In this document: piece after piece, positions 1 through 64,000 of the stretch
Layout of the letters: every line of letters begins with the position of its first letter
Numbering within the stretch: the first letter of the stretch is position 1
Assembly: GCA_905178155.1 (NCBI GenBank)
Contig: CAJINV010000003.1
Coordinates: 1,545,557-1,609,556, forward strand
Reading direction: 5' to 3'
Length of the DNA stretch: 64,000 nucleotides
DNA from: Amoebophrya sp. A120
Lineage: Eukaryota; Protista; Dinoflagellata
Notes under the pieces: generated by a model
Database searches by the model: none
Told to the model about the DNA's origin: nothing
The model's input: only the letters and a program-made list of their open reading frames with translations
Made by a program: the position numbers and the translations under genes

Positions 1-715
1 GAGCTTCTTCACTCTTGATGTTACTTCCAGGTTGCGCTCCAGCGACCTGCCTACTTGAGCACTTCGTTCTTGTATCTTCAGTTCTTCTTCGTGCAGCGAC
101 CCGAGCTGTATGCTCCTATTTTCCAAGATTCGTTCGCGGTCAGTTTTGACACAGACAGCGGATATTATCTTAATCTTCTCGACCGGCGAATTTTTCAGTA
201 AGCAAATTACAGCGACAAAACGACAATACAACTACAATCTAGCGACCAATTCTTCAATATTAGACGGACCTAAAAAGAGAAAAATTTAGAAAGAGACAAC
301 ACCTTATTTCATTTACGACCCCTGTGCGACATCGACAACCACAATTCGCAGTATGGAGGTTAGCAACGGAATGCACACGGCAAGTGGTCGCCTGGCTTCG
401 TGGATCTGTCTTCAATGTTCGAGTCGTAAAAAACTACCGCCCTGTAATAGCAAGATCCTGCTACCGCCACCTGCCGAAAGAGCTGCTCAGGTACTGGAAA
501 ATGCATGTCGGGATCCAGTTAGTTCATAAAATCGATTTTCACTGGTTTTATTGTTTCTGGATCTCGACGGTTAAGCGTCTCGTCAGAAAGGTTGCATTCC
601 TCTGTCTTTTTTGCTCGTGGCAGCACCGTGCGACGGATTAGTCAAAGGGAAGTAGTGCTTGCTTTAATTATCAATGTGTTATTTCATCGGTAGTTGGTCT
701 ATTGCAATAAAGGCG

Positions 716-915
716 AATTCCATTCGGTGAGGAAGAAAATTCTGTGATATGGTATGTAAGTACTCACTTGCTGCAGCTGCAACATGCCCTTGCCGCGTAC
801 GAATGAGAATCTGATGCCCGAAAAAAGCACGCGGTAGTAAGCTCAGGAGGAAGTAGGAGCGTTCCACGACCTGGAAAGTGACAGTGGCGTCGGGCAGGAC
901 AAGCAGACACATTAC
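716..915 (+). pseudogene. Degenerate copy of the 5' end of the channel gene at 9363-9555
   Basis: ttccacgacctggaaagtgacagtggcgtcgggcaggacaagcag here matches ttccacgacttggaaactgagagtgacgtcgggcaggacaagcag near 9500-9544; no continuing ORF. Confidence 0.65.
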
Positions 916-2021
916 CGCCCAGCTGTCCACGCAGTACCCGAGATTCCATTCTAGAAGTGTGCTGTTAGAGGCTGTGTAACAATTGGACCCCCTTTCACCA
1001 GGGGGGTAGTGGCCTGCTGGAGACCAACCTCCCCCCCCTTTCGTCGGGAGCCATGCGAAGTAAAAAAAGATCGGGCGCGGTGCGCTTTGAGTTGCTCCCT
1101 GTGTTGCCGGAAGTGAAAAAAATTGCGCGCGCCCGCTGCCGGTAAGCCGAGCAAGTTCGTTTTGTTCATTTTATTTATTGCTGCGCGCGCGTAATGTTGG
1201 CAAAGTTAAACTTTTTGGGGCGCGCTGCTTGCGCCCGTTGCGACTGCATTTACATCAACATCGCGCTGCGTGTGCGTGCCTACTACAGCTGTAAGCGCCG
1301 GCCCTGAAAACGCGCGCGTGCCTCCTCTCCCGCCGCAAGCGTCTCACGGCATGGATGAGGAAAGGAGAGTTCGGGCGCGCTTTGTGTGCCCACCGACTTG
1401 TGAAACCCACCAAGCTGTGAGGGATGCCCGCAGTCAACATACGGGGCACCCACAATCGGTCCGGGGCGACTTCCTGGTCGGAATGCGAAAAAAAGACAGC
1501 TCAGGCGCGCGCCCTCCTATTTCTGCCGGCGCCCCCATGTCGCACGCGACGCGGCGGGTTCGGAGCGCGCCCACAGATAACAAGCAAAAAGCCTCCTTGG
1601 GCCTATTAGTTACGTGCGCCTGTCGTGTGCCTGCTGCCGACCAACCAACTTCCCATCGCGAAGGCGCCACAAAACGAAGGGCCGTCTGGCGTTACGAGGC
1701 GAGACCCCCGGGAGCCCCCCCAGCTCCGCGCCGGGGTGCCAGCTCCCGTCCTCCGCAATTGAACCAACCTGCCCCCCCTCCCCCTTTCGCCTTCGCGAAA
1801 GGGGGCCGAAGTTGCACAGCCTTGTGAAAAATGCAACGAGGCTACTAACTCGCTCGGCGGTCGCTAAGAAGCAGGCACGCGACTGCATTTCTAAACCGAG
1901 TTTGGCTAGTACGGGTACGCAAGATTGCTCCTTCCCACTGACGACACCGTAAATCGGCTCCTTTTTCGTAAACCGACTGACGACCACACTGCGAGCGAGG
2001 TTGCTCTGGAACTTTCCAACG

Positions 2022-5000
2022 ATGATGAACTTCTTGGGCTTGTTTCTCCTACTTGTGCGCACGGGGCCGCTTCTCGTCCGTGGAGAAATACGGTTGCACG
2101 AAGGCGACCAGGACGAGTTCAGCGCCGGTGCCTCAGCCTCAGCTTCACCACCAGACCAAACGGAAACGGAAGCCGATACCGGAAATACGAAGCCTGCTCA
2201 ACTACTCCAGCACAGCTGGGAGCTGTCCTTTGCCGGAGACACCCACCCTGCTGTCGCCGGTGATAACGGTAACGGGGCGGATCCGGATGATGAGGAGCCT
2301 GAGAACGCGTTTAGTGTGATGATTCCGCGTGACGATGCGAGCGCGGTGAACTTGACGTCGCGCGCCCTCATCCTACATCCTGGCAACAATTTCGAGGCGC
2401 GGGGCGGCAGCGCCTTCATTGCCCTGCAAAGCTGGTCCTGGTTGGGTGGTTCTGGTTCTGACCTAACCGTTCCTTTCTGGAACCTCCCCACTGACGTGAC
2501 TTCCTACCTCCGCCAGTGGACCTCCGACCGAATACGCAAATTTACGGAGTCATTACCACGGTTGGGGGAGGACCTCTCGTGGGACAACTTGAAGAAGATA
2601 GGTGCAAAGCCTCAACACAGGACGAAATTTATATTTGAACAAATCAAGACGCAACTGGGGCGGTCGATCACAGAACCGATTCTCAAAATGATTATCGGCG
2701 GAGAATCGACCTTAGAGAACTTTTCACGCGGAACTGCTGAACGTTTTGCCGAACGCTTTCTGCTTGTTCTGATGCCCCTCGTGGACCCCGACTCGACGGA
2801 CAAGATTGATTCCGTCAGGGAAATGTTCAAGAGCTATTTTCTGAAGCCCGGCGGACTAGCGACGTGGTTGCGTCATTACCTCGAGCATAGACTACTCCCG
2901 AAGATCATTCACGGAATTGAGGAAAGCGTTCTGGGCACGACGTATGTGTCGATCAAGCAAGAAGAACGAGGAGCATCGGATACGATAACTACGCGACCAA
3001 GCGTAACCGACCCGGACATAATTGACCACGAAGCAGAATTACTAAAATTACAAAAGAGGGTAGAAGCGAGAGCACGAGGCAACTCAGCCTCAGCCCCGGA
3101 GCCAATGACAGCAGCAGAGCTTCAACAAGAGAAGGAGAAGCGCAGGAAGCTTCGTGCGCGTGCTGATCGCCATGTTAAACATCTGCAGCACTTAGAGCAG
3201 GAGACGCCCGAGAACAAATTCCAATTAATACAAGCAATGCGCATCTGGAGCTGGACCACTTCCGGAACGACATCCGGAGAAAACAGGCACGTTGCGGCGC
3301 CCTACGAAAAGGTGAGGCATTGCTACGACGAGGAGCGCCACCCCCACGGTTCACAATCTGCAGACCTTTGCTACGTCGACCACCACGATGCTGCTTTTAT
3401 ACAGATTCACGCAAATCACCAGGAGTGCAGCCATAGCCAACAGCACGAGGGCGAGCGCCAGCACAATCGTCAACGACGCAACGGGCAACACCAACACAAT
3501 GGGGAACTAACTCCCATGCCCAAGACGAAGGCAGGACAGAAGCACTGCGAAACATTGGAGGGCGTGGAGCTGTCATTCAACACGGATCTCTTGCCTGCGC
3601 ACAAGCTACTTCAAACTGGTTTTCTGGGAATCACTTTAGTGGAGTCGCTGGCCGATGTTATGAGCGAGCTCTTTCTCGTCGCGATCTGGGAGGAGTTGCA
3701 GGACTCATTATTTGCGTTCTTTTTGGACTCCGCACTGGTGGTCGTCGACGTGATAATCAGCACACTCGCTTATCTTCTTCAAGATGTAACGGGTCAAATA
3801 ACGGAGTGGCGCAAAGCAGCCGAAATATCGCTCCAGGTTTTTATTGGTAACGCGCTCTTTCATGCGTTCGATGTTTTGCCGCGTACTGTGATACCACAGG
3901 CGATTCGAGATGACCTAGCTGACAGCAACAACGCGGAGGTGATCGAATCCTTTATTCTTATTCCTCTCGCCGCCGCGCTTCAGAAGAAGGACCATGCCGC
4001 CAAGTGGAATCGTGGCAATTATGTGGCCATCCGGCCGGAACAAATTCTGGAACGAAGACGAACAGTAGAATTCGAAAAATTTGCGTCCCGGTGGAACAGG
4101 TTTGTTATTGTTTCAACAGGACAATCCGGTCCGCCCGGATCAAATCCGCGACCGCGAGCCACAGCAGAACGAGGAGAAGGGGACTTCCTAGAGAGGAGTT
4201 GCGGCCCTGCGGCATCACGGGCGCTGACGTTGTCTGCGCAAAGAGCGCTTGCGCGGACAGTTGGAGATACCTTTCTGCAATTCGCTGACGCCAGCACGTT
4301 TTTACAAAACCTCAGGGTCGCCGACCCTGTCTTAGGATGGTCATGGGCGTTGGCGCGGCCAGTCGTGCGGAAATTCGCGGAAGAAGCCGCCTTTCAACTT
4401 ATCGCCTTGGCGGAGGCATTTTCATTGCAAGTAGCCGCAAGCGCAACAGAAACAATATCAATAGATCGTCGCATCGCCGTATCAAAGCTCGAAAATGAAA
4501 TCCGTGCCGGTTTGAGCGAAGCGGTCAAGAAGAAGGTGGAAGCGGTACTTAAGGAAGTTTTCGGCGACAAATATCTCGGGAATAGTGGGGCGCAAAAAGA
4601 AACTGCCGCCGCCGTGCAGCTGGCAGTTTCTCTCCCGTTGCAACCTAAACTGCGCGGTGCGACGTCGTCGCTTATTCAGGAGAGTGACAGCAGCGCGCTG
4701 GAGCGGGACCGAGCCGAGACTCAACACGGAGCAAAGCAAATTGCTCATAATATGGCGCACACGGTGCCTGAGCTCGAAGATGATCTGCTTCCGCCACTCG
4801 GCCTAGTCCATGCCAACGGAACTGAAGCCGCAGAAACCGATCTGGAGGAGGCTTTCATCCAGGCGAGGAAGAAACCAGCGGCATCGACACATGACCAGGA
4901 GAATGCCAGCAAGACGGTTGCTGAAAAAGCGCAAGCTTTTATCAAGTGGTTCGAAGACGAGGTTAAGAAGCTCGTCAATGGCGGCAATGAGTTAGGAAGA

Positions 5001-5927
5001 CAAGTCGAGAAAGGAGAGTTCTCGTTCTACTTCTGGCTAAAGGCGGCTGCGTTGAACAGCATCAGCGCCAGCGGCTTCAAAATTTACAGCGCACTGGACT
5101 TTCTGGAAGATGTTGATAAGCTTCTCCACAAGAGTACAGCCGGTGCGGTCGCGGTCGAAGTTGCGCGGAAGGTCGCATTATCACAGGACCCCAAATTTGC
5201 ACCGGCTGAAGTCGCCGCAATCTTGAACGCCGTAAGCGGGACGATGCACAGCAGTTCATCGCTCAAAGAAGCGGTCAGCTTTTATCCGCTTGTAGTGCAA
5301 AAAGAAAACCCGGAGCAGGAGTTGCTGCGGGGGCTCCGAGATGCTGTCCCTGTCCTTCACAAATTTTTTGCGAACCCTGGGAAAACGTTGCAACGATTGA
5401 GGGAAACGTTGCAGCGCCTGGACTTGGAAAGCACAGCAAAAGCTGTCGTCGAAGCCATTGTGAATCGGGGGTTGGAGTATGCCAGAAAGTTGCTTAAAGC
5501 TCTCCCCCTCTCGGGACATTCGCAGTCACATTCACATTCGCATTCACATTCACACTCACATTCACATTCACATTCACATTCACATTCGCATTCGTCACAA
5601 CACTCGTTCACGCAGACCGAACACGGATTCACTCCGGCCCGACCAGCAACTGCGTTCGACCTTTTTCCCAAGGAGCAATTTTTCGAGGACGCACGGAACG
5701 TGTACGTGGGTTCTTCCGAGCCTTCTTCGCCGACCGAAGCCCATTCTACGCACGAAAAACAGGACGGAAAGGTGGACGAATGGGCGGAGTATGAGAAGAC
5801 CTCGTCCTCCTCAAGCTCGAGCCCGATCATAAGGAAGTCGAGCCCGCAACACGACGAACAATCAGGATCCGGACTGTTTCTGTTCGGCGAGGAGGAGGAC
5901 GAAGAGGCGGACAGCTTTTCATCGTAA
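2022..5927 (+). CDS. Large hypothetical protein (~1300 aa), probable signal peptide, His-Ser repeat near the C-terminus
   Basis: Uninterrupted ORF; N-terminus MMNFLGLFLLLVRTGPLLVRG is hydrophobic; no family recognised. Confidence 0.75.
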   Translation: MMNFLGLFLLLVRTGPLLVRGEIRLHEGDQDEFSAGASASASPPDQTETEADTGNTKPAQLLQHSWELSFAGDTHPAVAGDNGNGADPDDEEPENAFSVMIPRDDASAVNLTSRALILHPGNNFEARGGSAFIALQSWSWLGGSGSDLTVPFWNLPTDVTSYLRQWTSDRIRKFTESLPRLGEDLSWDNLKKIGAKPQHRTKFIFEQIKTQLGRSITEPILKMIIGGESTLENFSRGTAERFAERFLLVLMPLVDPDSTDKIDSVREMFKSYFLKPGGLATWLRHYLEHRLLPKIIHGIEESVLGTTYVSIKQEERGASDTITTRPSVTDPDIIDHEAELLKLQKRVEARARGNSASAPEPMTAAELQQEKEKRRKLRARADRHVKHLQHLEQETPENKFQLIQAMRIWSWTTSGTTSGENRHVAAPYEKVRHCYDEERHPHGSQSADLCYVDHHDAAFIQIHANHQECSHSQQHEGERQHNRQRRNGQHQHNGELTPMPKTKAGQKHCETLEGVELSFNTDLLPAHKLLQTGFLGITLVESLADVMSELFLVAIWEELQDSLFAFFLDSALVVVDVIISTLAYLLQDVTGQITEWRKAAEISLQVFIGNALFHAFDVLPRTVIPQAIRDDLADSNNAEVIESFILIPLAAALQKKDHAAKWNRGNYVAIRPEQILERRRTVEFEKFASRWNRFVIVSTGQSGPPGSNPRPRATAERGEGDFLERSCGPAASRALTLSAQRALARTVGDTFLQFADASTFLQNLRVADPVLGWSWALARPVVRKFAEEAAFQLIALAEAFSLQVAASATETISIDRRIAVSKLENEIRAGLSEAVKKKVEAVLKEVFGDKYLGNSGAQKETAAAVQLAVSLPLQPKLRGATSSLIQESDSSALERDRAETQHGAKQIAHNMAHTVPELEDDLLPPLGLVHANGTEAAETDLEEAFIQARKKPAASTHDQENASKTVAEKAQAFIKWFEDEVKKLVNGGNELGRQVEKGEFSFYFWLKAAALNSISASGFKIYSALDFLEDVDKLLHKSTAGAVAVEVARKVALSQDPKFAPAEVAAILNAVSGTMHSSSSLKEAVSFYPLVVQKENPEQELLRGLRDAVPVLHKFFANPGKTLQRLRETLQRLDLESTAKAVVEAIVNRGLEYARKLLKALPLSGHSQSHSHSHSHSHSHSHSHSHSHSHSSQHSFTQTEHGFTPARPATAFDLFPKEQFFEDARNVYVGSSEPSSPTEAHSTHEKQDGKVDEWAEYEKTSSSSSSSPIIRKSSPQHDEQSGSGLFLFGEEEDEEADSFSS
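5517..5595 (+). repeat. Coding (CATTCA)n-type microsatellite encoding poly(His-Ser)
   Basis: Tandem cattca/cattcg/cactca hexamers. Confidence 0.9.
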
Positions 5928-6779
5928 AGTACAGCAGCGCGACAACTTCACGGGGACGATTTCCATAACGACGAAGTTGCAGCATTCTCGACCCCGACCG
6001 CCTCCTCCAGTTTTACTTCCTCGACGTCCTCTAGTTCCTCTACTTCCCGTATTAACAACATCAACACGAGCGTGGACCTGCCGAAATCGGAAGAGAAGGA
6101 GCAGAAGTTGAAGGAGGAGGAAGAGGAAAAGTAGAAAAAGACAGGCGGGAGGGTGGACGAGCAGCAGCAAATGAAGCAGGTGTACGAAGGAGGTGTCGAT
6201 GACGACGACATCTAATCAGACGGGAAGATAGCAAGATTCCCATGCTGTTTCATCGCGACGATGAATACATGTAAAGCCCAGCCAATGCAAGATCGAGCCC
6301 GCACCAGCATCCTGTTTCACTATTCTCGCGCAAAAGCAACCTCCACATGAAGGACCCCGACGACTCGGCCCCGCCCTGTTTTACTGTCCAGCACCCTGGT
6401 CATACACATGCGATCGACTGTAGTACAAAACGCATCCACGACACCGACAAAATTGACGCCCACGATAGGCAGAGGGAGACAGCAACAACATCAAGCGACT
6501 AAACGACGAAACTTTGATGAAGCTGCGGATCTTTCTTTCATCGACAGTGACAGATGTCGAAGAAGCTGGAAGAGAAAGCTGATACTGAAGACCGAAGATG
6601 TTCTTGCAGCGTGGTTTGGTTTTTCGAAAATGAAGAATTTTTGATCTGTCTCTTTTTTGTGGATCTTGAGAAGTAGAAGTATGAAGACGATGCGTCTTTC
6701 TTTTGTGGGCTATGATGTGTCTTTCTTTTGTGCGTCTCAAGTATGTGGTGATAAGTCGTACTATTGGTCTCTGTATAAG

Positions 6780-6820
6780 TATTCCCATTCGTCGAGGACG
6801 AAAATGCTGTGATGCAACCT
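6780..6820 (+). repeat. 41-bp direct repeat, second copy at 9363-9403
   Basis: tattcccattcgtcgaggacgaaaatg(c/g)tgtgatgcaacct, one mismatch between copies. Confidence 0.9.
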
Positions 6821-6902
6821 ATGGCGTACTCAGATGCTATATCGCCAGGCCTTGCGGCGTTTGTCATGCAGGACTATCAACAACATGCAGGAGCCCGATA
6901 GT

Positions 6903-8355
6903 CTAAACAGCTACGAAACCTGCCTCGCAAATGCATGGGGCCGCTGACGACGCAACTTCTGAGGCCGCCTTAGTGCTCTTCCTCTTGTGCGTCACCCTGT
7001 GCAGCATGGTGTGGAGTTTTTCCCGGTAAAAATCCCGGGTCCCCTGGTGTCTGGTGTCTACAGGAGCTAGCTGCTTGGCGATCGGATTCCATTTTTGGAT
7101 GAAATTGCGCGCAAGCCGGACGTCAGCGACAGGAAGAGAGAAAGGAGCTTGCGCTGCCACTTCGTCTGCTGATGCTACCGCATATGCGCGGAGAGGCGCG
7201 TGCTCTGGCGCTGTTTTTTTCGAGCTGGTAGCGGTGCCGCTTCCGCTTTCTGGGATAATCCGCGCCTTGATTTCATCGCCAACCGGTGTGTAGCCAGAAG
7301 GAGGTCCAGCTGCGCCACCTACTTCGGCGTTGATGGTTTCTTTGGCCCCGAGGTTTCTAGTTCCACTACAAGAGGCGAAGCTGCTCGCCATGTTTAGTGC
7401 GCGACTGTTGGTCAGCATGTCCTGGACACGGTCAAGAAGGTGCTGCTCGTCTTTTTCCTTCTCCTCGGGAACACGAAAGAGCAACGTCTCATACATCTTC
7501 CGCCGGACGGGGTCGCAGAGGTTATCGGGGAAAAAAATTCGCCACCCCATACCCAGGCTGGAGTGATCTGATGCTGATTTGTGGCCACGATTCACGCTGT
7601 CATGCCAAACGGGAAAAGATGCGGAAACAGCATGACAGATTGCCTGCGAACTTCGCTTCTTGTTGCTTTACCAATACAGTCGAGCTGCTCATGCAAATCC
7701 AACATGACGGCTTTCCTCTCTGGTTTGGGGTGAGGGGGTTTTCCTCACAATAAAGACAATAACTCTTGACATCTTCCGTGTGGGCACAGCTACTTAAGTA
7801 GGGAACGCCGCAATCACATTCAAGCCAACAGATTGTGCCCATGTACTTGTTGTGCAGCTCCTGCCCACGTCGTAGTGGTGCTCCTTTTTCGTTGCCGCCC
7901 CCTTTTATGTTGCCGCTCGGCTTTACGTTGCCGCCCCCTTTTACGTTGCCGCCCTTTTTGTTGGGTGTTTTCCCTTTGCCCTTTCCACCTCGTCGCTTCT
8001 GGTTGAGGTTTGGAAGCTGGAATGCTTGTGCGGCAGCCGCTGGGTTTGTGCTCGAGGAAGAAGCGCTGGCATTATTGTTGGCGAGGGTGCGGGAACTGCT
8101 GGATGAAGAACCGCCAACCTGCTCGCTGTGAAAGTTCAACATCTGCGGCAGCGCTGCGACTGGGGGAAATGTTGCAGGATTGGATGCGACGCTGCTAGAT
8201 GATGGACATCCACAGACCTGGTTAGCTGGGTGAGCACACGCGGGTATTACGGGGGCACTGTTGTCAACGACTTCATCGCAGAAGAAATCGTCCGCGGATG
8301 CCTGGAGGACCAGGGCGTCTCCGGGAAGTGGTTTTCTTTTCTTCTTCGGCGCCAT
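6903..8355 (-). CDS. Putative nuclear Cys-rich protein in two adjacent frames (7600-8355 and 6903-7595); possibly frameshifted or TE-borne
   Basis: Starts MAPKKKRK (classical NLS); cluster of CxC/CxxC pairs; second frame is open back to ~7667, so one frameshift would join them. Confidence 0.45.
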
Positions 8356-8619
8356 CTTGTAAAAAATGGAACGCGGGCAATTATTTTCTTTTGAACTTTG
8401 GCAAATTGGTCGTTGGGCTTACGTTCGTATGACTTTCCTCTCGCGATAAAAAAAAAACCCACAAATGCTGTTGGGGAAAGTAGCGCTCATCTCTCATGAG
8501 AAAAAAAAGGATTTGTCACCGCGGGGATGGATGGGAAAAAAATGGTAGAGCGAGCGTCGCTGTGATGCAGGACCGAACTCCTTGACAGCTTGCCACCCTA
8601 TGCTAGTAGATGCCACTGC

Positions 8620-8946
8620 TCGTTATCAGGGGCTTCGCTACGGTCAGGGACTCCATCAAGCTATGAGAGAGTGTCAAAAAACATTCACCATAGCGGGTCC
8701 CCGCTACGATCAGGGGCTCTACCGACGGACTTTGCTACCAGGGGTTTTCTTTTGCAATTTCTACCACCTTTGATCGCGCACAGAAGTTTTGCTATCAGGG
8801 GTCTCGCGTCGCTATCAGGGGTCTGCGTCACGGTCCGGAACTACCGAATTTGCTATAGGGGGACTACCGACTTTGCTATCAGGGGTCTTTACGTCCGGGG
8901 TCTTTACGTCCGGGGTCTTGCTAGCAGGGTCCGGGGTCTTTCTATC
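8620..8946. repeat. Imperfect short-unit repeat array (GCTATCAGGGGTCT / TACGTCCGGGGTCTT)
   Basis: Roughly ten degenerate units with variable linkers. Confidence 0.8.
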
Positions 8947-9453
8947 ACCCTTCTTAACCCGCCGAAATAACACCTTGGTCTCCCTCACCCGATACCTGCA
9001 TGCATCAACCCAGAATCGACAATGCCGCCAAAAAACGAAAGCCGCAGAGAGAGACTTCGAGATCAGAAAGCAATGTCGGGGTTGTTTGCAATGTTGCGGC
9101 GTTGCAACATTCCCAGGGACCGCCCGCGTGGAGGACGCACATGCAGGGTTTTTGGTCCCCTCAGTGCCACAACGCAGTTTGCTGTGGCACTTCATGCAAA
9201 GGTCGTATGAAAACTTGTTTGCGAGGTTTCTTCAGAAGCTTTCTTAAGGAGCTCTCTTAAGAGGTACCGCCTAAGCAATTTTTTTTAGAATTCATTTTCT
9301 AAGAGCCTCCTATAGATTATAAATTACAGGCACACCTTGACTCATTTCTGAATAGTTATTATTATTCCCATTCGTCGAGGACGAAAATGGTGTGATGCAA
9401 CCTTCTGCAACCTGCCCCCGTAGCTTTCGGTGCCGAGTACGAAGTAGAATTCG

Positions 9454-12400
9454 ATGCAGGAACACAGAAAAATGCAGCATCCAATCGAAGAAGAAGCTTT
9501 CCACGACTTGGAAACTGAGAGTGACGTCGGGCAGGACAAGCAGAAACACATTTCCGTGCAGCGGTCCGCGCGGGGCCCCCCGCGGCCGCCAATTCCAACT
9601 AGTCCCGCTTTTGTTGAGATGCAGATGCAACCGGTTCCGCACACGCTTTCATCGGGGAAAATGCGGTATCTCGGCCTCCCTGAACAGAAGATGTCAAGGC
9701 CAGCGGCTGTCGTGGAGGAGGCAATAATGGTAAAACCGATCGCCGCGCCACAGCCGCAACCCCGGTTGAGTGCAGTGTCGCCCGGAACTGCACAAGAGCA
9801 GGAGGTGGTGGATGAGGAGGAGATGCATTCTCTAGCCTATCTTCCCGCCGCGGAGCACGTGCCCTACCAGAATCTTTTCGGGAAGGTGCTTTTCGGAAAA
9901 GGGGGCTACTACGGGCCCGCGAACGCAGCAAACGTGCCCCTGGAACGGCGTCTGAAAATCTACATCGCGCTACGCATCTACTACATTCGGCACATCGATT
10001 GTAAGGAAGGGACCTACGAGCTGTCCTTCCGCCAGCTGAGAACCATCCGCAAGCCGCCGGGGATGGAACACGTCCTGCCCCTCCTCCGGGAGCGTGCGAA
10101 ACTGATAGGGGCACGAATGAGCAACGTGCCTCGAAATTCCCATAGTGCATCAACTCAGCAAGTGCCAAGCCCCGCACGAGCCACGACCGAGCGGACCAGC
10201 AATTCGAACGCTGCTTCACCACCTTCCCGCGACCACCACCACCTGGAAGGTGCGGTCGTGGAGAAACTGCAGATCAGGCCTGCTCTGGCATCGTCACCAA
10301 CTGCCGTGAGTAAAGTTGGAGTGGTACTATCAGAACCGAACTTGGTGATCGGAGGGTGCTCCCCGCAACCCAGCCCCGCCGCGCGCTCACACGCTGCGCA
10401 AATGGAAGCGGAAGAGTGGATGCTGCCCACGCGCTACTATCTTTCGCCTTACGCACTGAGGAATGTGCTGCCGTGCGATCTGAAACTGTTGGACCAAGAA
10501 TTTTTGTCAGTTCTACAACCTGTAGCAGAGTACCTTTGACACAAAAATCCATGCGTGAACATAGACGTTGTCGTTGTACTCTGAGCGGACTAAAGAGAGA
10601 CGACCACATGTATGCTTGTGGACCTGCTAAAGAGTGAGCACTCTGCACATGATAATGTCAACTGAAGAATTCTTGTTTTTGTGCATCTCGATGAATATTA
10701 CAAAAATTCTGCTTCCGTCAACCATGATCGTTCCACGACACCTTTTTCCTTTGAATGCAGCGGGGAGCAGCGAGAGTTTTCCGCGGAGATTCCCCTGCCG
10801 CAGGAGCTCGTGTTTTCGAACCGCTTGGACGAGGGCGCGGTCACGTATCCACAAAAAAAGAACCAACCCCATCTTCCGATTTGTCATGCAAAACATGCAT
10901 AAAATCCAGTATTTGTCATGTAAAAAATGGATGGGGATTGATTGTTGTTTCGTTTTGGATATCACGGAAGACGAACCCTTCGTGCACCTCGAGACGGGCG
11001 ACGTGCACCACTTTGTGTACGGCCGCGTGACGCTCGAGCACCAGTACGACATGCGGCAGTTCCCCTTTGACGGCCACAAGCTGCCTGTATGAAATGCAAA
11101 AATGTCTGGGTCTGGAAGATTCTGAGACTTGTCAACATGCATGTTTTGCATGACCCAGGACGACTATAATGCACGCCCTAGCATCACAGATTTTCAGAGG
11201 GCTTCCTGATGCCTACTCCGCATGACAAGCGCTCTCCTCGCGTAGCACAAACTACACTCCTCTTGCTGGTCATGCAATACAGAGCTTCTTAGATTCCGAA
11301 GTTAGCATCACAAGTTCCAACCTTCCAGACCCAGACATTTTTGCATTTGATAGCCTGCGCAGTTGAGCAACTGCTTCTCCGGGGACCAAAGTTTGATGGA
11401 TGTGGTGGTCTACGCGGTGGACTTTGACTATGGATGTGTCAGGATCAAAATCGACAAAATCGAAAAACTTGTGATGCATAAAATGTAGAGCACTGGAGGC
11501 CTGTATTGGGGAGCAGGCATATGAGGCCGAATGTAAGCCTGTGTAGGGGTATGCAATCATGTGCTGCCAGAGTAGCATGACAGGAGGAGTCTTCTTTCCC
11601 CAATCAGCATGATAGACTGGATTTTGGTGCTCCCGAAATTTGTCATGCGCCACTTGAAAGCTGAGGCTTCAACTGACATCGATTTTGTGCATCACAAATT
11701 TTTTGATTTTGGCAATTTCGCTTCTGACACTCCCATATTGACCGCCGCTGTTGCCACGACCCGGAGTGGGACGTGTGCGTGCCGGAGGTGGACCGCAAAG
11801 GGCCCGCGGAAACGGTGATCTACCTGCCGGTGCAGCGCTACCACTTCTACTACACCCTGAACTTCGTCGTCTTCATGTTCTTCCTCAACCTGATCGGGCT
11901 CACCGGGTTCGCGGTGGTATCCCACGAAAAAAGTGTTACAGTTACACATGTGTTGTCAATTCAGCAACACAAATTTTCTCTGCATGAGAGAGAAAACTTG
12001 CAATGCAGAGATCATAAGGGAAAACACGTATGAAATGAGGCTCCTAAGCATTTTGTGCATGACAGAGCTTGTCTCTGTTGCTTGCTCTGCAACACAATGT
12101 GTAACTGTAACAGTTTTTTCTTTGCATAGGTGGCCACCGACGACGTGGCGGACCGGATCGCGATCTCCGCCACGGTATGCATTGCAAATATGTCAGTCTG
12201 GGTCTGGAAGATTGCGAGACTTGTCATGCTGGTGTCTTCGGATTCTATAAAAAATTTGTATTGCATGAGCAGCAAGAGAAGTAGATTTTGTGCTCCGCGG
12301 AGATGGCATTTCTCATGCGGAATAGGGATGAAGAAGCGCTCTAAAAATCTGTGATGCTAGGCCATGCAATACAGGCAATATGGATCATGCAAAATGTGCA

Positions 12401-13023
12401 TGACAGTGACAGATCTTGTTGCATTTCTCCAGACCCAAACATATTTGCAGTTGATACACGGTGGCGCTGGCCGCGATTGCCTACAAGCTGTTCTGCTCCG
12501 ACGTTTTACCGAAGATCAACTACAACACCGCCCTGGACTGGTACATTCTGCTGTCCTTCCTCTGGATCTTTCTCCTGAACAGCTACTTCGCGACGGCGAG
12601 CTCGCACTTCCTGTTCAACTTCGGCGGCGACAGCGCGGCATCGGAGGCGGAGGTGCGAGCGTTCACGAAGGAGGAGGAGCGGGTAGCCTGTGGGTCGCTC
12701 ACCTGCCTCGCCATCGGCATCTTCGCCGGGTGGCCGTTATTTCGGTACTTTGTCGTAAAACGCGACTTATCCAGTGCAAAAGTCTCGTTACTCGTACTCT
12801 ACTAATTGCGTTTATGCATTACAAATCTCTTTACTAAGGCAAATCCGCATTACAAATTGTAATGCTAAGTGAATTTGTAATGCAAGTTAGACTAGTGCGA
12901 TTGCGATACTTTTGCAATGCATATGACTGGGCAGTGGTGGATCCCAACGCCACGGAAGATCCGTACATCCTCTACCTATTCTGCGAAAACGTGTTTTTCT
13001 TGAAGAACATGCTGCGGATGTAG
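9454..13023 (+). CDS. Cys-less pentameric ligand-gated ion channel subunit; 1 probable GT-AG intron (~10506-10760) and 6 introner elements
   Basis: Reconstructed protein contains YDMRQFPFD, PEW, QRYHFYYTLN, M2 DRIAISATVAL, LPKINYNTALDWY and four hydrophobic helices; stop TAG at 13021-13023. Confidence 0.88.
10846..10961. mobile_element. Introner/MITE, 116 bp, direct repeat TCACG
   Basis: tcacg|tatcca...tggata|tcacg; removal gives EGAVT-EDEPF in frame. Confidence 0.88.
11088..11352. mobile_element. Introner/MITE family A, 265 bp, direct repeat GCCTG
   Basis: 31-bp TIR tat(g/c)aaatgcaaaaatgtctgggtctggaag with one mismatch; removal gives FDGHKLPAQLSN. Confidence 0.95.
11429..11737. mobile_element. 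Introner/MITE, 309 bp, direct repeat TTGAC, ~50-bp imperfect TIR
   Basis: ttgac|tatggatgtgtcagg...ctgacactcccata|ttgac; removal gives VDFD-RRCCHDPEW. Confidence 0.92.
11918..12128. mobile_element. Introner/MITE family B, 211 bp, direct repeat GGTGG
   Basis: TIR core tgttacagttacaca / tgtgtaactgtaaca; removal gives GFAVATDDVADR. Confidence 0.95.
12176..12456. mobile_element. Introner/MITE family A in reverse orientation, 281 bp, direct repeat CACGG
   Basis: gtctgggtctgga TIR core; interior resembles the reverse complement of 11088-11352; removal gives ISATVALAAIAY. Confidence 0.93.
12768..12923. mobile_element. Introner/MITE, 156 bp, direct repeat CGACT/TGACT
   Basis: tatccagtgcaaaagtctcg ... 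cgatacttttgcaatgcata; removal gives VKRDWAVV and extends the frame to 13023. Confidence 0.85.
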
Positions 13024-13875
13024 GAACGAGATCCGCAGGAGTTGTTGGATGAGTGACCAGGGATGTAGTTGTGGCCACACGAAGACCACAAGATGAAACT
13101 TGTAAGATGATCTTGTAGAACTACCGTCACCAGCGGTAACTCGAGATGACTGATAGGAGAAGTGCACCATCCATGAGCATGACCAACAGTGCCATGAGCA
13201 TGACCACATTTCGACACTTCTTGAATAAATTAATACCGTTCAAAATGATAGTACTCGTGTCTCGTGTGCCCAGATAGAAAATGTTCCTTCTGTTTTAGTA
13301 CGGAGTACGACTACGTCTCGCTGATTGTTGTTGATGAGTCCACAAGCTAGGCACAAGACTGCCCGTGATCAGAATGATCTTTTTGATCATCATATACCTG
13401 CTTCTTGGTAGTTGCATCAAACGGAATATCGAGAAAACGAGAACGGAGATCAGAATTTAGCTTGAGAGGAATGTGCCTTTTCTTCGTGTGCCCTGTCAGA
13501 AACGGTACATCATATTTAGGATCCTCAGACGAGAAGGAGCTCTGTATAGACAAGTGCCGATGTTCAGGATCTGCTTACCACGACGTACGGGAGTAGGAGC
13601 AGTGCGTCAAGTACAAAAGTGAGCATCTGGATCTCGCATGTTTTTTTACCGTCATGGAAATGCGACGGGCCATTCATGCTTGCATTGAACTTGAAGTACT
13701 AGTAACTTACAACCTTCAACAAACCAGGACTGTATAGGGAGAAGCATTCGACGTCTTAATAGCGTTTCAACAGACTGCTCTTTGAATAAGTACTGATTTT
13801 CTAGACGTAGACCTAAAGGCTCACTGTGCCTTCTTGTTTGATTGAGACCTGTGGTCATCTCCAACCTACCCCACA

Positions 13876-14442
13876 ATGGCTCTCACGCTGGACCGGTCGC
13901 GGTTGCAGGAGATCGAGCGTCTCGCGAACGAAGTGCTCATGGAGCAGGAGGAGCTTCGGGAGCGGATACGACGCGCCGATGGAATACGGCAAGGATTAAA
14001 CGCCTTGACGACGACGGCACACAGCAACGTTTCCAAACTGGACCGCAGCTCCAAGGTGCGGGAGGCAAACGTGTGGCTTTCCACGGGGCTGAGCGACGGC
14101 GACCACTTTGTACGCCTGTCCAAGAAGAGTGCGCGGGAGAAACTGGAGAAGGAGCGCGTGCGCACGCAGACGGAGGAAAAGGAGAAACGGGCAGCGGTGA
14201 AGAAAGCCCTGAAAGAGTTGCACAACAAACACCCGAGCAGCGCGGAAATCGCTCCGGGCGTCCTAGACTTGCTCATTCAACAGGAAGCGGAAGAGAAAAA
14301 GGCCGCGGCGGAAAAAAAGGACCACAGCAGCAGTGCGTCGAAGTCGGCGCAAGGTGTGGTGCGCCGCGACCGCTTGGATTACTCGCAGTGGAACGCCATA
14401 ACGACCTCTGACAGCGAAGATGATGACGATAGCGACATGTAG
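13876..14442 (+). CDS. PDRG1-like prefoldin-beta protein with a C-terminal DYSxW-acidic motif
   Basis: Coiled coil, beta-hairpin (VWLSTG...FVRLS), coiled coil; EIERLANEVL...RQGLNAL resembles PDRG1. Confidence 0.65.
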   Translation: MALTLDRSRLQEIERLANEVLMEQEELRERIRRADGIRQGLNALTTTAHSNVSKLDRSSKVREANVWLSTGLSDGDHFVRLSKKSAREKLEKERVRTQTEEKEKRAAVKKALKELHNKHPSSAEIAPGVLDLLIQQEAEEKKAAAEKKDHSSSASKSAQGVVRRDRLDYSQWNAITTSDSEDDDDSDM

Positions 14443-15220
14443 TGGATACCAGTAGAGCAAACATATGAATTTCAACGTGAAGCAGGTGAACAAACTACGC
14501 GACACAAGTGCTCCAACTACTCATTCCTTCAAGAACCTTGATTTTGAACCATTGGCGTGTATTACTACAAAGCGAAAGCAGGCATAATCTACCTTTCGTC
14601 TGACACAGGCAAAAAGCTGTTTTTTTTGCTTCGACTTGTTGCCAGTGGTGGTACCGGCGAGTGTCCCAACGAAAAAATGAGCCAGCAGTGTGCGGTCGTA
14701 TGAGAACGAGCTGAGACTGGGTCTGCTCGGAGCTGTGCCGGATCTAAATTTCGGTCGTGAGCTCAAGAAGAAAGACGGGAGATCAACAGATAATCGCAGA
14801 TCAGAAAATTCTTGTCAACAAACCAAGTACGAAATAAAGCCAGAGAAGAAATACAAAAACCGTCACGAAGATCACGCGCTCTAAATGGAGAAAACGGTGA
14901 AGTCAAATCGCTCCTGGTCTCGTATTAACTCACAAAGTATCCTCTTCCACTTTAGTTTATTGATGTTTTTCATCGTCTCTATCTCTCCCAGTTCGTACGT
15001 GAGAAAGTAATAACTCTGTACGTAAGTAATAAGGTTGGGCTGTTTATATTCAATTGTCCTTGCGTATTTCTTTCTTTTTGCTCTGCACTTGTTGTTTCAG
15101 TTTCGCCAAAAGACATCAAAATCTGCTTTGCTGAATTGTCCTATTGGGTAAGTTTCGTGGCAGTTCCCAAATCATGACTAGATTTGAGCTGCTGCTCGGT
15201 CTGTTCTCCACTTGGCGATC

Positions 15221-18200
15221 ATGACGAAAGTTGAATTAGAAGGTCACTTCCACCGGGTGGAGGTGCCGAATGCTGTGGGGAAAAATGCTTCTGCTCCTGC
15301 AGAGTTCGCAACAAGGAGCAGCAGCAGCTCTGCGGCCGCTGCTGATTTTCCTCCCGTCAGTATTCGGGATTTGGTTATCTTGGAAGCGGGTACTATCGGG
15401 GAACAAAGGCAGCAGCTGAAGGCCGATGGAAGACCGCGCCCCGAGTCGCAAGCGATAATACACTGCCAGCTTTACGGTCGTATCGTAGAAATTGCTGCGT
15501 CAAAGAAACATGTGTCCTTTGTGTTTGAAGATCTGTGCGGCGACACTATTGCGGTGAATATCAGCAGTCCACCAGCGGGAGCCCGGAAAACGGAAGACGG
15601 TCCTGCGGGTAGTGCTAGCGCCGGACCGCATGCGCGCGAAGAACAAGGTTATTTTGAGAGTACTAAGACGAAAAACAAGAAGGAAAGGCAGTATAATTCC
15701 GCAAGTGCGAAGTTCCTTGCCGCTGGCCGCGGCTTGCGGATCCTGAAGCCTAAGATCGTGGACCTGCGCGACGTGACCTGCACCGCACGGCAAGCTCTGC
15801 AGACGCTTTCAGCACGAGACACAAGTTATTTCTGTGCCAAAACTACAAGTAACGGCTCGTCGCTGACCCCTACTTCGTCCTCTAGCAGAGCGACCACGAC
15901 TTCTTGTGTAGTAGGCTGCGTCGATTTTACTCCTGTACTTGAAGTCGACGACCCTGATGGAACGGTTTTTGCTTGGAATTTCCCAGACACGCATGAGGAG
16001 TGGCTTCAATTGGCATTACACTTTTCGAAGACTGGCGATGTAGAAGCAGAAAAATTTTTGGACGACGGTGAGGACCACGCCCAAGAAATAAACACCCGAC
16101 AGGACCACAACTCCAGAAGGGCAATATGCTTTTCGCAAACACAAAACCTCCGACATCTCCAACTTGCCCTCACCTGCTACCACCGGGCACTGGAGTCGGT
16201 AAAACTCCGTCGCGAGTATGCCAACCTGCTTACGAACTACGGTTTGTGTCGCTACAAGCTAAACCATTATCCGGACGCGATCCGCGCGTGCTTGCAGGCT
16301 GCCTTCCTGAACAGCGGAGACTACCGGCCCTGGCGCATTCTGGCGGACGCTTTGCGTGCGCTAAACGCCCCCGTCCCCGACGCGATTGTGTATGCGATTG
16401 GCGACGAGCTTGTCAGAACCGTTGTTGCCGTCCGAAAGCAACATGAGAGCCTCGGTGGAACCGTGTTGAACTCGGCGCTGAGTAATTCATTTCTTCGACG
16501 GGATGAAATAACTGATAGCACGGACGAGGTCTGTAGTACAGGTCGGCAATGTAGTGACACGGATCATGTGAGAGTGAGGAAGCAGTTGTTCAAGATGCAG
16601 GACGAAACAGCGAGAAAAAAGTGGGACGGTAACACCAACACATTGGAGTTTTACAAAACTTTCGCACACGACGTTACAGAAGAGGGCAGAAAAGCGATTG
16701 GAGCTCTCGGATATGCGGCAGTTGTTCTTCTGTCGGGCGTTATGTGCTTCAAACCTGACGAGCACGACAGTTCTACAGCGGGAGCAAAGATGAAAGATGG
16801 CCCCAAGAACTACGACCGCTTCTTGGGTCCACCTGCGAGCACGAGCGAGGAAGTAGATGAGCATCTTCACACCAAGACAGTTGAGAAGGGCCGCTCCCAC
16901 TTCCGCCGCCAGGAATTCGCCGAAGCTATGCCATTGTTCCAGCGGGCGCTTTTTGGGACGCAGTACTACGAACAAACTAGACGACAGTGTGCAGAAGCCC
17001 TTTCCGCCGAGAGCTGCCTCCTGCAGCAGCTTGTGCAACAAAAACGGGCGAAAAATAGTAAAAGCAGCAGGAGCCTTGTGCAGACGTCTGCTCGCAACTT
17101 AACACCAGAAGACGAGCAAAAAAGTTCGCAATTGCGGGAACTTGAGAGCCGGGACGAGTCCTGGGAACAAGACTGCGGTGTGCTGGATGGCACGGCTGTG
17201 CGTCTCGCGCGTCTCGGAGTCTTGGAAAGTTGCGTGGCCACGTTGCTCGATCCAAATTGCGGGAGAGGTGCAGCTTTCCTCCTGCAGCACGCGTGTTTCA
17301 AGGCGCTGTGGCAGCGCGAGAGTAGAGATCTGCAACTATTACCAGAAGCTGAAGAAAGGCCTTGCCGTGAAAGAGAAGCGCCATCGGCGTCGTGGGAGAG
17401 GTTGTTTGCGAAAATGTTCAAGAAAGACGTCGAAGGTGATCTGCCTGGGCAGAAAATAGCGCTCCGCGCCGGACACGAGAACAATGGTGCAATGGAAATA
17501 GCAAGCACGAAGCACGAGGCGTCGAGCCCGTGCGGCCAGCTTGTCAACTACTTTGTTAGGCAGTTCGGGAGCGAACGAAATGGCCAGGCGGAGTCGGAAA
17601 GCAGCACTGCTTCAAAAGTGGATTTTCACGACGAGCAGGGCTCCTCCGAGGCCGTTCTTACGCAAGAAACCAGGGAAAATGTGCTAGCACATCTGGATTC
17701 CTTGCGCCCTGCAGGATCTTCTACTTCGGAAAAGCACGAGGGACGAGTGCAGTTGTGTGGTGCGCCGTTCGATCTAACAACTCTAAAAACTCTCTGCAAC
17801 ATCGCCACCCCTGCATCAACGCAACTAGCAGAAAGCGACGGTGGCACCAGCAGGCAACAGCTTGCATTGAAGGTGGGAGAGGACGGGCGCCGTCCTGATG
17901 CTGCTGAAGATGATGTTGTTGAAGATTCTTTGAAACTTGAACTAGAGAAGAAAGCCTCGTCGTTCGCTGTTGATGTGCAGGGGGCACAAGTAGAGCAGCA
18001 GGCCGAGGAAGTAGCCACTCCGTCCACGATATCGGTCGGGACGCCTAGTACAGCAGATGAGACAAAAACGGATGTCCAAGAAGAAGACCAGCCAAGTGCC
18101 CGACTCCCGACGCCCCAGCGGCCAGGTCGGCGGGCCGAAAAGAGGCAGAGGCTCCTGGAGAAACAAGAACGGGAAAAGGTAGCAGCAGCAAGGAAGCAGC

Positions 18201-21013
18201 TGTATGAGAGTAGTGTGAACATTCTGAAGGTGGATAAACGACATCTGGAAGTAATAACGCAGTGGGCTACAAAGGCGAACGAGGCCTTTTTCTTATCTAC
18301 CGCTGCGTTTGACGCTCATCGCGAGAGCTCACAGGAGGAGCGAGTAGCTCGGCTGAAAAAGAATGGCAAAGGCCTGGAACCTGCTCTGTACAAAAAGATG
18401 GCGCGTTTGGTTGACTTTCTCCCAACGTGGGGCGAATGCCTGGCCCACCGGGACTGCGTGCTGCGGTTTTCGCGTGACCGCTTCCTCGATAAAAAAACAC
18501 CAAGTGCCTCATCATCCACAACGTCAACACAGCCCGGTGCGGCAGGATCAGGATCACCAAAAACGAACTGGTTTGCGGGAATCGAAGACGATTTTGCGGA
18601 ATCAGTATTGCATGCAAGCAGACTCTTAGCCGAAACAAACCCCATTCTGGAGGCGATACAGCTGGCGGTGTCCGCTCACCCGAACAGAGAATACGAAAAG
18701 TCCCTGCCCATGTATAGTTTCGACCGAACCGGTCGCTGGGCGGGCGCGGATGCGCAAACCGAGGAATTTCTTCGGAATGTTGACTTGAAAAACAAGCTGG
18801 GTCCTTATTTCGTGGACGACAAGATAGTAAACAAAGATGGAGATAAAACGATGACGCCTGCTGCTGGAGCTGACCCTGTAGTTGACGCTCAACCTAAAAA
18901 GCAAGCGAGAATGTTTCGTACCGGGGCGCATGTGCTAGACCACCTGCGCAAGGAAGAGAATCTGGGCGCATTCAAGGTAGCCTTGACACCTGACGCAACA
19001 AGCAAAGTTACCATTCTTCCTGGGGAGTTCCGCGCGCAACCTTGGGATACTCGTGGGGTTCCGCCCGTGGTGCGTGTCACGCTAGGGAAATCGATCCATA
19101 TGCAAGTCGGAATGCTTGACCTTCGCGAATTATTGAACTTGGAGATAGTTGAGGACCACAACAAGAAGAACAGCGAGCAGATGATAAAAAACGCGAGCGA
19201 AGGTGGCAAGAAAGATAAGGAAGAGCAGCTCAAGCCCGGAGCGTCGCAAGTCGCAATCATCGGCCTCAGTAAGAGCCACAGATCCTACGCGAAGTGTTGC
19301 GTGCTTGTGCACATGTTGCGCGACCCAGCCGTGCCGGTACTTGCCATTCTCGAGGTTTGGTATTCCTCGGTGTGGGCGCCCGCCACGCTGACAGCTTTTC
19401 GAAACGCCTGCAAGCAGCTCGTGGAAGACCCGGGCACGTTCGGGATGACGGCCTCCTGTAAGGCAGCTCTGAGTGACTTCCTGCCATTTTGGCTCAACCA
19501 GGAACCGCTCCCGCTCGCGGAAGCGTACCGGAGTTGGATGCGAAACCACGGGGAACTGCCGGACGAAAGACCGGCGGACGACGGTCATGGCCAGCCTTTG
19601 AAATGGACGTGCTTCCAGGCGTGTTGCAACCTGCGGGAGCCGCACGACAGCGAGGCCCTAGTGGATTACTGCTTCACCGGAAACCTAATACTGCAGCCGC
19701 CTCCGTGTTCTAGTACTTCGTCCCAGATATTAAACGAGGGTGACAGCACCAGCACACTCCCAGAGTACCAGCCCGATGAAGAAATCAAAAGTTTGCATCG
19801 CGGTGGGAACAACAACAACAAAAAGTCCAAAAAGCGGGGCGGATGCAAAGAAAAGGAAAGAGAAATGGAGGACAAAGTGGAGGCGTTCTTGAACGAGCGC
19901 GGGGACGAAAAGAACAATCCCCGGTTCAACAACAAGTCTTTTGTGGGCAACGTCACCATCTGGAACACTCCGGAGGCCGACATTCAGCTGCTGCAGAATA
20001 GGCTCCACGCGTTGGCAGCGATGTCGATGGCGGAGTATCTGGAAGAAAGGAAGGTCCGATACAGTCTGGCTGAGCAGAAGGAAATTTTCGGGTTCCAGTT
20101 CGAACCAAAGACCATCGTCGACTTGTTCATCAGTCGCACGGCGAGAAAGCTTTGGAATTTTCGCAAGCTTTTGCGTGCGGACAAGATCCTCTTTAGTTTC
20201 ATGCAAATGCCTCCGCTGTCCCAGCCGAAGAGCCAACGGAATTTCTACGAAGCGATCGGGGAAGTGAAGCCCACCAGCATTTCGTGGAACGACGAAATTG
20301 ACCGCTTTACCTGTGAAGATTTCCACGAGATCGCCAGACGTTGCTGCGCCGCAGACAAGCTGCCGCCGGGACATTCTTCCGTGACGAAGCACTACGGCTA
20401 CTCGTTTCGCTGGGTGTACGAGACGCTGGGAACGCAGCTTACAGATTTTGGTCATCCCGACGGGGGCGCAGAGAACGATGAGGGAAGTTGGCGGGTGCAA
20501 GCCATTCTCGACGAGCTCCTGGGGCGCGAGGGGACGGAAACACGTCAAAAAATGGAACAGGGCTACAGCCAGGAACTCGAAGAATGGGTTTCCTTGCCCG
20601 TCCGCGCACCACTCTTGCCGCTGAGCGGGCATTTTTTGCAAAGTTTCGCTTGCCACACGTGGGTCAAGCATTTTGGCGACAAGGCGGAAGCGGGTACGGC
20701 CGAGGAGGGTGAAAAAGCCGTGGTGAAAGGAGAAGGTCATGATGAAGCGAAAAGCGCGGGAGATGAAACCCGACAAGAGATTCAGTGCGACCCGAACGTG
20801 ACTCCAGGATCTTCCGCAGAAGCAGTTTCAGCTCCTGCAGCGTCTGTACAGCAGGTGGAACGGAAACCACACAGATTGTTCAGGTGCGACGCTAAAACGG
20901 ATGGTATGCGACTTTTCTCGTTTCTTGAAGAACGTAACACTCAGCAGCTGCCGCTGGAATGGACCTATGCGAAGTTGGATTCACATGCGGTCGAAAGCGC
21001 TCAGAGTCTGTAG
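15221..21013 (+). CDS. Large TPR-containing hypothetical protein (~1930 aa)
   Basis: TPR-like segments (ALTCYHRAL, LLTNYGLCRYKLNHYPDAIRACLQA, GRSHFRRQEFAEAMPLFQRAL); intronless ORF. Confidence 0.8.
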   Translation: MTKVELEGHFHRVEVPNAVGKNASAPAEFATRSSSSSAAAADFPPVSIRDLVILEAGTIGEQRQQLKADGRPRPESQAIIHCQLYGRIVEIAASKKHVSFVFEDLCGDTIAVNISSPPAGARKTEDGPAGSASAGPHAREEQGYFESTKTKNKKERQYNSASAKFLAAGRGLRILKPKIVDLRDVTCTARQALQTLSARDTSYFCAKTTSNGSSLTPTSSSSRATTTSCVVGCVDFTPVLEVDDPDGTVFAWNFPDTHEEWLQLALHFSKTGDVEAEKFLDDGEDHAQEINTRQDHNSRRAICFSQTQNLRHLQLALTCYHRALESVKLRREYANLLTNYGLCRYKLNHYPDAIRACLQAAFLNSGDYRPWRILADALRALNAPVPDAIVYAIGDELVRTVVAVRKQHESLGGTVLNSALSNSFLRRDEITDSTDEVCSTGRQCSDTDHVRVRKQLFKMQDETARKKWDGNTNTLEFYKTFAHDVTEEGRKAIGALGYAAVVLLSGVMCFKPDEHDSSTAGAKMKDGPKNYDRFLGPPASTSEEVDEHLHTKTVEKGRSHFRRQEFAEAMPLFQRALFGTQYYEQTRRQCAEALSAESCLLQQLVQQKRAKNSKSSRSLVQTSARNLTPEDEQKSSQLRELESRDESWEQDCGVLDGTAVRLARLGVLESCVATLLDPNCGRGAAFLLQHACFKALWQRESRDLQLLPEAEERPCREREAPSASWERLFAKMFKKDVEGDLPGQKIALRAGHENNGAMEIASTKHEASSPCGQLVNYFVRQFGSERNGQAESESSTASKVDFHDEQGSSEAVLTQETRENVLAHLDSLRPAGSSTSEKHEGRVQLCGAPFDLTTLKTLCNIATPASTQLAESDGGTSRQQLALKVGEDGRRPDAAEDDVVEDSLKLELEKKASSFAVDVQGAQVEQQAEEVATPSTISVGTPSTADETKTDVQEEDQPSARLPTPQRPGRRAEKRQRLLEKQEREKVAAARKQLYESSVNILKVDKRHLEVITQWATKANEAFFLSTAAFDAHRESSQEERVARLKKNGKGLEPALYKKMARLVDFLPTWGECLAHRDCVLRFSRDRFLDKKTPSASSSTTSTQPGAAGSGSPKTNWFAGIEDDFAESVLHASRLLAETNPILEAIQLAVSAHPNREYEKSLPMYSFDRTGRWAGADAQTEEFLRNVDLKNKLGPYFVDDKIVNKDGDKTMTPAAGADPVVDAQPKKQARMFRTGAHVLDHLRKEENLGAFKVALTPDATSKVTILPGEFRAQPWDTRGVPPVVRVTLGKSIHMQVGMLDLRELLNLEIVEDHNKKNSEQMIKNASEGGKKDKEEQLKPGASQVAIIGLSKSHRSYAKCCVLVHMLRDPAVPVLAILEVWYSSVWAPATLTAFRNACKQLVEDPGTFGMTASCKAALSDFLPFWLNQEPLPLAEAYRSWMRNHGELPDERPADDGHGQPLKWTCFQACCNLREPHDSEALVDYCFTGNLILQPPPCSSTSSQILNEGDSTSTLPEYQPDEEIKSLHRGGNNNNKKSKKRGGCKEKEREMEDKVEAFLNERGDEKNNPRFNNKSFVGNVTIWNTPEADIQLLQNRLHALAAMSMAEYLEERKVRYSLAEQKEIFGFQFEPKTIVDLFISRTARKLWNFRKLLRADKILFSFMQMPPLSQPKSQRNFYEAIGEVKPTSISWNDEIDRFTCEDFHEIARRCCAADKLPPGHSSVTKHYGYSFRWVYETLGTQLTDFGHPDGGAENDEGSWRVQAILDELLGREGTETRQKMEQGYSQELEEWVSLPVRAPLLPLSGHFLQSFACHTWVKHFGDKAEAGTAEEGEKAVVKGEGHDEAKSAGDETRQEIQCDPNVTPGSSAEAVSAPAASVQQVERKPHRLFRCDAKTDGMRLFSFLEERNTQQLPLEWTYAKLDSHAVESAQSL

Positions 21014-22170
21014 CGTTGTCAGCAAACGGACCAAAAACAAAATTCTTCGAAACGAAAAGCAAGAACCCAAGCGAAAATTTAACTGCTCGTGCTGTCTGGC
21101 TAGTGTAATGCTACTGCCTTCGGATCGTCTAATCTCTGCCTGGAAGACATCTCGTGTGAAAGCACATGACGATTCTTAGTGTACATCCATTTCTGGGGTC
21201 ACTGGTGAATCTCGCTTTGAATAAAGTAAAAGTATGTTGTTGAGACGTGGCAACCGTTTCTGACGGCTGATAAAAATTATCGGTGGTGCGAGGACTGCGA
21301 GCCAAACGCGTAATATGGGAAGACGGTCGGTTTCTGTGAACTTAGTTCCATCTTTAGGTTTCGTTTGCCCATGACTGTAGCACGAAATAACTCTAAATCC
21401 TTTCACTATCGCAAATAAAGCCTGTTCCTCGACAAAAATAAGTCGAAAAGTCCACATCCTTCGGTGCAAACGCACTTCCTTGGGCAAAATATTCACCAAG
21501 GTAAATTCTGACCAGATAAATGAAACAGGCAAGGATCATGATCATCAAGAAGTAGGTCTAGCTCAGCAGGATCCAAAATCGCGTAATTTTATCGAGAGCA
21601 GACAGAAAAATTATGGAAACTACGCCACAGTCGGTCATCAATCGAGGAAGGAAATGGTTGATAAGTATTCTGGTTTTGCACGACTGAACTACGAGCCCAA
21701 ATGCAACTGTATGCAAGACACATCGATTTCGATCCCCATCAGCATTTCTGCGTGTGATGTTTCTCATGGCGCCGTCCTCTATCCGGTTCAACCAGGTAAA
21801 CAGCAGAAACAGGATCCAATTCAGTCATCAAGCCCCACCTTAACGATCCCTCATTCTCTTACTTACAACTTTTTGGGAAGTTGTGTCAAAGGAGAAGATT
21901 GCAACAACTATACCATAGGGAAGTGCATCTGCATATGCATATAAGAATTCATGCGTGATAAAAAGTACAAGTAGAGGAACCTCGACGTTTATTTGCATCG
22001 TACAGGAAATTCCAATTCTACTTGCTTGGTGTGCAACAACGGATTAAATCATACATACACATACTATCCATTCAATTCATCTACATACAGACTTAAGTTG
22101 TACTTCATCAGCAGGGTTGGAAGCTTTACAGCTAGGTTTCCGATTTTTTATTCAATCCGAAACGACAAAA

Positions 22171-24477
22171 ATGGTCGGACGTATCCAGTGCTGCAATGTG
22201 GTTGTTTTTGCCACACTGTTGGGTCACGCGAGGAGCATGGTCGAGCACCCGAACAAGACCACCCCCGACGTGAGTCCCAGCACCGCCCGAGGCGCTTTCG
22301 GTGATAGCAACAACTTGCAAACAATCACGGAGTTTTTGAAGAGATATGACCCGGAAAATGCACAAGAAATCCTGACGCAGTCCTTTGTGGGCGCCATGAG
22401 CCCCATGCCGATGCCACGTGGTGGTGAAGCGAGTGAAACTCGTGTTCTACGAGACGCTCTCGTTGGGGACCACTATCCGGTTTCTGAGGTGGGTCTTGGT
22501 GATCTTGATTCTATGCGCGCTCAGACGATCGCGGAACCGGCCGCGGAACTGGAAAAGACCGACCAGCGCCCAATCGCGCGAGCCGACAGCGCGTCCTCAT
22601 GCACAGCAGCACCCCGGCTGCCGTGGCTGCCGCCCCGGAGCGAAAGCAGCAAGCGTTTGCGTTGGGAACCGCCGTCGTCAACCGGGAGCCTTTTGTACGG
22701 CAGCCCGGTCGAGGGAGTGGCAAACCAAGCTCGTGCCGAGCAGCAGTCTGCACGCCAGAGACTTGATTTTGATGCCGACGAACCTGAAACGACGTCGTCT
22801 TCTCCCGACGGACGACAGGTCCCCAACCGGCGTCTCGCGTGGGCCGCACCTGGAGCCCTCCAGCAGCGTGCGCAGCCGCCGGCGGCACAGCCGACGCTGC
22901 AGCAGCTACGCCGAGAGCGTGAAAGCCGAAGAAGCACAAGTACGCCAGCAGGGGGAGCACATGCACAACAGCCCTCTGCGACTGGAGCTGCTCCAGCAGT
23001 CCAGAGGCCACAGATTCCGCCGACCTTTCAAGCTGGCTACGGAAGTAATCCTTTTCAGACCACACAGACTCTCGGCAGTTTTCCGCTACCGCAGCAGTCG
23101 CAGCCGGCCCCCGCCGTGTACGAGCAGCGCTACAGGACCCCAGAACAGCTCGACGAAGAACTGGCGCGGGAGCCCCCGGTACCAGCACCCATGCCGACGC
23201 CAGACACGACAACCAGCGATGATCAGGAGCAGGAGTCCACGTCCCGTTCGAACTACGGTGCAGGCAGTGCTTCCCATCGTGGACGTCATGGCTACAGCCA
23301 TTCCCCGCAGCGCCGTGAGTTTCAACTTCGCCGTCAAGGGAGCCGCTCTGGTCGACGTGAACCCTCTGGCAATTATCCGGACACGACAAGTGCGGGTAAT
23401 GATCCTAGTACTTCTTCTGCCCAGGAGGAGACAACCACTAATCCTACCGGACCCACCGTCCCAGCTATTAACTTGTATTCCACGCCAGAACCGCAGCAGC
23501 GCCGTATTGCGGATGACACGCCCATCCGCCAGATCGATCTGACGACAACGCCGAGCGGTGCCGGGGCCACTTCCACCTCCGCGCGCACGACCCCTCATGA
23601 GACCGCAACCGCAAGTTCGTCCTCCCGGGAAAGACGCTCGCAGCCTTCGTCAAGTAGTCGGCCGAGATCGGGCAGTCGCGAGGCCGCCTATGGTTTGTAC
23701 GGCGGAAGTTCTTCCTCTAGGCGAGGACACCGCAATGAGCGTTCCGCAGCAGCAGGAGCGGCGCCCGAGACTGGTGCAGAACCGGGTCAACATCTTCCCG
23801 GAGGTGCTGCCGCTCCGCAGCGACCCGAGCATGAGGATCGTCGACCGGTGAGTTCCACATCCCGTGAACACCGCCGTCGGCGATCGGGCCCCTCAACGTG
23901 GCGTAACAGAAGTTCAGGAAATCCCAGCGCCGGGCCAGTGTCGTCCGCGATCAACTCTGTGCTCGGTGGCGGCCTTGGCCTCGCCGGTCCCAGTCTTCCG
24001 GCATCCCGTTACCCGGCGCATCCCGGTCCACAGAGCGATGAACGCGCGATGCGACGCGTGGCCAGTCAGCCACGATTGCTGCAGCCGGCGGGCCCCGTGT
24101 CCTCCGCTCCGGCGCGCCGACGCAACGATTCCAGTCGAGTCCGCGCCTTGCTCTTCATGAACCCGGAACCCATCAATCTCCGAGCCGGAGGTCCTGGAGT
24201 TGTGGATCAAGGTGGACCTGCAGCGGGTGCTGGTGCGAGTGGTAGTGGAGCGGCTGCTCCGGCTCCGGGAGGTGGAGCTCGGGTCTTTGTGGCTGAGCCC
24301 GAGGCAGAGCCCGAGGCAGCTGCACGTGGGCGTTTGGATTTTCATCAGCCGTTGCTTCCTGACTATCCGGCAGGGTCCGCGTTGCCGGAACGACGTGCTC
24401 GCAGCAGCGGAGCCACCATCACCCGCGGCGATCGAGGACAGCGGAACGGTAGAATGGTGCCTCAGCCCTTTTACTGA
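22171..24477 (+). CDS. Low-complexity Pro/Ser/Arg-rich protein with probable signal peptide
   Basis: Long ORF; N-terminus MVGRIQCCNVVVFATLLGHARS. Confidence 0.7.
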   Translation: MVGRIQCCNVVVFATLLGHARSMVEHPNKTTPDVSPSTARGAFGDSNNLQTITEFLKRYDPENAQEILTQSFVGAMSPMPMPRGGEASETRVLRDALVGDHYPVSEVGLGDLDSMRAQTIAEPAAELEKTDQRPIARADSASSCTAAPRLPWLPPRSESSKRLRWEPPSSTGSLLYGSPVEGVANQARAEQQSARQRLDFDADEPETTSSSPDGRQVPNRRLAWAAPGALQQRAQPPAAQPTLQQLRRERESRRSTSTPAGGAHAQQPSATGAAPAVQRPQIPPTFQAGYGSNPFQTTQTLGSFPLPQQSQPAPAVYEQRYRTPEQLDEELAREPPVPAPMPTPDTTTSDDQEQESTSRSNYGAGSASHRGRHGYSHSPQRREFQLRRQGSRSGRREPSGNYPDTTSAGNDPSTSSAQEETTTNPTGPTVPAINLYSTPEPQQRRIADDTPIRQIDLTTTPSGAGATSTSARTTPHETATASSSSRERRSQPSSSSRPRSGSREAAYGLYGGSSSSRRGHRNERSAAAGAAPETGAEPGQHLPGGAAAPQRPEHEDRRPVSSTSREHRRRRSGPSTWRNRSSGNPSAGPVSSAINSVLGGGLGLAGPSLPASRYPAHPGPQSDERAMRRVASQPRLLQPAGPVSSAPARRRNDSSRVRALLFMNPEPINLRAGGPGVVDQGGPAAGAGASGSGAAAPAPGGGARVFVAEPEAEPEAAARGRLDFHQPLLPDYPAGSALPERRARSSGATITRGDRGQRNGRMVPQPFY

Positions 24478-25794
24478 GCCGTGGTACGAGAAAAGCGGCC
24501 GTTCTTCTCCTGCTTTACATCGGGAAGATAAAAAGGAAAACTAACGGCATACTATGAGGATTGACTACTTTATGGTTCTGATTTCAAGTTTTGGAAATGC
24601 GATTTTTTATTGATGTTTTTCCGTCTCCGAGGTATCGCTTGCATGAACATTGCTTTATTAGGCACTCGCTGTACTATCGGTTAAGTTTTTTGATGCTGAT
24701 TTATCGGGAGCGAGAAAAATTACAAAGCCTGCAGGAACCACCAAGCGAATCGAACTTCACAGCGCTTCATTCGCTACTGCAGCCTTCAGCACCTCCTGGG
24801 GCAAGAGGGTAATAAATTAAGTAAGTAAAAACATTCCTACGGGTTTGATGTGGACATAGGGTCCTTGTATTCTGAATTAAGTGAATTTGAACCTCAACGA
24901 CTACGTGCAAACTCAAGAACCTCTGAAGTGTTTGACACCACTGTCAAGAGGGGCGCCCTCTTTAGCGGCTAATTAATTTCAACGTAGCTAGAAAAATGAC
25001 TGAATTAAGATTTTTGTTCTGTACGATGAGTAATTCGATGTAGAAATGCAGCTTCACCCTTTACTCTTACTCATGCTACCAAATTAAGCACTGTATTGAA
25101 CCTAAGTGATTCCGCCATTTTTTTTATTCCTTTTCCATTCTAGAAAGCACCTGCACCTCCTTGGCGATTTACGCGAAACGGTCACGCATTGGTTGTCGTC
25201 CTAGACAGCTGCAACTCGTCGCCTACAGTATTGATGAAAGTAGCCGAGGGTCTGGGAAGAATAGAATCAACACGAATTTATTTTCATTTTTTTCAAGTAG
25301 ATTCCATATCCATCGTGCTAACGTAACATCATTGTGGTATTGAGTACAACGGGTGTCGTTTTAAGCCATAGCTACACGACATCCCATCGTCTTTTCGCAT
25401 CTGAAGCAACCACACGACATGCATTCATAGCACAAGGCAGCAGAATTCGCTCAAGTCCCATAGGCTCATTTTATTGCTTTCATATACTAGCGTAGGCTCA
25501 TGTCAACATCATAATTTTCTCTTTCTTGCGTGACAAGCATCGTGGCGTAAATCTAGAAAATAAGCAAAATACAGAACGTCTATTGACGCGGTGTCGGTCT
25601 GCGCAGGTAGCACGGCCGCGCATTGTACCTGAAAACGAACCTCCCTTTTGTTCGCTGTCTGTGATTCACTACGTTATCAGGTCGGGAGAGGAGCACGGCA
25701 AAAGTGTCCAGGATCTCGTGGTTTGATGTGTAGATTTTCGTATATTGTGGTTCGCTTTATTTCTTCTGTGTCTACCGATCGGTCGCAAATAAAG

Positions 25795-27162
25795 ATGATG
25801 TTGCGTGGGCGAGGTGGTGATTTGTATGCCGCTGGTGCACGGCCCAAAGCTCAAAATTCATCGAACACGGACCGCAAAAATCAACTGCCAAGGTTCGGGA
25901 ACGAACTTGCGGGCACCACGGAACAGGACGCTAGAAAAGCGCAGCCAAAAATCCAATCTCAGACAACAACCACGAATTCCCCGGATTGGGTAGCAGCGCA
26001 ACGAGCCCAGGCGGAGGCCAACGAGCGGGAAATTGTGTTGCTCCGGCAGGCCATCCGCGACCTGGACGAGACGGACGAAAAATTGCGGGATGCGCAGATT
26101 GTGGCGCTGCAGCAGGAGGAAGACACCAGTTTGGTGCGGGACGAGGTGGTCCTGCTGCGCAAGCGGGAAGCGGAGCAGCAAGCCAAAATCGATGAATTTT
26201 CCATGGAGGTCCACCTAATGCGCCAAGAAATCGCCGCGCTGCAGCGCCAGAGTGCGGTTCTGCGCCGTCGTCGCCACTTCGACCTGTTGCGCCGGCGGAA
26301 GGAAACCTTCGTTTGCCCGGATGCACTGGTGTCCGAAACCGAGCTTCAGCTCCTGTTTGCGGATTACGCCTTTCGACTCGACCAGTCGGTTGCAGTAGAC
26401 TTTTACGAGCAGGACGAGACCACACCGGAAACAATTGCAGTGCGTGCAAAGGACCTTCCCGCACTGTGGAACGATCTGTACATCGCCAACGCGCCACTTG
26501 GATCACATGAGCAGGGGAACGAGCAGGGTACTATCGGTTCTGCACTCCGAGGAAGTGACGCGCACGCGACGACAAAATTGGCAAAAGATGTGTACGACAG
26601 GTTGATTGCACCACACTTTCGACACGCGAAGCACGTCCGCTGGACGGATTTTGTCGAGAGGTTTCCGAAAATTTGGGCCAAAGTGGCGCACCACATGCAG
26701 CAGAGCACCGGCAAAAAAGGGCTGCTGCACGACGACGAGGAAGACGAAGACAGCGACGAAGTGCACGACGAGAGCTACAGCTTCCAAACAGGTTTGGAAG
26801 ATACTGGGGCGAAAAATCAATCTCCAACGAAAAACGGGAAGCACCGCGCAGGCACGGCCGCATCGACGGCGATGAAGCGTGACCGAGCTTTCGGAGCAGC
26901 TGGAGCAAGCAAACGCTTTTTTTCGAATCGCGAACACCAGAGCAAGAGCAAAGTTCAGGACAACGTTCTTGACGTAGATCATGAAGAAGTGAATGACGAC
27001 GGTGCTGGTGCAGAATCCGGAAAAGAGGAGGACCTTGAGGAAGAAAATGAAGAAGAGGAAGAGCTCGAGGAGGAGCCGCTAGAGGAAGAAAATGAAGAGC
27101 AGGATGATGTGTATGACCCATACCACCCACCGGACGAAGATGGTTTCAGTTTGATGAAGTAG
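25795..27162 (+). CDS. Coiled-coil hypothetical protein with acidic tail (start uncertain)
   Basis: Heptad-like region ~26000-26260; Glu-rich C-terminus. Confidence 0.7.
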   Translation: MMLRGRGGDLYAAGARPKAQNSSNTDRKNQLPRFGNELAGTTEQDARKAQPKIQSQTTTTNSPDWVAAQRAQAEANEREIVLLRQAIRDLDETDEKLRDAQIVALQQEEDTSLVRDEVVLLRKREAEQQAKIDEFSMEVHLMRQEIAALQRQSAVLRRRRHFDLLRRRKETFVCPDALVSETELQLLFADYAFRLDQSVAVDFYEQDETTPETIAVRAKDLPALWNDLYIANAPLGSHEQGNEQGTIGSALRGSDAHATTKLAKDVYDRLIAPHFRHAKHVRWTDFVERFPKIWAKVAHHMQQSTGKKGLLHDDEEDEDSDEVHDESYSFQTGLEDTGAKNQSPTKNGKHRAGTAASTAMKRDRAFGAAGASKRFFSNREHQSKSKVQDNVLDVDHEEVNDDGAGAESGKEEDLEEENEEEEELEEEPLEEENEEQDDVYDPYHPPDEDGFSLMK

Positions 27163-28304
27163 TCGGGTTTTACTCAGTCGTGACGTGCAGATGGAGCCAC
27201 TTTCTCTCGTATCCATAGTTTGTGAGAGACATGATGAAGTATTGATTGTTCCTAGAACGTTGTCAGATTCTTGAGACACCGTGCAGCACCTATCAACCAT
27301 AATATGGTTTCGCAATCAGCGTTCGCGTGGTGATGTTGTACATGCACTTGCTGTTTTTTCGGTTTTTTTGCTTTTGTTTTCCCGTGTACGCGATTTGCGC
27401 ATCCTTCGCAACATTCTATTTCCATGCGGGGCCGATGCGTCGACGATCAGAGACTCTTTAAATCGATCTTCCTCCTGGATGAGGGAACAACATTACGATT
27501 ACAGCTGACTCGCCTGTGGTACTTCAACACTTGTGAAATCGACAGTGCAAGTCTGTGTCGTTTTTTCTGACAAGATGACAAACGAGAGGAGGAGAGATAA
27601 TTGGATTATTGCATATACGAAAAAGACCGGAATCAAATCCATGAAAACTACATAGCGTTGACAAAACATCTACGTCAGCAAGCAAGCTAATCCGGTTTCC
27701 TCTGGTGTGTGGAACTTCTTCTCGACTTTCGTATGCTCTCTACTTTAAGTCGTTGGAATCCCAGCTGCGCAACGCTAGTTCGTACCAGTGGTCATACTCG
27801 TCAAAACCTCAGGAGACTTCATCGCCTTTCGTTACTCATTCGTTTCTTCGAAGTCAAACACTCAACAAGTGCGGTTTGAGATGCCAGTTCCAGTTCCCCA
27901 CGTGGTTCATCTCCATCTCGTTCGTGATCGCTCGTAAAGGTCTTGGTCGAAATCGTTGTCAGCAAAGCAATTGTCGCCTCGTGACACTTTTCGCAATCCT
28001 TGACATTCGAAGTGGTTGCCTCGCATAGAATCGCTGCAGTTTTCCTTGGTTGTCTTGCTGAAAGCCAAGAGGCTCAGAGTTCTAGAAGTAAGTGTGGTTA
28101 TGGATAGGTGTGATTTTTTCGCTAGTTCCGAAAACCAAATTCGTTTTTTGTATCTTTAATTTTCTGCGTTCATTCCAGATTCAGATTGTCATTCTGAATG
28201 AGAATCTCACCACGCACTGCCTGTATTTGCCGAGTTCATTGCACTTTGTGTTCATCTTGTAGTGTGTTGGTGGTGTTTCATATGTCCTTCTAATCGCAAA
28301 CGCA

Positions 28305-30705
28305 ATGAACGACGACCCTATCATCACGGACGCTCTCTCGTGTGAGCTATGTTTTGCAGAAATCTCGGCAGACGAAGGAGAGACGAGATTGACCTGCCAG
28401 TATGGACACTCGTTTCATGACGCGTGTGTCGTCGCGCACCTGAGACGTTTGCCGGCCTACCAGTTGCGGTGCGTGCATACCCTCCCTTGCCTGGTTCCAG
28501 GTCACTGTTTTAGCAAGGATGTGCGGAAGCAGTTCTGTCAGCGAGTTCGTGCCGACACTTGTGAACCTGTCTTGGATGCCGACGAAGTGGCTGTGGCGAA
28601 GCGGGTACTCCTTTAATTGATGCTGCGTTGTTGTAGCTCTGATTAGTTTTTATTTTATGTGGAGGATGTCGTGATCGCTCATGTTCTGTAGCGCAGTAGC
28701 CTTACTACGAACGGAGCGGTACTGTGAAAGAATACTTACATCATCGCCGATTTTTTCTTTTTCGTGAATCACAATATGTGACCGAGATTGATAGGTCTAT
28801 ATCATGGTTGATTTTCTTTGTCCTGCTTCTTCTTGCAATTCATTGCTATTGCGGAATTCCTGCAACCAGTCTATAATCTACTGACAGTGCCTTCACATGG
28901 GGGTTTGCCAGGAGTGCCTCGAAACGTGCAACACAGCTACCGAAACTTGTACACCTACAGCGGATGGTGAGTGCGTCCATGACAGGTGTGTTGTGAAAGC
29001 GATCCTGAGACGCAAGGACGCCGGTCTCTTGCCGGAAAGCACTGGTGCGAACGAGCAGAGCATCCGGGTAATCAACAAACATGAATTTCGCACTACCGAT
29101 CTAGCTTCCTTACGCAATCGCATTGCACAGAAGCTCATCTTCCCGTCGCTGAACGTCACTACCGAGATTCAGATCCGCTCGTTGCTCAAGTTCAAGGACT
29201 GCGCGGCATGCGGAAAAGTGATCGACGACCTCACGGAGACAAGCGTCTGGGGATACAAGAAAATCATTCTTTCTCCTCTGATCGAACCTGATCCTATTCC
29301 TCACGGCCTGACGGATCCGGACGCAATATTTGCTGCAGTGGTGCCTCACTGGAGGTATGAAGAGCAACAGCGGAAGCGGACTGAACGGGTGGATCGTTCA
29401 AACAACAAGCTTCGTTCTAGGACAGCCGCTCCAGCCCACGAAGACACGCTCTTTTGGCACGATAAATGCTTTCTGGAGCAAGCCATCCAGCGGAAGACCG
29501 ATCCGCAGCAACTTCCGCACCACGAGGAAAACGCGTTGAAGCAGCGGATGGTGTTGAAAACGTCGCGGCCACCGCTGCCGTTGGACACTCTTAACCAAGG
29601 CATCAAGATGTACGGCATTGTCCAGTGCAAAGTCTGCGCCGCAGAAGTCAAAAGCGGAGACACATCGCTCCAGGTGAAAACCGCGGACGGGCACCACGGC
29701 GCGGTACATGATTACTGCTGGATTCATGCTGAATCTCGGATTCGGCTCACATCCATCAGCTGTGCGGAGGCCGTTGCTAATACCCCTGTCGCCGTTGCGG
29801 ACGTACTGACACAAGTCTCCGCCTCCGAGCTGCTGAACTTGCAGAATCGCGTGCGTGCTAACCGCGTGATGGTTTGCAGTTCAGGAACAACGCTGGCCGC
29901 AGGCGCTGGGGCCCCTGTGCAGCGGAAACCATTTCTGTCGGAAACAGGTGGTACACTGCTGAAAGCGCAAGCCTTTACCCTTTTCGGGATGGACGGTTGC
30001 GAGGCCTGCTTCCGGGAAATCGGAACAGCAGAAACATGCGTGACAACCCTAAAGGGCTTCAAATTTCACTGCGTTTGCTACTTGAAGGCCCTCGTGGAGT
30101 TGCCATCTTCCCAGGTGAGTGTACAGTCCATCGCCGGGACCGGGATGCAAGTGATTCACGTCGAGGATCCGTGGCTGCAAGTGTCGTCCGAGGAGGCCAC
30201 GATGCTCCGCCACCGCGTATTGGACGAACTCTGCACTCCGGCCGTGAAGGCCAACTGCGTGGAGGTGAAGGCGAAGCAGCTGCTACGCATTCCCGTGTGC
30301 GGGAAGTGTTTCGGTGTCGTCAAAGAGAGCGATGAGGCTGTATGCGGGAGCGCCACAAACGCAGATCAAGACCAAACTGTTTTGCACGCTGAGTGTTTTG
30401 TCAACTCCTTCGCTATTCCGGACCAATCCCGTTTGCGCAAGCACCTCCTGGCGAACCGGCCCACTGTGACGCTCAAGGGGATCATCTTCCAGACGTCCGA
30501 AATTTCGAAAATCGGGCGGCGGGTCTGCAACATGCCCGAAGAAGTCGAAGACGCTGACACATCCGCCCCCGGGTCGGCCTCTGATTCGTCGCCATCTTCG
30601 CCTGTTGATGAGGTCCAGGGAACGGAATGCCCCGCAGCGCCTGCGGCGACCAGCACGGCGACGTGTTTCCAGGCTTTGCTCGTCCGCGTGTGCGGACAGG
30701 CGTGA
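28305..30705 (+). CDS. Protein with six CxxC...HxxC zinc-binding repeats; GT-AG intron 28605-28887
   Basis: CELC/HDAC, CQEC/HDRC, CAAC/HDKC, CKVC/HDYC, CEAC/HCVC, CGKC/HAEC; splice joins KR-CLHMG in frame. Confidence 0.75.
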
Positions 30706-31310
30706 GTCACAGTTCCAGTTTGAGCTGTATAATGCTGAAATGCTGAAGTAATACTGCTTCCTTGTCAGTGTCTGCGGTTTCCAGGACGACCGGGGGCAGA
30801 CCAATTCCAATGAATTTTCAAAATTTACAATTCGAATTCTAATCGTGTTTATCTTTTACTGAGAACTTGTACCATGATGATTTCGTTTCTCTTACTATTT
30901 CATTTATAGGAATAAACAAAGTAGTGCCAAAAGCAGCGATCGAGGCACACATTCTCCCCGCGTTCATTTTGTACCAAATAAAAAACGAAAAACAAGAAAA
31001 TTACTTTTTACAGCGTTGCTGATTTATACCGAAAATGAAAATAAAGAATCATAAAGAGTACGCTGTAAAAACGAGGAAAAAAATATTGCACTATCAAAAT
31101 CAATAGGAGGCCAGCAACGATGACTGGGAAATTAATAGAACTTGATTTATAACTCTGCTATAGATATTCTATGGGAGACAGTCACAGTCCGAATCTATGT
31201 AGCGATTTATTTTCAAACGTGCGTTGCAGGTTATGTTTAAAGATTTTCTATGATTTGTTGTGGAAAGAAAAGTAATGAAGAAGATGATGCTTTGATGCAC
31301 GCACGCCGAT

Positions 31311-31404
31311 CTCAAGGTCTCTGAGACAGGTGCCTTATCGCTTTCGAGCCCTCAAGGTCTCTGAGACAGATGCTGGTCTAGGTGCCTTATCGCTTTTCGA
31401 GCCC
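31311..31404. repeat. Short tandem duplication (~41-bp unit, second copy with an insertion)
   Basis: ctcaaggtctctgagacag...gtgccttatcgcttt(t)cgagcc occurs twice. Confidence 0.85.
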
Positions 31405-31923
31405 AGAAAACACTCAGGTTTCATCGTTTCTCTTGTCCGAGTCCTTTCGGCGTCGTGGCTCGATTCGTAATCGCATCGCCTAATTCTCGTGGTGAATATT
31501 CATGGACGGGTCTTTGCCATCCAACTTCGAAGGCTAGGTGTAGTTGCTTGATATATATGATCGTGAAACAGCGTACCCATCGATGCGGTACTACATCGAA
31601 GCAAGAACGTCAATCGTGGTTCGTGGTCAGCATTTGACGCTCCCGGCAAAAATGCTTTTGAATAACCGTCGTCTCAGTGGGGTCTGTCTCGGTTTAGCAT
31701 GCAAACAAGGAAGATAAAGTACCATTTTCAGATTCACGACCGGTCTAGTGTATTTTTTTTTGAATGTTACAACTCCACGGGGACACCATCATCGACAACT
31801 CAACGGAGACGTCGAACTGTTCTATCGACGGTCCTATTCACTTTCACAAAAGTAGATCGTACGCATACAGTGTCGTAGCGTGCGCCCCGCGACGTCATCC
31901 TCGTACCTTGTTGTTTTCGGACG

Positions 31924-34900
31924 TTGCTGGAGCCAGAAGCACAAGCCTCGCGACTGAACGAAATCATGCGCAACGGAATTAGTAGTAGATCCAGCACTAA
32001 AGAATCCGGGAAGGCGGATAGCGGTCTTGCATCGACAAAGGGAGAAACCAATTATATCGTGCACGAGCGGTGGCTGTTGCGAACGGAAGTTGTTGTGGGC
32101 AGGGCGGTAGGCGCGGACCTAGGGTTCGAGATTGTCGCGCAGTGTCAGACCGCGTCCGGCGAGGCGGATCGACGGAAGCAAGCTGCTGCGGAGTGTTGGT
32201 CGTTTTTCGTCGACAAGGTAAAGCCGTACAGCTTTGCAGCTTCGCATGGACTCCGACCCGCAGACCAGCTTTTGCACGTAAATGGCGTCCCGGTTCTCGA
32301 CCATTTGAAAAAGGATGGTTTCCTCCAGGAGCAAAGCGCAGCCACACGCGGCGCCAGTGGCACACCAGCCTCAAAGACGAGCAGCGGCTATTCTGATTTC
32401 GTCTCCCAATTATTGCAGCGCACACGCCCACTTCAGCTAGTGTTCCACCAATTTTCGCTGTCACGCGAGGAGCGCCGACGGCGCACTCGGCAGCTGGGGC
32501 TAAAAAGCAAGTTTGGACTGAACATTCACGAACAAGCTAGTGGAAGCAGTCCAGTGCAACTGCAGGCTGCGAACTTCAGGAAACCCTTCTACGTATTGAA
32601 AGGATCAGGCGAACCACGAAAGTCTCTACCCGTTTTGGGTACGGCTTCGCCACCAGGTGTCGAACAAGCCGAGATAAGTCTAGCGACCGGAAAGCGGCAG
32701 ACAAAAACTTCTGTGCCTTCGTTGCGCAATCGGAAAATAAGTGCTAGTTTTCACACAAGGAGTCGATTTTCCGTTTCCAGGCAAAGCGCTGCAAACACCA
32801 GTCCAGTGTTTCTCCAGGACGCTCCGCGCTCGTCAGGAGAAGCACGCAAGGACCACGTGGTTGCTGTGAAATCTCCCAGTACAGCCTCCGAAAGCGCGGA
32901 TGTCTTCGCGCTCGTCTCTTTCGAGCCTAAGCAGAGGGAAATATTAGTGACTGCGGGTCCTGCCGAGGCCGTCGGGCGCGACGAAGCTGACGTGACTACG
33001 CCAACAAGCAACAACGGAGAACTTCTTGATGCGCCGACCAAACTACCGTCCCCGAGGGCATCGTGCGAGCGAAGTGAGGGACCACAGATGGTTCCGGAGA
33101 CCGTTGAGGACTATTTCCAGCTCTCGCAATTTGTCCCCTATTGTGACCTGCTGCAAGTGCGGGATTCGTCGACCGTTGATGTACCGGAAAAACTACAACG
33201 ACCACCACAGGTAGAGCCCGAGAATCATGATTGCACAGCTACCAGTGCACTGCAAGTACTTCACTCTGCTTGTCTTCGGGAAAAAGATCACAGATTCGTG
33301 CAGGACGAGATCGACGCCTCGTCACTCCACAGTAGCTGCGTTGAATCTTCATCTCTCTGTCTGCAGGAAAACATCGCTGGATTGCACACAGAGAAAAGGG
33401 AGACCGAAAAGGCCGGAAATTCGAACCCTGATGAAAACACGAGTTCGCCACTGCAGGACAAGACCGAGCCGTCGAGCCCGAAGCCGTTTCTTTTCTATCC
33501 CGACAGTGCGGGCGAACGCGAAGACGGCGCGAAAGAAGCGGAAAGTTACGATTTCTTGGGTATGTTGGAAAGCATCTTCTTCAAGGGCTCCGAGATATTG
33601 AATCCCGCAATAGATGAAGTTGTTAAACCACGACAGGGCGGAGCGCAAGAAACCGTACCACCACCACCACGAGACATTGCAGAACTCCAAGCATCAGACG
33701 GAACTGGCTCTTCGGAAATTCTGCGTAAAAATCCGAGCCCGGACGCGGAACGGTCTCGGGCAAGCGGCAACTTTTACTCCAATTATGAAGCTCCTCAGGA
33801 GCATGCAAGTACAAGCTCGGGCCAGCCGGAATTTAGCGACGGCAAGGTGGAGACCACGGATAGCGTCGACTTGGCAAACACTTCAACATCGACGACCCGT
33901 CGCTGCAAGCGAAAGAGGGCGCGGAAGTCGAAGGTGGCAGAGAACGTAAAATCGGTGACCTCAGATCTCGTTGCCGCTGCGTCGGAGCCACACTACGAGG
34001 TTTTCGGGCTCGAGGCAAGGGACCTGTACGACCAAAAATCTCCCAGGATTTTCCCCGCGACGCGACCAGCTATGCCTATGCGGGAGGTTCTTTGCGTCTC
34101 CGGTTCCAGATCCAGCCCTATTGCGAGCAGCGCCTGTGCCTCTGCAGTGCTAGTACCTCATGAAACTACCGTTGTTACCGGACGAGATCTTCATGCCGAC
34201 AAGGTCACAACCCGGCTGCGTGCGGTCCAGGCAGAGCCAGAGGGAGAAGCCGTGCCGTTTCCTTACGAAGACGAATCCATTTGGAAAATTCCAACACCTT
34301 CCCCGGCACAGCCACCATCATTTTCTCCGCCTCCACCTCGCATCTCTGAGACCGCAATATTTTTTTCGCCACAACCGACTTCCAGAGCGAAGGCGAATAC
34401 ACGTCGCGCACCACCGCGTGATTATGCGGCTAGAAGCCATGAACCCACCGAGGAAGCGCCAAATAAAGATGCAGTAGAAGCGGAAGCGCCGTCGCGTCTG
34501 CAGTTTACTCCTTCTGTCACAGAGCTGTTGGCGGGACCACAGTGCGAGGATCGCGGAAACAGCACTGGAAATTTGGACGCGAGTTCGATCCTAGTAGACG
34601 TCGACCGTGGTTGTGGAGACCAGGAGTTCTTGCAAGAGGATGTTAACTACAAGACACGGACGCGCGACATTCATCAGCCCCAGTATGAAGATGATTGGAC
34701 GTGCTCCATGGCGGAATTCTGTCCCATCCCGGCAACCGAAGTGCTCGCGAGCACGCCCAGCTTCTGCGCCGACACTGCAACAGTCGCGTTGGCCAAATGG
34801 ATTCGTGACGAGGAAAGTTCGAATTCAAGTAAAGACCAGCATCCTGCTGAGCCAGACGAGAAGGACAAAAACAGTTTTGTCGTTGAGAATACGAGCCATA

Positions 34901-36801
34901 CCGCCATTCCGCTCGCAACGTCAAGTACGTCTACGGCTGTGCACGAAAACCGCGTCCACCACGAGACTGCGGCGACAATGGAGACAAATCCCCACCGACA
35001 TGCAAAAGGCAAAACGCACGAGGAAGTGCAAGGTAACAGGCCAACTAGCGGCCGACAGGCGGAGGTGCCTCCTGCTTCAAGAGAACTACTCGAGGACGAC
35101 CGAAAAGCATCTTTCTCGCGGTGGAGCTCTGTCGTGACGGATTTTCTCACGAATTACACGAGCATAGCTGCCGGGGCTGCACCCGCGACCTTGCATCAAG
35201 CTAGCGGACTTGCTTCGACTTCCACCGCGCACATCAACTGCACATCAACCGGCGTGAGAAGTAACACTGACGAGATGCAGGCGAAGCCGATTACCCAGAC
35301 CAACCCGAGGGGAAGAGAAGTGCCGGGCTCACCAGCTGACGAGAAAACGATTGTCGTTGAGCGCGGAAATCTATCCAAGGGCGCTGTTAACTACGCAAAA
35401 TTGGAGCAAAACAAAATCGAGCGCGAGCAGTTGCTGCGAGTGCGCCGCATCGAGGCAGCAGACAGGAGGCGTGCGGCTGCGGAGATTCGGTTGCAAAACA
35501 TGGAGGAAAAACGAGCACGGGTGAAAAAGCAGCTTGGAGCTACGAGATCGCGGTCTGAACAGAGAATTGCTGGAATGAAACTGACCAAATACGCTGAGCA
35601 GCTTGCCGAAGCGAAAAAAAACTACGCGAGCAGCAGTTCGAAAGCGACACAGGGGACGTCAAATCGCGAGCATGGGCAAAAATGGGAAATAACCGGTGAA
35701 GATGCGGAAAGTGCAGTTAGCTTCTCGACACCAGCGAAAATAATGGGAAGCATTGAAGATGCAAAGAAGGTAGATGAACACAGTACCTCGAAAAGCGACT
35801 TCTTCGCAACCCCGGAGGTGCGAGCGGTTGATACGTTGGAGGACCAAGAAGCGCAGCGGACCACGTCTTCCCATACGCGGTCTTTCCGAGGAGGCCGCAA
35901 CAGTACCAGCTGGTTGGATCAACAGAAGGAAACCAACAGTTATTGCTCCATCGATGAGGTATCTTCATCCGACTTAGACGTACGCCCCCGCACTGACAAG
36001 AGTACTAGCAGAACGATTTTGCCGATTTCTCCCGCTACTATCCTTCCGACACCAAGAAGTAGTGAGATGCAGACGCGTTTTCACAGCACAACTGAGCGAC
36101 ACTGTGGTTCCCGAGAGCTGCCTGAAGATCAGCGCAGCCGGCGCCAACTGTCGCCGGAAGTGAAGTTTCAAGGCGTGTTTGAACGAGTCGCGCGGAACCG
36201 CAAGAAGATGGACACCAGTCCGGAGAGGTATGATGCAGTGGAAATGGAGAGAAAAATTCGAGCCAGGTTGCAGACGAAATTTAGGCGGCGACAGCACTGG
36301 AGCAGGAAAAATCATGCACCTGGATCTCTACTAAGTTCAAAGTCCTCCACGAGCAGCAGCCCGCTTTCCGGCCTTTCTCTGTCCCCAGGCGAACTTCGCC
36401 GGCTTGCGCAGGTATCTCCGGGAAAGTTGGAGAGGATGCTGGACAAGAGTGGGGGACTTCCTCCTGAGCTAGCGCTGGTGCTGGCCGGCGTGGGAAAGAT
36501 AAGAAAACACGAGCTTGACATGGCGAATCACGATGAGGATGATTTTATTTTGCAAAGGGGGCACCGCAACGACGATCACGATACAGAGAAGCGTACTTTG
36601 CCCAGCGTCCTGTGCGATCTTGCGGAAGTAGAACCACAACGCCGTCAAGTGCTGCGAGGGGAACATCCAGGTACAGACGCGCAGCGCAAGAAGCACCGCG
36701 CCGAGCTGTCGCCTCTACATTTTAGCATCCAGCTCTGGAGTGATGACGAAGATGAGGGAGGGGACGTTGAGTCTCGAAAAGAAGAGGTAAGCCTAGATTG
36801 A
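31924..36801 (+). CDS. Large mostly disordered protein with N-terminal PDZ-like domain and a coiled coil (start uncertain)
   Basis: LGFEI...FVDKVKPYSFAASHGLRPADQLLHVNGVPV...RPLQLVF fits the PDZ pattern. Confidence 0.75.
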   Translation: MLEPEAQASRLNEIMRNGISSRSSTKESGKADSGLASTKGETNYIVHERWLLRTEVVVGRAVGADLGFEIVAQCQTASGEADRRKQAAAECWSFFVDKVKPYSFAASHGLRPADQLLHVNGVPVLDHLKKDGFLQEQSAATRGASGTPASKTSSGYSDFVSQLLQRTRPLQLVFHQFSLSREERRRRTRQLGLKSKFGLNIHEQASGSSPVQLQAANFRKPFYVLKGSGEPRKSLPVLGTASPPGVEQAEISLATGKRQTKTSVPSLRNRKISASFHTRSRFSVSRQSAANTSPVFLQDAPRSSGEARKDHVVAVKSPSTASESADVFALVSFEPKQREILVTAGPAEAVGRDEADVTTPTSNNGELLDAPTKLPSPRASCERSEGPQMVPETVEDYFQLSQFVPYCDLLQVRDSSTVDVPEKLQRPPQVEPENHDCTATSALQVLHSACLREKDHRFVQDEIDASSLHSSCVESSSLCLQENIAGLHTEKRETEKAGNSNPDENTSSPLQDKTEPSSPKPFLFYPDSAGEREDGAKEAESYDFLGMLESIFFKGSEILNPAIDEVVKPRQGGAQETVPPPPRDIAELQASDGTGSSEILRKNPSPDAERSRASGNFYSNYEAPQEHASTSSGQPEFSDGKVETTDSVDLANTSTSTTRRCKRKRARKSKVAENVKSVTSDLVAAASEPHYEVFGLEARDLYDQKSPRIFPATRPAMPMREVLCVSGSRSSPIASSACASAVLVPHETTVVTGRDLHADKVTTRLRAVQAEPEGEAVPFPYEDESIWKIPTPSPAQPPSFSPPPPRISETAIFFSPQPTSRAKANTRRAPPRDYAARSHEPTEEAPNKDAVEAEAPSRLQFTPSVTELLAGPQCEDRGNSTGNLDASSILVDVDRGCGDQEFLQEDVNYKTRTRDIHQPQYEDDWTCSMAEFCPIPATEVLASTPSFCADTATVALAKWIRDEESSNSSKDQHPAEPDEKDKNSFVVENTSHTAIPLATSSTSTAVHENRVHHETAATMETNPHRHAKGKTHEEVQGNRPTSGRQAEVPPASRELLEDDRKASFSRWSSVVTDFLTNYTSIAAGAAPATLHQASGLASTSTAHINCTSTGVRSNTDEMQAKPITQTNPRGREVPGSPADEKTIVVERGNLSKGAVNYAKLEQNKIEREQLLRVRRIEAADRRRAAAEIRLQNMEEKRARVKKQLGATRSRSEQRIAGMKLTKYAEQLAEAKKNYASSSSKATQGTSNREHGQKWEITGEDAESAVSFSTPAKIMGSIEDAKKVDEHSTSKSDFFATPEVRAVDTLEDQEAQRTTSSHTRSFRGGRNSTSWLDQQKETNSYCSIDEVSSSDLDVRPRTDKSTSRTILPISPATILPTPRSSEMQTRFHSTTERHCGSRELPEDQRSRRQLSPEVKFQGVFERVARNRKKMDTSPERYDAVEMERKIRARLQTKFRRRQHWSRKNHAPGSLLSSKSSTSSSPLSGLSLSPGELRRLAQVSPGKLERMLDKSGGLPPELALVLAGVGKIRKHELDMANHDEDDFILQRGHRNDDHDTEKRTLPSVLCDLAEVEPQRRQVLRGEHPGTDAQRKKHRAELSPLHFSIQLWSDDEDEGGDVESRKEEVSLD

Positions 36802-38922
36802 GAAACGACGCGCTCACTTAGACCTAGTAACCCTAGCTAGTGTATGATAGCAAGAAACAGGAACGTGAACAAGTAAGTGCCGGTACCTGGGAATACATAG
36901 TAGAATTGAAGTCTCAGTCTGCGCTTCCCGGCGGGGTGCAGATAAAATGAATGTAGGCACCAGCTTGCGTGCTCCCTGCACCAGACTGATGCGCCTAAAA
37001 TTTATTTTGGTGCGACGACGTTTGTAGCTGTTCTGCCTTGTTGCGCTTTTACGCTCTTTGGCTTTATATCACGGGGGGTTTCAAGTATGTAAACCTGTCT
37101 GTCATCAGATCGTAGCAAATAAGCACAAGTTCTTACGAGGAAAAACTGCTCGTCCTTGGAGTATGTGCTGAAGTTGACGAAAAAATAAAAATGTCAAGAA
37201 ACACGTAGGAGGAAAGAAACGTAGAACAACAAGTTGAATTAAGAAAACCTTTAGAGAGATGAGAAACACGACCCGTAGGTGTTTTCCAGGTGATCTAGAC
37301 CATGATGTTCGGATCATGATGTTCAGAAATTACGCAAGAAACCATTGATTGGCGTTTATCGTTTGCACCGACCTGCTCTACTGACAAATTCCATTAGATC
37401 CTTGTCAAGCCACTACTAATGTAGTATCTATGCATTCACCGCCTTCAATATATACCTTTTTTGTATCTTCAAGGTGAAGGTGAAAACAAGTTGAAACTGT
37501 AATTGTGGATCTCCTGCAAGGCCGATCTGATCGTTAACAAGGAGATTTGCAGGTGCGCTAAGTACTAGTCTTCGTCTTGCACTTGTTCTCTAGCACGAGC
37601 ACCGTCCAGTTCCTGTATCAAGGATCTAGTATCAGCAAGCATGACTTATTCTGCGAATCTGCAGCACATCATTGTCTTTCCATTTTTTCACAGGGCGTCA
37701 TTGGAGCGATAGAGCGATGTGTTTGATTAAACCCCTATTTGACGATGGAAATGAGTTTCGCGATATTTGTTCTACCCGACCTCTTTACTAAGTACCATGT
37801 TTTCACGCGATACCAAATACCAATTTAGCGACCAAGGAGTTGAAGACGCACTTCTGACTCTACTGGTATCCTGCGCACAAGAACTTGAATCTACCTTCGA
37901 CAATCCACGAAAAAATGTGAAGAACCATGATTAAATACGAGTGTCCTTCCGCAACGAACTTGACCCCCATCTAGATAGCGCATCATTTTCTTCTCTCTTA
38001 CTCTCCCTCATACTCGACAGTACAAACTCAAACATAGACAGGCCAAGGGAAGTAGGAGAGGAAGACCGACCTGTGATAAACGGCCTTTGTTCCGGACAGT
38101 TTGACCACATCGACTCCAACATCTCAATCTAACTGTAGGATTGTGCTTTTCGGGGTCATACCGATTCTTGAATGTCACTCATTGGAAAGAGTTGTATCTC
38201 CAAGTACTGGTGAGGAGCTACTACTTTGTATATGAGAAAACTTTTGATGACAACATCAACAGATGGATGGGCCTCGAAGCAACACCGATCCTGAGAGCCG
38301 GCCACGCGCACAGCCATTACTTCTACCTGGTGGAACTACATGGGCGACGTTGTCTTGCGTACCCCGGCGACAAGCCGCCGCCTGTTAGAACATTGTTGAA
38401 GGCAAGAAGACCACGGGCCTCCACCACGACCTTGCCTTCCCTTCTACTCAACCTGTGAGGACTTCTCGTGGCCAAGAAGCTCAACAACTGCAGTACAGGA
38501 AATCGCGTCGCAGCACCGTCTCTCAACATCAAAACAGCAAGAACAGCGACACAACAAGCAAGCACCGATCGCACGACGCGAGAGGACGCAGTGGTAATTT
38601 ACTTGCTAAACAAGGTCAGAAAGTAGACATCCCCCATCATCTGTTGCCTCAAACGCGCGCCGGCGACTTGAACCTCAGTGTGGTCGAAGAACTTCCAGGC
38701 GCATCGGTCGGATCACCACACCCGCCGTGCTGTCCTGTCGTAGTCTTTGATCCGTTCGGGTCGGAGGTTTCCACCTGCGCGAGAGCTGCAGTAGGGTACT
38801 GTACACTGATTGTTTGTTTTGTGATCGATCTTCATCCTCGCGCCAGAGAAGTACCTACAGCTTTGTTAAGAGTCTATAGACTAAACTTCTAGTTGTATAG
38901 CTCTTTTCAAAGAATTTCCCTG

Positions 38923-41900
38923 ATGGCAGACCGCTCGCGATCCCGTAAGCGCGACCGGAGTCGGGGGCGGCGCGGAGACCGCAGCCGCAGGCGGGACCGA
39001 GACCGCGACAACAAAGACAAAAAAGACCGGGATCGCGAAAGACGGGGGGACGACAAAGACAAGAAGTCTTCGACGCCAGGAAATGCCGCTGCCGTGCCCG
39101 AGAATGCTCAGTCAACAGGTGTCCTCACCCAGTCAACCACTGCCGCCACGGCAGGGGCAGCGAGCGCGTTGCCGGTTAATAATTCCTCTGACAACAAGGC
39201 GGGTGGTGCAGCAGCCGCATCAGCCACAGGTACGAAGGCTGATGCTAGCTCATCTCCCGCAGATGAGGACCAGCACCTCGCGAACGGGAAGGCGTCTGCG
39301 TCCAAAAGCAGCAACGAGGAAGACGCCAAAAAGGACCACGACAAGAAGGACCGGAGTCGGGAACGAAAAGACCGGAAGCGCAGCCGGGATCGAGACCGCA
39401 AGCGCAGTCGCGACCGGGAGCGTGAACGCCGACGCGACAAGGACCGGGATCGGGAGCGACAGACGAAGAAGCGAAAAACCGAGGACGACGACAAGAAGGA
39501 CCACAAGCCGACAACGTCGTCCACCCTACCCTCCAGCGTGCGACCCAAAACGAAGAACGAGGAGCTGATGGCGAAGCTGCGGGCGAAGCAGGCGGCCGCG
39601 GCCCAAAAAGAGACCCCGCTCAGCAGTCCGGGTACGCCCCTCGAGGGGGGCGCAGGAGTGGCAAGCAGCGCAGCGGAGCAGGAGGACGACGACCTACTTC
39701 AGTTCGTGAACGAGATGCTGGAGCAAGAAAAAAAGCAGGAACGGGAAACGAAGATCGTGGAACTGCCCTCCTCCAGCACGGCCGACGCCGCGAAAGTGAT
39801 CACGATGGAGGACATTTTGGCAGGCGACTTCTCCAAGTACGACGAGCTGTACCTGAACACCACGAAGAAGAAGTCCGATGATGTTGAGCCTAAGGTAAAA
39901 ACTGATTCATCATCGCCTACTAGCCTTAAAACTTCTGGCGCCCAGGATGGCGTAGTTGTTGTACAAGAACCTCCCAAAGAACTACCTCCTGCTGGCACGA
40001 CAAGAACATCTGCGAACAATGATGAAACTTCAAAAGCACCAACGGCGGCCGCGCAGCCTTCATCTGGTGCCACGACAGACGCTGGTGGGGCCGCTCCTAT
40101 TCCGGACACGAATAAGACTGCACCTGGTGCCAGTGCGGAATCTGGTGATGTGCCCCAGTCTACTTCCGAACCCCCGGTAGGAAACCCAGCAGCAAAGGAA
40201 GCGAAAGCAGAGGGCGAAGTTGCAAACAAGCCCCCTTCATCAACAGGCGACAGCGCCGTGAGCAAAGACCTCGTCCCACTAAGTCAGAAACTCTCTGAGG
40301 CACAGAGAGCAATCGAAAAAGCCGTCTCCGGGTCCTTTGACGAAAAGGACGTTGCGGTAGCAGGTGCAGGAGCATCCTCATCAAGTAAACCCGCTGACGT
40401 TTCAGCAGAGGCCGGTAACACTAAAGCCAAAGAAACACCAGAAGCAGTTACCGGTGCGGTGAGCAAGGCTTCCTCGCCACTTGTCGCTGCCACTACGAAA
40501 CCTCCACCCCCGCCTACACCAAAACCAATCGTGATCGACCCAGAAATCAAGATTGTAGTCCAAAAAACCGTCGCCGAAGACCGCAAGGAGGAGAAGGAGG
40601 CCAAAGACTTTATGGCCGAGATGGCGAAGTTTCTGGAGAAGAAAAATGTGAGCGCAGCGTCGGTGGACCCGAATTTGCATACCATCCAGGAAGGAAAGCG
40701 CGGGGCGTACATCGAACAGGACGAGGAACTCCAGGAGGACGAGGACGAGGTGGCTGCAGCAGTCAAAGAGGCCGAGCGGCAGTACAACGAGGAACAGGAG
40801 GAGAAACGCAAACTGATAGAGCAGCAGATGCGCATGCCTCTCGCGTACCAGGAGTCCGCCATCGTGGGCCCGCTGCCGCCCACGGCGGAGGAGCTGGCCG
40901 AGATGAAGGAGAAAAAGGAGAAAAAGTTCAACCACGGGGGACAGGCGCAAGTGGTGAACCCCAACAAAATCAACCCCACGGACATCATCGGCAAGTCTTA
41001 CGAAGAGCTGCAGAAAATCTTCACCGCGCGGAAGGAGCTCCCCCGCGTGGACCACAACAAGATCGAGTACCTGAAGTTCGAAAAGGACTTGTACCGCCCC
41101 GTGGCCGAGGTGGTTGCACTGCAGCCACACGAGATCGAGAATCTGCGCAAGGTGCACAACGACATAAAACTCGCGGGCAAGCCGCCGCACCCAGCCCCGG
41201 TGACTACCTTTTACCAGTGCGGCTTTTCCCAGGAGGTACTACAGTTTTTGGAGCGACAAGACATCGAAATGCCGTTTCCCATCCAAATGCAGGCACTGCC
41301 CTGTCTGCTATCCGGCCGGGACGTCATCGCCATCGCCCCTACCGGGAGCGGAAAAACGCTGGCATACATGCTCCCGATGCTCAAGCACATTCAGGCGCAG
41401 CCACCGATCAAATTCGGTGTCGAAGGCCCCATCGGCCTCATTCTCGCCCCCACAAGAGAACTCGCACACCAGATCGTGATTCAGGTACTCAATTACGTAC
41501 TGCTTGTTACATTTTAAGTCCCCAACACCATTCCAAGGTCTTCTATATTCCACGATTGGGATTGATTCCACGGGTTTTACAATAAGATGAAGATGCGTCT
41601 ATCTACAACTCGTAACGACCCCCAACACATGTAAATACAAAATCACAACATCAGGCGAAGAAGGTGTGCGTTCCGGTGAACGTGACCGTGATAGGTGCGA
41701 TCGGTGGTCAGCCGCTCGGCGGGCAACTGTCCGCGTTGCGGCGCGGCTGCGATTTGATCATCGGAACCCCGGGGCGCATGGTCGACGTATTTTCGCTGTC
41801 CAACGGGAACATCACGAACTTGAAGCGGGTGTCCTTCGTTGTCATCGACGAAGCGGATCGCATGTTGGATCAGGGTTTCGGGCCGCAAATTCAGGACTTT

Positions 41901-44900
41901 CTGAACAAGACCCAGCCGAAGAAGCAGCTTTGCATGTTCAGCGCGACCTTTCCGCAGCAAGTGCAGGCGATTGCGAAGAAGTATTTGAAGAAGCCGCTGC
42001 AAATCAAGATCGGCACCGAGGGCGCGGCAGTGGACCGAATCAAGCAAACGGTGGAAATCGTGATGCCGGACAAGAAACTCTTCTCTCTCCTCCGGCTGCT
42101 CGGCCAGTGGGCGCAACACGCATCTATCATCGTCTTCGTCCGCGAACGGAAGGACGCCGAGGCGTTGTTCGCCAAACTGTTGGAGTATCATTACCCCTGC
42201 CTGTTGCTGCACGGCGGTGTCAGCCAGGAAGACCGTGCGTGCGTCATTAAGGACTTTCGCCTCGGCCAAAAGGATCTCGACGCCAAGGCAAATATCCTGC
42301 TGGCGACCGGTGTTGCGGCCCGTGGCCTCGACACCGCTTGCAAATGCGTCATCAACTTTACGGTACTATGTTTTTTCACGCATTTGAAGATCTGGTTTTG
42401 GATTTTTTCCTTTTTGCTTTTCGGATCAGCTGCTTGGTCGTGGTATGCGATACCGATTGCGAAGATGTGAGCTGCACCTCCATCCCTTGCTTGTCGCACT
42501 GTGCTCGCCCAGTTCAGTCGTGTCTGAGAATAGTCTCGTGTTAAGATGATGACTCCTTGATGTACAACGAACTACTCAATATGAAATGAAAACCCCACCA
42601 GGTCCCCAACACGCGGGAGGATTACGTGCAGCAGATAGGGCGCACCGGACGAGCGGGGGCTCGGGGTTGTGCGTACACGTTTCTGGAACCCCGACAGATG
42701 GACAAGGCCCAGATGCTGATTGACGTGTTGAAGTCGTCGAATCAGGTGGTGGACGCCCGGTTGCAGGAGTTGGCGAACTCGTACCAAATGCAGGTGAACA
42801 GCGGCCAGGTAGAACAGGTGAAACAGCACTCCGGGTACGGTGGGCGCGGCTTCAACTTCTCCAAAAAGGAGAAGGGCCAGGAGCAGGCGCGCATGGCCGA
42901 GTACAAAGAGCGGGAGGGCATTGTCGACGACAACATCCGGCGGCAGAAGGAGTTCAAGGAAGGAATCGGCGCGATACACGACGACGACAAGGAACTCGAG
43001 CCGGTGGTGACAGGCCCAGAAACCGCCGCAAGTGGTACCTTTGTCTCCCCTATGGAGTGTAAAAATGTCTGGGTCTGGAAGATTCTGAGATTTGTCATGC
43101 ATGTTTTGCATGACCCAGGAGGTCTGTAATGCACGACCGCGCATCACAGATTTTGAGAGGGCTTCCTGATGCCTACTCCGCATGACAAACGCCCTCCCCG
43201 CGTAGCACAAACTAGACTCCTCTGCTGGTCATGCAATACAGATTTTTCTAGAGTCCAAAGTTAGCATCACAAGTGCCAATCTTCCAGACCCAGACACTTT
43301 TACACCTGATATCCCCCGTGCTCGGCGGGACCGCACAGACAGAAACGACGACACCAGCAGCAGCATATCAAATGTAAAAATGTCCGGGTCTGGAAGAATG
43401 TAACTTGTGATGCGCATTTCAGAACACAGAAAAATCTCTCATGCATAGGCAGCAAAAGCTGCCCAGTTTCTGTCACCAAAATGGGGGATTTGTTATGCGG
43501 ATTTGGCATTGCGGAAGCTTCTCGAAACCTGTGATGCTAGAGCTTCCATGCCAGACCTTCTGTGTCATGCAAAAATAGCATGACTCTTCCAGACCCAGAC
43601 ATTTTTACATTTGATACAGCAGGGGCTGAAACCACTCCGGCTGAGCAGTCTTCTGCAGCAGACGGCGATGAAATAAACGACGAGGAGGGAACTGCTGGGA
43701 CGACCAAGGCCAAGAAAAAGCCGTTCATCAGCAAGAAGGACCTGATTCCCTCTCCAGTGACTAATGAGGGGCCGATGGCTCTGTTCCTGAAAGCGAAGGC
43801 CGAAAAGGAAAAGGCGGCGCAGAACAAGGTGAAGCAAGACAAGGCGAAGGAAGCGACCGAGAGAGCGCAGCAGGCCTTGAAAAAAAAGATGATCGAAGAG
43901 AGGCAGGTCATCTTCACCGGCGGCATGGACGCGGACGCGAAAAAAGCCGCGAAAAACCCACCTCCGGTGTCCGTACCGAAGTCCGGCTCGCCCGTCTCCG
44001 AGTCAGCAAAAGACGACGCCGCTGCTCCGGCCGGGGGGGTGGAACAAGCCGCAAAGGCGAAGGCACCGCCCCCCGCCCCGAAGGCCGCGACGGTTGTGAA
44101 GGAGGAACTCACCGAAGAGGAGATCAAGGAGTGCGAGGAGGAGGCACAGCAGAAGGCCGAAAAGATCGTCGCGGTGCTGAAGCTCACAGACGAGGCGAAG
44201 AAGGAGAAGATGCTGAAGGAGAAGTACGACCACGCCCTCAAGATCGCGCTGGAGGCGAAGAAGAAAAAGAAGCTGAAATTCATCGCCCCCGCCGGCCAGA
44301 AGCCCAAGGGCCCGCCCCCCAAAGCCAAGCCCACCGCGATGCAGGCGGGAGGCGCCTTCTTCGTGCCCGCCGGGCAGCAGGAGCTCCAGGGTGCGGTGGC
44401 GAGCAAGGCCAAGGTGCCGATTCTTGCCGGTTGGAACACGCTGGTCGGGGCGGTGCCGGTAGCGGGCACCACCAAAATGATCGAGACCTGCAAAGACGGC
44501 ACGCTACGCATTGCAAATGGTTGAATCCGGGTCTGGAAAAATGACAAATAGAAATTTCTTATTGCAGACTCCAACTCATGAAAGTTAAAGTTGTGACACT
44601 TTTTGAGAGCAGACGTTGTGATGTGTATAGTTGTGCAAGAAGAGACACGTATTGGCATTAATACATGCAACTGAGTGGCTTCATGCACATTGGCATTTTT
44701 CCGCAACAGGAGCAGCACCATTTGCATGTGCGAGCTAAAACAAGTCGTCTAAACTAGCCAGTATGTAGTATGAGAAGCCTTGCAAGTAGAATTTTCTCAC
44801 GAAGACCTGGATCGACGATGTTTGCACTCGATAGCCGCTGATCCACTACGACTCGTTGGAGATCAACATGTACCCCGAATTTGCGCGGCGCGAGATCAGT

Positions 44901-45185
44901 CGGCGCGAGCTGAAGGAGAACATCGAGGAGATGACCGGGTGCAAGCTGCTGGTGAAGGGGCGGTATTTCCCGCCGGACGAGCCCAACCCGGGCAACGAGC
45001 GAAGGTTGTACGTGGAAATTTCCGGGCCGACCACCTCCGCGGTGGCAACCGGGAAAAAAACGGTGCGGGACACCATGGAGGAGAACGCCAAGCGCACGCT
45101 CAACTTGGGCCACCACGCCCACATGATTCTGGGCAACATGGGCCGCCGGTACGATCCCAGAACCGGCACTTTCACCGACAAATAA
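38923..45185 (+). CDS. PRP5: Spliceosomal DEAD-box helicase Prp5/DDX46; GT-AG introns 41485-41654 and 42363-42601 plus 3 introners
   Basis: RD/RS-rich N-terminus; APTGSGKT, PTRELA, TPGR, DEAD, SAT, ARGLD, GRTGRAG; GYGGRGF; C-terminal LEINMYPEFARR...KGRYFPP...LYVEISG. Confidence 0.88.
43051..43311. mobile_element. Introner/MITE family A, 261 bp, direct repeat TCCCC
   Basis: Closely similar to 11088-11352 in the same orientation; removal gives FVSPVLGG. Confidence 0.95.
43366..43616. mobile_element. Introner/MITE with A-type TIR, 251 bp, direct repeat CAGCA
   Basis: tatcaaatgtaaaaatgtc(c/t)gggtctggaag TIR; removal gives PAAAGAETT. Confidence 0.95.
44505..44833. mobile_element. Older introner, 329 bp, degenerate repeat CACGC/GCCGC
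   Basis: Decayed A-type TIR; removal of element + 5 nt gives KDGTLIHYDSLEIN in frame. Confidence 0.8.
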
Positions 45186-46625
45186 AGAGTGTGAATACGA
45201 TTTCTTTCTTCGGCCACGACAGGAGAACAGCTCTGCGAGTGTTCTTTTTATTTCTCCCACCAGCGCAAGGAAGTCGAAGTCCTGCTCGGCTACGAGTAAG
45301 TACATGCGTCTGGGTCTGATGAGGTTCTATGTTGTACTTTGCTGCCTTTGATGCAACTCGTCAAGAGTACTGCTACTGGAAGGCAACAAGTATACGTAGA
45401 CCGGGAATGATCGCGACTAACGACCACGACGACCCGAGGGAGAACTTGATGTTTCGACCACATTGAAGATGAACGAAAACCCCACAGAGCAGAAACGAAA
45501 AACGTAGTTCAGTTGGTATCACTTGTTCCTCTTTTTTCAAAGCTGGGACAGCTTTTCAAACTCTGTACGACCCCGTCTTGCCGTAAGCAGCACCTGAAAT
45601 TTTTATCGGTACTCTTTTGTACTATCCTGTCGCACAGCCCGCGGAAAAGTCAATTTGTACCAGCGTGAAAGAAACTTTATACAAAATGTACATGTTGTAG
45701 TTAGTAATAGTATGCATCAACTACACAACGAATGAGAATTGTGGTTCGCGCATACTATGGATCTCGAAGAAAAGCTGTTTCACGCTTGTGTTCGTAGTTC
45801 ACGAATAGTCCATACTCAGAATAGATTACGTACATGCAGCAGCAACAAACCGCGACAAAAACAGGCACAGCACACTACCTTTTTTTTTCCACCGAAATGA
45901 CGATCCGCCACTGCCTGATCGGTGATGTTCCCTTCTCAATGAGATAATAGTAGCAAAGTGAGCTCCAGAGTTACAGATTCTTTCTCGGTCTCAATGACGG
46001 TCAGTTGGAGCTTTTGAATCCACGCCGGATCTTTTTAACGTGTTATTGAAATTTTATGTGGATCTTTTCGTTTGCATTAGCATTTCCCTTTTTCGTTTTC
46101 TTTCGTCGTTCACGTTCTGTATGTGAAACGCCAACGAAGAACAGCGAATCCTATTTAGCTTTGCCACTGTGTGTCAGGTATCAAGCATTTAGCATCGGTT
46201 CCTCAACTAAAGACTTTTTTTATTTGGTTCTGTGACTTCGAGCACCTCCTTTACAAATCTTCATTTTTCTAAAGGTGTGGCCTTTTTCAAGATATCGACC
46301 TCGGGATTACAAGTATAACGTACGAACACGAAGGAACGAATTCTATATTTTTGTATCTATAATTTTTGGAAGCAACAGCAAAGCAATCGATGGCACTCCC
46401 GTCGTAATCATTCTTCTGGCCCTCCCAGTGAAACAAAACGAAAAAGCTCCAGCATTTCCGAAACACCAAGCAATACCTCCCGTCCCGGTCTTCAAAGGAA
46501 GACCTTCCCTTCGTCAGAAGGACATCAGCATCACGTGAAGATCAACATTTCACTGCTGCTGGTTTGGGTCTGTTCACTGCTGCTGCTGGTTTGGGTCTTT
46601 CGGGACACGAACAAGACGGACCATC

Positions 46626-48826
46626 ATGCCGGCCATGCAAGCGGGAGTCGACTATGAGAAAAAGGAGGATGCGCCGTACCAGCCCGACCTTCCAACGGTA
46701 AAAACCGAAAAGGCGTACAAAAATCTCGTTTTCCTGAACACCCCGGCCGCGCGGAACATACGGATACAATGTGAATTCCAAGAGCCCGGCTGTCGACTGC
46801 TCGAGGAGGTTCATTATAGATACCCGGTTTTTTTTCCAAATTACTTTCGAATCTCGCATCTATTCGGTCCTCTAGTTGATTGCGCATACACGTAGGGATT
46901 GTGCGCAAAATTCCTCACTTTGTTTCAAAAGTCCGGACACATCATGTTCATCGATCTAGACAACCTACTTCTCACATCACCAGGAAGTGCACAACATTGT
47001 CATGTTTTTCGGTAGCGCGCGGGCCAAATCTCGCGAGGAGTTCGAACGCGCGTTGGAAACCGCCGAGCCCGGGAGCCCGGAGCGGGATAAGCTTTTGCGG
47101 ACCGAGTTTATGGTGAAATTCTACGAGGGTATTCGCACTCTGACCGAAAAGTTTAGCGACTGGAACCACCAACGCGTCCACGATGGAAAGGGAAGATACG
47201 TCGTCGGTACCGGGGGCGGGCCGGGCATGATGCAAGCCGCAAACGAGGGCGCGTACCGGGCCGAGGCACCCAGCGTTGGATTCGGAATCTCTCTCCCCTT
47301 CGAAACAGGACTCAATCCGTACAGATCTATTTCCCTTCACTTGTTGATTTGAAAATTGACGTTAATGCTGTTTCTTGTACTATGCTATCACCGTCCTTGC
47401 TGCAACTGCAAATGATAATTCGTCAAAATGCATTATCGTCATCAAGATCAAATTCAAAGTGAACCTCGGGAACAAGTCCCTATAACAAGGCCGCTAGTGC
47501 GGTACCACCATATGCAAAACATGTGCAGCACAACAAGATGAACAGAGAAACACCGAACAACAGGTACGTATCCCCCCCGCTAGCGTTCGAGTTTCACTAT
47601 TTCTTTACGCGTAAGTTTTGGATGGCGTACAAGATCTGCGGGTTGGTGTGTGCCCCCGGAGGGTTCGGCACCCTCGACGAGTTGTTTGAGATCCTGACCT
47701 ATCAACTGCAAATATGTCTGGGTCTGGAAGATTGCAAGATTTGTCATGCTAGTCTGGCATGACTCTTGCTCTTCACTCTGTATTGCGTGGCCACGAACAG
47801 CCTGTCTCGCCTGTCATGCAAAAACGCAGTTTCTCATTCGGAATGCGTAGCGCAGAAGCACGAAAAAACTTGCCATGCTTGGCTGCGCATTACAGTTCAC
47901 TCGTTGTTCACTGACTTGCATCACAAGTTTCCAGACCCAGACATATTTGCATTTGATATGACCCTGAAGCAAACCGGGCGGATCAAAAGACCCATTATCA
48001 GAAGAAAGAAGTGTTACAGTTACACATTGTGTTGCAAGCCCAGCATGAGAGACAACCTCTGTGATGCCAGAAATGCTTCCGAGCTTCATTTCATACGTGT
48101 TTTCCCTTACGATCTGTGCATTGCAAGTTTTCCCTCTCATGCAGAGAAAATTTGTGTTGCTGAAGTTACATCAAATGTGTAACTGTAACACTTTTTTCTT
48201 GTGATACCCATCCCGATCATTTTGTTCGGAAAATCGTACTGGGAGGGCATACTCAACTTCCAGGCGATGTGCGATCATGGGATGATTTCCCAGGACGACG
48301 TCAATTCGCTCTTCCTCACCGACGACGCCGATGAAGCTCTCAAGTTCCTCTGTCAGAGCTTGGAAGACGTACTTTTACAGAAAATGTTTTACCTGGCACG
48401 ATACTGGATGATTGATTTGTTCTTCAAATGTCTGGCCGGCATCGCTCTTCAAGTGGACCAAACCACATGTTGGTGTGTGTAAAAATGCACTACCTATGCC
48501 AAATACGTAACTCTATCTCTAACAGAATCTAAATCCTAAAATAATCGCAGGTCGAAGCCGATTTTGAGAGTCAGGGATCCCCGTTTCTGGCGCCCATGCG
48601 GGACAGCCAGGGCGGTTACGTGCACGACGCCATGGGCCGCATGCGCCGGCAGAGCGGGGAACAGGCTCGGAGTCCCGAACTCTCTCCGCAGACGGACACC
48701 AATAGTCCCGGAGGTGGCGGAAGCCAGCCCGAGTTCCAGATGGTGCAAGGCCAGCAGGGCAGCGGGGGTCAGGGCGCAGAGAAGAAGAAACCCAGCGGCA
48801 ACAAACCCACCGAGAGTGTGATATAA
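46626..48826 (+). CDS. LOG-family (so-called lysine decarboxylase-like) nucleotide phosphoribohydrolase; GT-AG introns 46809-46983, 47319-47563, 48369-48550 plus 2 introners
   Basis: [61 protein letters not shown]. Confidence 0.92.
47700..47958. mobile_element. Introner/MITE with A-type TIR, 259 bp, direct repeat TGACC
   Basis: tgacc|tatcaactgcaaatatgtctgggtctggaa...catatttgcatttgata|tgacc. Confidence 0.95.
47996..48206. mobile_element. Introner/MITE family B in reverse orientation, 211 bp, direct repeat CCCAT
   Basis: Same length as 11918-12128 and its interior is the reverse complement; removal gives [11 protein letters not shown]. Confidence 0.95.
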
Positions 48827-49728
48827 CTTTAACAGCTGACCTATTTGTATTTGCAGTAAAGCGATTGGAACTTGCGCTTGCTGCGTTGCGACCAACTGGT
48901 ACACTTCGATTTCTTTTTGCACCAGCTGCAGTAACTCAATGAGAGCTCTCACACCCCAGCAATGAAAATACAACGATAATATCTGAGTTACTAGAAGTCA
49001 ACAGGAGCAGCTTTCTCTTGTGTTTTCCCACAAACGACCTTCGCATCATCTTGGCTCCGATAGTAAGAATGGAAACAAAAAGCGCACAAATTTGAAGCCT
49101 TCATATAATGACTTTTTCAACCTATGACTTCCTCTTCAGTACCGCAGATTTCATGAATTGCGACCTAAAGAAAGGATAGGTACTGAATCTGAAACTTCAG
49201 ATGAATGCTTTGGTCTTATGGAAAGAACAGCGGTTCTGCTCTTCTTAATCTTGTAAAAAAAAGAAACAAAGAAAAATATATGTTGGGCACAACCTGCCGA
49301 TGCCTTTCGCAACTAGCTCCGTGTACCCACTCGGCCTCAGAGTTGTGGGCAATGATAGTTCTATGTGATGTATGTTTCTTTTCACCTTCCTGTCGATGTC
49401 GTGGTAGTGGCCGCCTTTTCCTACCTCGAGAGATGGCACAGATGTATGCGTGAGAGTGAGTGTGATGAAGGGCAGAAAAATCTTCAAAGGAATAGGTGCA
49501 CAAGGCAAAGCTAGAATTTGCACTCGTTGTTGAGTTGCCCTTGATACCTGCCTTCTTTCCGTCCACCCACATTTATTGTGATCGTCCCAAATAAAGCCGA
49601 CGCTTTCCAGATACAGTATCAGGATTTTCAAGTTGGACGACAACAAGAAAAGGAAGCAAATATAGCCGCATGGAGCAACTTCAAGAACTTGCTTGGTTTG
49701 TTTTACCACGACACTACTCGTTCCTATC

Positions 49729-51802
49729 ATGCCGAACCACAAGAAGGCGAAGCAGCTGAGGGAGGCGAAGGAAGCCAGAGTCGCCCTCGCTGCTGCGGAG
49801 CAGGCCGCGAAGAAAGATTTGAGTCAAAAGGCAGTGGCTGCGGATTATCCGGCCGGGGGAGGTGGAATGAATAAAGCCGGTGGAGCTGGTGCACCTAGAT
49901 CTTTCGCGAAGAAGCATGCAACGAGTTCCACTTCACAGCAGGACCTCTTGACGAGCACGATGACAGGGGTTTTGGAGAAGCTGCGCCAGCAGGCAATGGA
50001 AACAAAGAAGATGGCCGACACGTATCTAAGCCAGGGGTTGCTAGACGAGTACAATCACTATGGCCGGGAAGTGACCGACTTTATTTCAACAGTTGTGTGG
50101 TCCTGCTAATACGAACCAGAACCATACTAGTACCTCGTGTGGTTTTGAAGAGACAGTAACATGTTCTTTTTTTCTGTGATCGTGATGCACTGTTTGAATC
50201 CAAAATCGCTCGTGACCGGCTGAAGCTCACTGCTTGCGGGTGTGGTTTCGCCATTTTTACAAAAACGAGGAGGAAGGTTCGTCTGCGTGACAAGAAGTTT
50301 AGGGCTAACACCAGGTGCCACAAGGAATAAAAAGTCACTTCCTTGAACCCTATAAGCAAGCACGGGAGATGCAGGAGCGCATTGAGCAGAACGTGCGACA
50401 AGTGGAGCAGAAACTAGTTTCCGCACTTGGCCTTGGCCCGGCTTCGGTTCCGGTCGTTATGACTGGTGGGGCTGCAGTACCTTCAAGTACAAGCACTGCG
50501 AAAAGCACAGCTGGATCGGCAGCAGGAGCGAGGACCGACGGCGCTGAGCGTACCATCGACGGTGCTCATTTACCCGCACGAAAAACAACGAAGGATTTGG
50601 CTTATGGCGGCAACCAAATCGGCGGTGCGCATGCGGCGCATGCAAGCGATGTTGGCATAAGACATTCTAGTACCACTACGTCGCAACAAGAGCAAGTAGA
50701 GGCTGAATGTGTCTCGGTAGTACCGACGTACAAGCGGCTCCCCGACCGGTTCCACTACACGTGGACATTGCTGAAGAACCAGAAGGTGCTGGAAATTTGG
50801 ATTTCCCAAATTGAGCACATTCCCGACGTGGACCTGGCCCCCGACTGGCTGCGCATCACGGGGCTTCCAGACGAGGACCTCGTTTTAACGTTGCCGATCT
50901 CGCCGCCGTGTGTGCCCGATGCGGTAAAGGTCTCGCGGAAGAAGAAACTGGAGAAACTGCTTCTCGACTTTTCCTCCACCTGCAGCTCGCCGGCACTGGC
51001 AACTTCCGGCAGTTGCGTGACGAATCTGCTGGTGCCACGGCTGAAGGACGCCAACTTAGGCTTCGGAAAGGTCGACGGCTTCGTCGACCTCTGCACAGCG
51101 GACCGGTTGCGACAGCAAGTGCTTACCCTGTGGAAGGACGGCAAATTGCGGCCCGGACAGATCGAGGGACCCGCCGCGCCCCCGGGAGCGAAGAAATCAT
51201 CTGGACAAGAAGGTCGTGAGGAACAAAATCTTGTGGCTGCTGAAACTTCTTCGCCGCAGCAGGAGCAGCCTGGAAGTAAACCAGCGAATAAAGCAAGGTC
51301 CGACATGTACGCCTACTTGGATGAGCAACTTTCCGAGAATGCAGTCTTGCGGCAATTCACGCAAGCGCTGGATCTCCTGCTGCTCGAGCTCAGCTCCGCC
51401 GAGCACAACATCGAGGCTTTGAGGAACCGAAAGCTGATGCGCGGGCGGCCCATGGTTACCGTGTACACCGGACTGGGGTCCCGCTACACGCCCCACTACG
51501 ACTGCGTCCAGGGCGACAACGGGCGCGTGGCCACCTGTATCTTGTACCTGAACCCCTTTTGGTCGGCAAAGGACGGGGGCGTACTCAAACTCTGGCCGGA
51601 AACGCGCGGACGAAGGTTGGACCCGGTGGGACCCACGCACCAAGTCGAGCCCTTGCACGGGCGGCTGGCGCTTTTTCTCTGCGACAGCCGGAATCTGCAC
51701 GAAGTCACGCCGATTCAGGAGGAAAACGCGGAACCCCGCGTCGCAATCTCGTGCTGGTACTATGACACGAACCGTGTCAAGGAAATGGACTGCGAAGACT
51801 AA
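49729..51802 (+). CDS. EGLN/PHD-like prolyl 4-hydroxylase (2OG-Fe(II) oxygenase) with a possible CS/PIH1-like domain; intron 50071-50314
   Basis: YTPHYD, RVATCILYLN, WSAKDGGVL, PLHGRLALF, HEV, RVAISCWY. Confidence 0.85.
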
Positions 51803-52486
51803 GTAAACTTTTTTACAACCTCCGGTGAAGATGTCCAAGACGAACACTTGTAAAAGCACTTGATAAAAACCTGCTTCTACGAATTGCAGCTTGTCCTTAA
51901 TATATAGATTCTGCACCTCCATCATTCGCAAAGGAGCGCATCTTCTTTCTGCTTCTGCAATACAGGAGCATTCATACAGACTGCAGAACCTGAATCAATG
52001 TTCTTTCTACAGCTGCTTTCTTTACGCTTCGTGGTGATTTTCTTAGCGAACGCTGAACCAGTCGTGCACTACCGTCGTGGTTACTTAACTACGATTTGCC
52101 AGCAAGCGATCAGTCACACTGATGGTTACGACCCGTGCAGCTTGTGATATCTTGTTGTGCAGATTGTTTTCGATAGAGGCGACACTCGGATCTCCAGCGA
52201 CGTTCGTACACATACAACTTCCAATGCCATAGTACACGACTCCAACAGTTCCCACACAAAAGGGCACTATTCTAGGCCACCCATATTGTCACATTACTTA
52301 ACCAATGCTGGATGTATCATTTCATCTTCGTCCCCGCGCACTAAGAAAATTGCGAACAGATCACGTCCAAGACTCGACGAACGACTAGAACTCTGTGTAA
52401 GCTATGTTTTCTATGAAAGAGAAAGGTGCAGCTTTATCGGCGGCCCTTAGTACGACCACAAAAAAGAAGAAGGAAATAACCCAAGG

Positions 52487-53761
52487 ATGATCGTTGATCG
52501 GTTTCCTGAGTTTCGGCAGTATGCGCGGGAGGCTGGCATCGAGACGACGTCGATGGAGGAGCTTCGGGCCAGGCATCAGCAAAATGCCAACTCTATGCAA
52601 GCATTGCAGCTATGATGTTGTACTTAGTCTGGGTCTGGAAGTTTTCTGCAAGTTGTCGTGCGAAAATTTGATGATCATGCATGAAGATGAACGCCAAGAT
52701 GAGCTGCCCGCTTCTTCCTCAGGAGAAGGCGGATTTCTCATGCGAGATAGGCATGAGGGACGTCTCGCGAAATCTGTGACGCTTTTGTGTGCATTCCAGC
52801 CCATGCGTGTGGTCCGTGAGATGCAGGATGAATCGCGTAAAGGGTTCTTCTTCGAGACCCAGACATATACCAACTAAATTTGCACTACATAAACTCCCCC
52901 GACGCCTCAAAGGACCCGAGCGCGAGCAGCAAGAAAGCCGCGGATGACCCGATGCGCGAGTTCTTCGAGCACGTGCGCGCGATCCAGGATCGCATCGCGG
53001 ACGCACGCAGGAGCACGGACCTGATTCAGCAGTACACGGAGGACTTCCTCGTGGCCACCAGCACCGCGCTCGAGACGAAGGCACAGCAGAACTCCGAGGA
53101 GGAGGCATCCAGGACGAACAAAGTGCTGCAGGAAGCGAAGCACATGCTGGAAGATTTGAAAAACCCGCCGGACGGAGCAAAGGGAAATAAAACCAAGAAG
53201 GTGAACTCGAAGATACGGCAAAACATGTGCAACAGCCTCGCGAAAAAGCTGCAACAGGAGGTGCTGCAGTTTCAGCAGGCGCAGTCGAACTTCACGAAGG
53301 AAATCAAGGCGAAGACGGCGCGCCAGTTGCAAATCACGTGTCCGGAGGCGAGCCTCGAAGAGATCGACACCATGATCCAAAACGGCGAGACCCGGGACAC
53401 GCAGGTGCAGCGGCAGATGGCGGGCAGCCACGCGGTGCTGCTGGAAAACCTGCAGCAGGTACACGACAAGTACCGCGCCATACGAAGGTTGGAGCGGTCG
53501 ATGGCCGAGCTCCACCAGATGTTTCTGGATATGGCCCAGTTGATCGAGCACCAGGGCGAGATCCTCGACGTAATCGAGGTGAACGTGGCAAAAACCAAGG
53601 ACTACACGACACAAGCCGAAAAGGAGCTGATCACAGCGAGGAAAGGCCAGTTCACGGCACAACGCCGCATGTGCTGCATAACGGTCGTTATGCTCATCAT
53701 CGTGGCAATCATCATCTTCCCGATTCTGTTTGCCCCCTCAGCCGGGGGAGGATTTAGATGA
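52487..53761 (+). CDS. Qa-SNARE syntaxin (plasma-membrane, syntaxin-1-like) with one introner
   Basis: N-peptide MIVDRFPEF joins in frame after excision; Habc helices, SNARE motif LHQMFLDMAQLIEHQGEILDVIE, C-terminal TM helix. Confidence 0.92.
52594..52891. mobile_element. Introner/MITE, family A-like, reverse orientation, 298 bp, direct repeat AACTC
   Basis: aactc|tatg...gtctgggtctggaag...gagacccagac...cata|aactc; removal gives QNANSPDAS. Confidence 0.9.
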
Positions 53762-54588
53762 AAGCGAGTTACTTTTCAATCATTGCCAACATAATCGGAT
53801 CGAACTGAGAAGAAACCAAAACAACTTGATGAGCCGCGGCGGCGCACCCGCGACGTACTGCAGCAAGAGGCTTTGCTTTGTATCTACGTATATTTATCTT
53901 CTTGATGTTCAGCACGCGGCTTTTACTCGATGTCAAGCTTTCGCAAGCAGCTGCATTCTTGTAGTTTGTTCTTAGCGAGTGCAAGGAACTGATTTCGTCC
54001 TTGTCATGTTCCAGATCCACCATCGGAGCTTCTGCATTTTACGTTGCTGGTGGAGTTCGGTGGAGCAACGCGATCATGATGTGATTTTCTTTTTCGAGGA
54101 AAACAAGAAGGTCGAGATCTGACGAACGCTCACGACAGCTACATCAGCCGAATGTTGAGTAGCTAGTGCACACGCAGAATGTACAAACAAACCAACGCGT
54201 CCCGAGCGATCGCGCGTTTTTTTCTTGTTGGCTCACAAGATAGATCGCCACCATTGAATAAGTATTTCATTTTGATGCGTATGACGGCGACGGGTCCGCA
54301 CGGCACGCACACCTTCGGCTAACTCTATTCGTTTTTCAAAAAATGAATCAGACAATAAGGAAACATATTGAGAACGAGAAGTTTCGTGATCTGTTTTCTT
54401 CACCCAGCACCAGCATTGTTTTGTGACGATTCCGATTTAAGTTTGATTTATGCCTTTCGAGGAAGTATCAGTATGATTCCATTTGTCTGTGTGTTGCCGA
54501 AACCCTATCAATCGGGAATCCTTTTTCATCTGCCGTTTGACATATTAGCTCTTGCAACACTTCACAAGTACGCAATCTAATCGACAAG

Positions 54589-57341
54589 ATGACTAGAACT
54601 GAAATTGATCTCTTAAGTACTCTGGACTTGCGCGGTGCGCGACCGAGTAAGGAACGGGTGGAGCAGCTCACAACGTCCCCGGTCGTCAGTAACTACCCCG
54701 CGAAGTTCTGGCCTTTCGATGGGGCTCCGCACATGTGGGGACCGGGCGAGGTCTGGGTCCGACTAGGAAAGGGCGCCTCCTCGTGTGCGGCTGCGCAGGA
54801 GTGCCGAAGGACGCTCGACGCAGGCAGGCCGCTCGATGTGGCGCGCGTCGTTGCAGAAAAGGACCCGCAGATCGCGAAGGCCCTGGCGGTGTTGAAGAGC
54901 AAACCGGAATGGTACAGCGACGCGGACGGGTTTGCAGAGGAGGCGAACTTGGGCAATGTCTTGGAGGAGTTGAAAAAGCAGGACTGTGTGCCGGAGTGGC
55001 TGGACTCCCGGCAAAAGCTTGGCACCTTCTGGCCGGAGTTGTCAGTCAAGCCGGGGCGTTTGTGGGTAGTTAAGAATTGTCAAATGACTACCGAAAAAGA
55101 CAATGACGCACTGGGAGAAGTTGCCGCGTTGCTTACGCTCATCGACGGGAAGGCAACCTGGGCACTCGCGCCGCGCGGCCCCATTGTGCCGGTAGGCATG
55201 ACGGACACAGTGACGCGCCACTCCATCGGTCTATACCGCCGCTGCCGCTTCATCGGAAATGTGCCGGCCCACCTGGTCCGCGACAATTGCATCTGCACGA
55301 GCCAGAGACTTAACAAGCAGGCGGCGCTGCGGCTCTTCGAGCAGTTACCCCTCTGGTGGGGCTTTCGGGACAAAAAGGAGCACTCTGACAATTGGGACGA
55401 CTACCATGCTGAAGTGAAGAAAATGAAGGAGCGAACCGGCGCTGCCGGGCCCGTCCGCGCTGATAATCCGGAGAGAACTCTGGTCCTGCCGCTACCAGCA
55501 GAAGTCGAGGAGGCCCTCCAGTCCCGCAGCCTGGAGAAGCAATACAGTGATGTGCTCCGTGAATTCGCCACCTTTTTCACGACCGGAAAAGTTAAAGTCG
55601 CGAAGCGGGCGAACATCTTGAACGAAGCGGACAAAGAGAAAGCGCGAGAGGGTGGGAAGAAAAACCACAAGTCGGGAACACCACAGGCGATAACGATTGG
55701 AGCGACCACCTACCGCCAGTCTTATGCGGGTGTGCTTAGTAAGTTTTCACGGCCGCTGCGGGGGCAATACCTCTCGAGGATGGTGGTAGAACTGCACAGA
55801 AAGGTTTGCAGCGTGTACGAGACGCCAGCCGGAGCCACGTCTTCTTCCTCCTCATCCGCCGCTGCCCGACCGGTCTCAGCCAAGATGAAGCGCCCAGCCG
55901 CAGAGGCGCCAGCCGAAAACGGTGAAGGCGCGCCAGGTCGTGCGCTTGGCACTGATGCGCTCTGGACCAGCTGCACAGTCAACTACGACGTCACAACCAT
56001 TCTCCACCGGGATTCGAATAATTGCCGAGGGTTATACTCTATCAAACGCAGAAGTGTCTGGGTCTGGAAAGCAACTTCTGATGCGCGTCTTGCGTCCCTG
56101 AAAAATCTGTGTCACATAAGCAGAAAGAATGCCAGCGTTTTCATGCTGCAACGCAGTGTTTAGTGCGTACTAGACATCAATCTATGACTATGAGAAAGAT
56201 CGATAAAAACGCGTCATGCTTAGCAGTACTTCGAAGTGGAAGTGGTTGTTCAATTGTCCAGAGTTCAGCATCACAAGTTTCCAGACCAAGACATATTTGC
56301 ACTTGATGCGCCCTCTTGTCCTTGCTCTAGGAACTTTTCAAACAGGAGGTCGATTATTCGTCCAAGATGAGGACGTGGCGCGCAGCAACCCTCCGAGGCG
56401 CTTGGACGGCAAAGAAGCAAGCGGCGCACCCGGGCACTTTCACTGTACACAGACAGGGAAGAAGGTCAGCGGATTTTTTTTCGACGTGAAACAAAACCCA
56501 CTGCTATTTTGGGGCGGTGTGCGGCACGGTATTTACTTATTTACCGCTGTCGTTTTTCGGCGTCGAGTATTCATCCGCATATCCTAACTGATCACGATGT
56601 GTAGGCGCATACGTAAGATTTCAGAGGCGAAGTAGCGAAAAGCGAGCAACTCGTTGCGTCTGCCTAGCGGTAGTGCATTCTCCTCTGCATATTATCAACT
56701 GAAAAACACATACAGTCGCAGCAAACATCAAATGTAAAACGAAAATGTAATGATCAGGTACAGAACCGTACACGGGGGGAAGTCGCATGGCGTTTGTCTT
56801 TTTCTCGCATTCCAACATCTACCGCGTTTCCAATCCCGCACAGGAAGGTTTGCGCGATGCTTTGCTGGAGGATCTCTCCGCGCTCGGAATTCCGGCCCCC
56901 ACGCCACAGCAAGTCGAGGATGCGGCAGCCAGACACCTGGATAGCACCAGTAAGACCAGCAACAAGCGTGCAAAGGTCCTCACGAAAAAAAGAGACGAAG
57001 CTGCAACCACGACCACGAGTGCAGAGCCAGATGCAGCTGTCCCCGACCATCCAGACGGAGAACATGAAAACTTTGATGAAGATCGCCGAGATCCCACGAT
57101 TGAGAAGTTTGGAGACGTTGCAGACGATGTCGGCGACATGTACATGGGATTCGTTGCTAGCGGGTTCATACAAATGTGTGACGAGCGACGCAGGGCGCGG
57201 GCTGTCGAAGGAGAAGATGGGAAGTCCAGCAGCAGTAGCAGTGGGCGAAACATGCTCGCAGATGACAAAATTAGTCGACAAACGTCCAAAGCGTCCAGTA
57301 CATCGGATCCCTCTTCCAAGACAAACGCGAAAGCAAAGTAG
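54589..57341 (+). CDS. TET/JBP-like 2OG-Fe(II) dioxygenase; one introner and GT-AG intron 56529-56757
   Basis: Reconstructed WTSCTVNYDVTTILHRDSNN...LALGTFQTGGRLFV...LLFWGGVRHGTEPYTGGSRMAFVFF supplies HxD, distal H and the 2OG-binding R. Confidence 0.75.
56040..56308. mobile_element. Introner with A-type TIR and decayed direct repeat (TACTC/CGCCC)
   Basis: tatcaaacgcagaagtgtctgggtctggaaa ... tttccagaccaagacatatttgcacttgatg; removal of element + 5 nt keeps the frame. Confidence 0.85.
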
Positions 57342-57760
57342 ATGCCTATTCCGTTGTGCGATGCCATCGATTTGAAAACAGAAACTCCTACAACACGAAC
57401 AAGTCGCCTCGGCCGCAACAAATATTTACTTGCTCGCCTCGCGTTGCAACGCTTGCGCTGCTACTGCTTCTGCTCGCTCTTTTTTTTTCTGTTCTTGTAG
57501 ATGTAGTTCGTCTTCGTATGTGTTTCGTGTGTGTTGTGAACTATTCGCCAAATTGTCTTCATCAGCTCGTGACTCATGTTAGAGCTCGTTGTTATTCCAT
57601 ATCCACGCACAACTTGCGATTGAGTCTTTTCCCTCGTTTAATATTATACCGACATTCAAATTACATTTACTTTCTTCTGCACCAGACAAGTAGTTCGTTG
57701 TCGCAGAAATTTTCGTTGGGTTTTCCCTGTTTACAACATGCATCTCTGCTTTTGTACACA

Positions 57761-60550
57761 ATGACGGAGTCCGGCGGATCTAGTTCTTCCAAGTCCTCGT
57801 TTGCGCACGTGCGTTCACTAACGGCGGGAGGTCGTCCACCCTCGGAGCAGCTTCTACATGCAGCCGGATCATCAGGAGCTGCAAACGGAGCGGCTGCAAC
57901 AAGCAGCACTGGAAGCACGACCGGCCCCAGTTCTCTTACTTCTGGTATTTTTTCATCTCCCAGCACGACTGATCCAGCGGCCACCGCACCTTCCGGAATT
58001 ACTAGTTCAACTGCTCCCGCAACAACCGCGGTAGAGGCTAATATTGCTGCCGGGGATCTTCATGCCACCACCACGACCGCAGCGGCCTCGTCCATGCTTG
58101 CGAGCGCGTATGATTCCATTACGGAAACGTACCACAGTGCCGTGAACGCAGTTTCTGGCCTCAGTCCTTTCTCCTCGGACAGCGCCGCGGAAAATGGGAG
58201 CGCCGCGGGCGGGTTTCTTACTGGCGGAATCATTCAAAGCATGGCGGAAGCCGCCGCTTACACCGGGGACCGCATTACGCAGGCCGCTTTTTCACCTCTG
58301 TTCCTGGTGATGGCGACCAGTTTTGCGCTTTCCTCGATGAGCCATTTGGCGTATCGGACTCCACAGCACCCCCCCCTTATGCGGTTAGAAGGCATGAGCA
58401 GCAACATAGAAATATAGGACGGCACCAGAGCAAGAAAAAGAACGTAGCTCATGGTAAGTACGCGTGACACACAAAACTTCATGTGTGGCACCAGTGCATT
58501 TTTGCATGGTTTTGTCACCACGCAACATCGAGCTAAGAGGTAACACCAACTCCAAGGCCAAGGGCTGGAGTTGCTCATTTGCATCACAAACTATTGCAGG
58601 GGAGGAGACGCTGCGCACTGTCATAGGGCGTTGCTATACCAATCGCGGAAGGCCAATCGCATCATCACCGGTTTTTATCAGGCCGTAGTCGGCGAGTCGT
58701 GTATCTTCCAGAACAACGTGCCATTCGGTGATTTTGAAGCACGGCTGGAAACGTTGCTGGTGATACTGCGAGGACTACTGGACGAGTATGTAAGCGTTGG
58801 AAAAAAAGTAGCGCGCTTCTACGTGTTGGACGGACAAAGCTCTTTTGTTCGGTACGTGAACGGAAAGAACAAGATGCGGAGAAGTTGTGCGGAAGAAGAT
58901 CAAGGACAGGGCGTTGGTCAAGCCTTTCCCCTGGGACCACAAGCTGAGTTATTCGCGCGAGACGAAGCAGATTTCGAGGACGTACTGGAGGAGGTTCGCA
59001 TCTGGCGCAACGATCATTTCCTAGGTTTTAACGGCTTTGCTACTCCGAGACCTTTTGCGTTGGATCCACGAAGCTCGCCGGACATGACCAAGAGGAAGCA
59101 AACTGCAGGGTCCAGCAAGCCGTTCGAATACAATTATGAAAATGCTCATGAGCTGCAAGGAGCTCCTTCGGGTTCGGAAACAGATGCAGCTCCTGCTGTG
59201 CCCCAGGAAGGCCTCGTGGTGTTTTACTTTTCCAACTCCGCGAGCACTGTGATCGAACCGACAGCGTACACGCCAACATCGCTCGGCGCGGATTTTTGGA
59301 GAGACAATGGAGCAGCGGCTCCTGCTGCAAGTATCCCGACATCTGCGGTGTCCACCCCTGCTGGTGCTGCCGGTGGACTACATGCAGGAGCCACATCTTC
59401 TCAGTTAGAAGCTGGCTCCGAAACAAGCCGGGTGTTTCTTTTTGATCATTTACTGGGCCCTTTTCATGTAGAGGGAAATAATGCTGCGCAGCGCAATATG
59501 GTTACGTTGGGCGGCGAGATTCTGTTGGGTTCCAACACGAGCGGCACTTTTCGCAACATCAGCTTTCGGAATCCGCCTTTGGTTCCACCCGAGAAACAAC
59601 AGCCAGCATCCTCATCGGAGGAGGTCGCGGAGCAGCAGCTGCATGGCGGCGCAGGCGAGGGACTTGGTGTGGATGCGGAAGTGCAACATCGCAGCCTGCA
59701 GTTTGTGGACCGAACGAATACTGAAGCCAAGGCAGCGCAGGCCACCTCCCAGCCACCTAGACCGGCAACTCCTCCAGCTGCAGCTCAAGAACTTCGATCA
59801 CCTGGTCCTCGTGGTGGCACAGCCGTGGCGACGCTGCAAAGCAGCCGAGGTGCTCTGCGCTACGAAACTACAGGAGGTAGTACTACTTCCCCGTCAGACG
59901 ACCACGTGGCCTCCGCTCCTACTTACGTCGAGTTTTCCCGCAGTTGCGAAGTTTTCCGCGCCTCTCCGTATTACCCGTACCTGGCTGGCCGCGGGGCATC
60001 CACCGCGCAGCGCGCAACCTCAAAACAGCGAGAAAAGTTTCTGCGCGTCAGCTCTGTGTACCCAACAACGACGAGGGGACGGAACAAGCATGAGGTGGAC
60101 TTCTTCGGTCGCCAAGTTGTCACGGCTAGGGACGCAGGCGAGCCAATAAACGGAAGAGGACCACCGTCGGCCGGCGGCTACTTCCTCGAGTCCGCACTCT
60201 CCTTCATCGAGTCCAGTGCGGAGCGAATGGTGTCCGGCCTTTTCCGTCGGGCGGAACAGCAGGAGGATCACCCCGAATTGCTGCAAAACGTCTCAACTCT
60301 GTCCCCACATGGTACAACAACCCACACCGCGCAAAATCGCGCCGTGATTCCGCTCTTGAAACGCCAGGTCGCAGGGTCGGACCCACTGATCCACCGCTCT
60401 TTGCCACGACAGTGGTCCGGATCCTCTGTCGAAGGGGGAGTGCAGTTCGAGGAACCCGCGCCCGCAGTACCGCCCAGAGTGCTTCAGGCAGCTGGCGTTG
60501 GTGGACCACAGCCGCATCACGCCAAGGCGTTTAAACAGCAGAAAAAGTAA
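57761..60550 (+). CDS. Hypothetical protein with one hydrophobic segment, interrupted by an old introner
   Basis: Two long ORFs join as SMSHLA-LLYQSRK after excision. Confidence 0.7.
58352..58625. mobile_element. Degenerate introner, 274 bp, repeat TGGCG/GGGCG
   Basis: TA termini, weak TIR, internal gcatcaca motif, frame restored. Confidence 0.75.
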
Positions 60551-61067
60551 AGTGCTCTTTTTAATTGTTGCAGGAAAGTTGTATTCCAAGCCCAGAGGCT
60601 GAGGCGAGCTCCAACTCCCTTTGCACGCTCCCGCAGATGAATTAAACGCATAAGCTATTGCCAGACTGCTGCTGCTCTGTGATACGAGACACAATCGTAA
60701 ACATCATACTGGGGGGACGATGAAGAACGCTTCTTGTTCGACGGGTGAAGACGAAGTCAAACTGTGACCGCAAGACTGTGCTGAATAATGTTGGAGCGAG
60801 CGAGAAAAGCAAGAAAATCTGAGCGAAGCATCTGCAAGATCATAGAGTATGAGTGGGAGTTTGCGTTCTGTATATAAGAATAAGTAGGATGGCGGAGGGC
60901 GAGGGGGTGCTTTCAACAGTACAACAAGGAAAGCTCAAAGAATTTTTTTCACCACAGCTCTACTCATCGAGCCTGGTGGTACTTGCACGAAAAATGTTGC
61001 GTCACCACGATGGGATGATGACGATCACAAGATTTGCGGATCATTGCTGACCTCGACCAGATCAATC

Positions 61068-64000
61068 ATGGCCTCATCCGGACTAGACCTGGCGAGGAAA
61101 AACTCTTCGCATGCCGCGGATCTTATCTACCGCAGCCGCGGACCGAGCTATGCGAAGCTGCGGTACAACGAGGAAGCTGGTACATACGAGACACGGGAGA
61201 GGCGAGGGGGGAGTATGTTGTTTGCCAAGTCGAGCGGGCGGGGACTCCACGTCAGCTCCCGAAAACTTGCAATGGAAACAAACACGACTCGGTATTATTA
61301 ACTTAGCGATATGTGTTCTTGTTCCACATCCAGTAGATGCGTATAGATACTAAGAACGTGCTGGTGCTGAAAATCATGCGCTTCATGTTGGTTCGTCATT
61401 TACTTTCAGCGAGTAAAAATTCGTTTCGGCGAGCGAGGGTTCCTGTTCATCTGTTTCCATGATCTCTCATTCCGTTTCGAACGCATGAATGAATTGAAAT
61501 CTTGTAGGGATCGACGAAACCTTCGGCAAACGGGCAATATCGACACTGTGGCCATTGAGCCTCTACCGCCTGAGGGGGAAGCAGAGAGCGCCGTACACGA
61601 CCTCCGCGGTGAGTCTCTTGGCGAGGAAGGCGAGAACGCTGCTGCGTCACCATCTGCGAACAATGATCAGGCTATTCAGATAGAGGGTGAGGAGACCGCA
61701 AACAGCTCGACAAGCAATCGGAAGAAAGAGCCTAGCCGCGTGAATTCTCTGCGGGTGTTGCTGTTGGTGGCAATTTGTGCCGGTGTCCTCTTCAACGTGC
61801 TGAATGAGTGCAGACGCAAACTAACACGCTGGAAGCACAGCTTCTACGACCAGCCTGCCTACGTGCGCGCCGCCTTTGTAGAGGCCGACGAGGCCCGGCT
61901 GCAGGCCTTACAGGTCCTGGGGCTTGATTTCGCGTGGCTTGCAGCATCCGCGGGCCGGGACGGTGCACGGTTGCAGCACGAGGTTCCGGTGTGGGTCAAT
62001 GAGACGGAAACGGACGTTCGCAGAGGCATCTCTGCCGGGACCGGCACACAGCATGTGGCTCCGGAAGGGAGGAGTGCATTCGCACACGATTTGTCGATTT
62101 TTCTGAACGACTCGCAAAAGGCAGTAGATGACGCGGACGCGGAAACCCCCTTCAACGAGACGCAGCACGCTAAGCCGGCAGCAGGAGTTGTTGCGCGCGA
62201 CCCCATCGAGAACAACAGAGACGCAGATCGAGATCGTGCTGCACATCGCCGCTCGCGCGACCGTAGAAACCGCGAAGCAACTACGTTGGAAATGAATGAC
62301 ACTCGCGAGGGTGGTCCACGTCGGGTAGAGAAACGCTCCGATACAACCACCGCCGTCAAGGACGTGCACTTGCACAGCCACAAAGACCACGAATATTACA
62401 ACCAGCAGCACAAGAACAAAACCAGTAATGGCTCCGCAAGCGCGATGAAACGAAACGGGACGATATCTCCTATAGAACTTGAACTTCTAGCAGCTTCACC
62501 TTCGGATTCTGATCCGCTACCAAGCAAAACTACAGGCGACGACGAGGACCTGGAACTACGCGCGAGAGAGCAGGGAGGTGCGGAACTCTGGCGCTTGCTG
62601 TTTGAAGTGCTTTACGCCGTGCTAGCGGCCATGTTTTGCATCCCCGTCCAGGCGGCCGCTGGTGGGGGGATTCCGGAGGTGAAGTGCATGCTGACCGGCG
62701 TGCTGCTGCCCGACTACGTGTCGCGGTCGGTGCTGGTGTGCAAGTCGGTTGGACTCGTCCTCATTTTGGCCTGTGGGATCCCTTCGGGACAAGAGGGGCC
62801 CTTCGTGCACATCTGCATCTGTCTGCTCTCCATCCTGTATCAGGGAAAGATGCAGGTTAACACGCAGACGGTGCTCGCGCTCGTTGCCGTGGGGGTGGGA
62901 AACACCTTCAATGCCCCGATTGGCGGGGTGTTGACCGGATTGGAGCTCATGATGCCCAACGTCTACGACGTGACCACCTACTGGAAATGCTTCCTGGCTG
63001 CCATGCTTTATCCTAAGAAATCAGTTGATGTGTCGTCGCTTTCCAGGTTGGTATATTCATCGCGTCGGAACGGACACAAGATTGAAATACATGCTGGCAC
63101 TACTTGTTTCGCATCTACTTACTCCTCCTAAAAAGTCGTATTTTACTGTCGTGCCGCATTGGCAACTCATAGATTCAATCATTTGTTGAAGGCAGAGGTA
63201 CCATCCCTATCCTCCAGTCCGTTTCGTGAGGCAGTTCTGTGGGCCTGGACAGCGAAATAGAAATTTTCTTTGAAACTCGTTCGACTTACATTCGGTACCT
63301 GCTTTGCTTCGCGACGGACGAGAATCCGAAACCCTACTTGTCTTCCGATCTCAGCCTGTATGAGGGCACCTTCCAAGTCAGCAGCGTGGCTTCGGCGGGC
63401 ACCGACGGACCGGCTACTTCCGCATCCGTTTTTCCGGGCAGAGCGCAAGAAACCGCGAGCAGTGACCAAGAAGGTCACAGTACTTCTGCCACGGTAGCAA
63501 GTCGAAACCTGTTTGCCACGGTGGGCGGCTGGGTGTTTTACTTGGGGGTCGTGCAGATCGTTATTGGTGCGGTTTGCGGCTTCCTAAGCGGGGTCTTCAT
63601 TTTGCTACACCGAGCGCTGGTGCAGTATTTCATGAAGCCGTACATTCTCCAGGGAGGCGGTTCGCGCAAGCGGCGGGAGCGCAAGTCGGCGGGGAAAAGG
63701 ATCATAGAATATGTAAGCCGCACATACGACAGGCTGACAACAGGCGCCAGGCTATCCACCCCGAGCGACACGAAAAAATCGCAAATTATGGGCGGCGATG
63801 TTGCAGAGAAGAACGAACGCAACGAAGAACGAGAAGATGCTGCCGCTCCCACGAAACAAAAGCAGCACGATGCTGGGAACAACTACGTTTCCGCCGATAC
63901 TTTCAGTGTCAACGTGCCCGACGAAGTAGATGCGGATGCGAAGTCCAGAGCTCATGATGGCGAAGGAGCAGGCGCCACAAAAACATTCGCCGCCGCACGC
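61068..64000 (+). CDS. CLC-family chloride channel, 3'-partial; probable intron 61292-61507 and a second intron ~63009-63280
   Basis: GGGIPEVK, GQEGPFVHI, FNAPIGGVL, YWKCF; downstream exon contains IGAVCGFLSGVF. Confidence 0.85.
63009..63275. mobile_element. Possible highly decayed introner
   Basis: Begins TATC; tcgctttccagg could pair with cctggacagcga; no clear direct repeat; junction AAML-STYIRY is plausible. Confidence 0.45.

Follow-up and report, generated by a model that had tools for sequence, protein, structure and literature searches.

Amoebophrya is a dinoflagellate and a marine parasite of plankton. The intron class considered here is already in print: Farhat et al. (2021, PMC7789003) described it among the non-canonical introns of strain A120 as introner elements (IEs), with a mean length of about 240 nt, inverted repeats that start with TAT and continue with seven looser bases and an A-run, and direct repeats of 3-5 nt at their borders, with a 5-bp example in the legend of Fig. 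S19. In Gozashti et al. (2025, PMC12130899), compared through 21 of the 58 A120 rows of Dataset S2, most A120 families are given as 'TIR DNA, family unknown', with lengths of about 150, 210, 260 and 305 nt that recur here, and one family has an integrase-like open reading frame between its terminal inverted repeats (TIRs).

Similar introns are described elsewhere. According to PMC12501133 and PMC11282704, the nonconventional introns of euglenids resemble the A120 elements in being MITE-like in origin, in having a terminal stem, border dinucleotides that are free and spacers of fixed length, and in occurring alongside GT-AG introns. Fritillaria borealis also has transposon-derived introns with TIRs and a duplication, served by an adapted major spliceosome; its preferred borders are AG-AC and AG-AT and U1 is kept (PMC13326754; PMC11282704), whereas the A120 elements have free borders, and A120 has yielded no U1. 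In the introners of Micromonas and Aureococcus, one splice site lies in the element and the other comes from the duplication (PMC11282704). Among transposons, IS3EU and GingerRoot share the TA..TA termini, and an integrase-like DDE enzyme is expected (PMC10045372).

The window, a stretch of 64,000 nt of Amoebophrya sp. A120, holds the elements and host genes of Table 1. All 14 elements described in an earlier note on this DNA proved real, 10 with exact and four with decayed 5-bp repeats; element 15 was absent from that note. In an exact-repeat scan nine of them scored 19-56, where 5 shuffles reached 10-15 at best. Relaxing the scan added 12768-12923 (score 40), as well as 52594-52891 (23) and 44505-44833 (22), which are not significant by score alone given a shuffled range of 21-25, while 56040-56308 and 58352-58625 were recognised by reading the sequence. 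A library of 254 related copies matches the elements at 52594 (E 1e-9), 56040 (E 8e-12), 44505 (E 0.004) and 58352 (E 0.003), and window elements match related loci at 79-93%. The TA termini claimed earlier are present, the conserved end being the fuller TATS...SATA (one of 14 starts with TAC and one ends with ATG), and the likeness to Amoebophrya introners had been understated, as the elements are the A120 introner class itself. An Rfam search of the window gave 0 matches.

Table 1. Elements and host genes of the window, with positions counted from its first nucleotide.
Feature	Position	Strand	Length (nt)	Direct repeat	Remarks
Host gene A	9568..13022	+			six elements; Neur_chan_memb match is weak and under cut-off (E 0.003)
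Element 1	10846..10961	+	116	TCACG/TCACG	in ion-channel-like gene A
Element 2	11088..11352	+	265	GCCTG	main TGTCTGGGTCTGGAA family
Element 3	11429..11737	+	309	TTGAC	
Element 4	11918..12128	+	211	GGTGG	
Element 5	12176..12456	+	281	CACGG	
Element 6	12768..12923	+	156	CGACT/TGACT (decayed)	difference synonymous
Prp5/DDX46-like DEAD-box helicase	38923..45185	+			three elements and two GT-AG introns
Element 7	43051..43311	+	261	TCCCC	in Prp5-like helicase; resembles element 2 (about 90%)
Element 8	43366..43616	+	251	CAGCA	in Prp5-like helicase
Element 9	44505..44833	+	329	CACGC/GCCGC (decayed)	starts TAC
LOG-family gene	46984..48367 (exons examined)	+			cytokinin riboside monophosphate phosphoribohydrolase-like; two elements
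Element 10	47700..47958	+	259	TGACC	in LOG-family gene
Element 11	47996..48206	+	211	CCCAT	in LOG-family gene; resembles element 4 (88%), opposite orientation
Syntaxin gene	52487..53761	+			one element
Element 12	52594..52891	+	298	AACTC	in syntaxin
P0003 gene	54589..57341	+			one element and one GT-AG intron; candidate 2OG-Fe(II)/Tet-JBP-like domain, from an atlas lead
Element 13	56040..56308	+	269	TACTC/CGCCC (decayed)	ends ATG
Host gene without family assignment	57761..60550	+			one element
Element 14	58352..58625	+	274	TGGCG/GGGCG (decayed)	
Element 15	7523..7752	-	230	GTCTT/ACCTC (gene sense; decayed)	

The identification of Prp5 and syntaxin among the host genes stood, the Prp5/DDX46-like helicase carrying DEAD, Helicase_C and KH domains, and the genes are live, with intact and conserved frames (the helicase core of Prp5, for one, shows 77% identity). 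The genes of the window are co-oriented, as published for A120, and two of their exons are 100% identical to proteins named Amoebophrya sp. A120.

Removal of each element with 5 nt leaves an open frame in 14 of 14 cases, as had been claimed, and keeping the elements gives 1-10 in-frame stops. At element 15, removing the element plus 5 nt yields an open frame of 426 residues, against at most 257 with 3, 4, 6 or 7 nt, and in 15/15 window cases the removed length equals the element plus one repeat. The protein P0001 is identical (241/241) to the predicted product across five junctions in gene A, and P0003 matches the window across element 13, so that these two transcript-based gene models, both named Amoebophrya sp. 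A120, lack six elements and together match the window exactly over six junctions. The orthologue P0002 aligns gap-free over junctions 1-5 of gene A, and orthologues and bacterial homologues confirm the removed length at eight junctions. After removal, the LOG gene has a 34-residue motif spacing found also in 16/40 bacterial homologues, and the (5,5) removal scores best of 36 in-frame alternatives. For elements 7, 8 and 12 the evidence is frame restoration, because a homologue search with the low-complexity Prp5 exon gave no match among 7996 candidates. In related copies, the independently read frames of the two flanks call for 5 retained bases in 63/71 (98/124 with the loosest filter). The loss of the element plus 5 nt with an unchanged protein is thus shown at protein level; at RNA level it would follow from published RNA-seq.

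It is very improbable that no real removal occurs, the junctions being reverse-transcriptase template switches or annotation errors and the genes dead, or nearby cryptic GT-AG sites being used instead. A hairpin with a direct repeat is a classical substrate for template switching, 9/14 elements have an in-frame GT-AG pair within 20 nt, and at element 14 a repeat change creates a possible in-frame GT-AG (58351-58626) that would add one residue. However, 5/14 elements have no such pair, the homologue lengths at eight junctions exclude the alternatives, and the host frames are intact and conserved. Moreover, copies favour coding-like flanks (177/253 against 230/600 random sites), non-canonical introns account for about two thirds of the total in A120, and selection acts on the protein across the junction, as argued below from synonymous changes.

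The anatomy of the elements was read in 341-379 copies from loci of a related assembly, which were picked by an exact match to the end of one family and therefore favour young copies. An exact 5-bp repeat flanks 254 of 341 elements found without regard to repeats, and repeats of 6-10 bp flank 0, which differs from the duplication of usually 6 bp in IS3EU and GingerRoot (PMC10045372); the control for this search gave 1 match in 316,652 shuffled bases. The 254 copies fall into 27 clusters, with a median nearest-neighbour identity of 86%. All 12 family end patterns start with TAT, 10/12 have the A-run, and both orientations occur (48:23, 15:22 and 16:15). Terminal triplets differ at 2.1-2.6% against 6.0% in interiors, a figure that includes inherited subfamily differences (private rate about 3.6%), so that the contrast gives no support for selection after insertion. 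The four longest copies gave no Pfam match above cut-off in 23 frames, the related loci yielded no transposase for these elements and no cognate autonomous element within their 445 kb, and the TIR pattern had 0 matches in viral contigs. None of the related loci overlaps the genes of the window; the empty state is seen in orthologous proteins, at protein level only. The elements are short copies of DNA transposons that do not code for protein, have TAT...ATA at their ends and are flanked by a 5-bp target-site duplication, and their small size, TIRs, fixed-length duplication and want of coding capacity are as in non-autonomous TIR DNA transposons (MITEs). The proposed transposon origin is thereby supported by the TIR ends, the uniform duplication and the repeated families.

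These copies add that the duplication is uniformly 5 bp, that elements insert in either orientation, that GT/AG is not selected for and that the repeats decay neutrally. PMC7789003 has variable repeats and borders described as unknown, whereas here one 5-bp duplication holds across families, with a fixed removed length and a narrowed register, which the figures of that paper may already state. The automatic calls of PMC12130899 put the duplications at 2-5 bp and disagree on where the splice sites come from, against a single 5 bp here.

Precise excision from DNA, programmed or spontaneous, by a transposase cut with repair between the repeats as in the internal eliminated sequences of ciliates, would also return the pre-insertion DNA, and the TA-type termini, with a conserved terminal triplet and a degenerate spacer, resemble transposase sites. 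Against it, the elements are present in two independent DNA assemblies (the window and the related loci), the published elements were defined as RNA-seq junctions against DNA, and the copies are old (median identity 86%), an age they could not reach if excision recurred in a single nucleus. Amoebophrya is not known to have a germline/soma split. Of the two levels of removal that the earlier note left side by side, RNA is favoured, and the chance of DNA excision appears slight.

The direct repeat could itself guide RNA joining through micro-homology, with a floating junction. The removed length of an element plus one repeat fits this, as does the perfect repeat kept in 272/350 family-anchored copies with TA ends. 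However, the paired repeats have diverged at 5.7-6.6% of their positions, as much as element interiors (6.0%), and copies with 2/5 matching repeat bases (56040 and 7523) still require exactly 5 nt to be removed, so that the spacing persists at decayed sites and the repeat match does not. Since the repeats decay at the neutral rate, they are a scar rather than a guide. The mismatches carry a further signal, as 32/62 are synonymous: the test rejects both copies being free (p <=0.0004) and both being coding (p <=0.05), the latter against micro-homology, while one coding and one free copy passes (p 0.04-0.37), and the synonymous excess points to selection on the protein across the junction. Guidance by micro-homology is therefore improbable; the direct repeat is best explained as making the geometry seamless without itself being recognised, and the repeat part of the stem-plus-repeat guidance proposed earlier finds no support.

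The GT-AG or GC-AG borders of major (U2-type) introns are not found as a rule. As had been claimed for most elements, 13/14 have no seamless GT-AG register, element 4 being the only one that does (11914-12129). In oriented copies (172-234 of the 341-379, with confident strand and a repeat match of at least 3/5), GT-AG is possible in 13/171 and any G(T/C/A)-AG in 19/171, whereas Micromonas and Aureococcus introners need canonical GY-AG and only some of their insertions survive (PMC11282704). Element 2 offers an in-frame GT-AG (GTAT...ATAG, 11087-11353) adding one residue, but P0001 and P0002 show the seamless length, so that the canonical pair at site 11088 is apparently ignored. There is no enrichment of G at donor +1 (53 observed, 51 expected) or of GT-AG, and of 68 tests for enriched GT, AG or single bases within the duplication none holds up; the related copies show no selection for GT/AG.

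Two cases in the window, together with weak statistics, underlie the favoured register. P0003, an automatic gene model, keeps the upstream repeat at element 13, giving register 4-6; searches of viral contigs, phages and PDB gave no relative of this protein, and its Ser at element 13 accordingly depends on the gene model and on 2OG-oxygenase motifs. At element 9 the orthologue P0005 favours register 2-6, with at least the first two upstream-repeat bases kept; the residue is not invariant, the homologue P0004 having Gln. The likelihood over 28 non-synonymous mismatches prefers register 4-5 over 0 by 1.8-2.8 log units, and tolerated changes lie at the third base at 5' ends and at the last at 3' ends (Fisher p 0.035, 17 changes), while an A/T-polarity count at repeat position 3 opposes the favoured register (7 against 2). 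Because the two decayed cases keep the upstream repeat, the cut would fall at or next to the 5' TAT of the element, mimicking the local GTAY donor; all five canonical donors inspected in the window are GTAC or GTAT. The nine commonest non-canonical A120 donors in Table S4 of PMC7789003 are all NT, an argument weakened by the A120 junction registers annotated in Dataset S2 of PMC12130899, which look partly aligner-driven and are inconsistently classed across families. A branch point and pyrimidine tract in the 3' inverted repeat (RAC, then TTTT) were weighed and put aside, as canonical introns here are A-rich at the 3' end and the motif could just as well be a site for the transposase.

All 14 elements fold better than their shuffles, with z-scores from -1.9 to -10.5 (25 shuffles each). 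A stable stem would, against a relaxed-spliceosome view, hide both splice sites from snRNAs. In the sense stem, G-U pairs are in no excess over A-C mismatches (161 against 155), which gives no support for selection on an RNA stem, and elements 52594 and 58352 have weak terminal pairing yet still need removal. Since both orientations occur, a strand-specific branch signal is not evident.

A separate machine, non-spliceosomal or a second spliceosome, might read the stem and fixed spacers and release circular or linear RNA, as proposed for Euglena. Free terminal dinucleotides, both orientations and the fixed 5-nt overhang fit such a stem-plus-ruler code, as do the folding of all 14 elements and the report that U1 was not found in A120 (PMC7789003). 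The code tested in Euglena combines a stem with two spacers, the 5' one short and the 3' one longer, and with a purine that follows the junction (PMC12501133), and euglenid introns are released as circles (PMC11282704); in register 4, the 3' exon would start with a purine in 108/168 copies against about 93 expected, which is not significant after multiple testing. However, Euglena needs CAG/CTG motifs (PMC12501133; PMC11282704), which are absent here, and the euglenid N3-CDG ... CHG-N5-6 signature is not matched, judged from end patterns. Further, no factor has been identified, the sense stem has no G-U excess, weakly paired elements still need removal, and the 5' end in the favoured register resembles the local GTAY donor. 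A separate machine is a less probable but serious alternative. Slightly more speculative is a second splicing system beyond spliceosome chemistry that would read the inverted repeats, its 5-nt stagger mirroring the DNA stagger of the transposase, and erase any insertion from the message whatever its orientation and the sequence it enters, possibly through a domesticated transposase-like factor.

The reading we prefer, at a probability of about one half and from sequence comparison, is that a relaxed major spliceosome would splice the elements out of the RNA, the stem measuring off the 3' site. A cut-and-paste-type element, whose transposase would be integrase-like, inserts in either orientation, duplicating 5 bp and showing little preference for particular sequences, and the element plus 5 nt would then be lost from the message with the protein unchanged. 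The 5' cut would fall one base before TAT, giving an intron that begins N-T-A-T-S and resembles the local G-T-A-Y donor with its first base free; the inverted repeats may fold, bringing the 3' end near, and the 3' cut would fall four bases past ATA at any dinucleotide. Symmetric signals in both inverted repeats could allow any insertion to be spliced, and such universal splicing may have let families spread through coding DNA. According to PMC7789003, A120 has 83/89 spliceosomal proteins and U2, U4, U5 and U6, while U1 and the minor spliceosome were not found; a tunicate offers a precedent, its major spliceosome being adapted to non-canonical introns that derive from transposons (PMC11282704; PMC13326754). 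As the earlier note had it, no mechanism is described in the literature searched on these introns.

The route of removal matters, as tens of thousands of A120 introns lack GT-AG. Predictions are now sharper: a fixed removed length and a junction one base before TAT and four after ATA, while sites with differing repeats can reveal which copy is kept. If the spliceosome acts, the elements bear on how far splice-site chemistry relaxes without U1; if another machine acts, A120 would have a sequence-independent system of RNA cutting and joining by which transposon insertions are made harmless.

Scanning for 5-bp direct repeats flanking TA-bounded inverted repeats returned nine elements in the window, which is eukaryotic in character (GC 52%, with long frames in the standard code, almost all of them plus-strand). 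The elements score 19-56, where five shuffles reached no more than 15. A relaxed scan clearly added 12768-12923, the scores of 44505-44833 and 52594-52891 fell inside the shuffled range, and 56040-56308 and 58352-58625 were identified by reading the sequence; a library of related copies matches all four of these weak elements (E 8e-12 to 0.004). The fourteen elements claimed in the earlier note were in this way recovered in full, ten with exact and four with decayed repeats. Deletion of element plus 5 nt gives an open frame in 14/14, as had been claimed, while retention leaves 1-10 stops; a seamless GT-AG register, said to be absent from most, is found only at 11918-12128. In a fifteenth element the same deletion yields a 426-residue frame, compared with at most 257 for other deletion sizes; no Pfam match was found for this frame. 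Six elements (10846-12923) cluster in about 900 coding bases of one host gene, gene A, and open frames 1953-5927 (4.0 kb), 15188-21013 (5.8 kb) and 31879-36801 (4.9 kb) hold none. Two dispersed repeats outside the TAT family are also listed in the table.

Coordinates of additional elements, canonical introns and dispersed repeats
Feature	Coordinates	Location	Remarks
Element 15, TAT...ATA	7523-7752	minus-strand gene 6903-8418	2-of-5 repeat GTCTT/ACCTC (gene sense); found via library
Canonical intron	41485-41654		A-rich 3' end, no pyrimidine tract
Canonical intron	42363-42601		A-rich 3' end, no pyrimidine tract
Canonical intron	47319-47562		A-rich 3' end, no pyrimidine tract
Canonical intron	48368-48550		A-rich 3' end, no pyrimidine tract
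Canonical intron	56529-56757		A-rich 3' end, no pyrimidine tract
Long TAT...ATA element	505-1608	related locus L024	exact 5-bp repeat, unrelated inner cargo
Long TAT...ATA element	3862-4492	related locus L071	exact 5-bp repeat, unrelated inner cargo
Long TAT...ATA element	632-1465	related locus L034	exact 5-bp repeat, unrelated inner cargo
Long TAT...ATA element	433-1641	related locus L032	exact 5-bp repeat, unrelated inner cargo
47-nt repeat	709-755	upstream of gene
47-nt repeat	6774-6820	upstream of gene
47-nt repeat	9357-9403	upstream of gene
62-nt repeat	850-911	upstream of gene
62-nt repeat	9487-9548	upstream of gene

An exon of gene A and exon 54589-56037 are each 100% identical to a database protein named Amoebophrya sp. 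A120 (P0001 and P0003, respectively). According to Farhat et al. 2021 (PMC7789003), roughly two thirds of the introns in A120 are non-canonical; these are supported by RNA-seq and carry direct repeats of 3-5 nt as well as inverted repeats consisting of a TAT start, seven looser bases and an A-run. The window elements are this published class, so that the likeness to Amoebophrya introners previously remarked upon holds and understates the relation. Border position and mechanism are left open in the passages of that article drawn on here, and our literature search found no paper resolving how A120 introns are removed, in line with the earlier note. The P0003 gene (54589-57341) may encode a 2OG-Fe(II)/Tet-JBP-like domain, a lead from atlas features and structure.

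Several proteins bear on the removed length. The product of gene A computed with element plus 5 nt deleted equals P0001 at 241/241 residues over five junctions. The alignment with P0002, a distant orthologue, has no gap at junctions 1-5, which rules out products with one residue more or less. As A120 gene models were made from transcripts because canonical predictors failed, their evidence on RNA is indirect and could be affected by reverse-transcriptase artefacts. Evidence that needs no transcript comes from the LOG-family gene (46984-48367), which after removal has a motif spacing equal to that of 16/40 bacterial homologues (22 belong to a group with spacing 36, one has 33 and one is unscored), and the loss of 5 nt with each of its elements scores best among 36 in-frame deletion pairs; that gene resembles bacterial genes closely (36-43% across its first exon). 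P0005, a Prp5 orthologue, stays collinear over element 9 (44505-44833), and removal of elements 7 (43051-43311), 8 (43366-43616) and 12 (52594-52891) is supported by frame restoration. That the elements are artefacts or interrupt dead genes is very improbable. In gene A, a 312-nt intron at ~10449-10760 lacks inverted repeats and any GT donor in a register fitting P0002; several registers tie, including T-TAC...CAG (TT-AG). It is possibly an old element, or else possibly a GT-AG intron adding three residues.

The use of nearby cryptic GT-AG sites, named beforehand as a competing outcome, would need an in-frame pair, and some exist within 20 nt in 9/14 elements and none in 5/14. Homologue lengths exclude such use wherever testable, notably at 11088-11352, where GTAT...ATAG is available, and it is possible at 58352, where the downstream repeat has G instead of T, which yields an in-frame GT-AG intron (58351-58626) adding one residue. 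Such a change may be a way in which non-canonical introns become canonical.

Using the end of the main family as a pattern, 169 loci (445 kb after merging) were collected from one other assembly. Inverted repeats alone identified 341 elements there, 254 with an exact 5-bp repeat and none with a 6-10-bp repeat, against one hit in 316,652 shuffled bases; frames inferred separately for each flank implied five retained bases in 63/71 confident cases. These copies form 27 clusters, mostly of 110-325 nt, with a median nearest-neighbour identity of 86%. Coding-like flanks are favoured (177/253 copies vs 230/600 random sites), every larger family occurs in both orientations (48:23 in the largest, p 0.004; 15:22; 16:15), and seamless GT-AG is possible in 13/171 oriented copies; no robust base preference of the duplication was found. 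In 23 frames of the four longest copies (631-1209 nt), nothing matched Pfam above cut-off, and no transposase match was seen; one family described from A120 has an integrase-like frame lying between its inverted repeats (PMC12130899). IS3EU/GingerRoot elements are described with similar TA..TA termini, but their duplication is usually 6 bp (PMC10045372), whereas it is 5 bp here, outside the duplication length of that family. The elements are shown to have transposon anatomy and a fixed removed length, independent of border dinucleotides, orientation and repeat identity.

Identical repeats leave the junction unplaceable, so decayed ones can reveal it, expressed here as the number of upstream repeat bases kept (register). 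At 56040, Tyr-Ser in P0003 requires the first four bases of the upstream repeat (registers 4-6); at 44505, P0005 has the Thr encoded with the upstream repeat, where the downstream one would give Pro (registers 2-6), and another homologue has Gln. A likelihood combining codon usage with the measured mutation spectrum (28 non-synonymous mismatches) weakly prefers registers 4-5 to register 0 (1.8-2.8 log units); at repeat position 3 a cruder count of A/T gave a conflicting result. Variation at element ends is concentrated in the third base on the 5' side (TAC, TAG) and in the last on the 3' side (ATG, ATC; p 0.035). The first duplication base lies at the third codon position in 107/217 copies of the oriented set from the related loci (p 4e-6), exceeding the 39% predicted from target composition; this excess is a surplus of phase-0 introns in register 4 (or 1). 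We infer register 4, with cuts one base before TAT and four after ATA, so that the intron begins N-T-A-T-S. In Table S4 of PMC7789003, NT begins every one of the nine most frequent non-canonical motifs of A120, although annotated registers look partly aligner-driven in rows of Dataset S2 (PMC12130899). All five canonical donors looked at in the window begin GTAC/GTAT, three backed by homologue alignment and two by frame. In canonical intron 41485-41654, both junctions share a 5-nt repeat, TCAGG, with the geometry of register 4.

Mismatches between repeat copies are synonymous in 32/62 cases, above the expectation for two free copies (27-30%) and below that for two coding ones, as would fit a pair in which one copy is coding and the other free. 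Differences affect 5.7-6.6% of sites between the copies and 6.0% in element interiors, and sites with 2/5 repeat matches still need five bases removed; the repeat is therefore not maintained for recognition. The proposal that it guides removal finds no support in these results, and joining guided by the repeat is improbable.

Published RNA-seq and selection across the junctions make removal at the RNA level very probable, and excision from DNA highly unlikely. Our preferred reading, with a probability of about one half, is a relaxed major spliceosome, which would read N-TAT as donor without U1, the acceptor position being set by the stem. It is preferred because of the Fritillaria analogy (PMC13326754, PMC11282704) and the otherwise complete spliceosome: in A120, 83/89 spliceosomal proteins were found, and U1 snRNA and the minor spliceosome were not, in the survey of PMC7789003. 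Where U6 carries little m6A43, a uridine at +4 is favoured (PMC13326754). Several points speak against it: in the sense stem, G-U mismatches are not in excess over A-C mismatches (161 vs 155); no branch signal specific to one strand is evident; the stem would conceal the splice sites; and Farhat et al. 2021 regard the mechanism as distinct (PMC7789003). A separate machine of Euglena-like type (PMC12501133, PMC11282704) seems doubtful, and a stem-ruler machine rather unlikely.

The phenomenon is real, was correctly described and is biologically odd, and it belongs to a class already published, apparently from the same organism. The analysis is of value for a sharper removal rule and named test sites; a separate stem-ruler machine, if shown, would raise the importance of the finding.

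Follow-up and report, generated by a model that had tools for sequence, protein, structure and literature searches.

Introners of Amoebophrya sp. A120 are skipped in RNA contigs whether they lie forward or reversed in their host genes, and their terminal trinucleotides decay differently at the transcript 5' and 3' ends. We consider it probable that these elements, which carry terminal inverted repeats (TIRs) and a 5-nt target site duplication (TSD), are removed either way via shared end signals that are read directionally by a relaxed spliceosome. Removal in both orientations is likely due to the inverted repeat, which would hand the transcript identical end signals in either orientation. How more than 60% non-GT-AG introns are removed in A25 and A120 without detectable U1 was left open by Farhat et al. 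(PMC7789003). Splicing in both orientations is by itself what any TIR element should show, and other lineages provide known cases. Random insertion orientation, however, constitutes a natural experiment separating end signals from the interior, and this experiment points to a single cut register and to three bases that are fixed. A fixed register, if true, would correct gene models.

The features found in the window, i.e., the whole stretch of 64,000 nucleotides that was analysed, are listed in Table 1. As originally predicted, the two family B copies (211 nt each) are reverse complements of each other within + strand hosts. Alignment of the pair gave 183/211 identical positions (87%) after reverse-complementing versus 137/214 (64%) in the forward comparison, and the local score of the interiors alone was 178 in reverse versus 26 forward, with a shuffle maximum of 19. 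Both copies have TAT...ATA ends and perfect 5-nt TSDs. The orientations proposed for family A, all in + strand hosts, were confirmed as well: forward at 11088 and 43051 (234/265 identical positions, 88%), and reverse at 12176 and 52594, with 11088 and 12176 sharing host gene 1 (210/281, 75%, between 11088 and the reverse of 12176). The 52594 copy, whose end was corrected to 52891, is an old copy in reverse orientation, with an interior score of 41 versus 18 (shuffle maximum 21), and the sign of its orientation agrees in a spectral orientation of 108 copies among the matches listed. An additional reverse copy at 43366, absent from the original prediction, lies beside the forward copy at 43051, so that the helicase gene also carries both family A orientations. 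The spliced ORFs of the four + strand hosts comprise 580, 729, 401, and 335 codons, with Pfam matches to Lysine_decarbox, Syntaxin/SNARE, DEAD, and KH_12. In host gene 3, profile positions 37-72 and 84-129 flank a mini-exon, and the GABA-A receptor matches of host gene 1 were weak (best E 9e-4).

Table 1. Introners, related introns, and host genes in the window.
Feature	Position	Strand	Remarks
Family B introner, orientation 1	11918..12128	+	TAT...ATA, 5-nt TSD
Family B introner, reverse	47996..48206	-	In + strand gene
Family A introner, forward	11088..11352	+	
Family A introner, reverse	12176..12456	-	Gene shared with 11088
Family A introner, forward	43051..43311	+	
Family A introner, reverse	43366..43616	-	Gene shared with 43051
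Old family A introner, reverse	52594..52891	-	Weak terminal stem
Family 1 introner	47700..47958	.	Family A TIR, different interior
Short introner	10846..10961	.	TAT...ATA, 5-nt TSD
Family 6 introner	11429..11737	.	
Family 3 introner	12768..12923	.	TSD mismatch at position 1
Old introner	44505..44833	.	TAC start, TSD mismatch at positions 1-2
Old introner	50059..50354	.	TSD mismatch at positions 2 and 5
Old hybrid intron	10449..10760	+	TTAC...CAG
Host gene 1, probable ligand-gated ion channel (Cys-loop)	9601..13023	+	Seven introns; 580-codon spliced ORF
Host gene 2, DDX46/Prp5-like DEAD-box helicase	38923..45185	+	C-terminal KH domain
Host gene 3, LOG/lysine-decarboxylase-family protein	46626..48826	+	
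Host gene 4, syntaxin	52487..53761	+	

In RNA contigs of one study, both forward and reverse window copies were skipped, each gap corresponding exactly to the element plus 5 nt (one TSD copy). In runs X1-X4, taken as RNA on a guessed label, all four runs joined 47989>48206 across the 47996 copy (216 nt skipped), 43045>43312 across 43051 (266 nt), 43360>43617 across 43366 (256 nt), and 44501>44836 across 44505, and also skipped 264 nt at 47700. Three of the four runs joined 52588>52892 across 52594 (303 nt) and 50055>50357 across 50059. In host gene 1, removal was deduced from RNA contig X2 record 11: the gap of 42 nt matching the next exon for 11918, a 71-nt gap for 11088, and the same record for 12176. 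This record is also the evidence for 10846 and 11429, it skips 161 nt at 12768, and the 10449 intron was deduced from its 80-nt gap (by length) together with an open frame. Run X1 did not cover the exons of gene 1, and raw-read run X10 placed 4 reads on the stretch. It is highly improbable that the contigs represent insertion-free alleles or another strain and that the elements are never spliced. An uninserted site would likewise lack the element and one TSD copy, and the labels of X1-X4 are guesses; nevertheless, the same contigs also skip canonical GT..AG introns and agree with the exons at every letter over kilobases, while the divergence of the elements from their relatives is 10-30%. In X1-X4, an intergenic bin is nearly without cover, and the DNA-like run X7 is continuous across element-exon borders.

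Orientation was then counted in a wider sample comprising the window and at least 149 public loci (256 kb), with at least 273 copies, 208 of them strand-called. The strand in the public loci was predicted (283/294 right in a leave-one-gene-out test), and the RNA check covered the window copies. Among the matches listed, the ratio per family in the window and public contigs was about 50:50 (36:39 in family A, and 19:15, 6:11, 8:6, 6:12, 7:2, and 5:2 in the others), and no significant bias was detected in any family among the 208 strand-called copies listed. Orienting family A by a spanning tree proved unreliable, as 22/108 copies changed on refinement, and its 6/12 mixed loci were dropped. Three loci considered as orthologous (L039, L089, L098) were rejected as unrelated sites carrying the same families.

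Like the introners described in A120, the elements form repeated families that are removed from mRNA and have mostly non-GT-AG ends, with a TIR consisting of TAT, seven variable bases, and an A run; families 6 and 8 have a different core after TAT. The 5-nt TSD was perfect in 237/287 detections among the matches listed, at least 3/5 matches being demanded by the detection, and the copies listed showed no clear TSD base preference. Among the perfect-TSD copies listed, a GT..AG register was possible in only 10/165 and a G[TCA]..AG register in 22/165. In family B, the 11918 copy allows a GT..AG reading by chance, and the reversed 47996 copy allows no GT/GC..AG reading. Most of the elements lack the GT/GC donor and AG acceptor of U2-type introns: with a cut after the fourth TSD base (register 4), only +2 T and +3 A fit, and the acceptor AG of this register was not significantly enriched (21/202, p=0.10, among the matches listed). 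Being short and non-coding, with TIRs and a fixed-length TSD, and lying in either orientation, the elements resemble MITE / TIR DNA transposons, and we infer that they are non-autonomous DNA transposons. No transposase families were found among the 13 long ORFs of the window, the family A TIR had no counterpart in viral_contigs, and an Rfam search of the window returned no matches.

The terminal stem is predicted to fold in both orientations. At least 10 expected end-to-end pairs were found in 155/156 copies among the matches listed, with no significant orientation difference, and folding was strong for the two family B copies (z -7.0 and -8.6). Because either orientation works, with no detectable bias and with stems in both, the asymmetric interior holds no orientation-specific essential signal, in line with one part of the original prediction, which had pointed to symmetric, structure-based recognition. 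The strong folding of family B and the end-to-end pairing would also suit a purely symmetric structural recognition for which any terminal stem suffices, as would the better match between the ends of one copy than between swapped ends in 4/5 families, although subfamily structure gives the same result. The asymmetry of the ends would then be a small-number or strand-calling accident. This symmetric reading appears quite improbable in view of the directional terminal decay detailed below. Moreover, transitions at TIR positions >=4 showed no excess of wobble-making over pair-breaking changes (123 vs 110, p=0.43, among the matches listed), and the 52594 copy is removed in three of four runs despite folding no better than shuffles (z -1.5) and outer ends that barely pair.

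In the 208 strand-called copies among the matches listed, changes at 5' positions 1, 2, and 3 numbered 0, 0, and 8, and those at 3' positions -1, -2, and -3 numbered 5, 1, and 0 (Fisher p=0.0008 on 14 events in 14 changed copies, for a contrast picked after the table had been seen). Thus, at the 5' end T1 and A2, and in the 3' ATA its inner A, were changed in 0/208 copies each, whereas their partners were changed in 8/208 (T3) and 5/208 (3' -1). All eight T3 changes unpair the inner A, which itself never mutated, even to the wobble-keeping G. This decay pattern is beyond what base pairing alone explains. When copies were detected anew without regard to their terminal bases, the counts were 0, 0, 4 at the 5' end and 4, 0, 0 at the 3' end (p=0.029; 171 called of 222, among the matches listed), and a family-free detection showed the same trend (p=0.005, several hits being evidently mis-bounded); these three detections are overlapping rather than independent. 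An uncalled copy (L015 995-1261) would violate the 5' rule should its strand be that of its neighbours. At TIR positions 4-30, changes did not differ between the 5' (233/3900) and 3' (265/3873) arms, which argues against strand mutation bias. From the decay of the ends, a splicing code that stays directional is predicted. The proposal that directional signals are unnecessary is therefore not upheld, since both strands receive an identical sequence from the TIR and decay follows host direction. Indeed, the TIR gives the same ~30 nt first and last in either orientation, the situation of each strand carrying its own signals that the prediction itself had named as contrary to it.

At mismatched TSDs, RNA joints place the cut 2-4 nt inside the duplication. 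In the 12768 introner, the left letter at TSD position 1 is retained in the mRNA (registers 1-5 allowed), as are the left letters at positions 1-2 in the 44505 introner (registers 2-6). In the 50059 introner, the mRNA takes position 2 from the left and position 5 from the right TSD copy (registers 2-4), a mixture of letters that confines the cut. The 10449 hybrid intron has an unambiguous joint one base before TAC, i.e., in register 4. The cut likely falls after the fourth base of the duplication, register 4 being based on this one length-inferred joint. Among the canonical donors examined in the window, 4/5 read GTAC. Placement by HISAT2 in ambiguous repeats may favour donor-like registers. 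The published A120 motifs derive from such placement within ambiguous repeats, and the nine predominant non-canonical ones, all of which begin N-T (Farhat Table S4, PMC7789003), cover, among the 205 copies of the matches listed, 23% when read in register 4 but <=9% in any other register.

From these data we infer that the intron is N-T-A-Y...A(-7), its start being a canonical G-T-A-Y donor without its G. A relaxed spliceosome would probably read this G-less donor and a possible branch A directionally: the intron would start with N-T-A-Y after the cut behind the fourth TSD base, the 3' end would be sequence-free with a fixed A at -7, and the ~25-bp terminal stem would hold both ends together and could replace U1 and AG recognition. 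The fixed A at -7 is a tentative candidate for the branch nucleotide. Among the matches listed, the U of a yUnAy motif was present in only 105/208 copies and showed no 3' preference (35 vs 37), and no A peak at -7 was seen in 33 roughly predicted canonical introns (10/33). More doubtful is a U1-less spliceosome using a palindromic code, in which TAT...ATA would provide both donor N-U-A-Y and branch A, with the 3' site counted from the stem. The branch A would then lie 7 nt before a sequence-less 3' splice site, as in group II intron domain VI. Under such a code, this end would make an intron of any element, wherever and whichever way round it inserts, and the tens of thousands of non-canonical introns would be accounted for. 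In group II introns, the branch A is bulged and sits 7-8 nt before the 3' end.

Excision by a non-spliceosomal nuclease/ligase, of the kind proposed for euglenid nonconventional introns, seems unlikely. Such an enzyme would bind the stem, read a few bases per arm, and make unequal fixed cuts, acting directionally and without a lariat. It would need no GT or AG and would suit a 3' end without yUnAy enrichment, the reported failure to detect U1 in A25 or A120 (PMC7789003), and the analogous motif-plus-spacer code described for Euglena inverted repeats (PMC12501133). Nevertheless, the invariant 5' bases are +2 U and +3 A of the host donor in register 4, the 10449 intron, which starts with N-T-A-C and ends in CAG, resembles a hybrid, and A120 is reported to possess nearly all spliceosomal proteins together with U2, U4, and U6 (PMC7789003).

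Turning to known systems, with the spliceosomal reading as the preferred one, the elements are the same as the A120 introners of Farhat et al. (2021, PMC7789003) in TAT...ATA ends, direct repeats, length, hairpin, and unidirectional gene blocks. Those introners are described with inverted repeats of TAT, seven variable bases, and an A run, 3-5 nt direct repeats, lengths around 240 nt, splice dinucleotides that are not fixed, and a proposed hairpin. The position of their splice sites with respect to the hairpin is called variable, with neither a directional constraint nor a branch candidate in the passages concerned. In its main text and supplement, "orientation" appears only for genes or methods, although figures S14 and S19-S25 may bear on it. 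The literature search retrieved no paper that deals with the orientation of Amoebophrya introners, their branch point, or their lariats; orientation data and a terminal code for Amoebophrya are thus not found in the literature searched. Gozashti 2025 (PMC12130899) required same-orientation similarity, Gozashti 2022 (PMC9860276) allowed both orientations, and the portions covered of PMC12005148, PMC11453091, and PMC8469720 held nothing further on orientation. TIR/TSD introners of Polarella glacialis and Aureococcus anophagefferens are described as inserted in either orientation with conventional ends, their splice sites coming from the TSD or the element end (bioRxiv 10.1101/2020.10.14.339549). 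They have G[T/C/A] donors and AG acceptors, and their classes 6, 8, and 10 are orientation-biased, whereas the present elements require neither G nor AG, have a sequence-free TSD, and showed no detectable bias.

The elements are also like Euglena nonconventional introns in their non-GT-AG ends, inverted repeats, short motif, unequal cut distances, and suggested MITE origin (PMC12501133). There, knock-ins are reported to require both arms, and the excised intron is reported to be circular. The predicted terminal stem is shared, being weak for 52594. In contrast, Euglena has the motif N3CDG...CHG N5-6 together with a purine in the exon (PMC12501133), whereas here the ends are TAT...ATA, the motif would be N-TA...AT-N5 with different fixed positions per arm, and no clear purine bias follows the junction. 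Fritillaria borealis likewise has transposon-derived non-GT-AG introns with TIR and TSD, for which a modified U2 spliceosome is thought to act; its preferred ends are AG-AC and AG-AT and U1 is conserved, whereas here the dinucleotides follow the target site (PMC11282704, PMC13326754). Finally, the fused branch point-3' splice site described in Giardia (motif CT[A/G]ACACACAG) places the branch signal ~8 nt from the 3' end, and short spacing is therefore workable; Giardia keeps AG and the full branch consensus, whereas here only a fixed A-Y is kept (PMC10711314).

Short elements, richer in AT, occur in the window; they begin with TAT, end in ATA, carry terminal inverted repeats (TIRs) of about 30 nt and are flanked by 5-nt direct repeats (target duplications, TSDs). 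The two family B copies had been predicted to be reverse complements within + strand hosts, and this was confirmed by alignment (183/211 identical positions as reverse complements vs 137/214 forward; with TIRs trimmed, scores of 178 vs 26, shuffle maximum 19) and by + strand ORFs. The orientations proposed for family A also agree with alignment: 11088 and 43051 form a forward pair (234/265 identical), and 12176 (210/281) and, more weakly, 52594 are reversed. A further family A copy, 43366, is reversed too. Both orientations occur within one gene, as predicted, and two genes have such a mix. Once each element plus 5 nt is taken out, every host reads on the + strand.

Features of the window and their positions (elements are named by start coordinate)
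Feature	Position	Family, orientation	Host or remark
Gene 1	9601-13023 (+)		Likely Cys-loop channel
Helicase	38923-45185		DDX46/Prp5-like
LOG-family gene	46626-48826
Syntaxin gene	52487-53761
11088		A, forward	Gene 1
11918	11918-12128	B	Gene 1
12176		A, reverse	Gene 1
43051		A, forward	Helicase
43366		A, reverse	Helicase
47996	47996-48206	B, reverse	LOG-family
52594		A, reverse	Syntaxin
Variant copy	56040-56308	A-type	3' end ATG, right TSD mismatched
Old intron	10449-10760
Canonical introns	41486-41655, 42363-42601, 46809-46983, 47319-47563, 48369-48550		A/C-rich 3' ends
Duplicated segments	850-932 / 9487-9571; 6774-6820 / 9357-9403		Short, unrelated to introners
Imperfect repeats	8620-8940		Short series upstream of gene 1

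DDX46/Prp5 proofreads the branch site; the helicase of the window, which has three introners of its own, retains an intact SAT motif, and no DPLD motif was seen in its N-terminal ORF. All long ORFs with RNA or Pfam support lie on the + strand, an arrangement like that of Amoebophrya, for which gene blocks running in one direction have been described. Positions 13000-41000 contain long unbroken ORFs (1941, 1640, 874 and 809 codons), mostly lacking a clear Pfam family, and no introners were detected there, vs seven introns within 2.5 kb of gene 1.

Removal from RNA was assessed on contigs of four runs taken as RNA (X1-X4; at most two samples, one study), which record the presence of the spliced form rather than its efficiency. 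Elements 43051, 43366, 44505, 47700 and 47996 were skipped in 4/4 runs and 52594 and 50059 in 3/4, always by exactly the element length + 5, and the same contigs skip four GT..AG introns. Removal was seen for both forward (43051) and reverse (43366, 47996, 52594) elements. In gene 1 the evidence is a single contig (X2 record 11, depth 6.9, 1/4 runs; 10121-13057); three gaps between its listed matches, of 80, 71 and 42 nt, are as long as the short exons. From gap lengths and the open frame, we infer that 11088, 11918 and 12176 are removed as well. That the contigs come from an insertion-free source, the elements being unspliced, is highly improbable because their exons match with 0 other letters.

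A family A TIR scan yielded at least 149 loci on JACKZZ01 contigs, giving with the window 271 unique elements among the matches listed, plus two hand-added window copies. Host strand, assigned from exon coding signal (283/294 correct, leave-one-gene-out; consistent in 43/44 multi-element loci among the matches listed), was called for 208, and 65 uncalled elements were dropped. Among the matches listed and the window, orientation showed no significant bias in seven families (36:39 in family A, interval 0.36-0.60; 19:15, 6:11, 8:6, 6:12, 7:2 and 5:2), TSDs had no clear base preference, and GT..AG was possible in only 10/165 perfect-TSD copies; therefore, the element interior carries no essential one-way signal. 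At the public loci, several predicted GT..AG introns begin GTAT or GTAC (L077 1190-1423, L079 1889-2169, others) and two still carry TIRs resembling those of introners, which suggests conversion of old introners to the canonical type.

The original prediction that directional signals are unnecessary is not supported, since such signals can lie inside the TIR, which makes the sequence at both ends of the transcribed copy independent of its orientation; random orientation allows this to be tested. Across the matches listed and the window, TIR positions 4-30 decay equally at both transcript ends (233/3900 vs 265/3873, p=0.13). The terminal trinucleotides decay unequally: among 208 called copies from this same set, the first three bases (T1, A2, T3) were changed in 0, 0 and 8, and the last A, T and inner A of the 3' ATA in 5, 1 and 0 (Fisher p=0.0008, a contrast resting on 14 events and picked after the table was seen). 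With detection blind to terminal bases, in an overlapping set, the counts were 0, 0, 4 and 4, 0, 0 (p=0.029; 171 called of 222), and one uncalled copy may break the rule. Pairing cannot explain this asymmetry, because a change at T3 destroys its pairing to the inner A, yet the inner A itself never changes, even to G.

A terminal stem is present, with a candidate role in splicing. Recognition by structure alone would suit the folds of both family B copies, much stronger than those of shuffled sequences (z -7.0 and -8.6), and the at least 10 end-to-end pairs expected from predicted folding in 155/156 copies in either orientation (matches listed and window); however, it is unlikely given the unequal terminal decay, the removal of 52594 despite a weak fold (z -1.5) and wobble-making changes that are not favoured (123 vs 110, same scope). 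A directional non-spliceosomal system is slightly less doubtful. We consider a relaxed spliceosome the probable mechanism: the TIR would supply a donor that lacks the G, together with a fixed A close to a 3' end without sequence of its own, and the stem would keep the two together. The fixed A is a candidate branch point and the weakest step, the U of yUnAy occurring in 105/208 copies (matches listed and window) without 3' preference, and no A peak at -7 appearing in 33 roughly predicted canonical introns.

Where the two TSD copies are identical, the cut is hidden. Three RNA joints with mismatched TSDs permit registers (cut positions counted along the TSD) 1-5, 2-6 and 2-4. The length-inferred joint of the old intron is unambiguous and falls a single base upstream of TAC, in register 4; this register places the fixed bases at +2 T and +3 A and the fixed A at -7. 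The canonical donors of the window likewise show +2 T and +3 A (GTAC in 4/5 examined); the tabulated canonical introns lack a 3' polypyrimidine tract. All nine predominant A120 motifs in Table S4 of Farhat et al. (PMC7789003) start N-T. With the cut set at register 4 they account for 23% of 205 copies (matches listed and window), against no more than 9% for any other register, although, being derived from HISAT2 placement, they may not be independent.

The elements themselves are already known: their anatomy matches that of the A120 introners in the text of Farhat et al. (2021; PMC7789003), with an inverted repeat beginning TAT, in which seven variable bases precede an A run, with direct repeats of 3-5 nt and with hairpins; the same text reports that no U1 was found. 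In the written text and supplement of that paper, a term search found no tally of orientations, no directional constraint and no candidate branch site for Amoebophrya; neither did searches of the text of mostly open-access literature. Polarella and Aureococcus likewise gain introns from elements in either orientation, with conventional ends (bioRxiv 10.1101/2020.10.14.339549).
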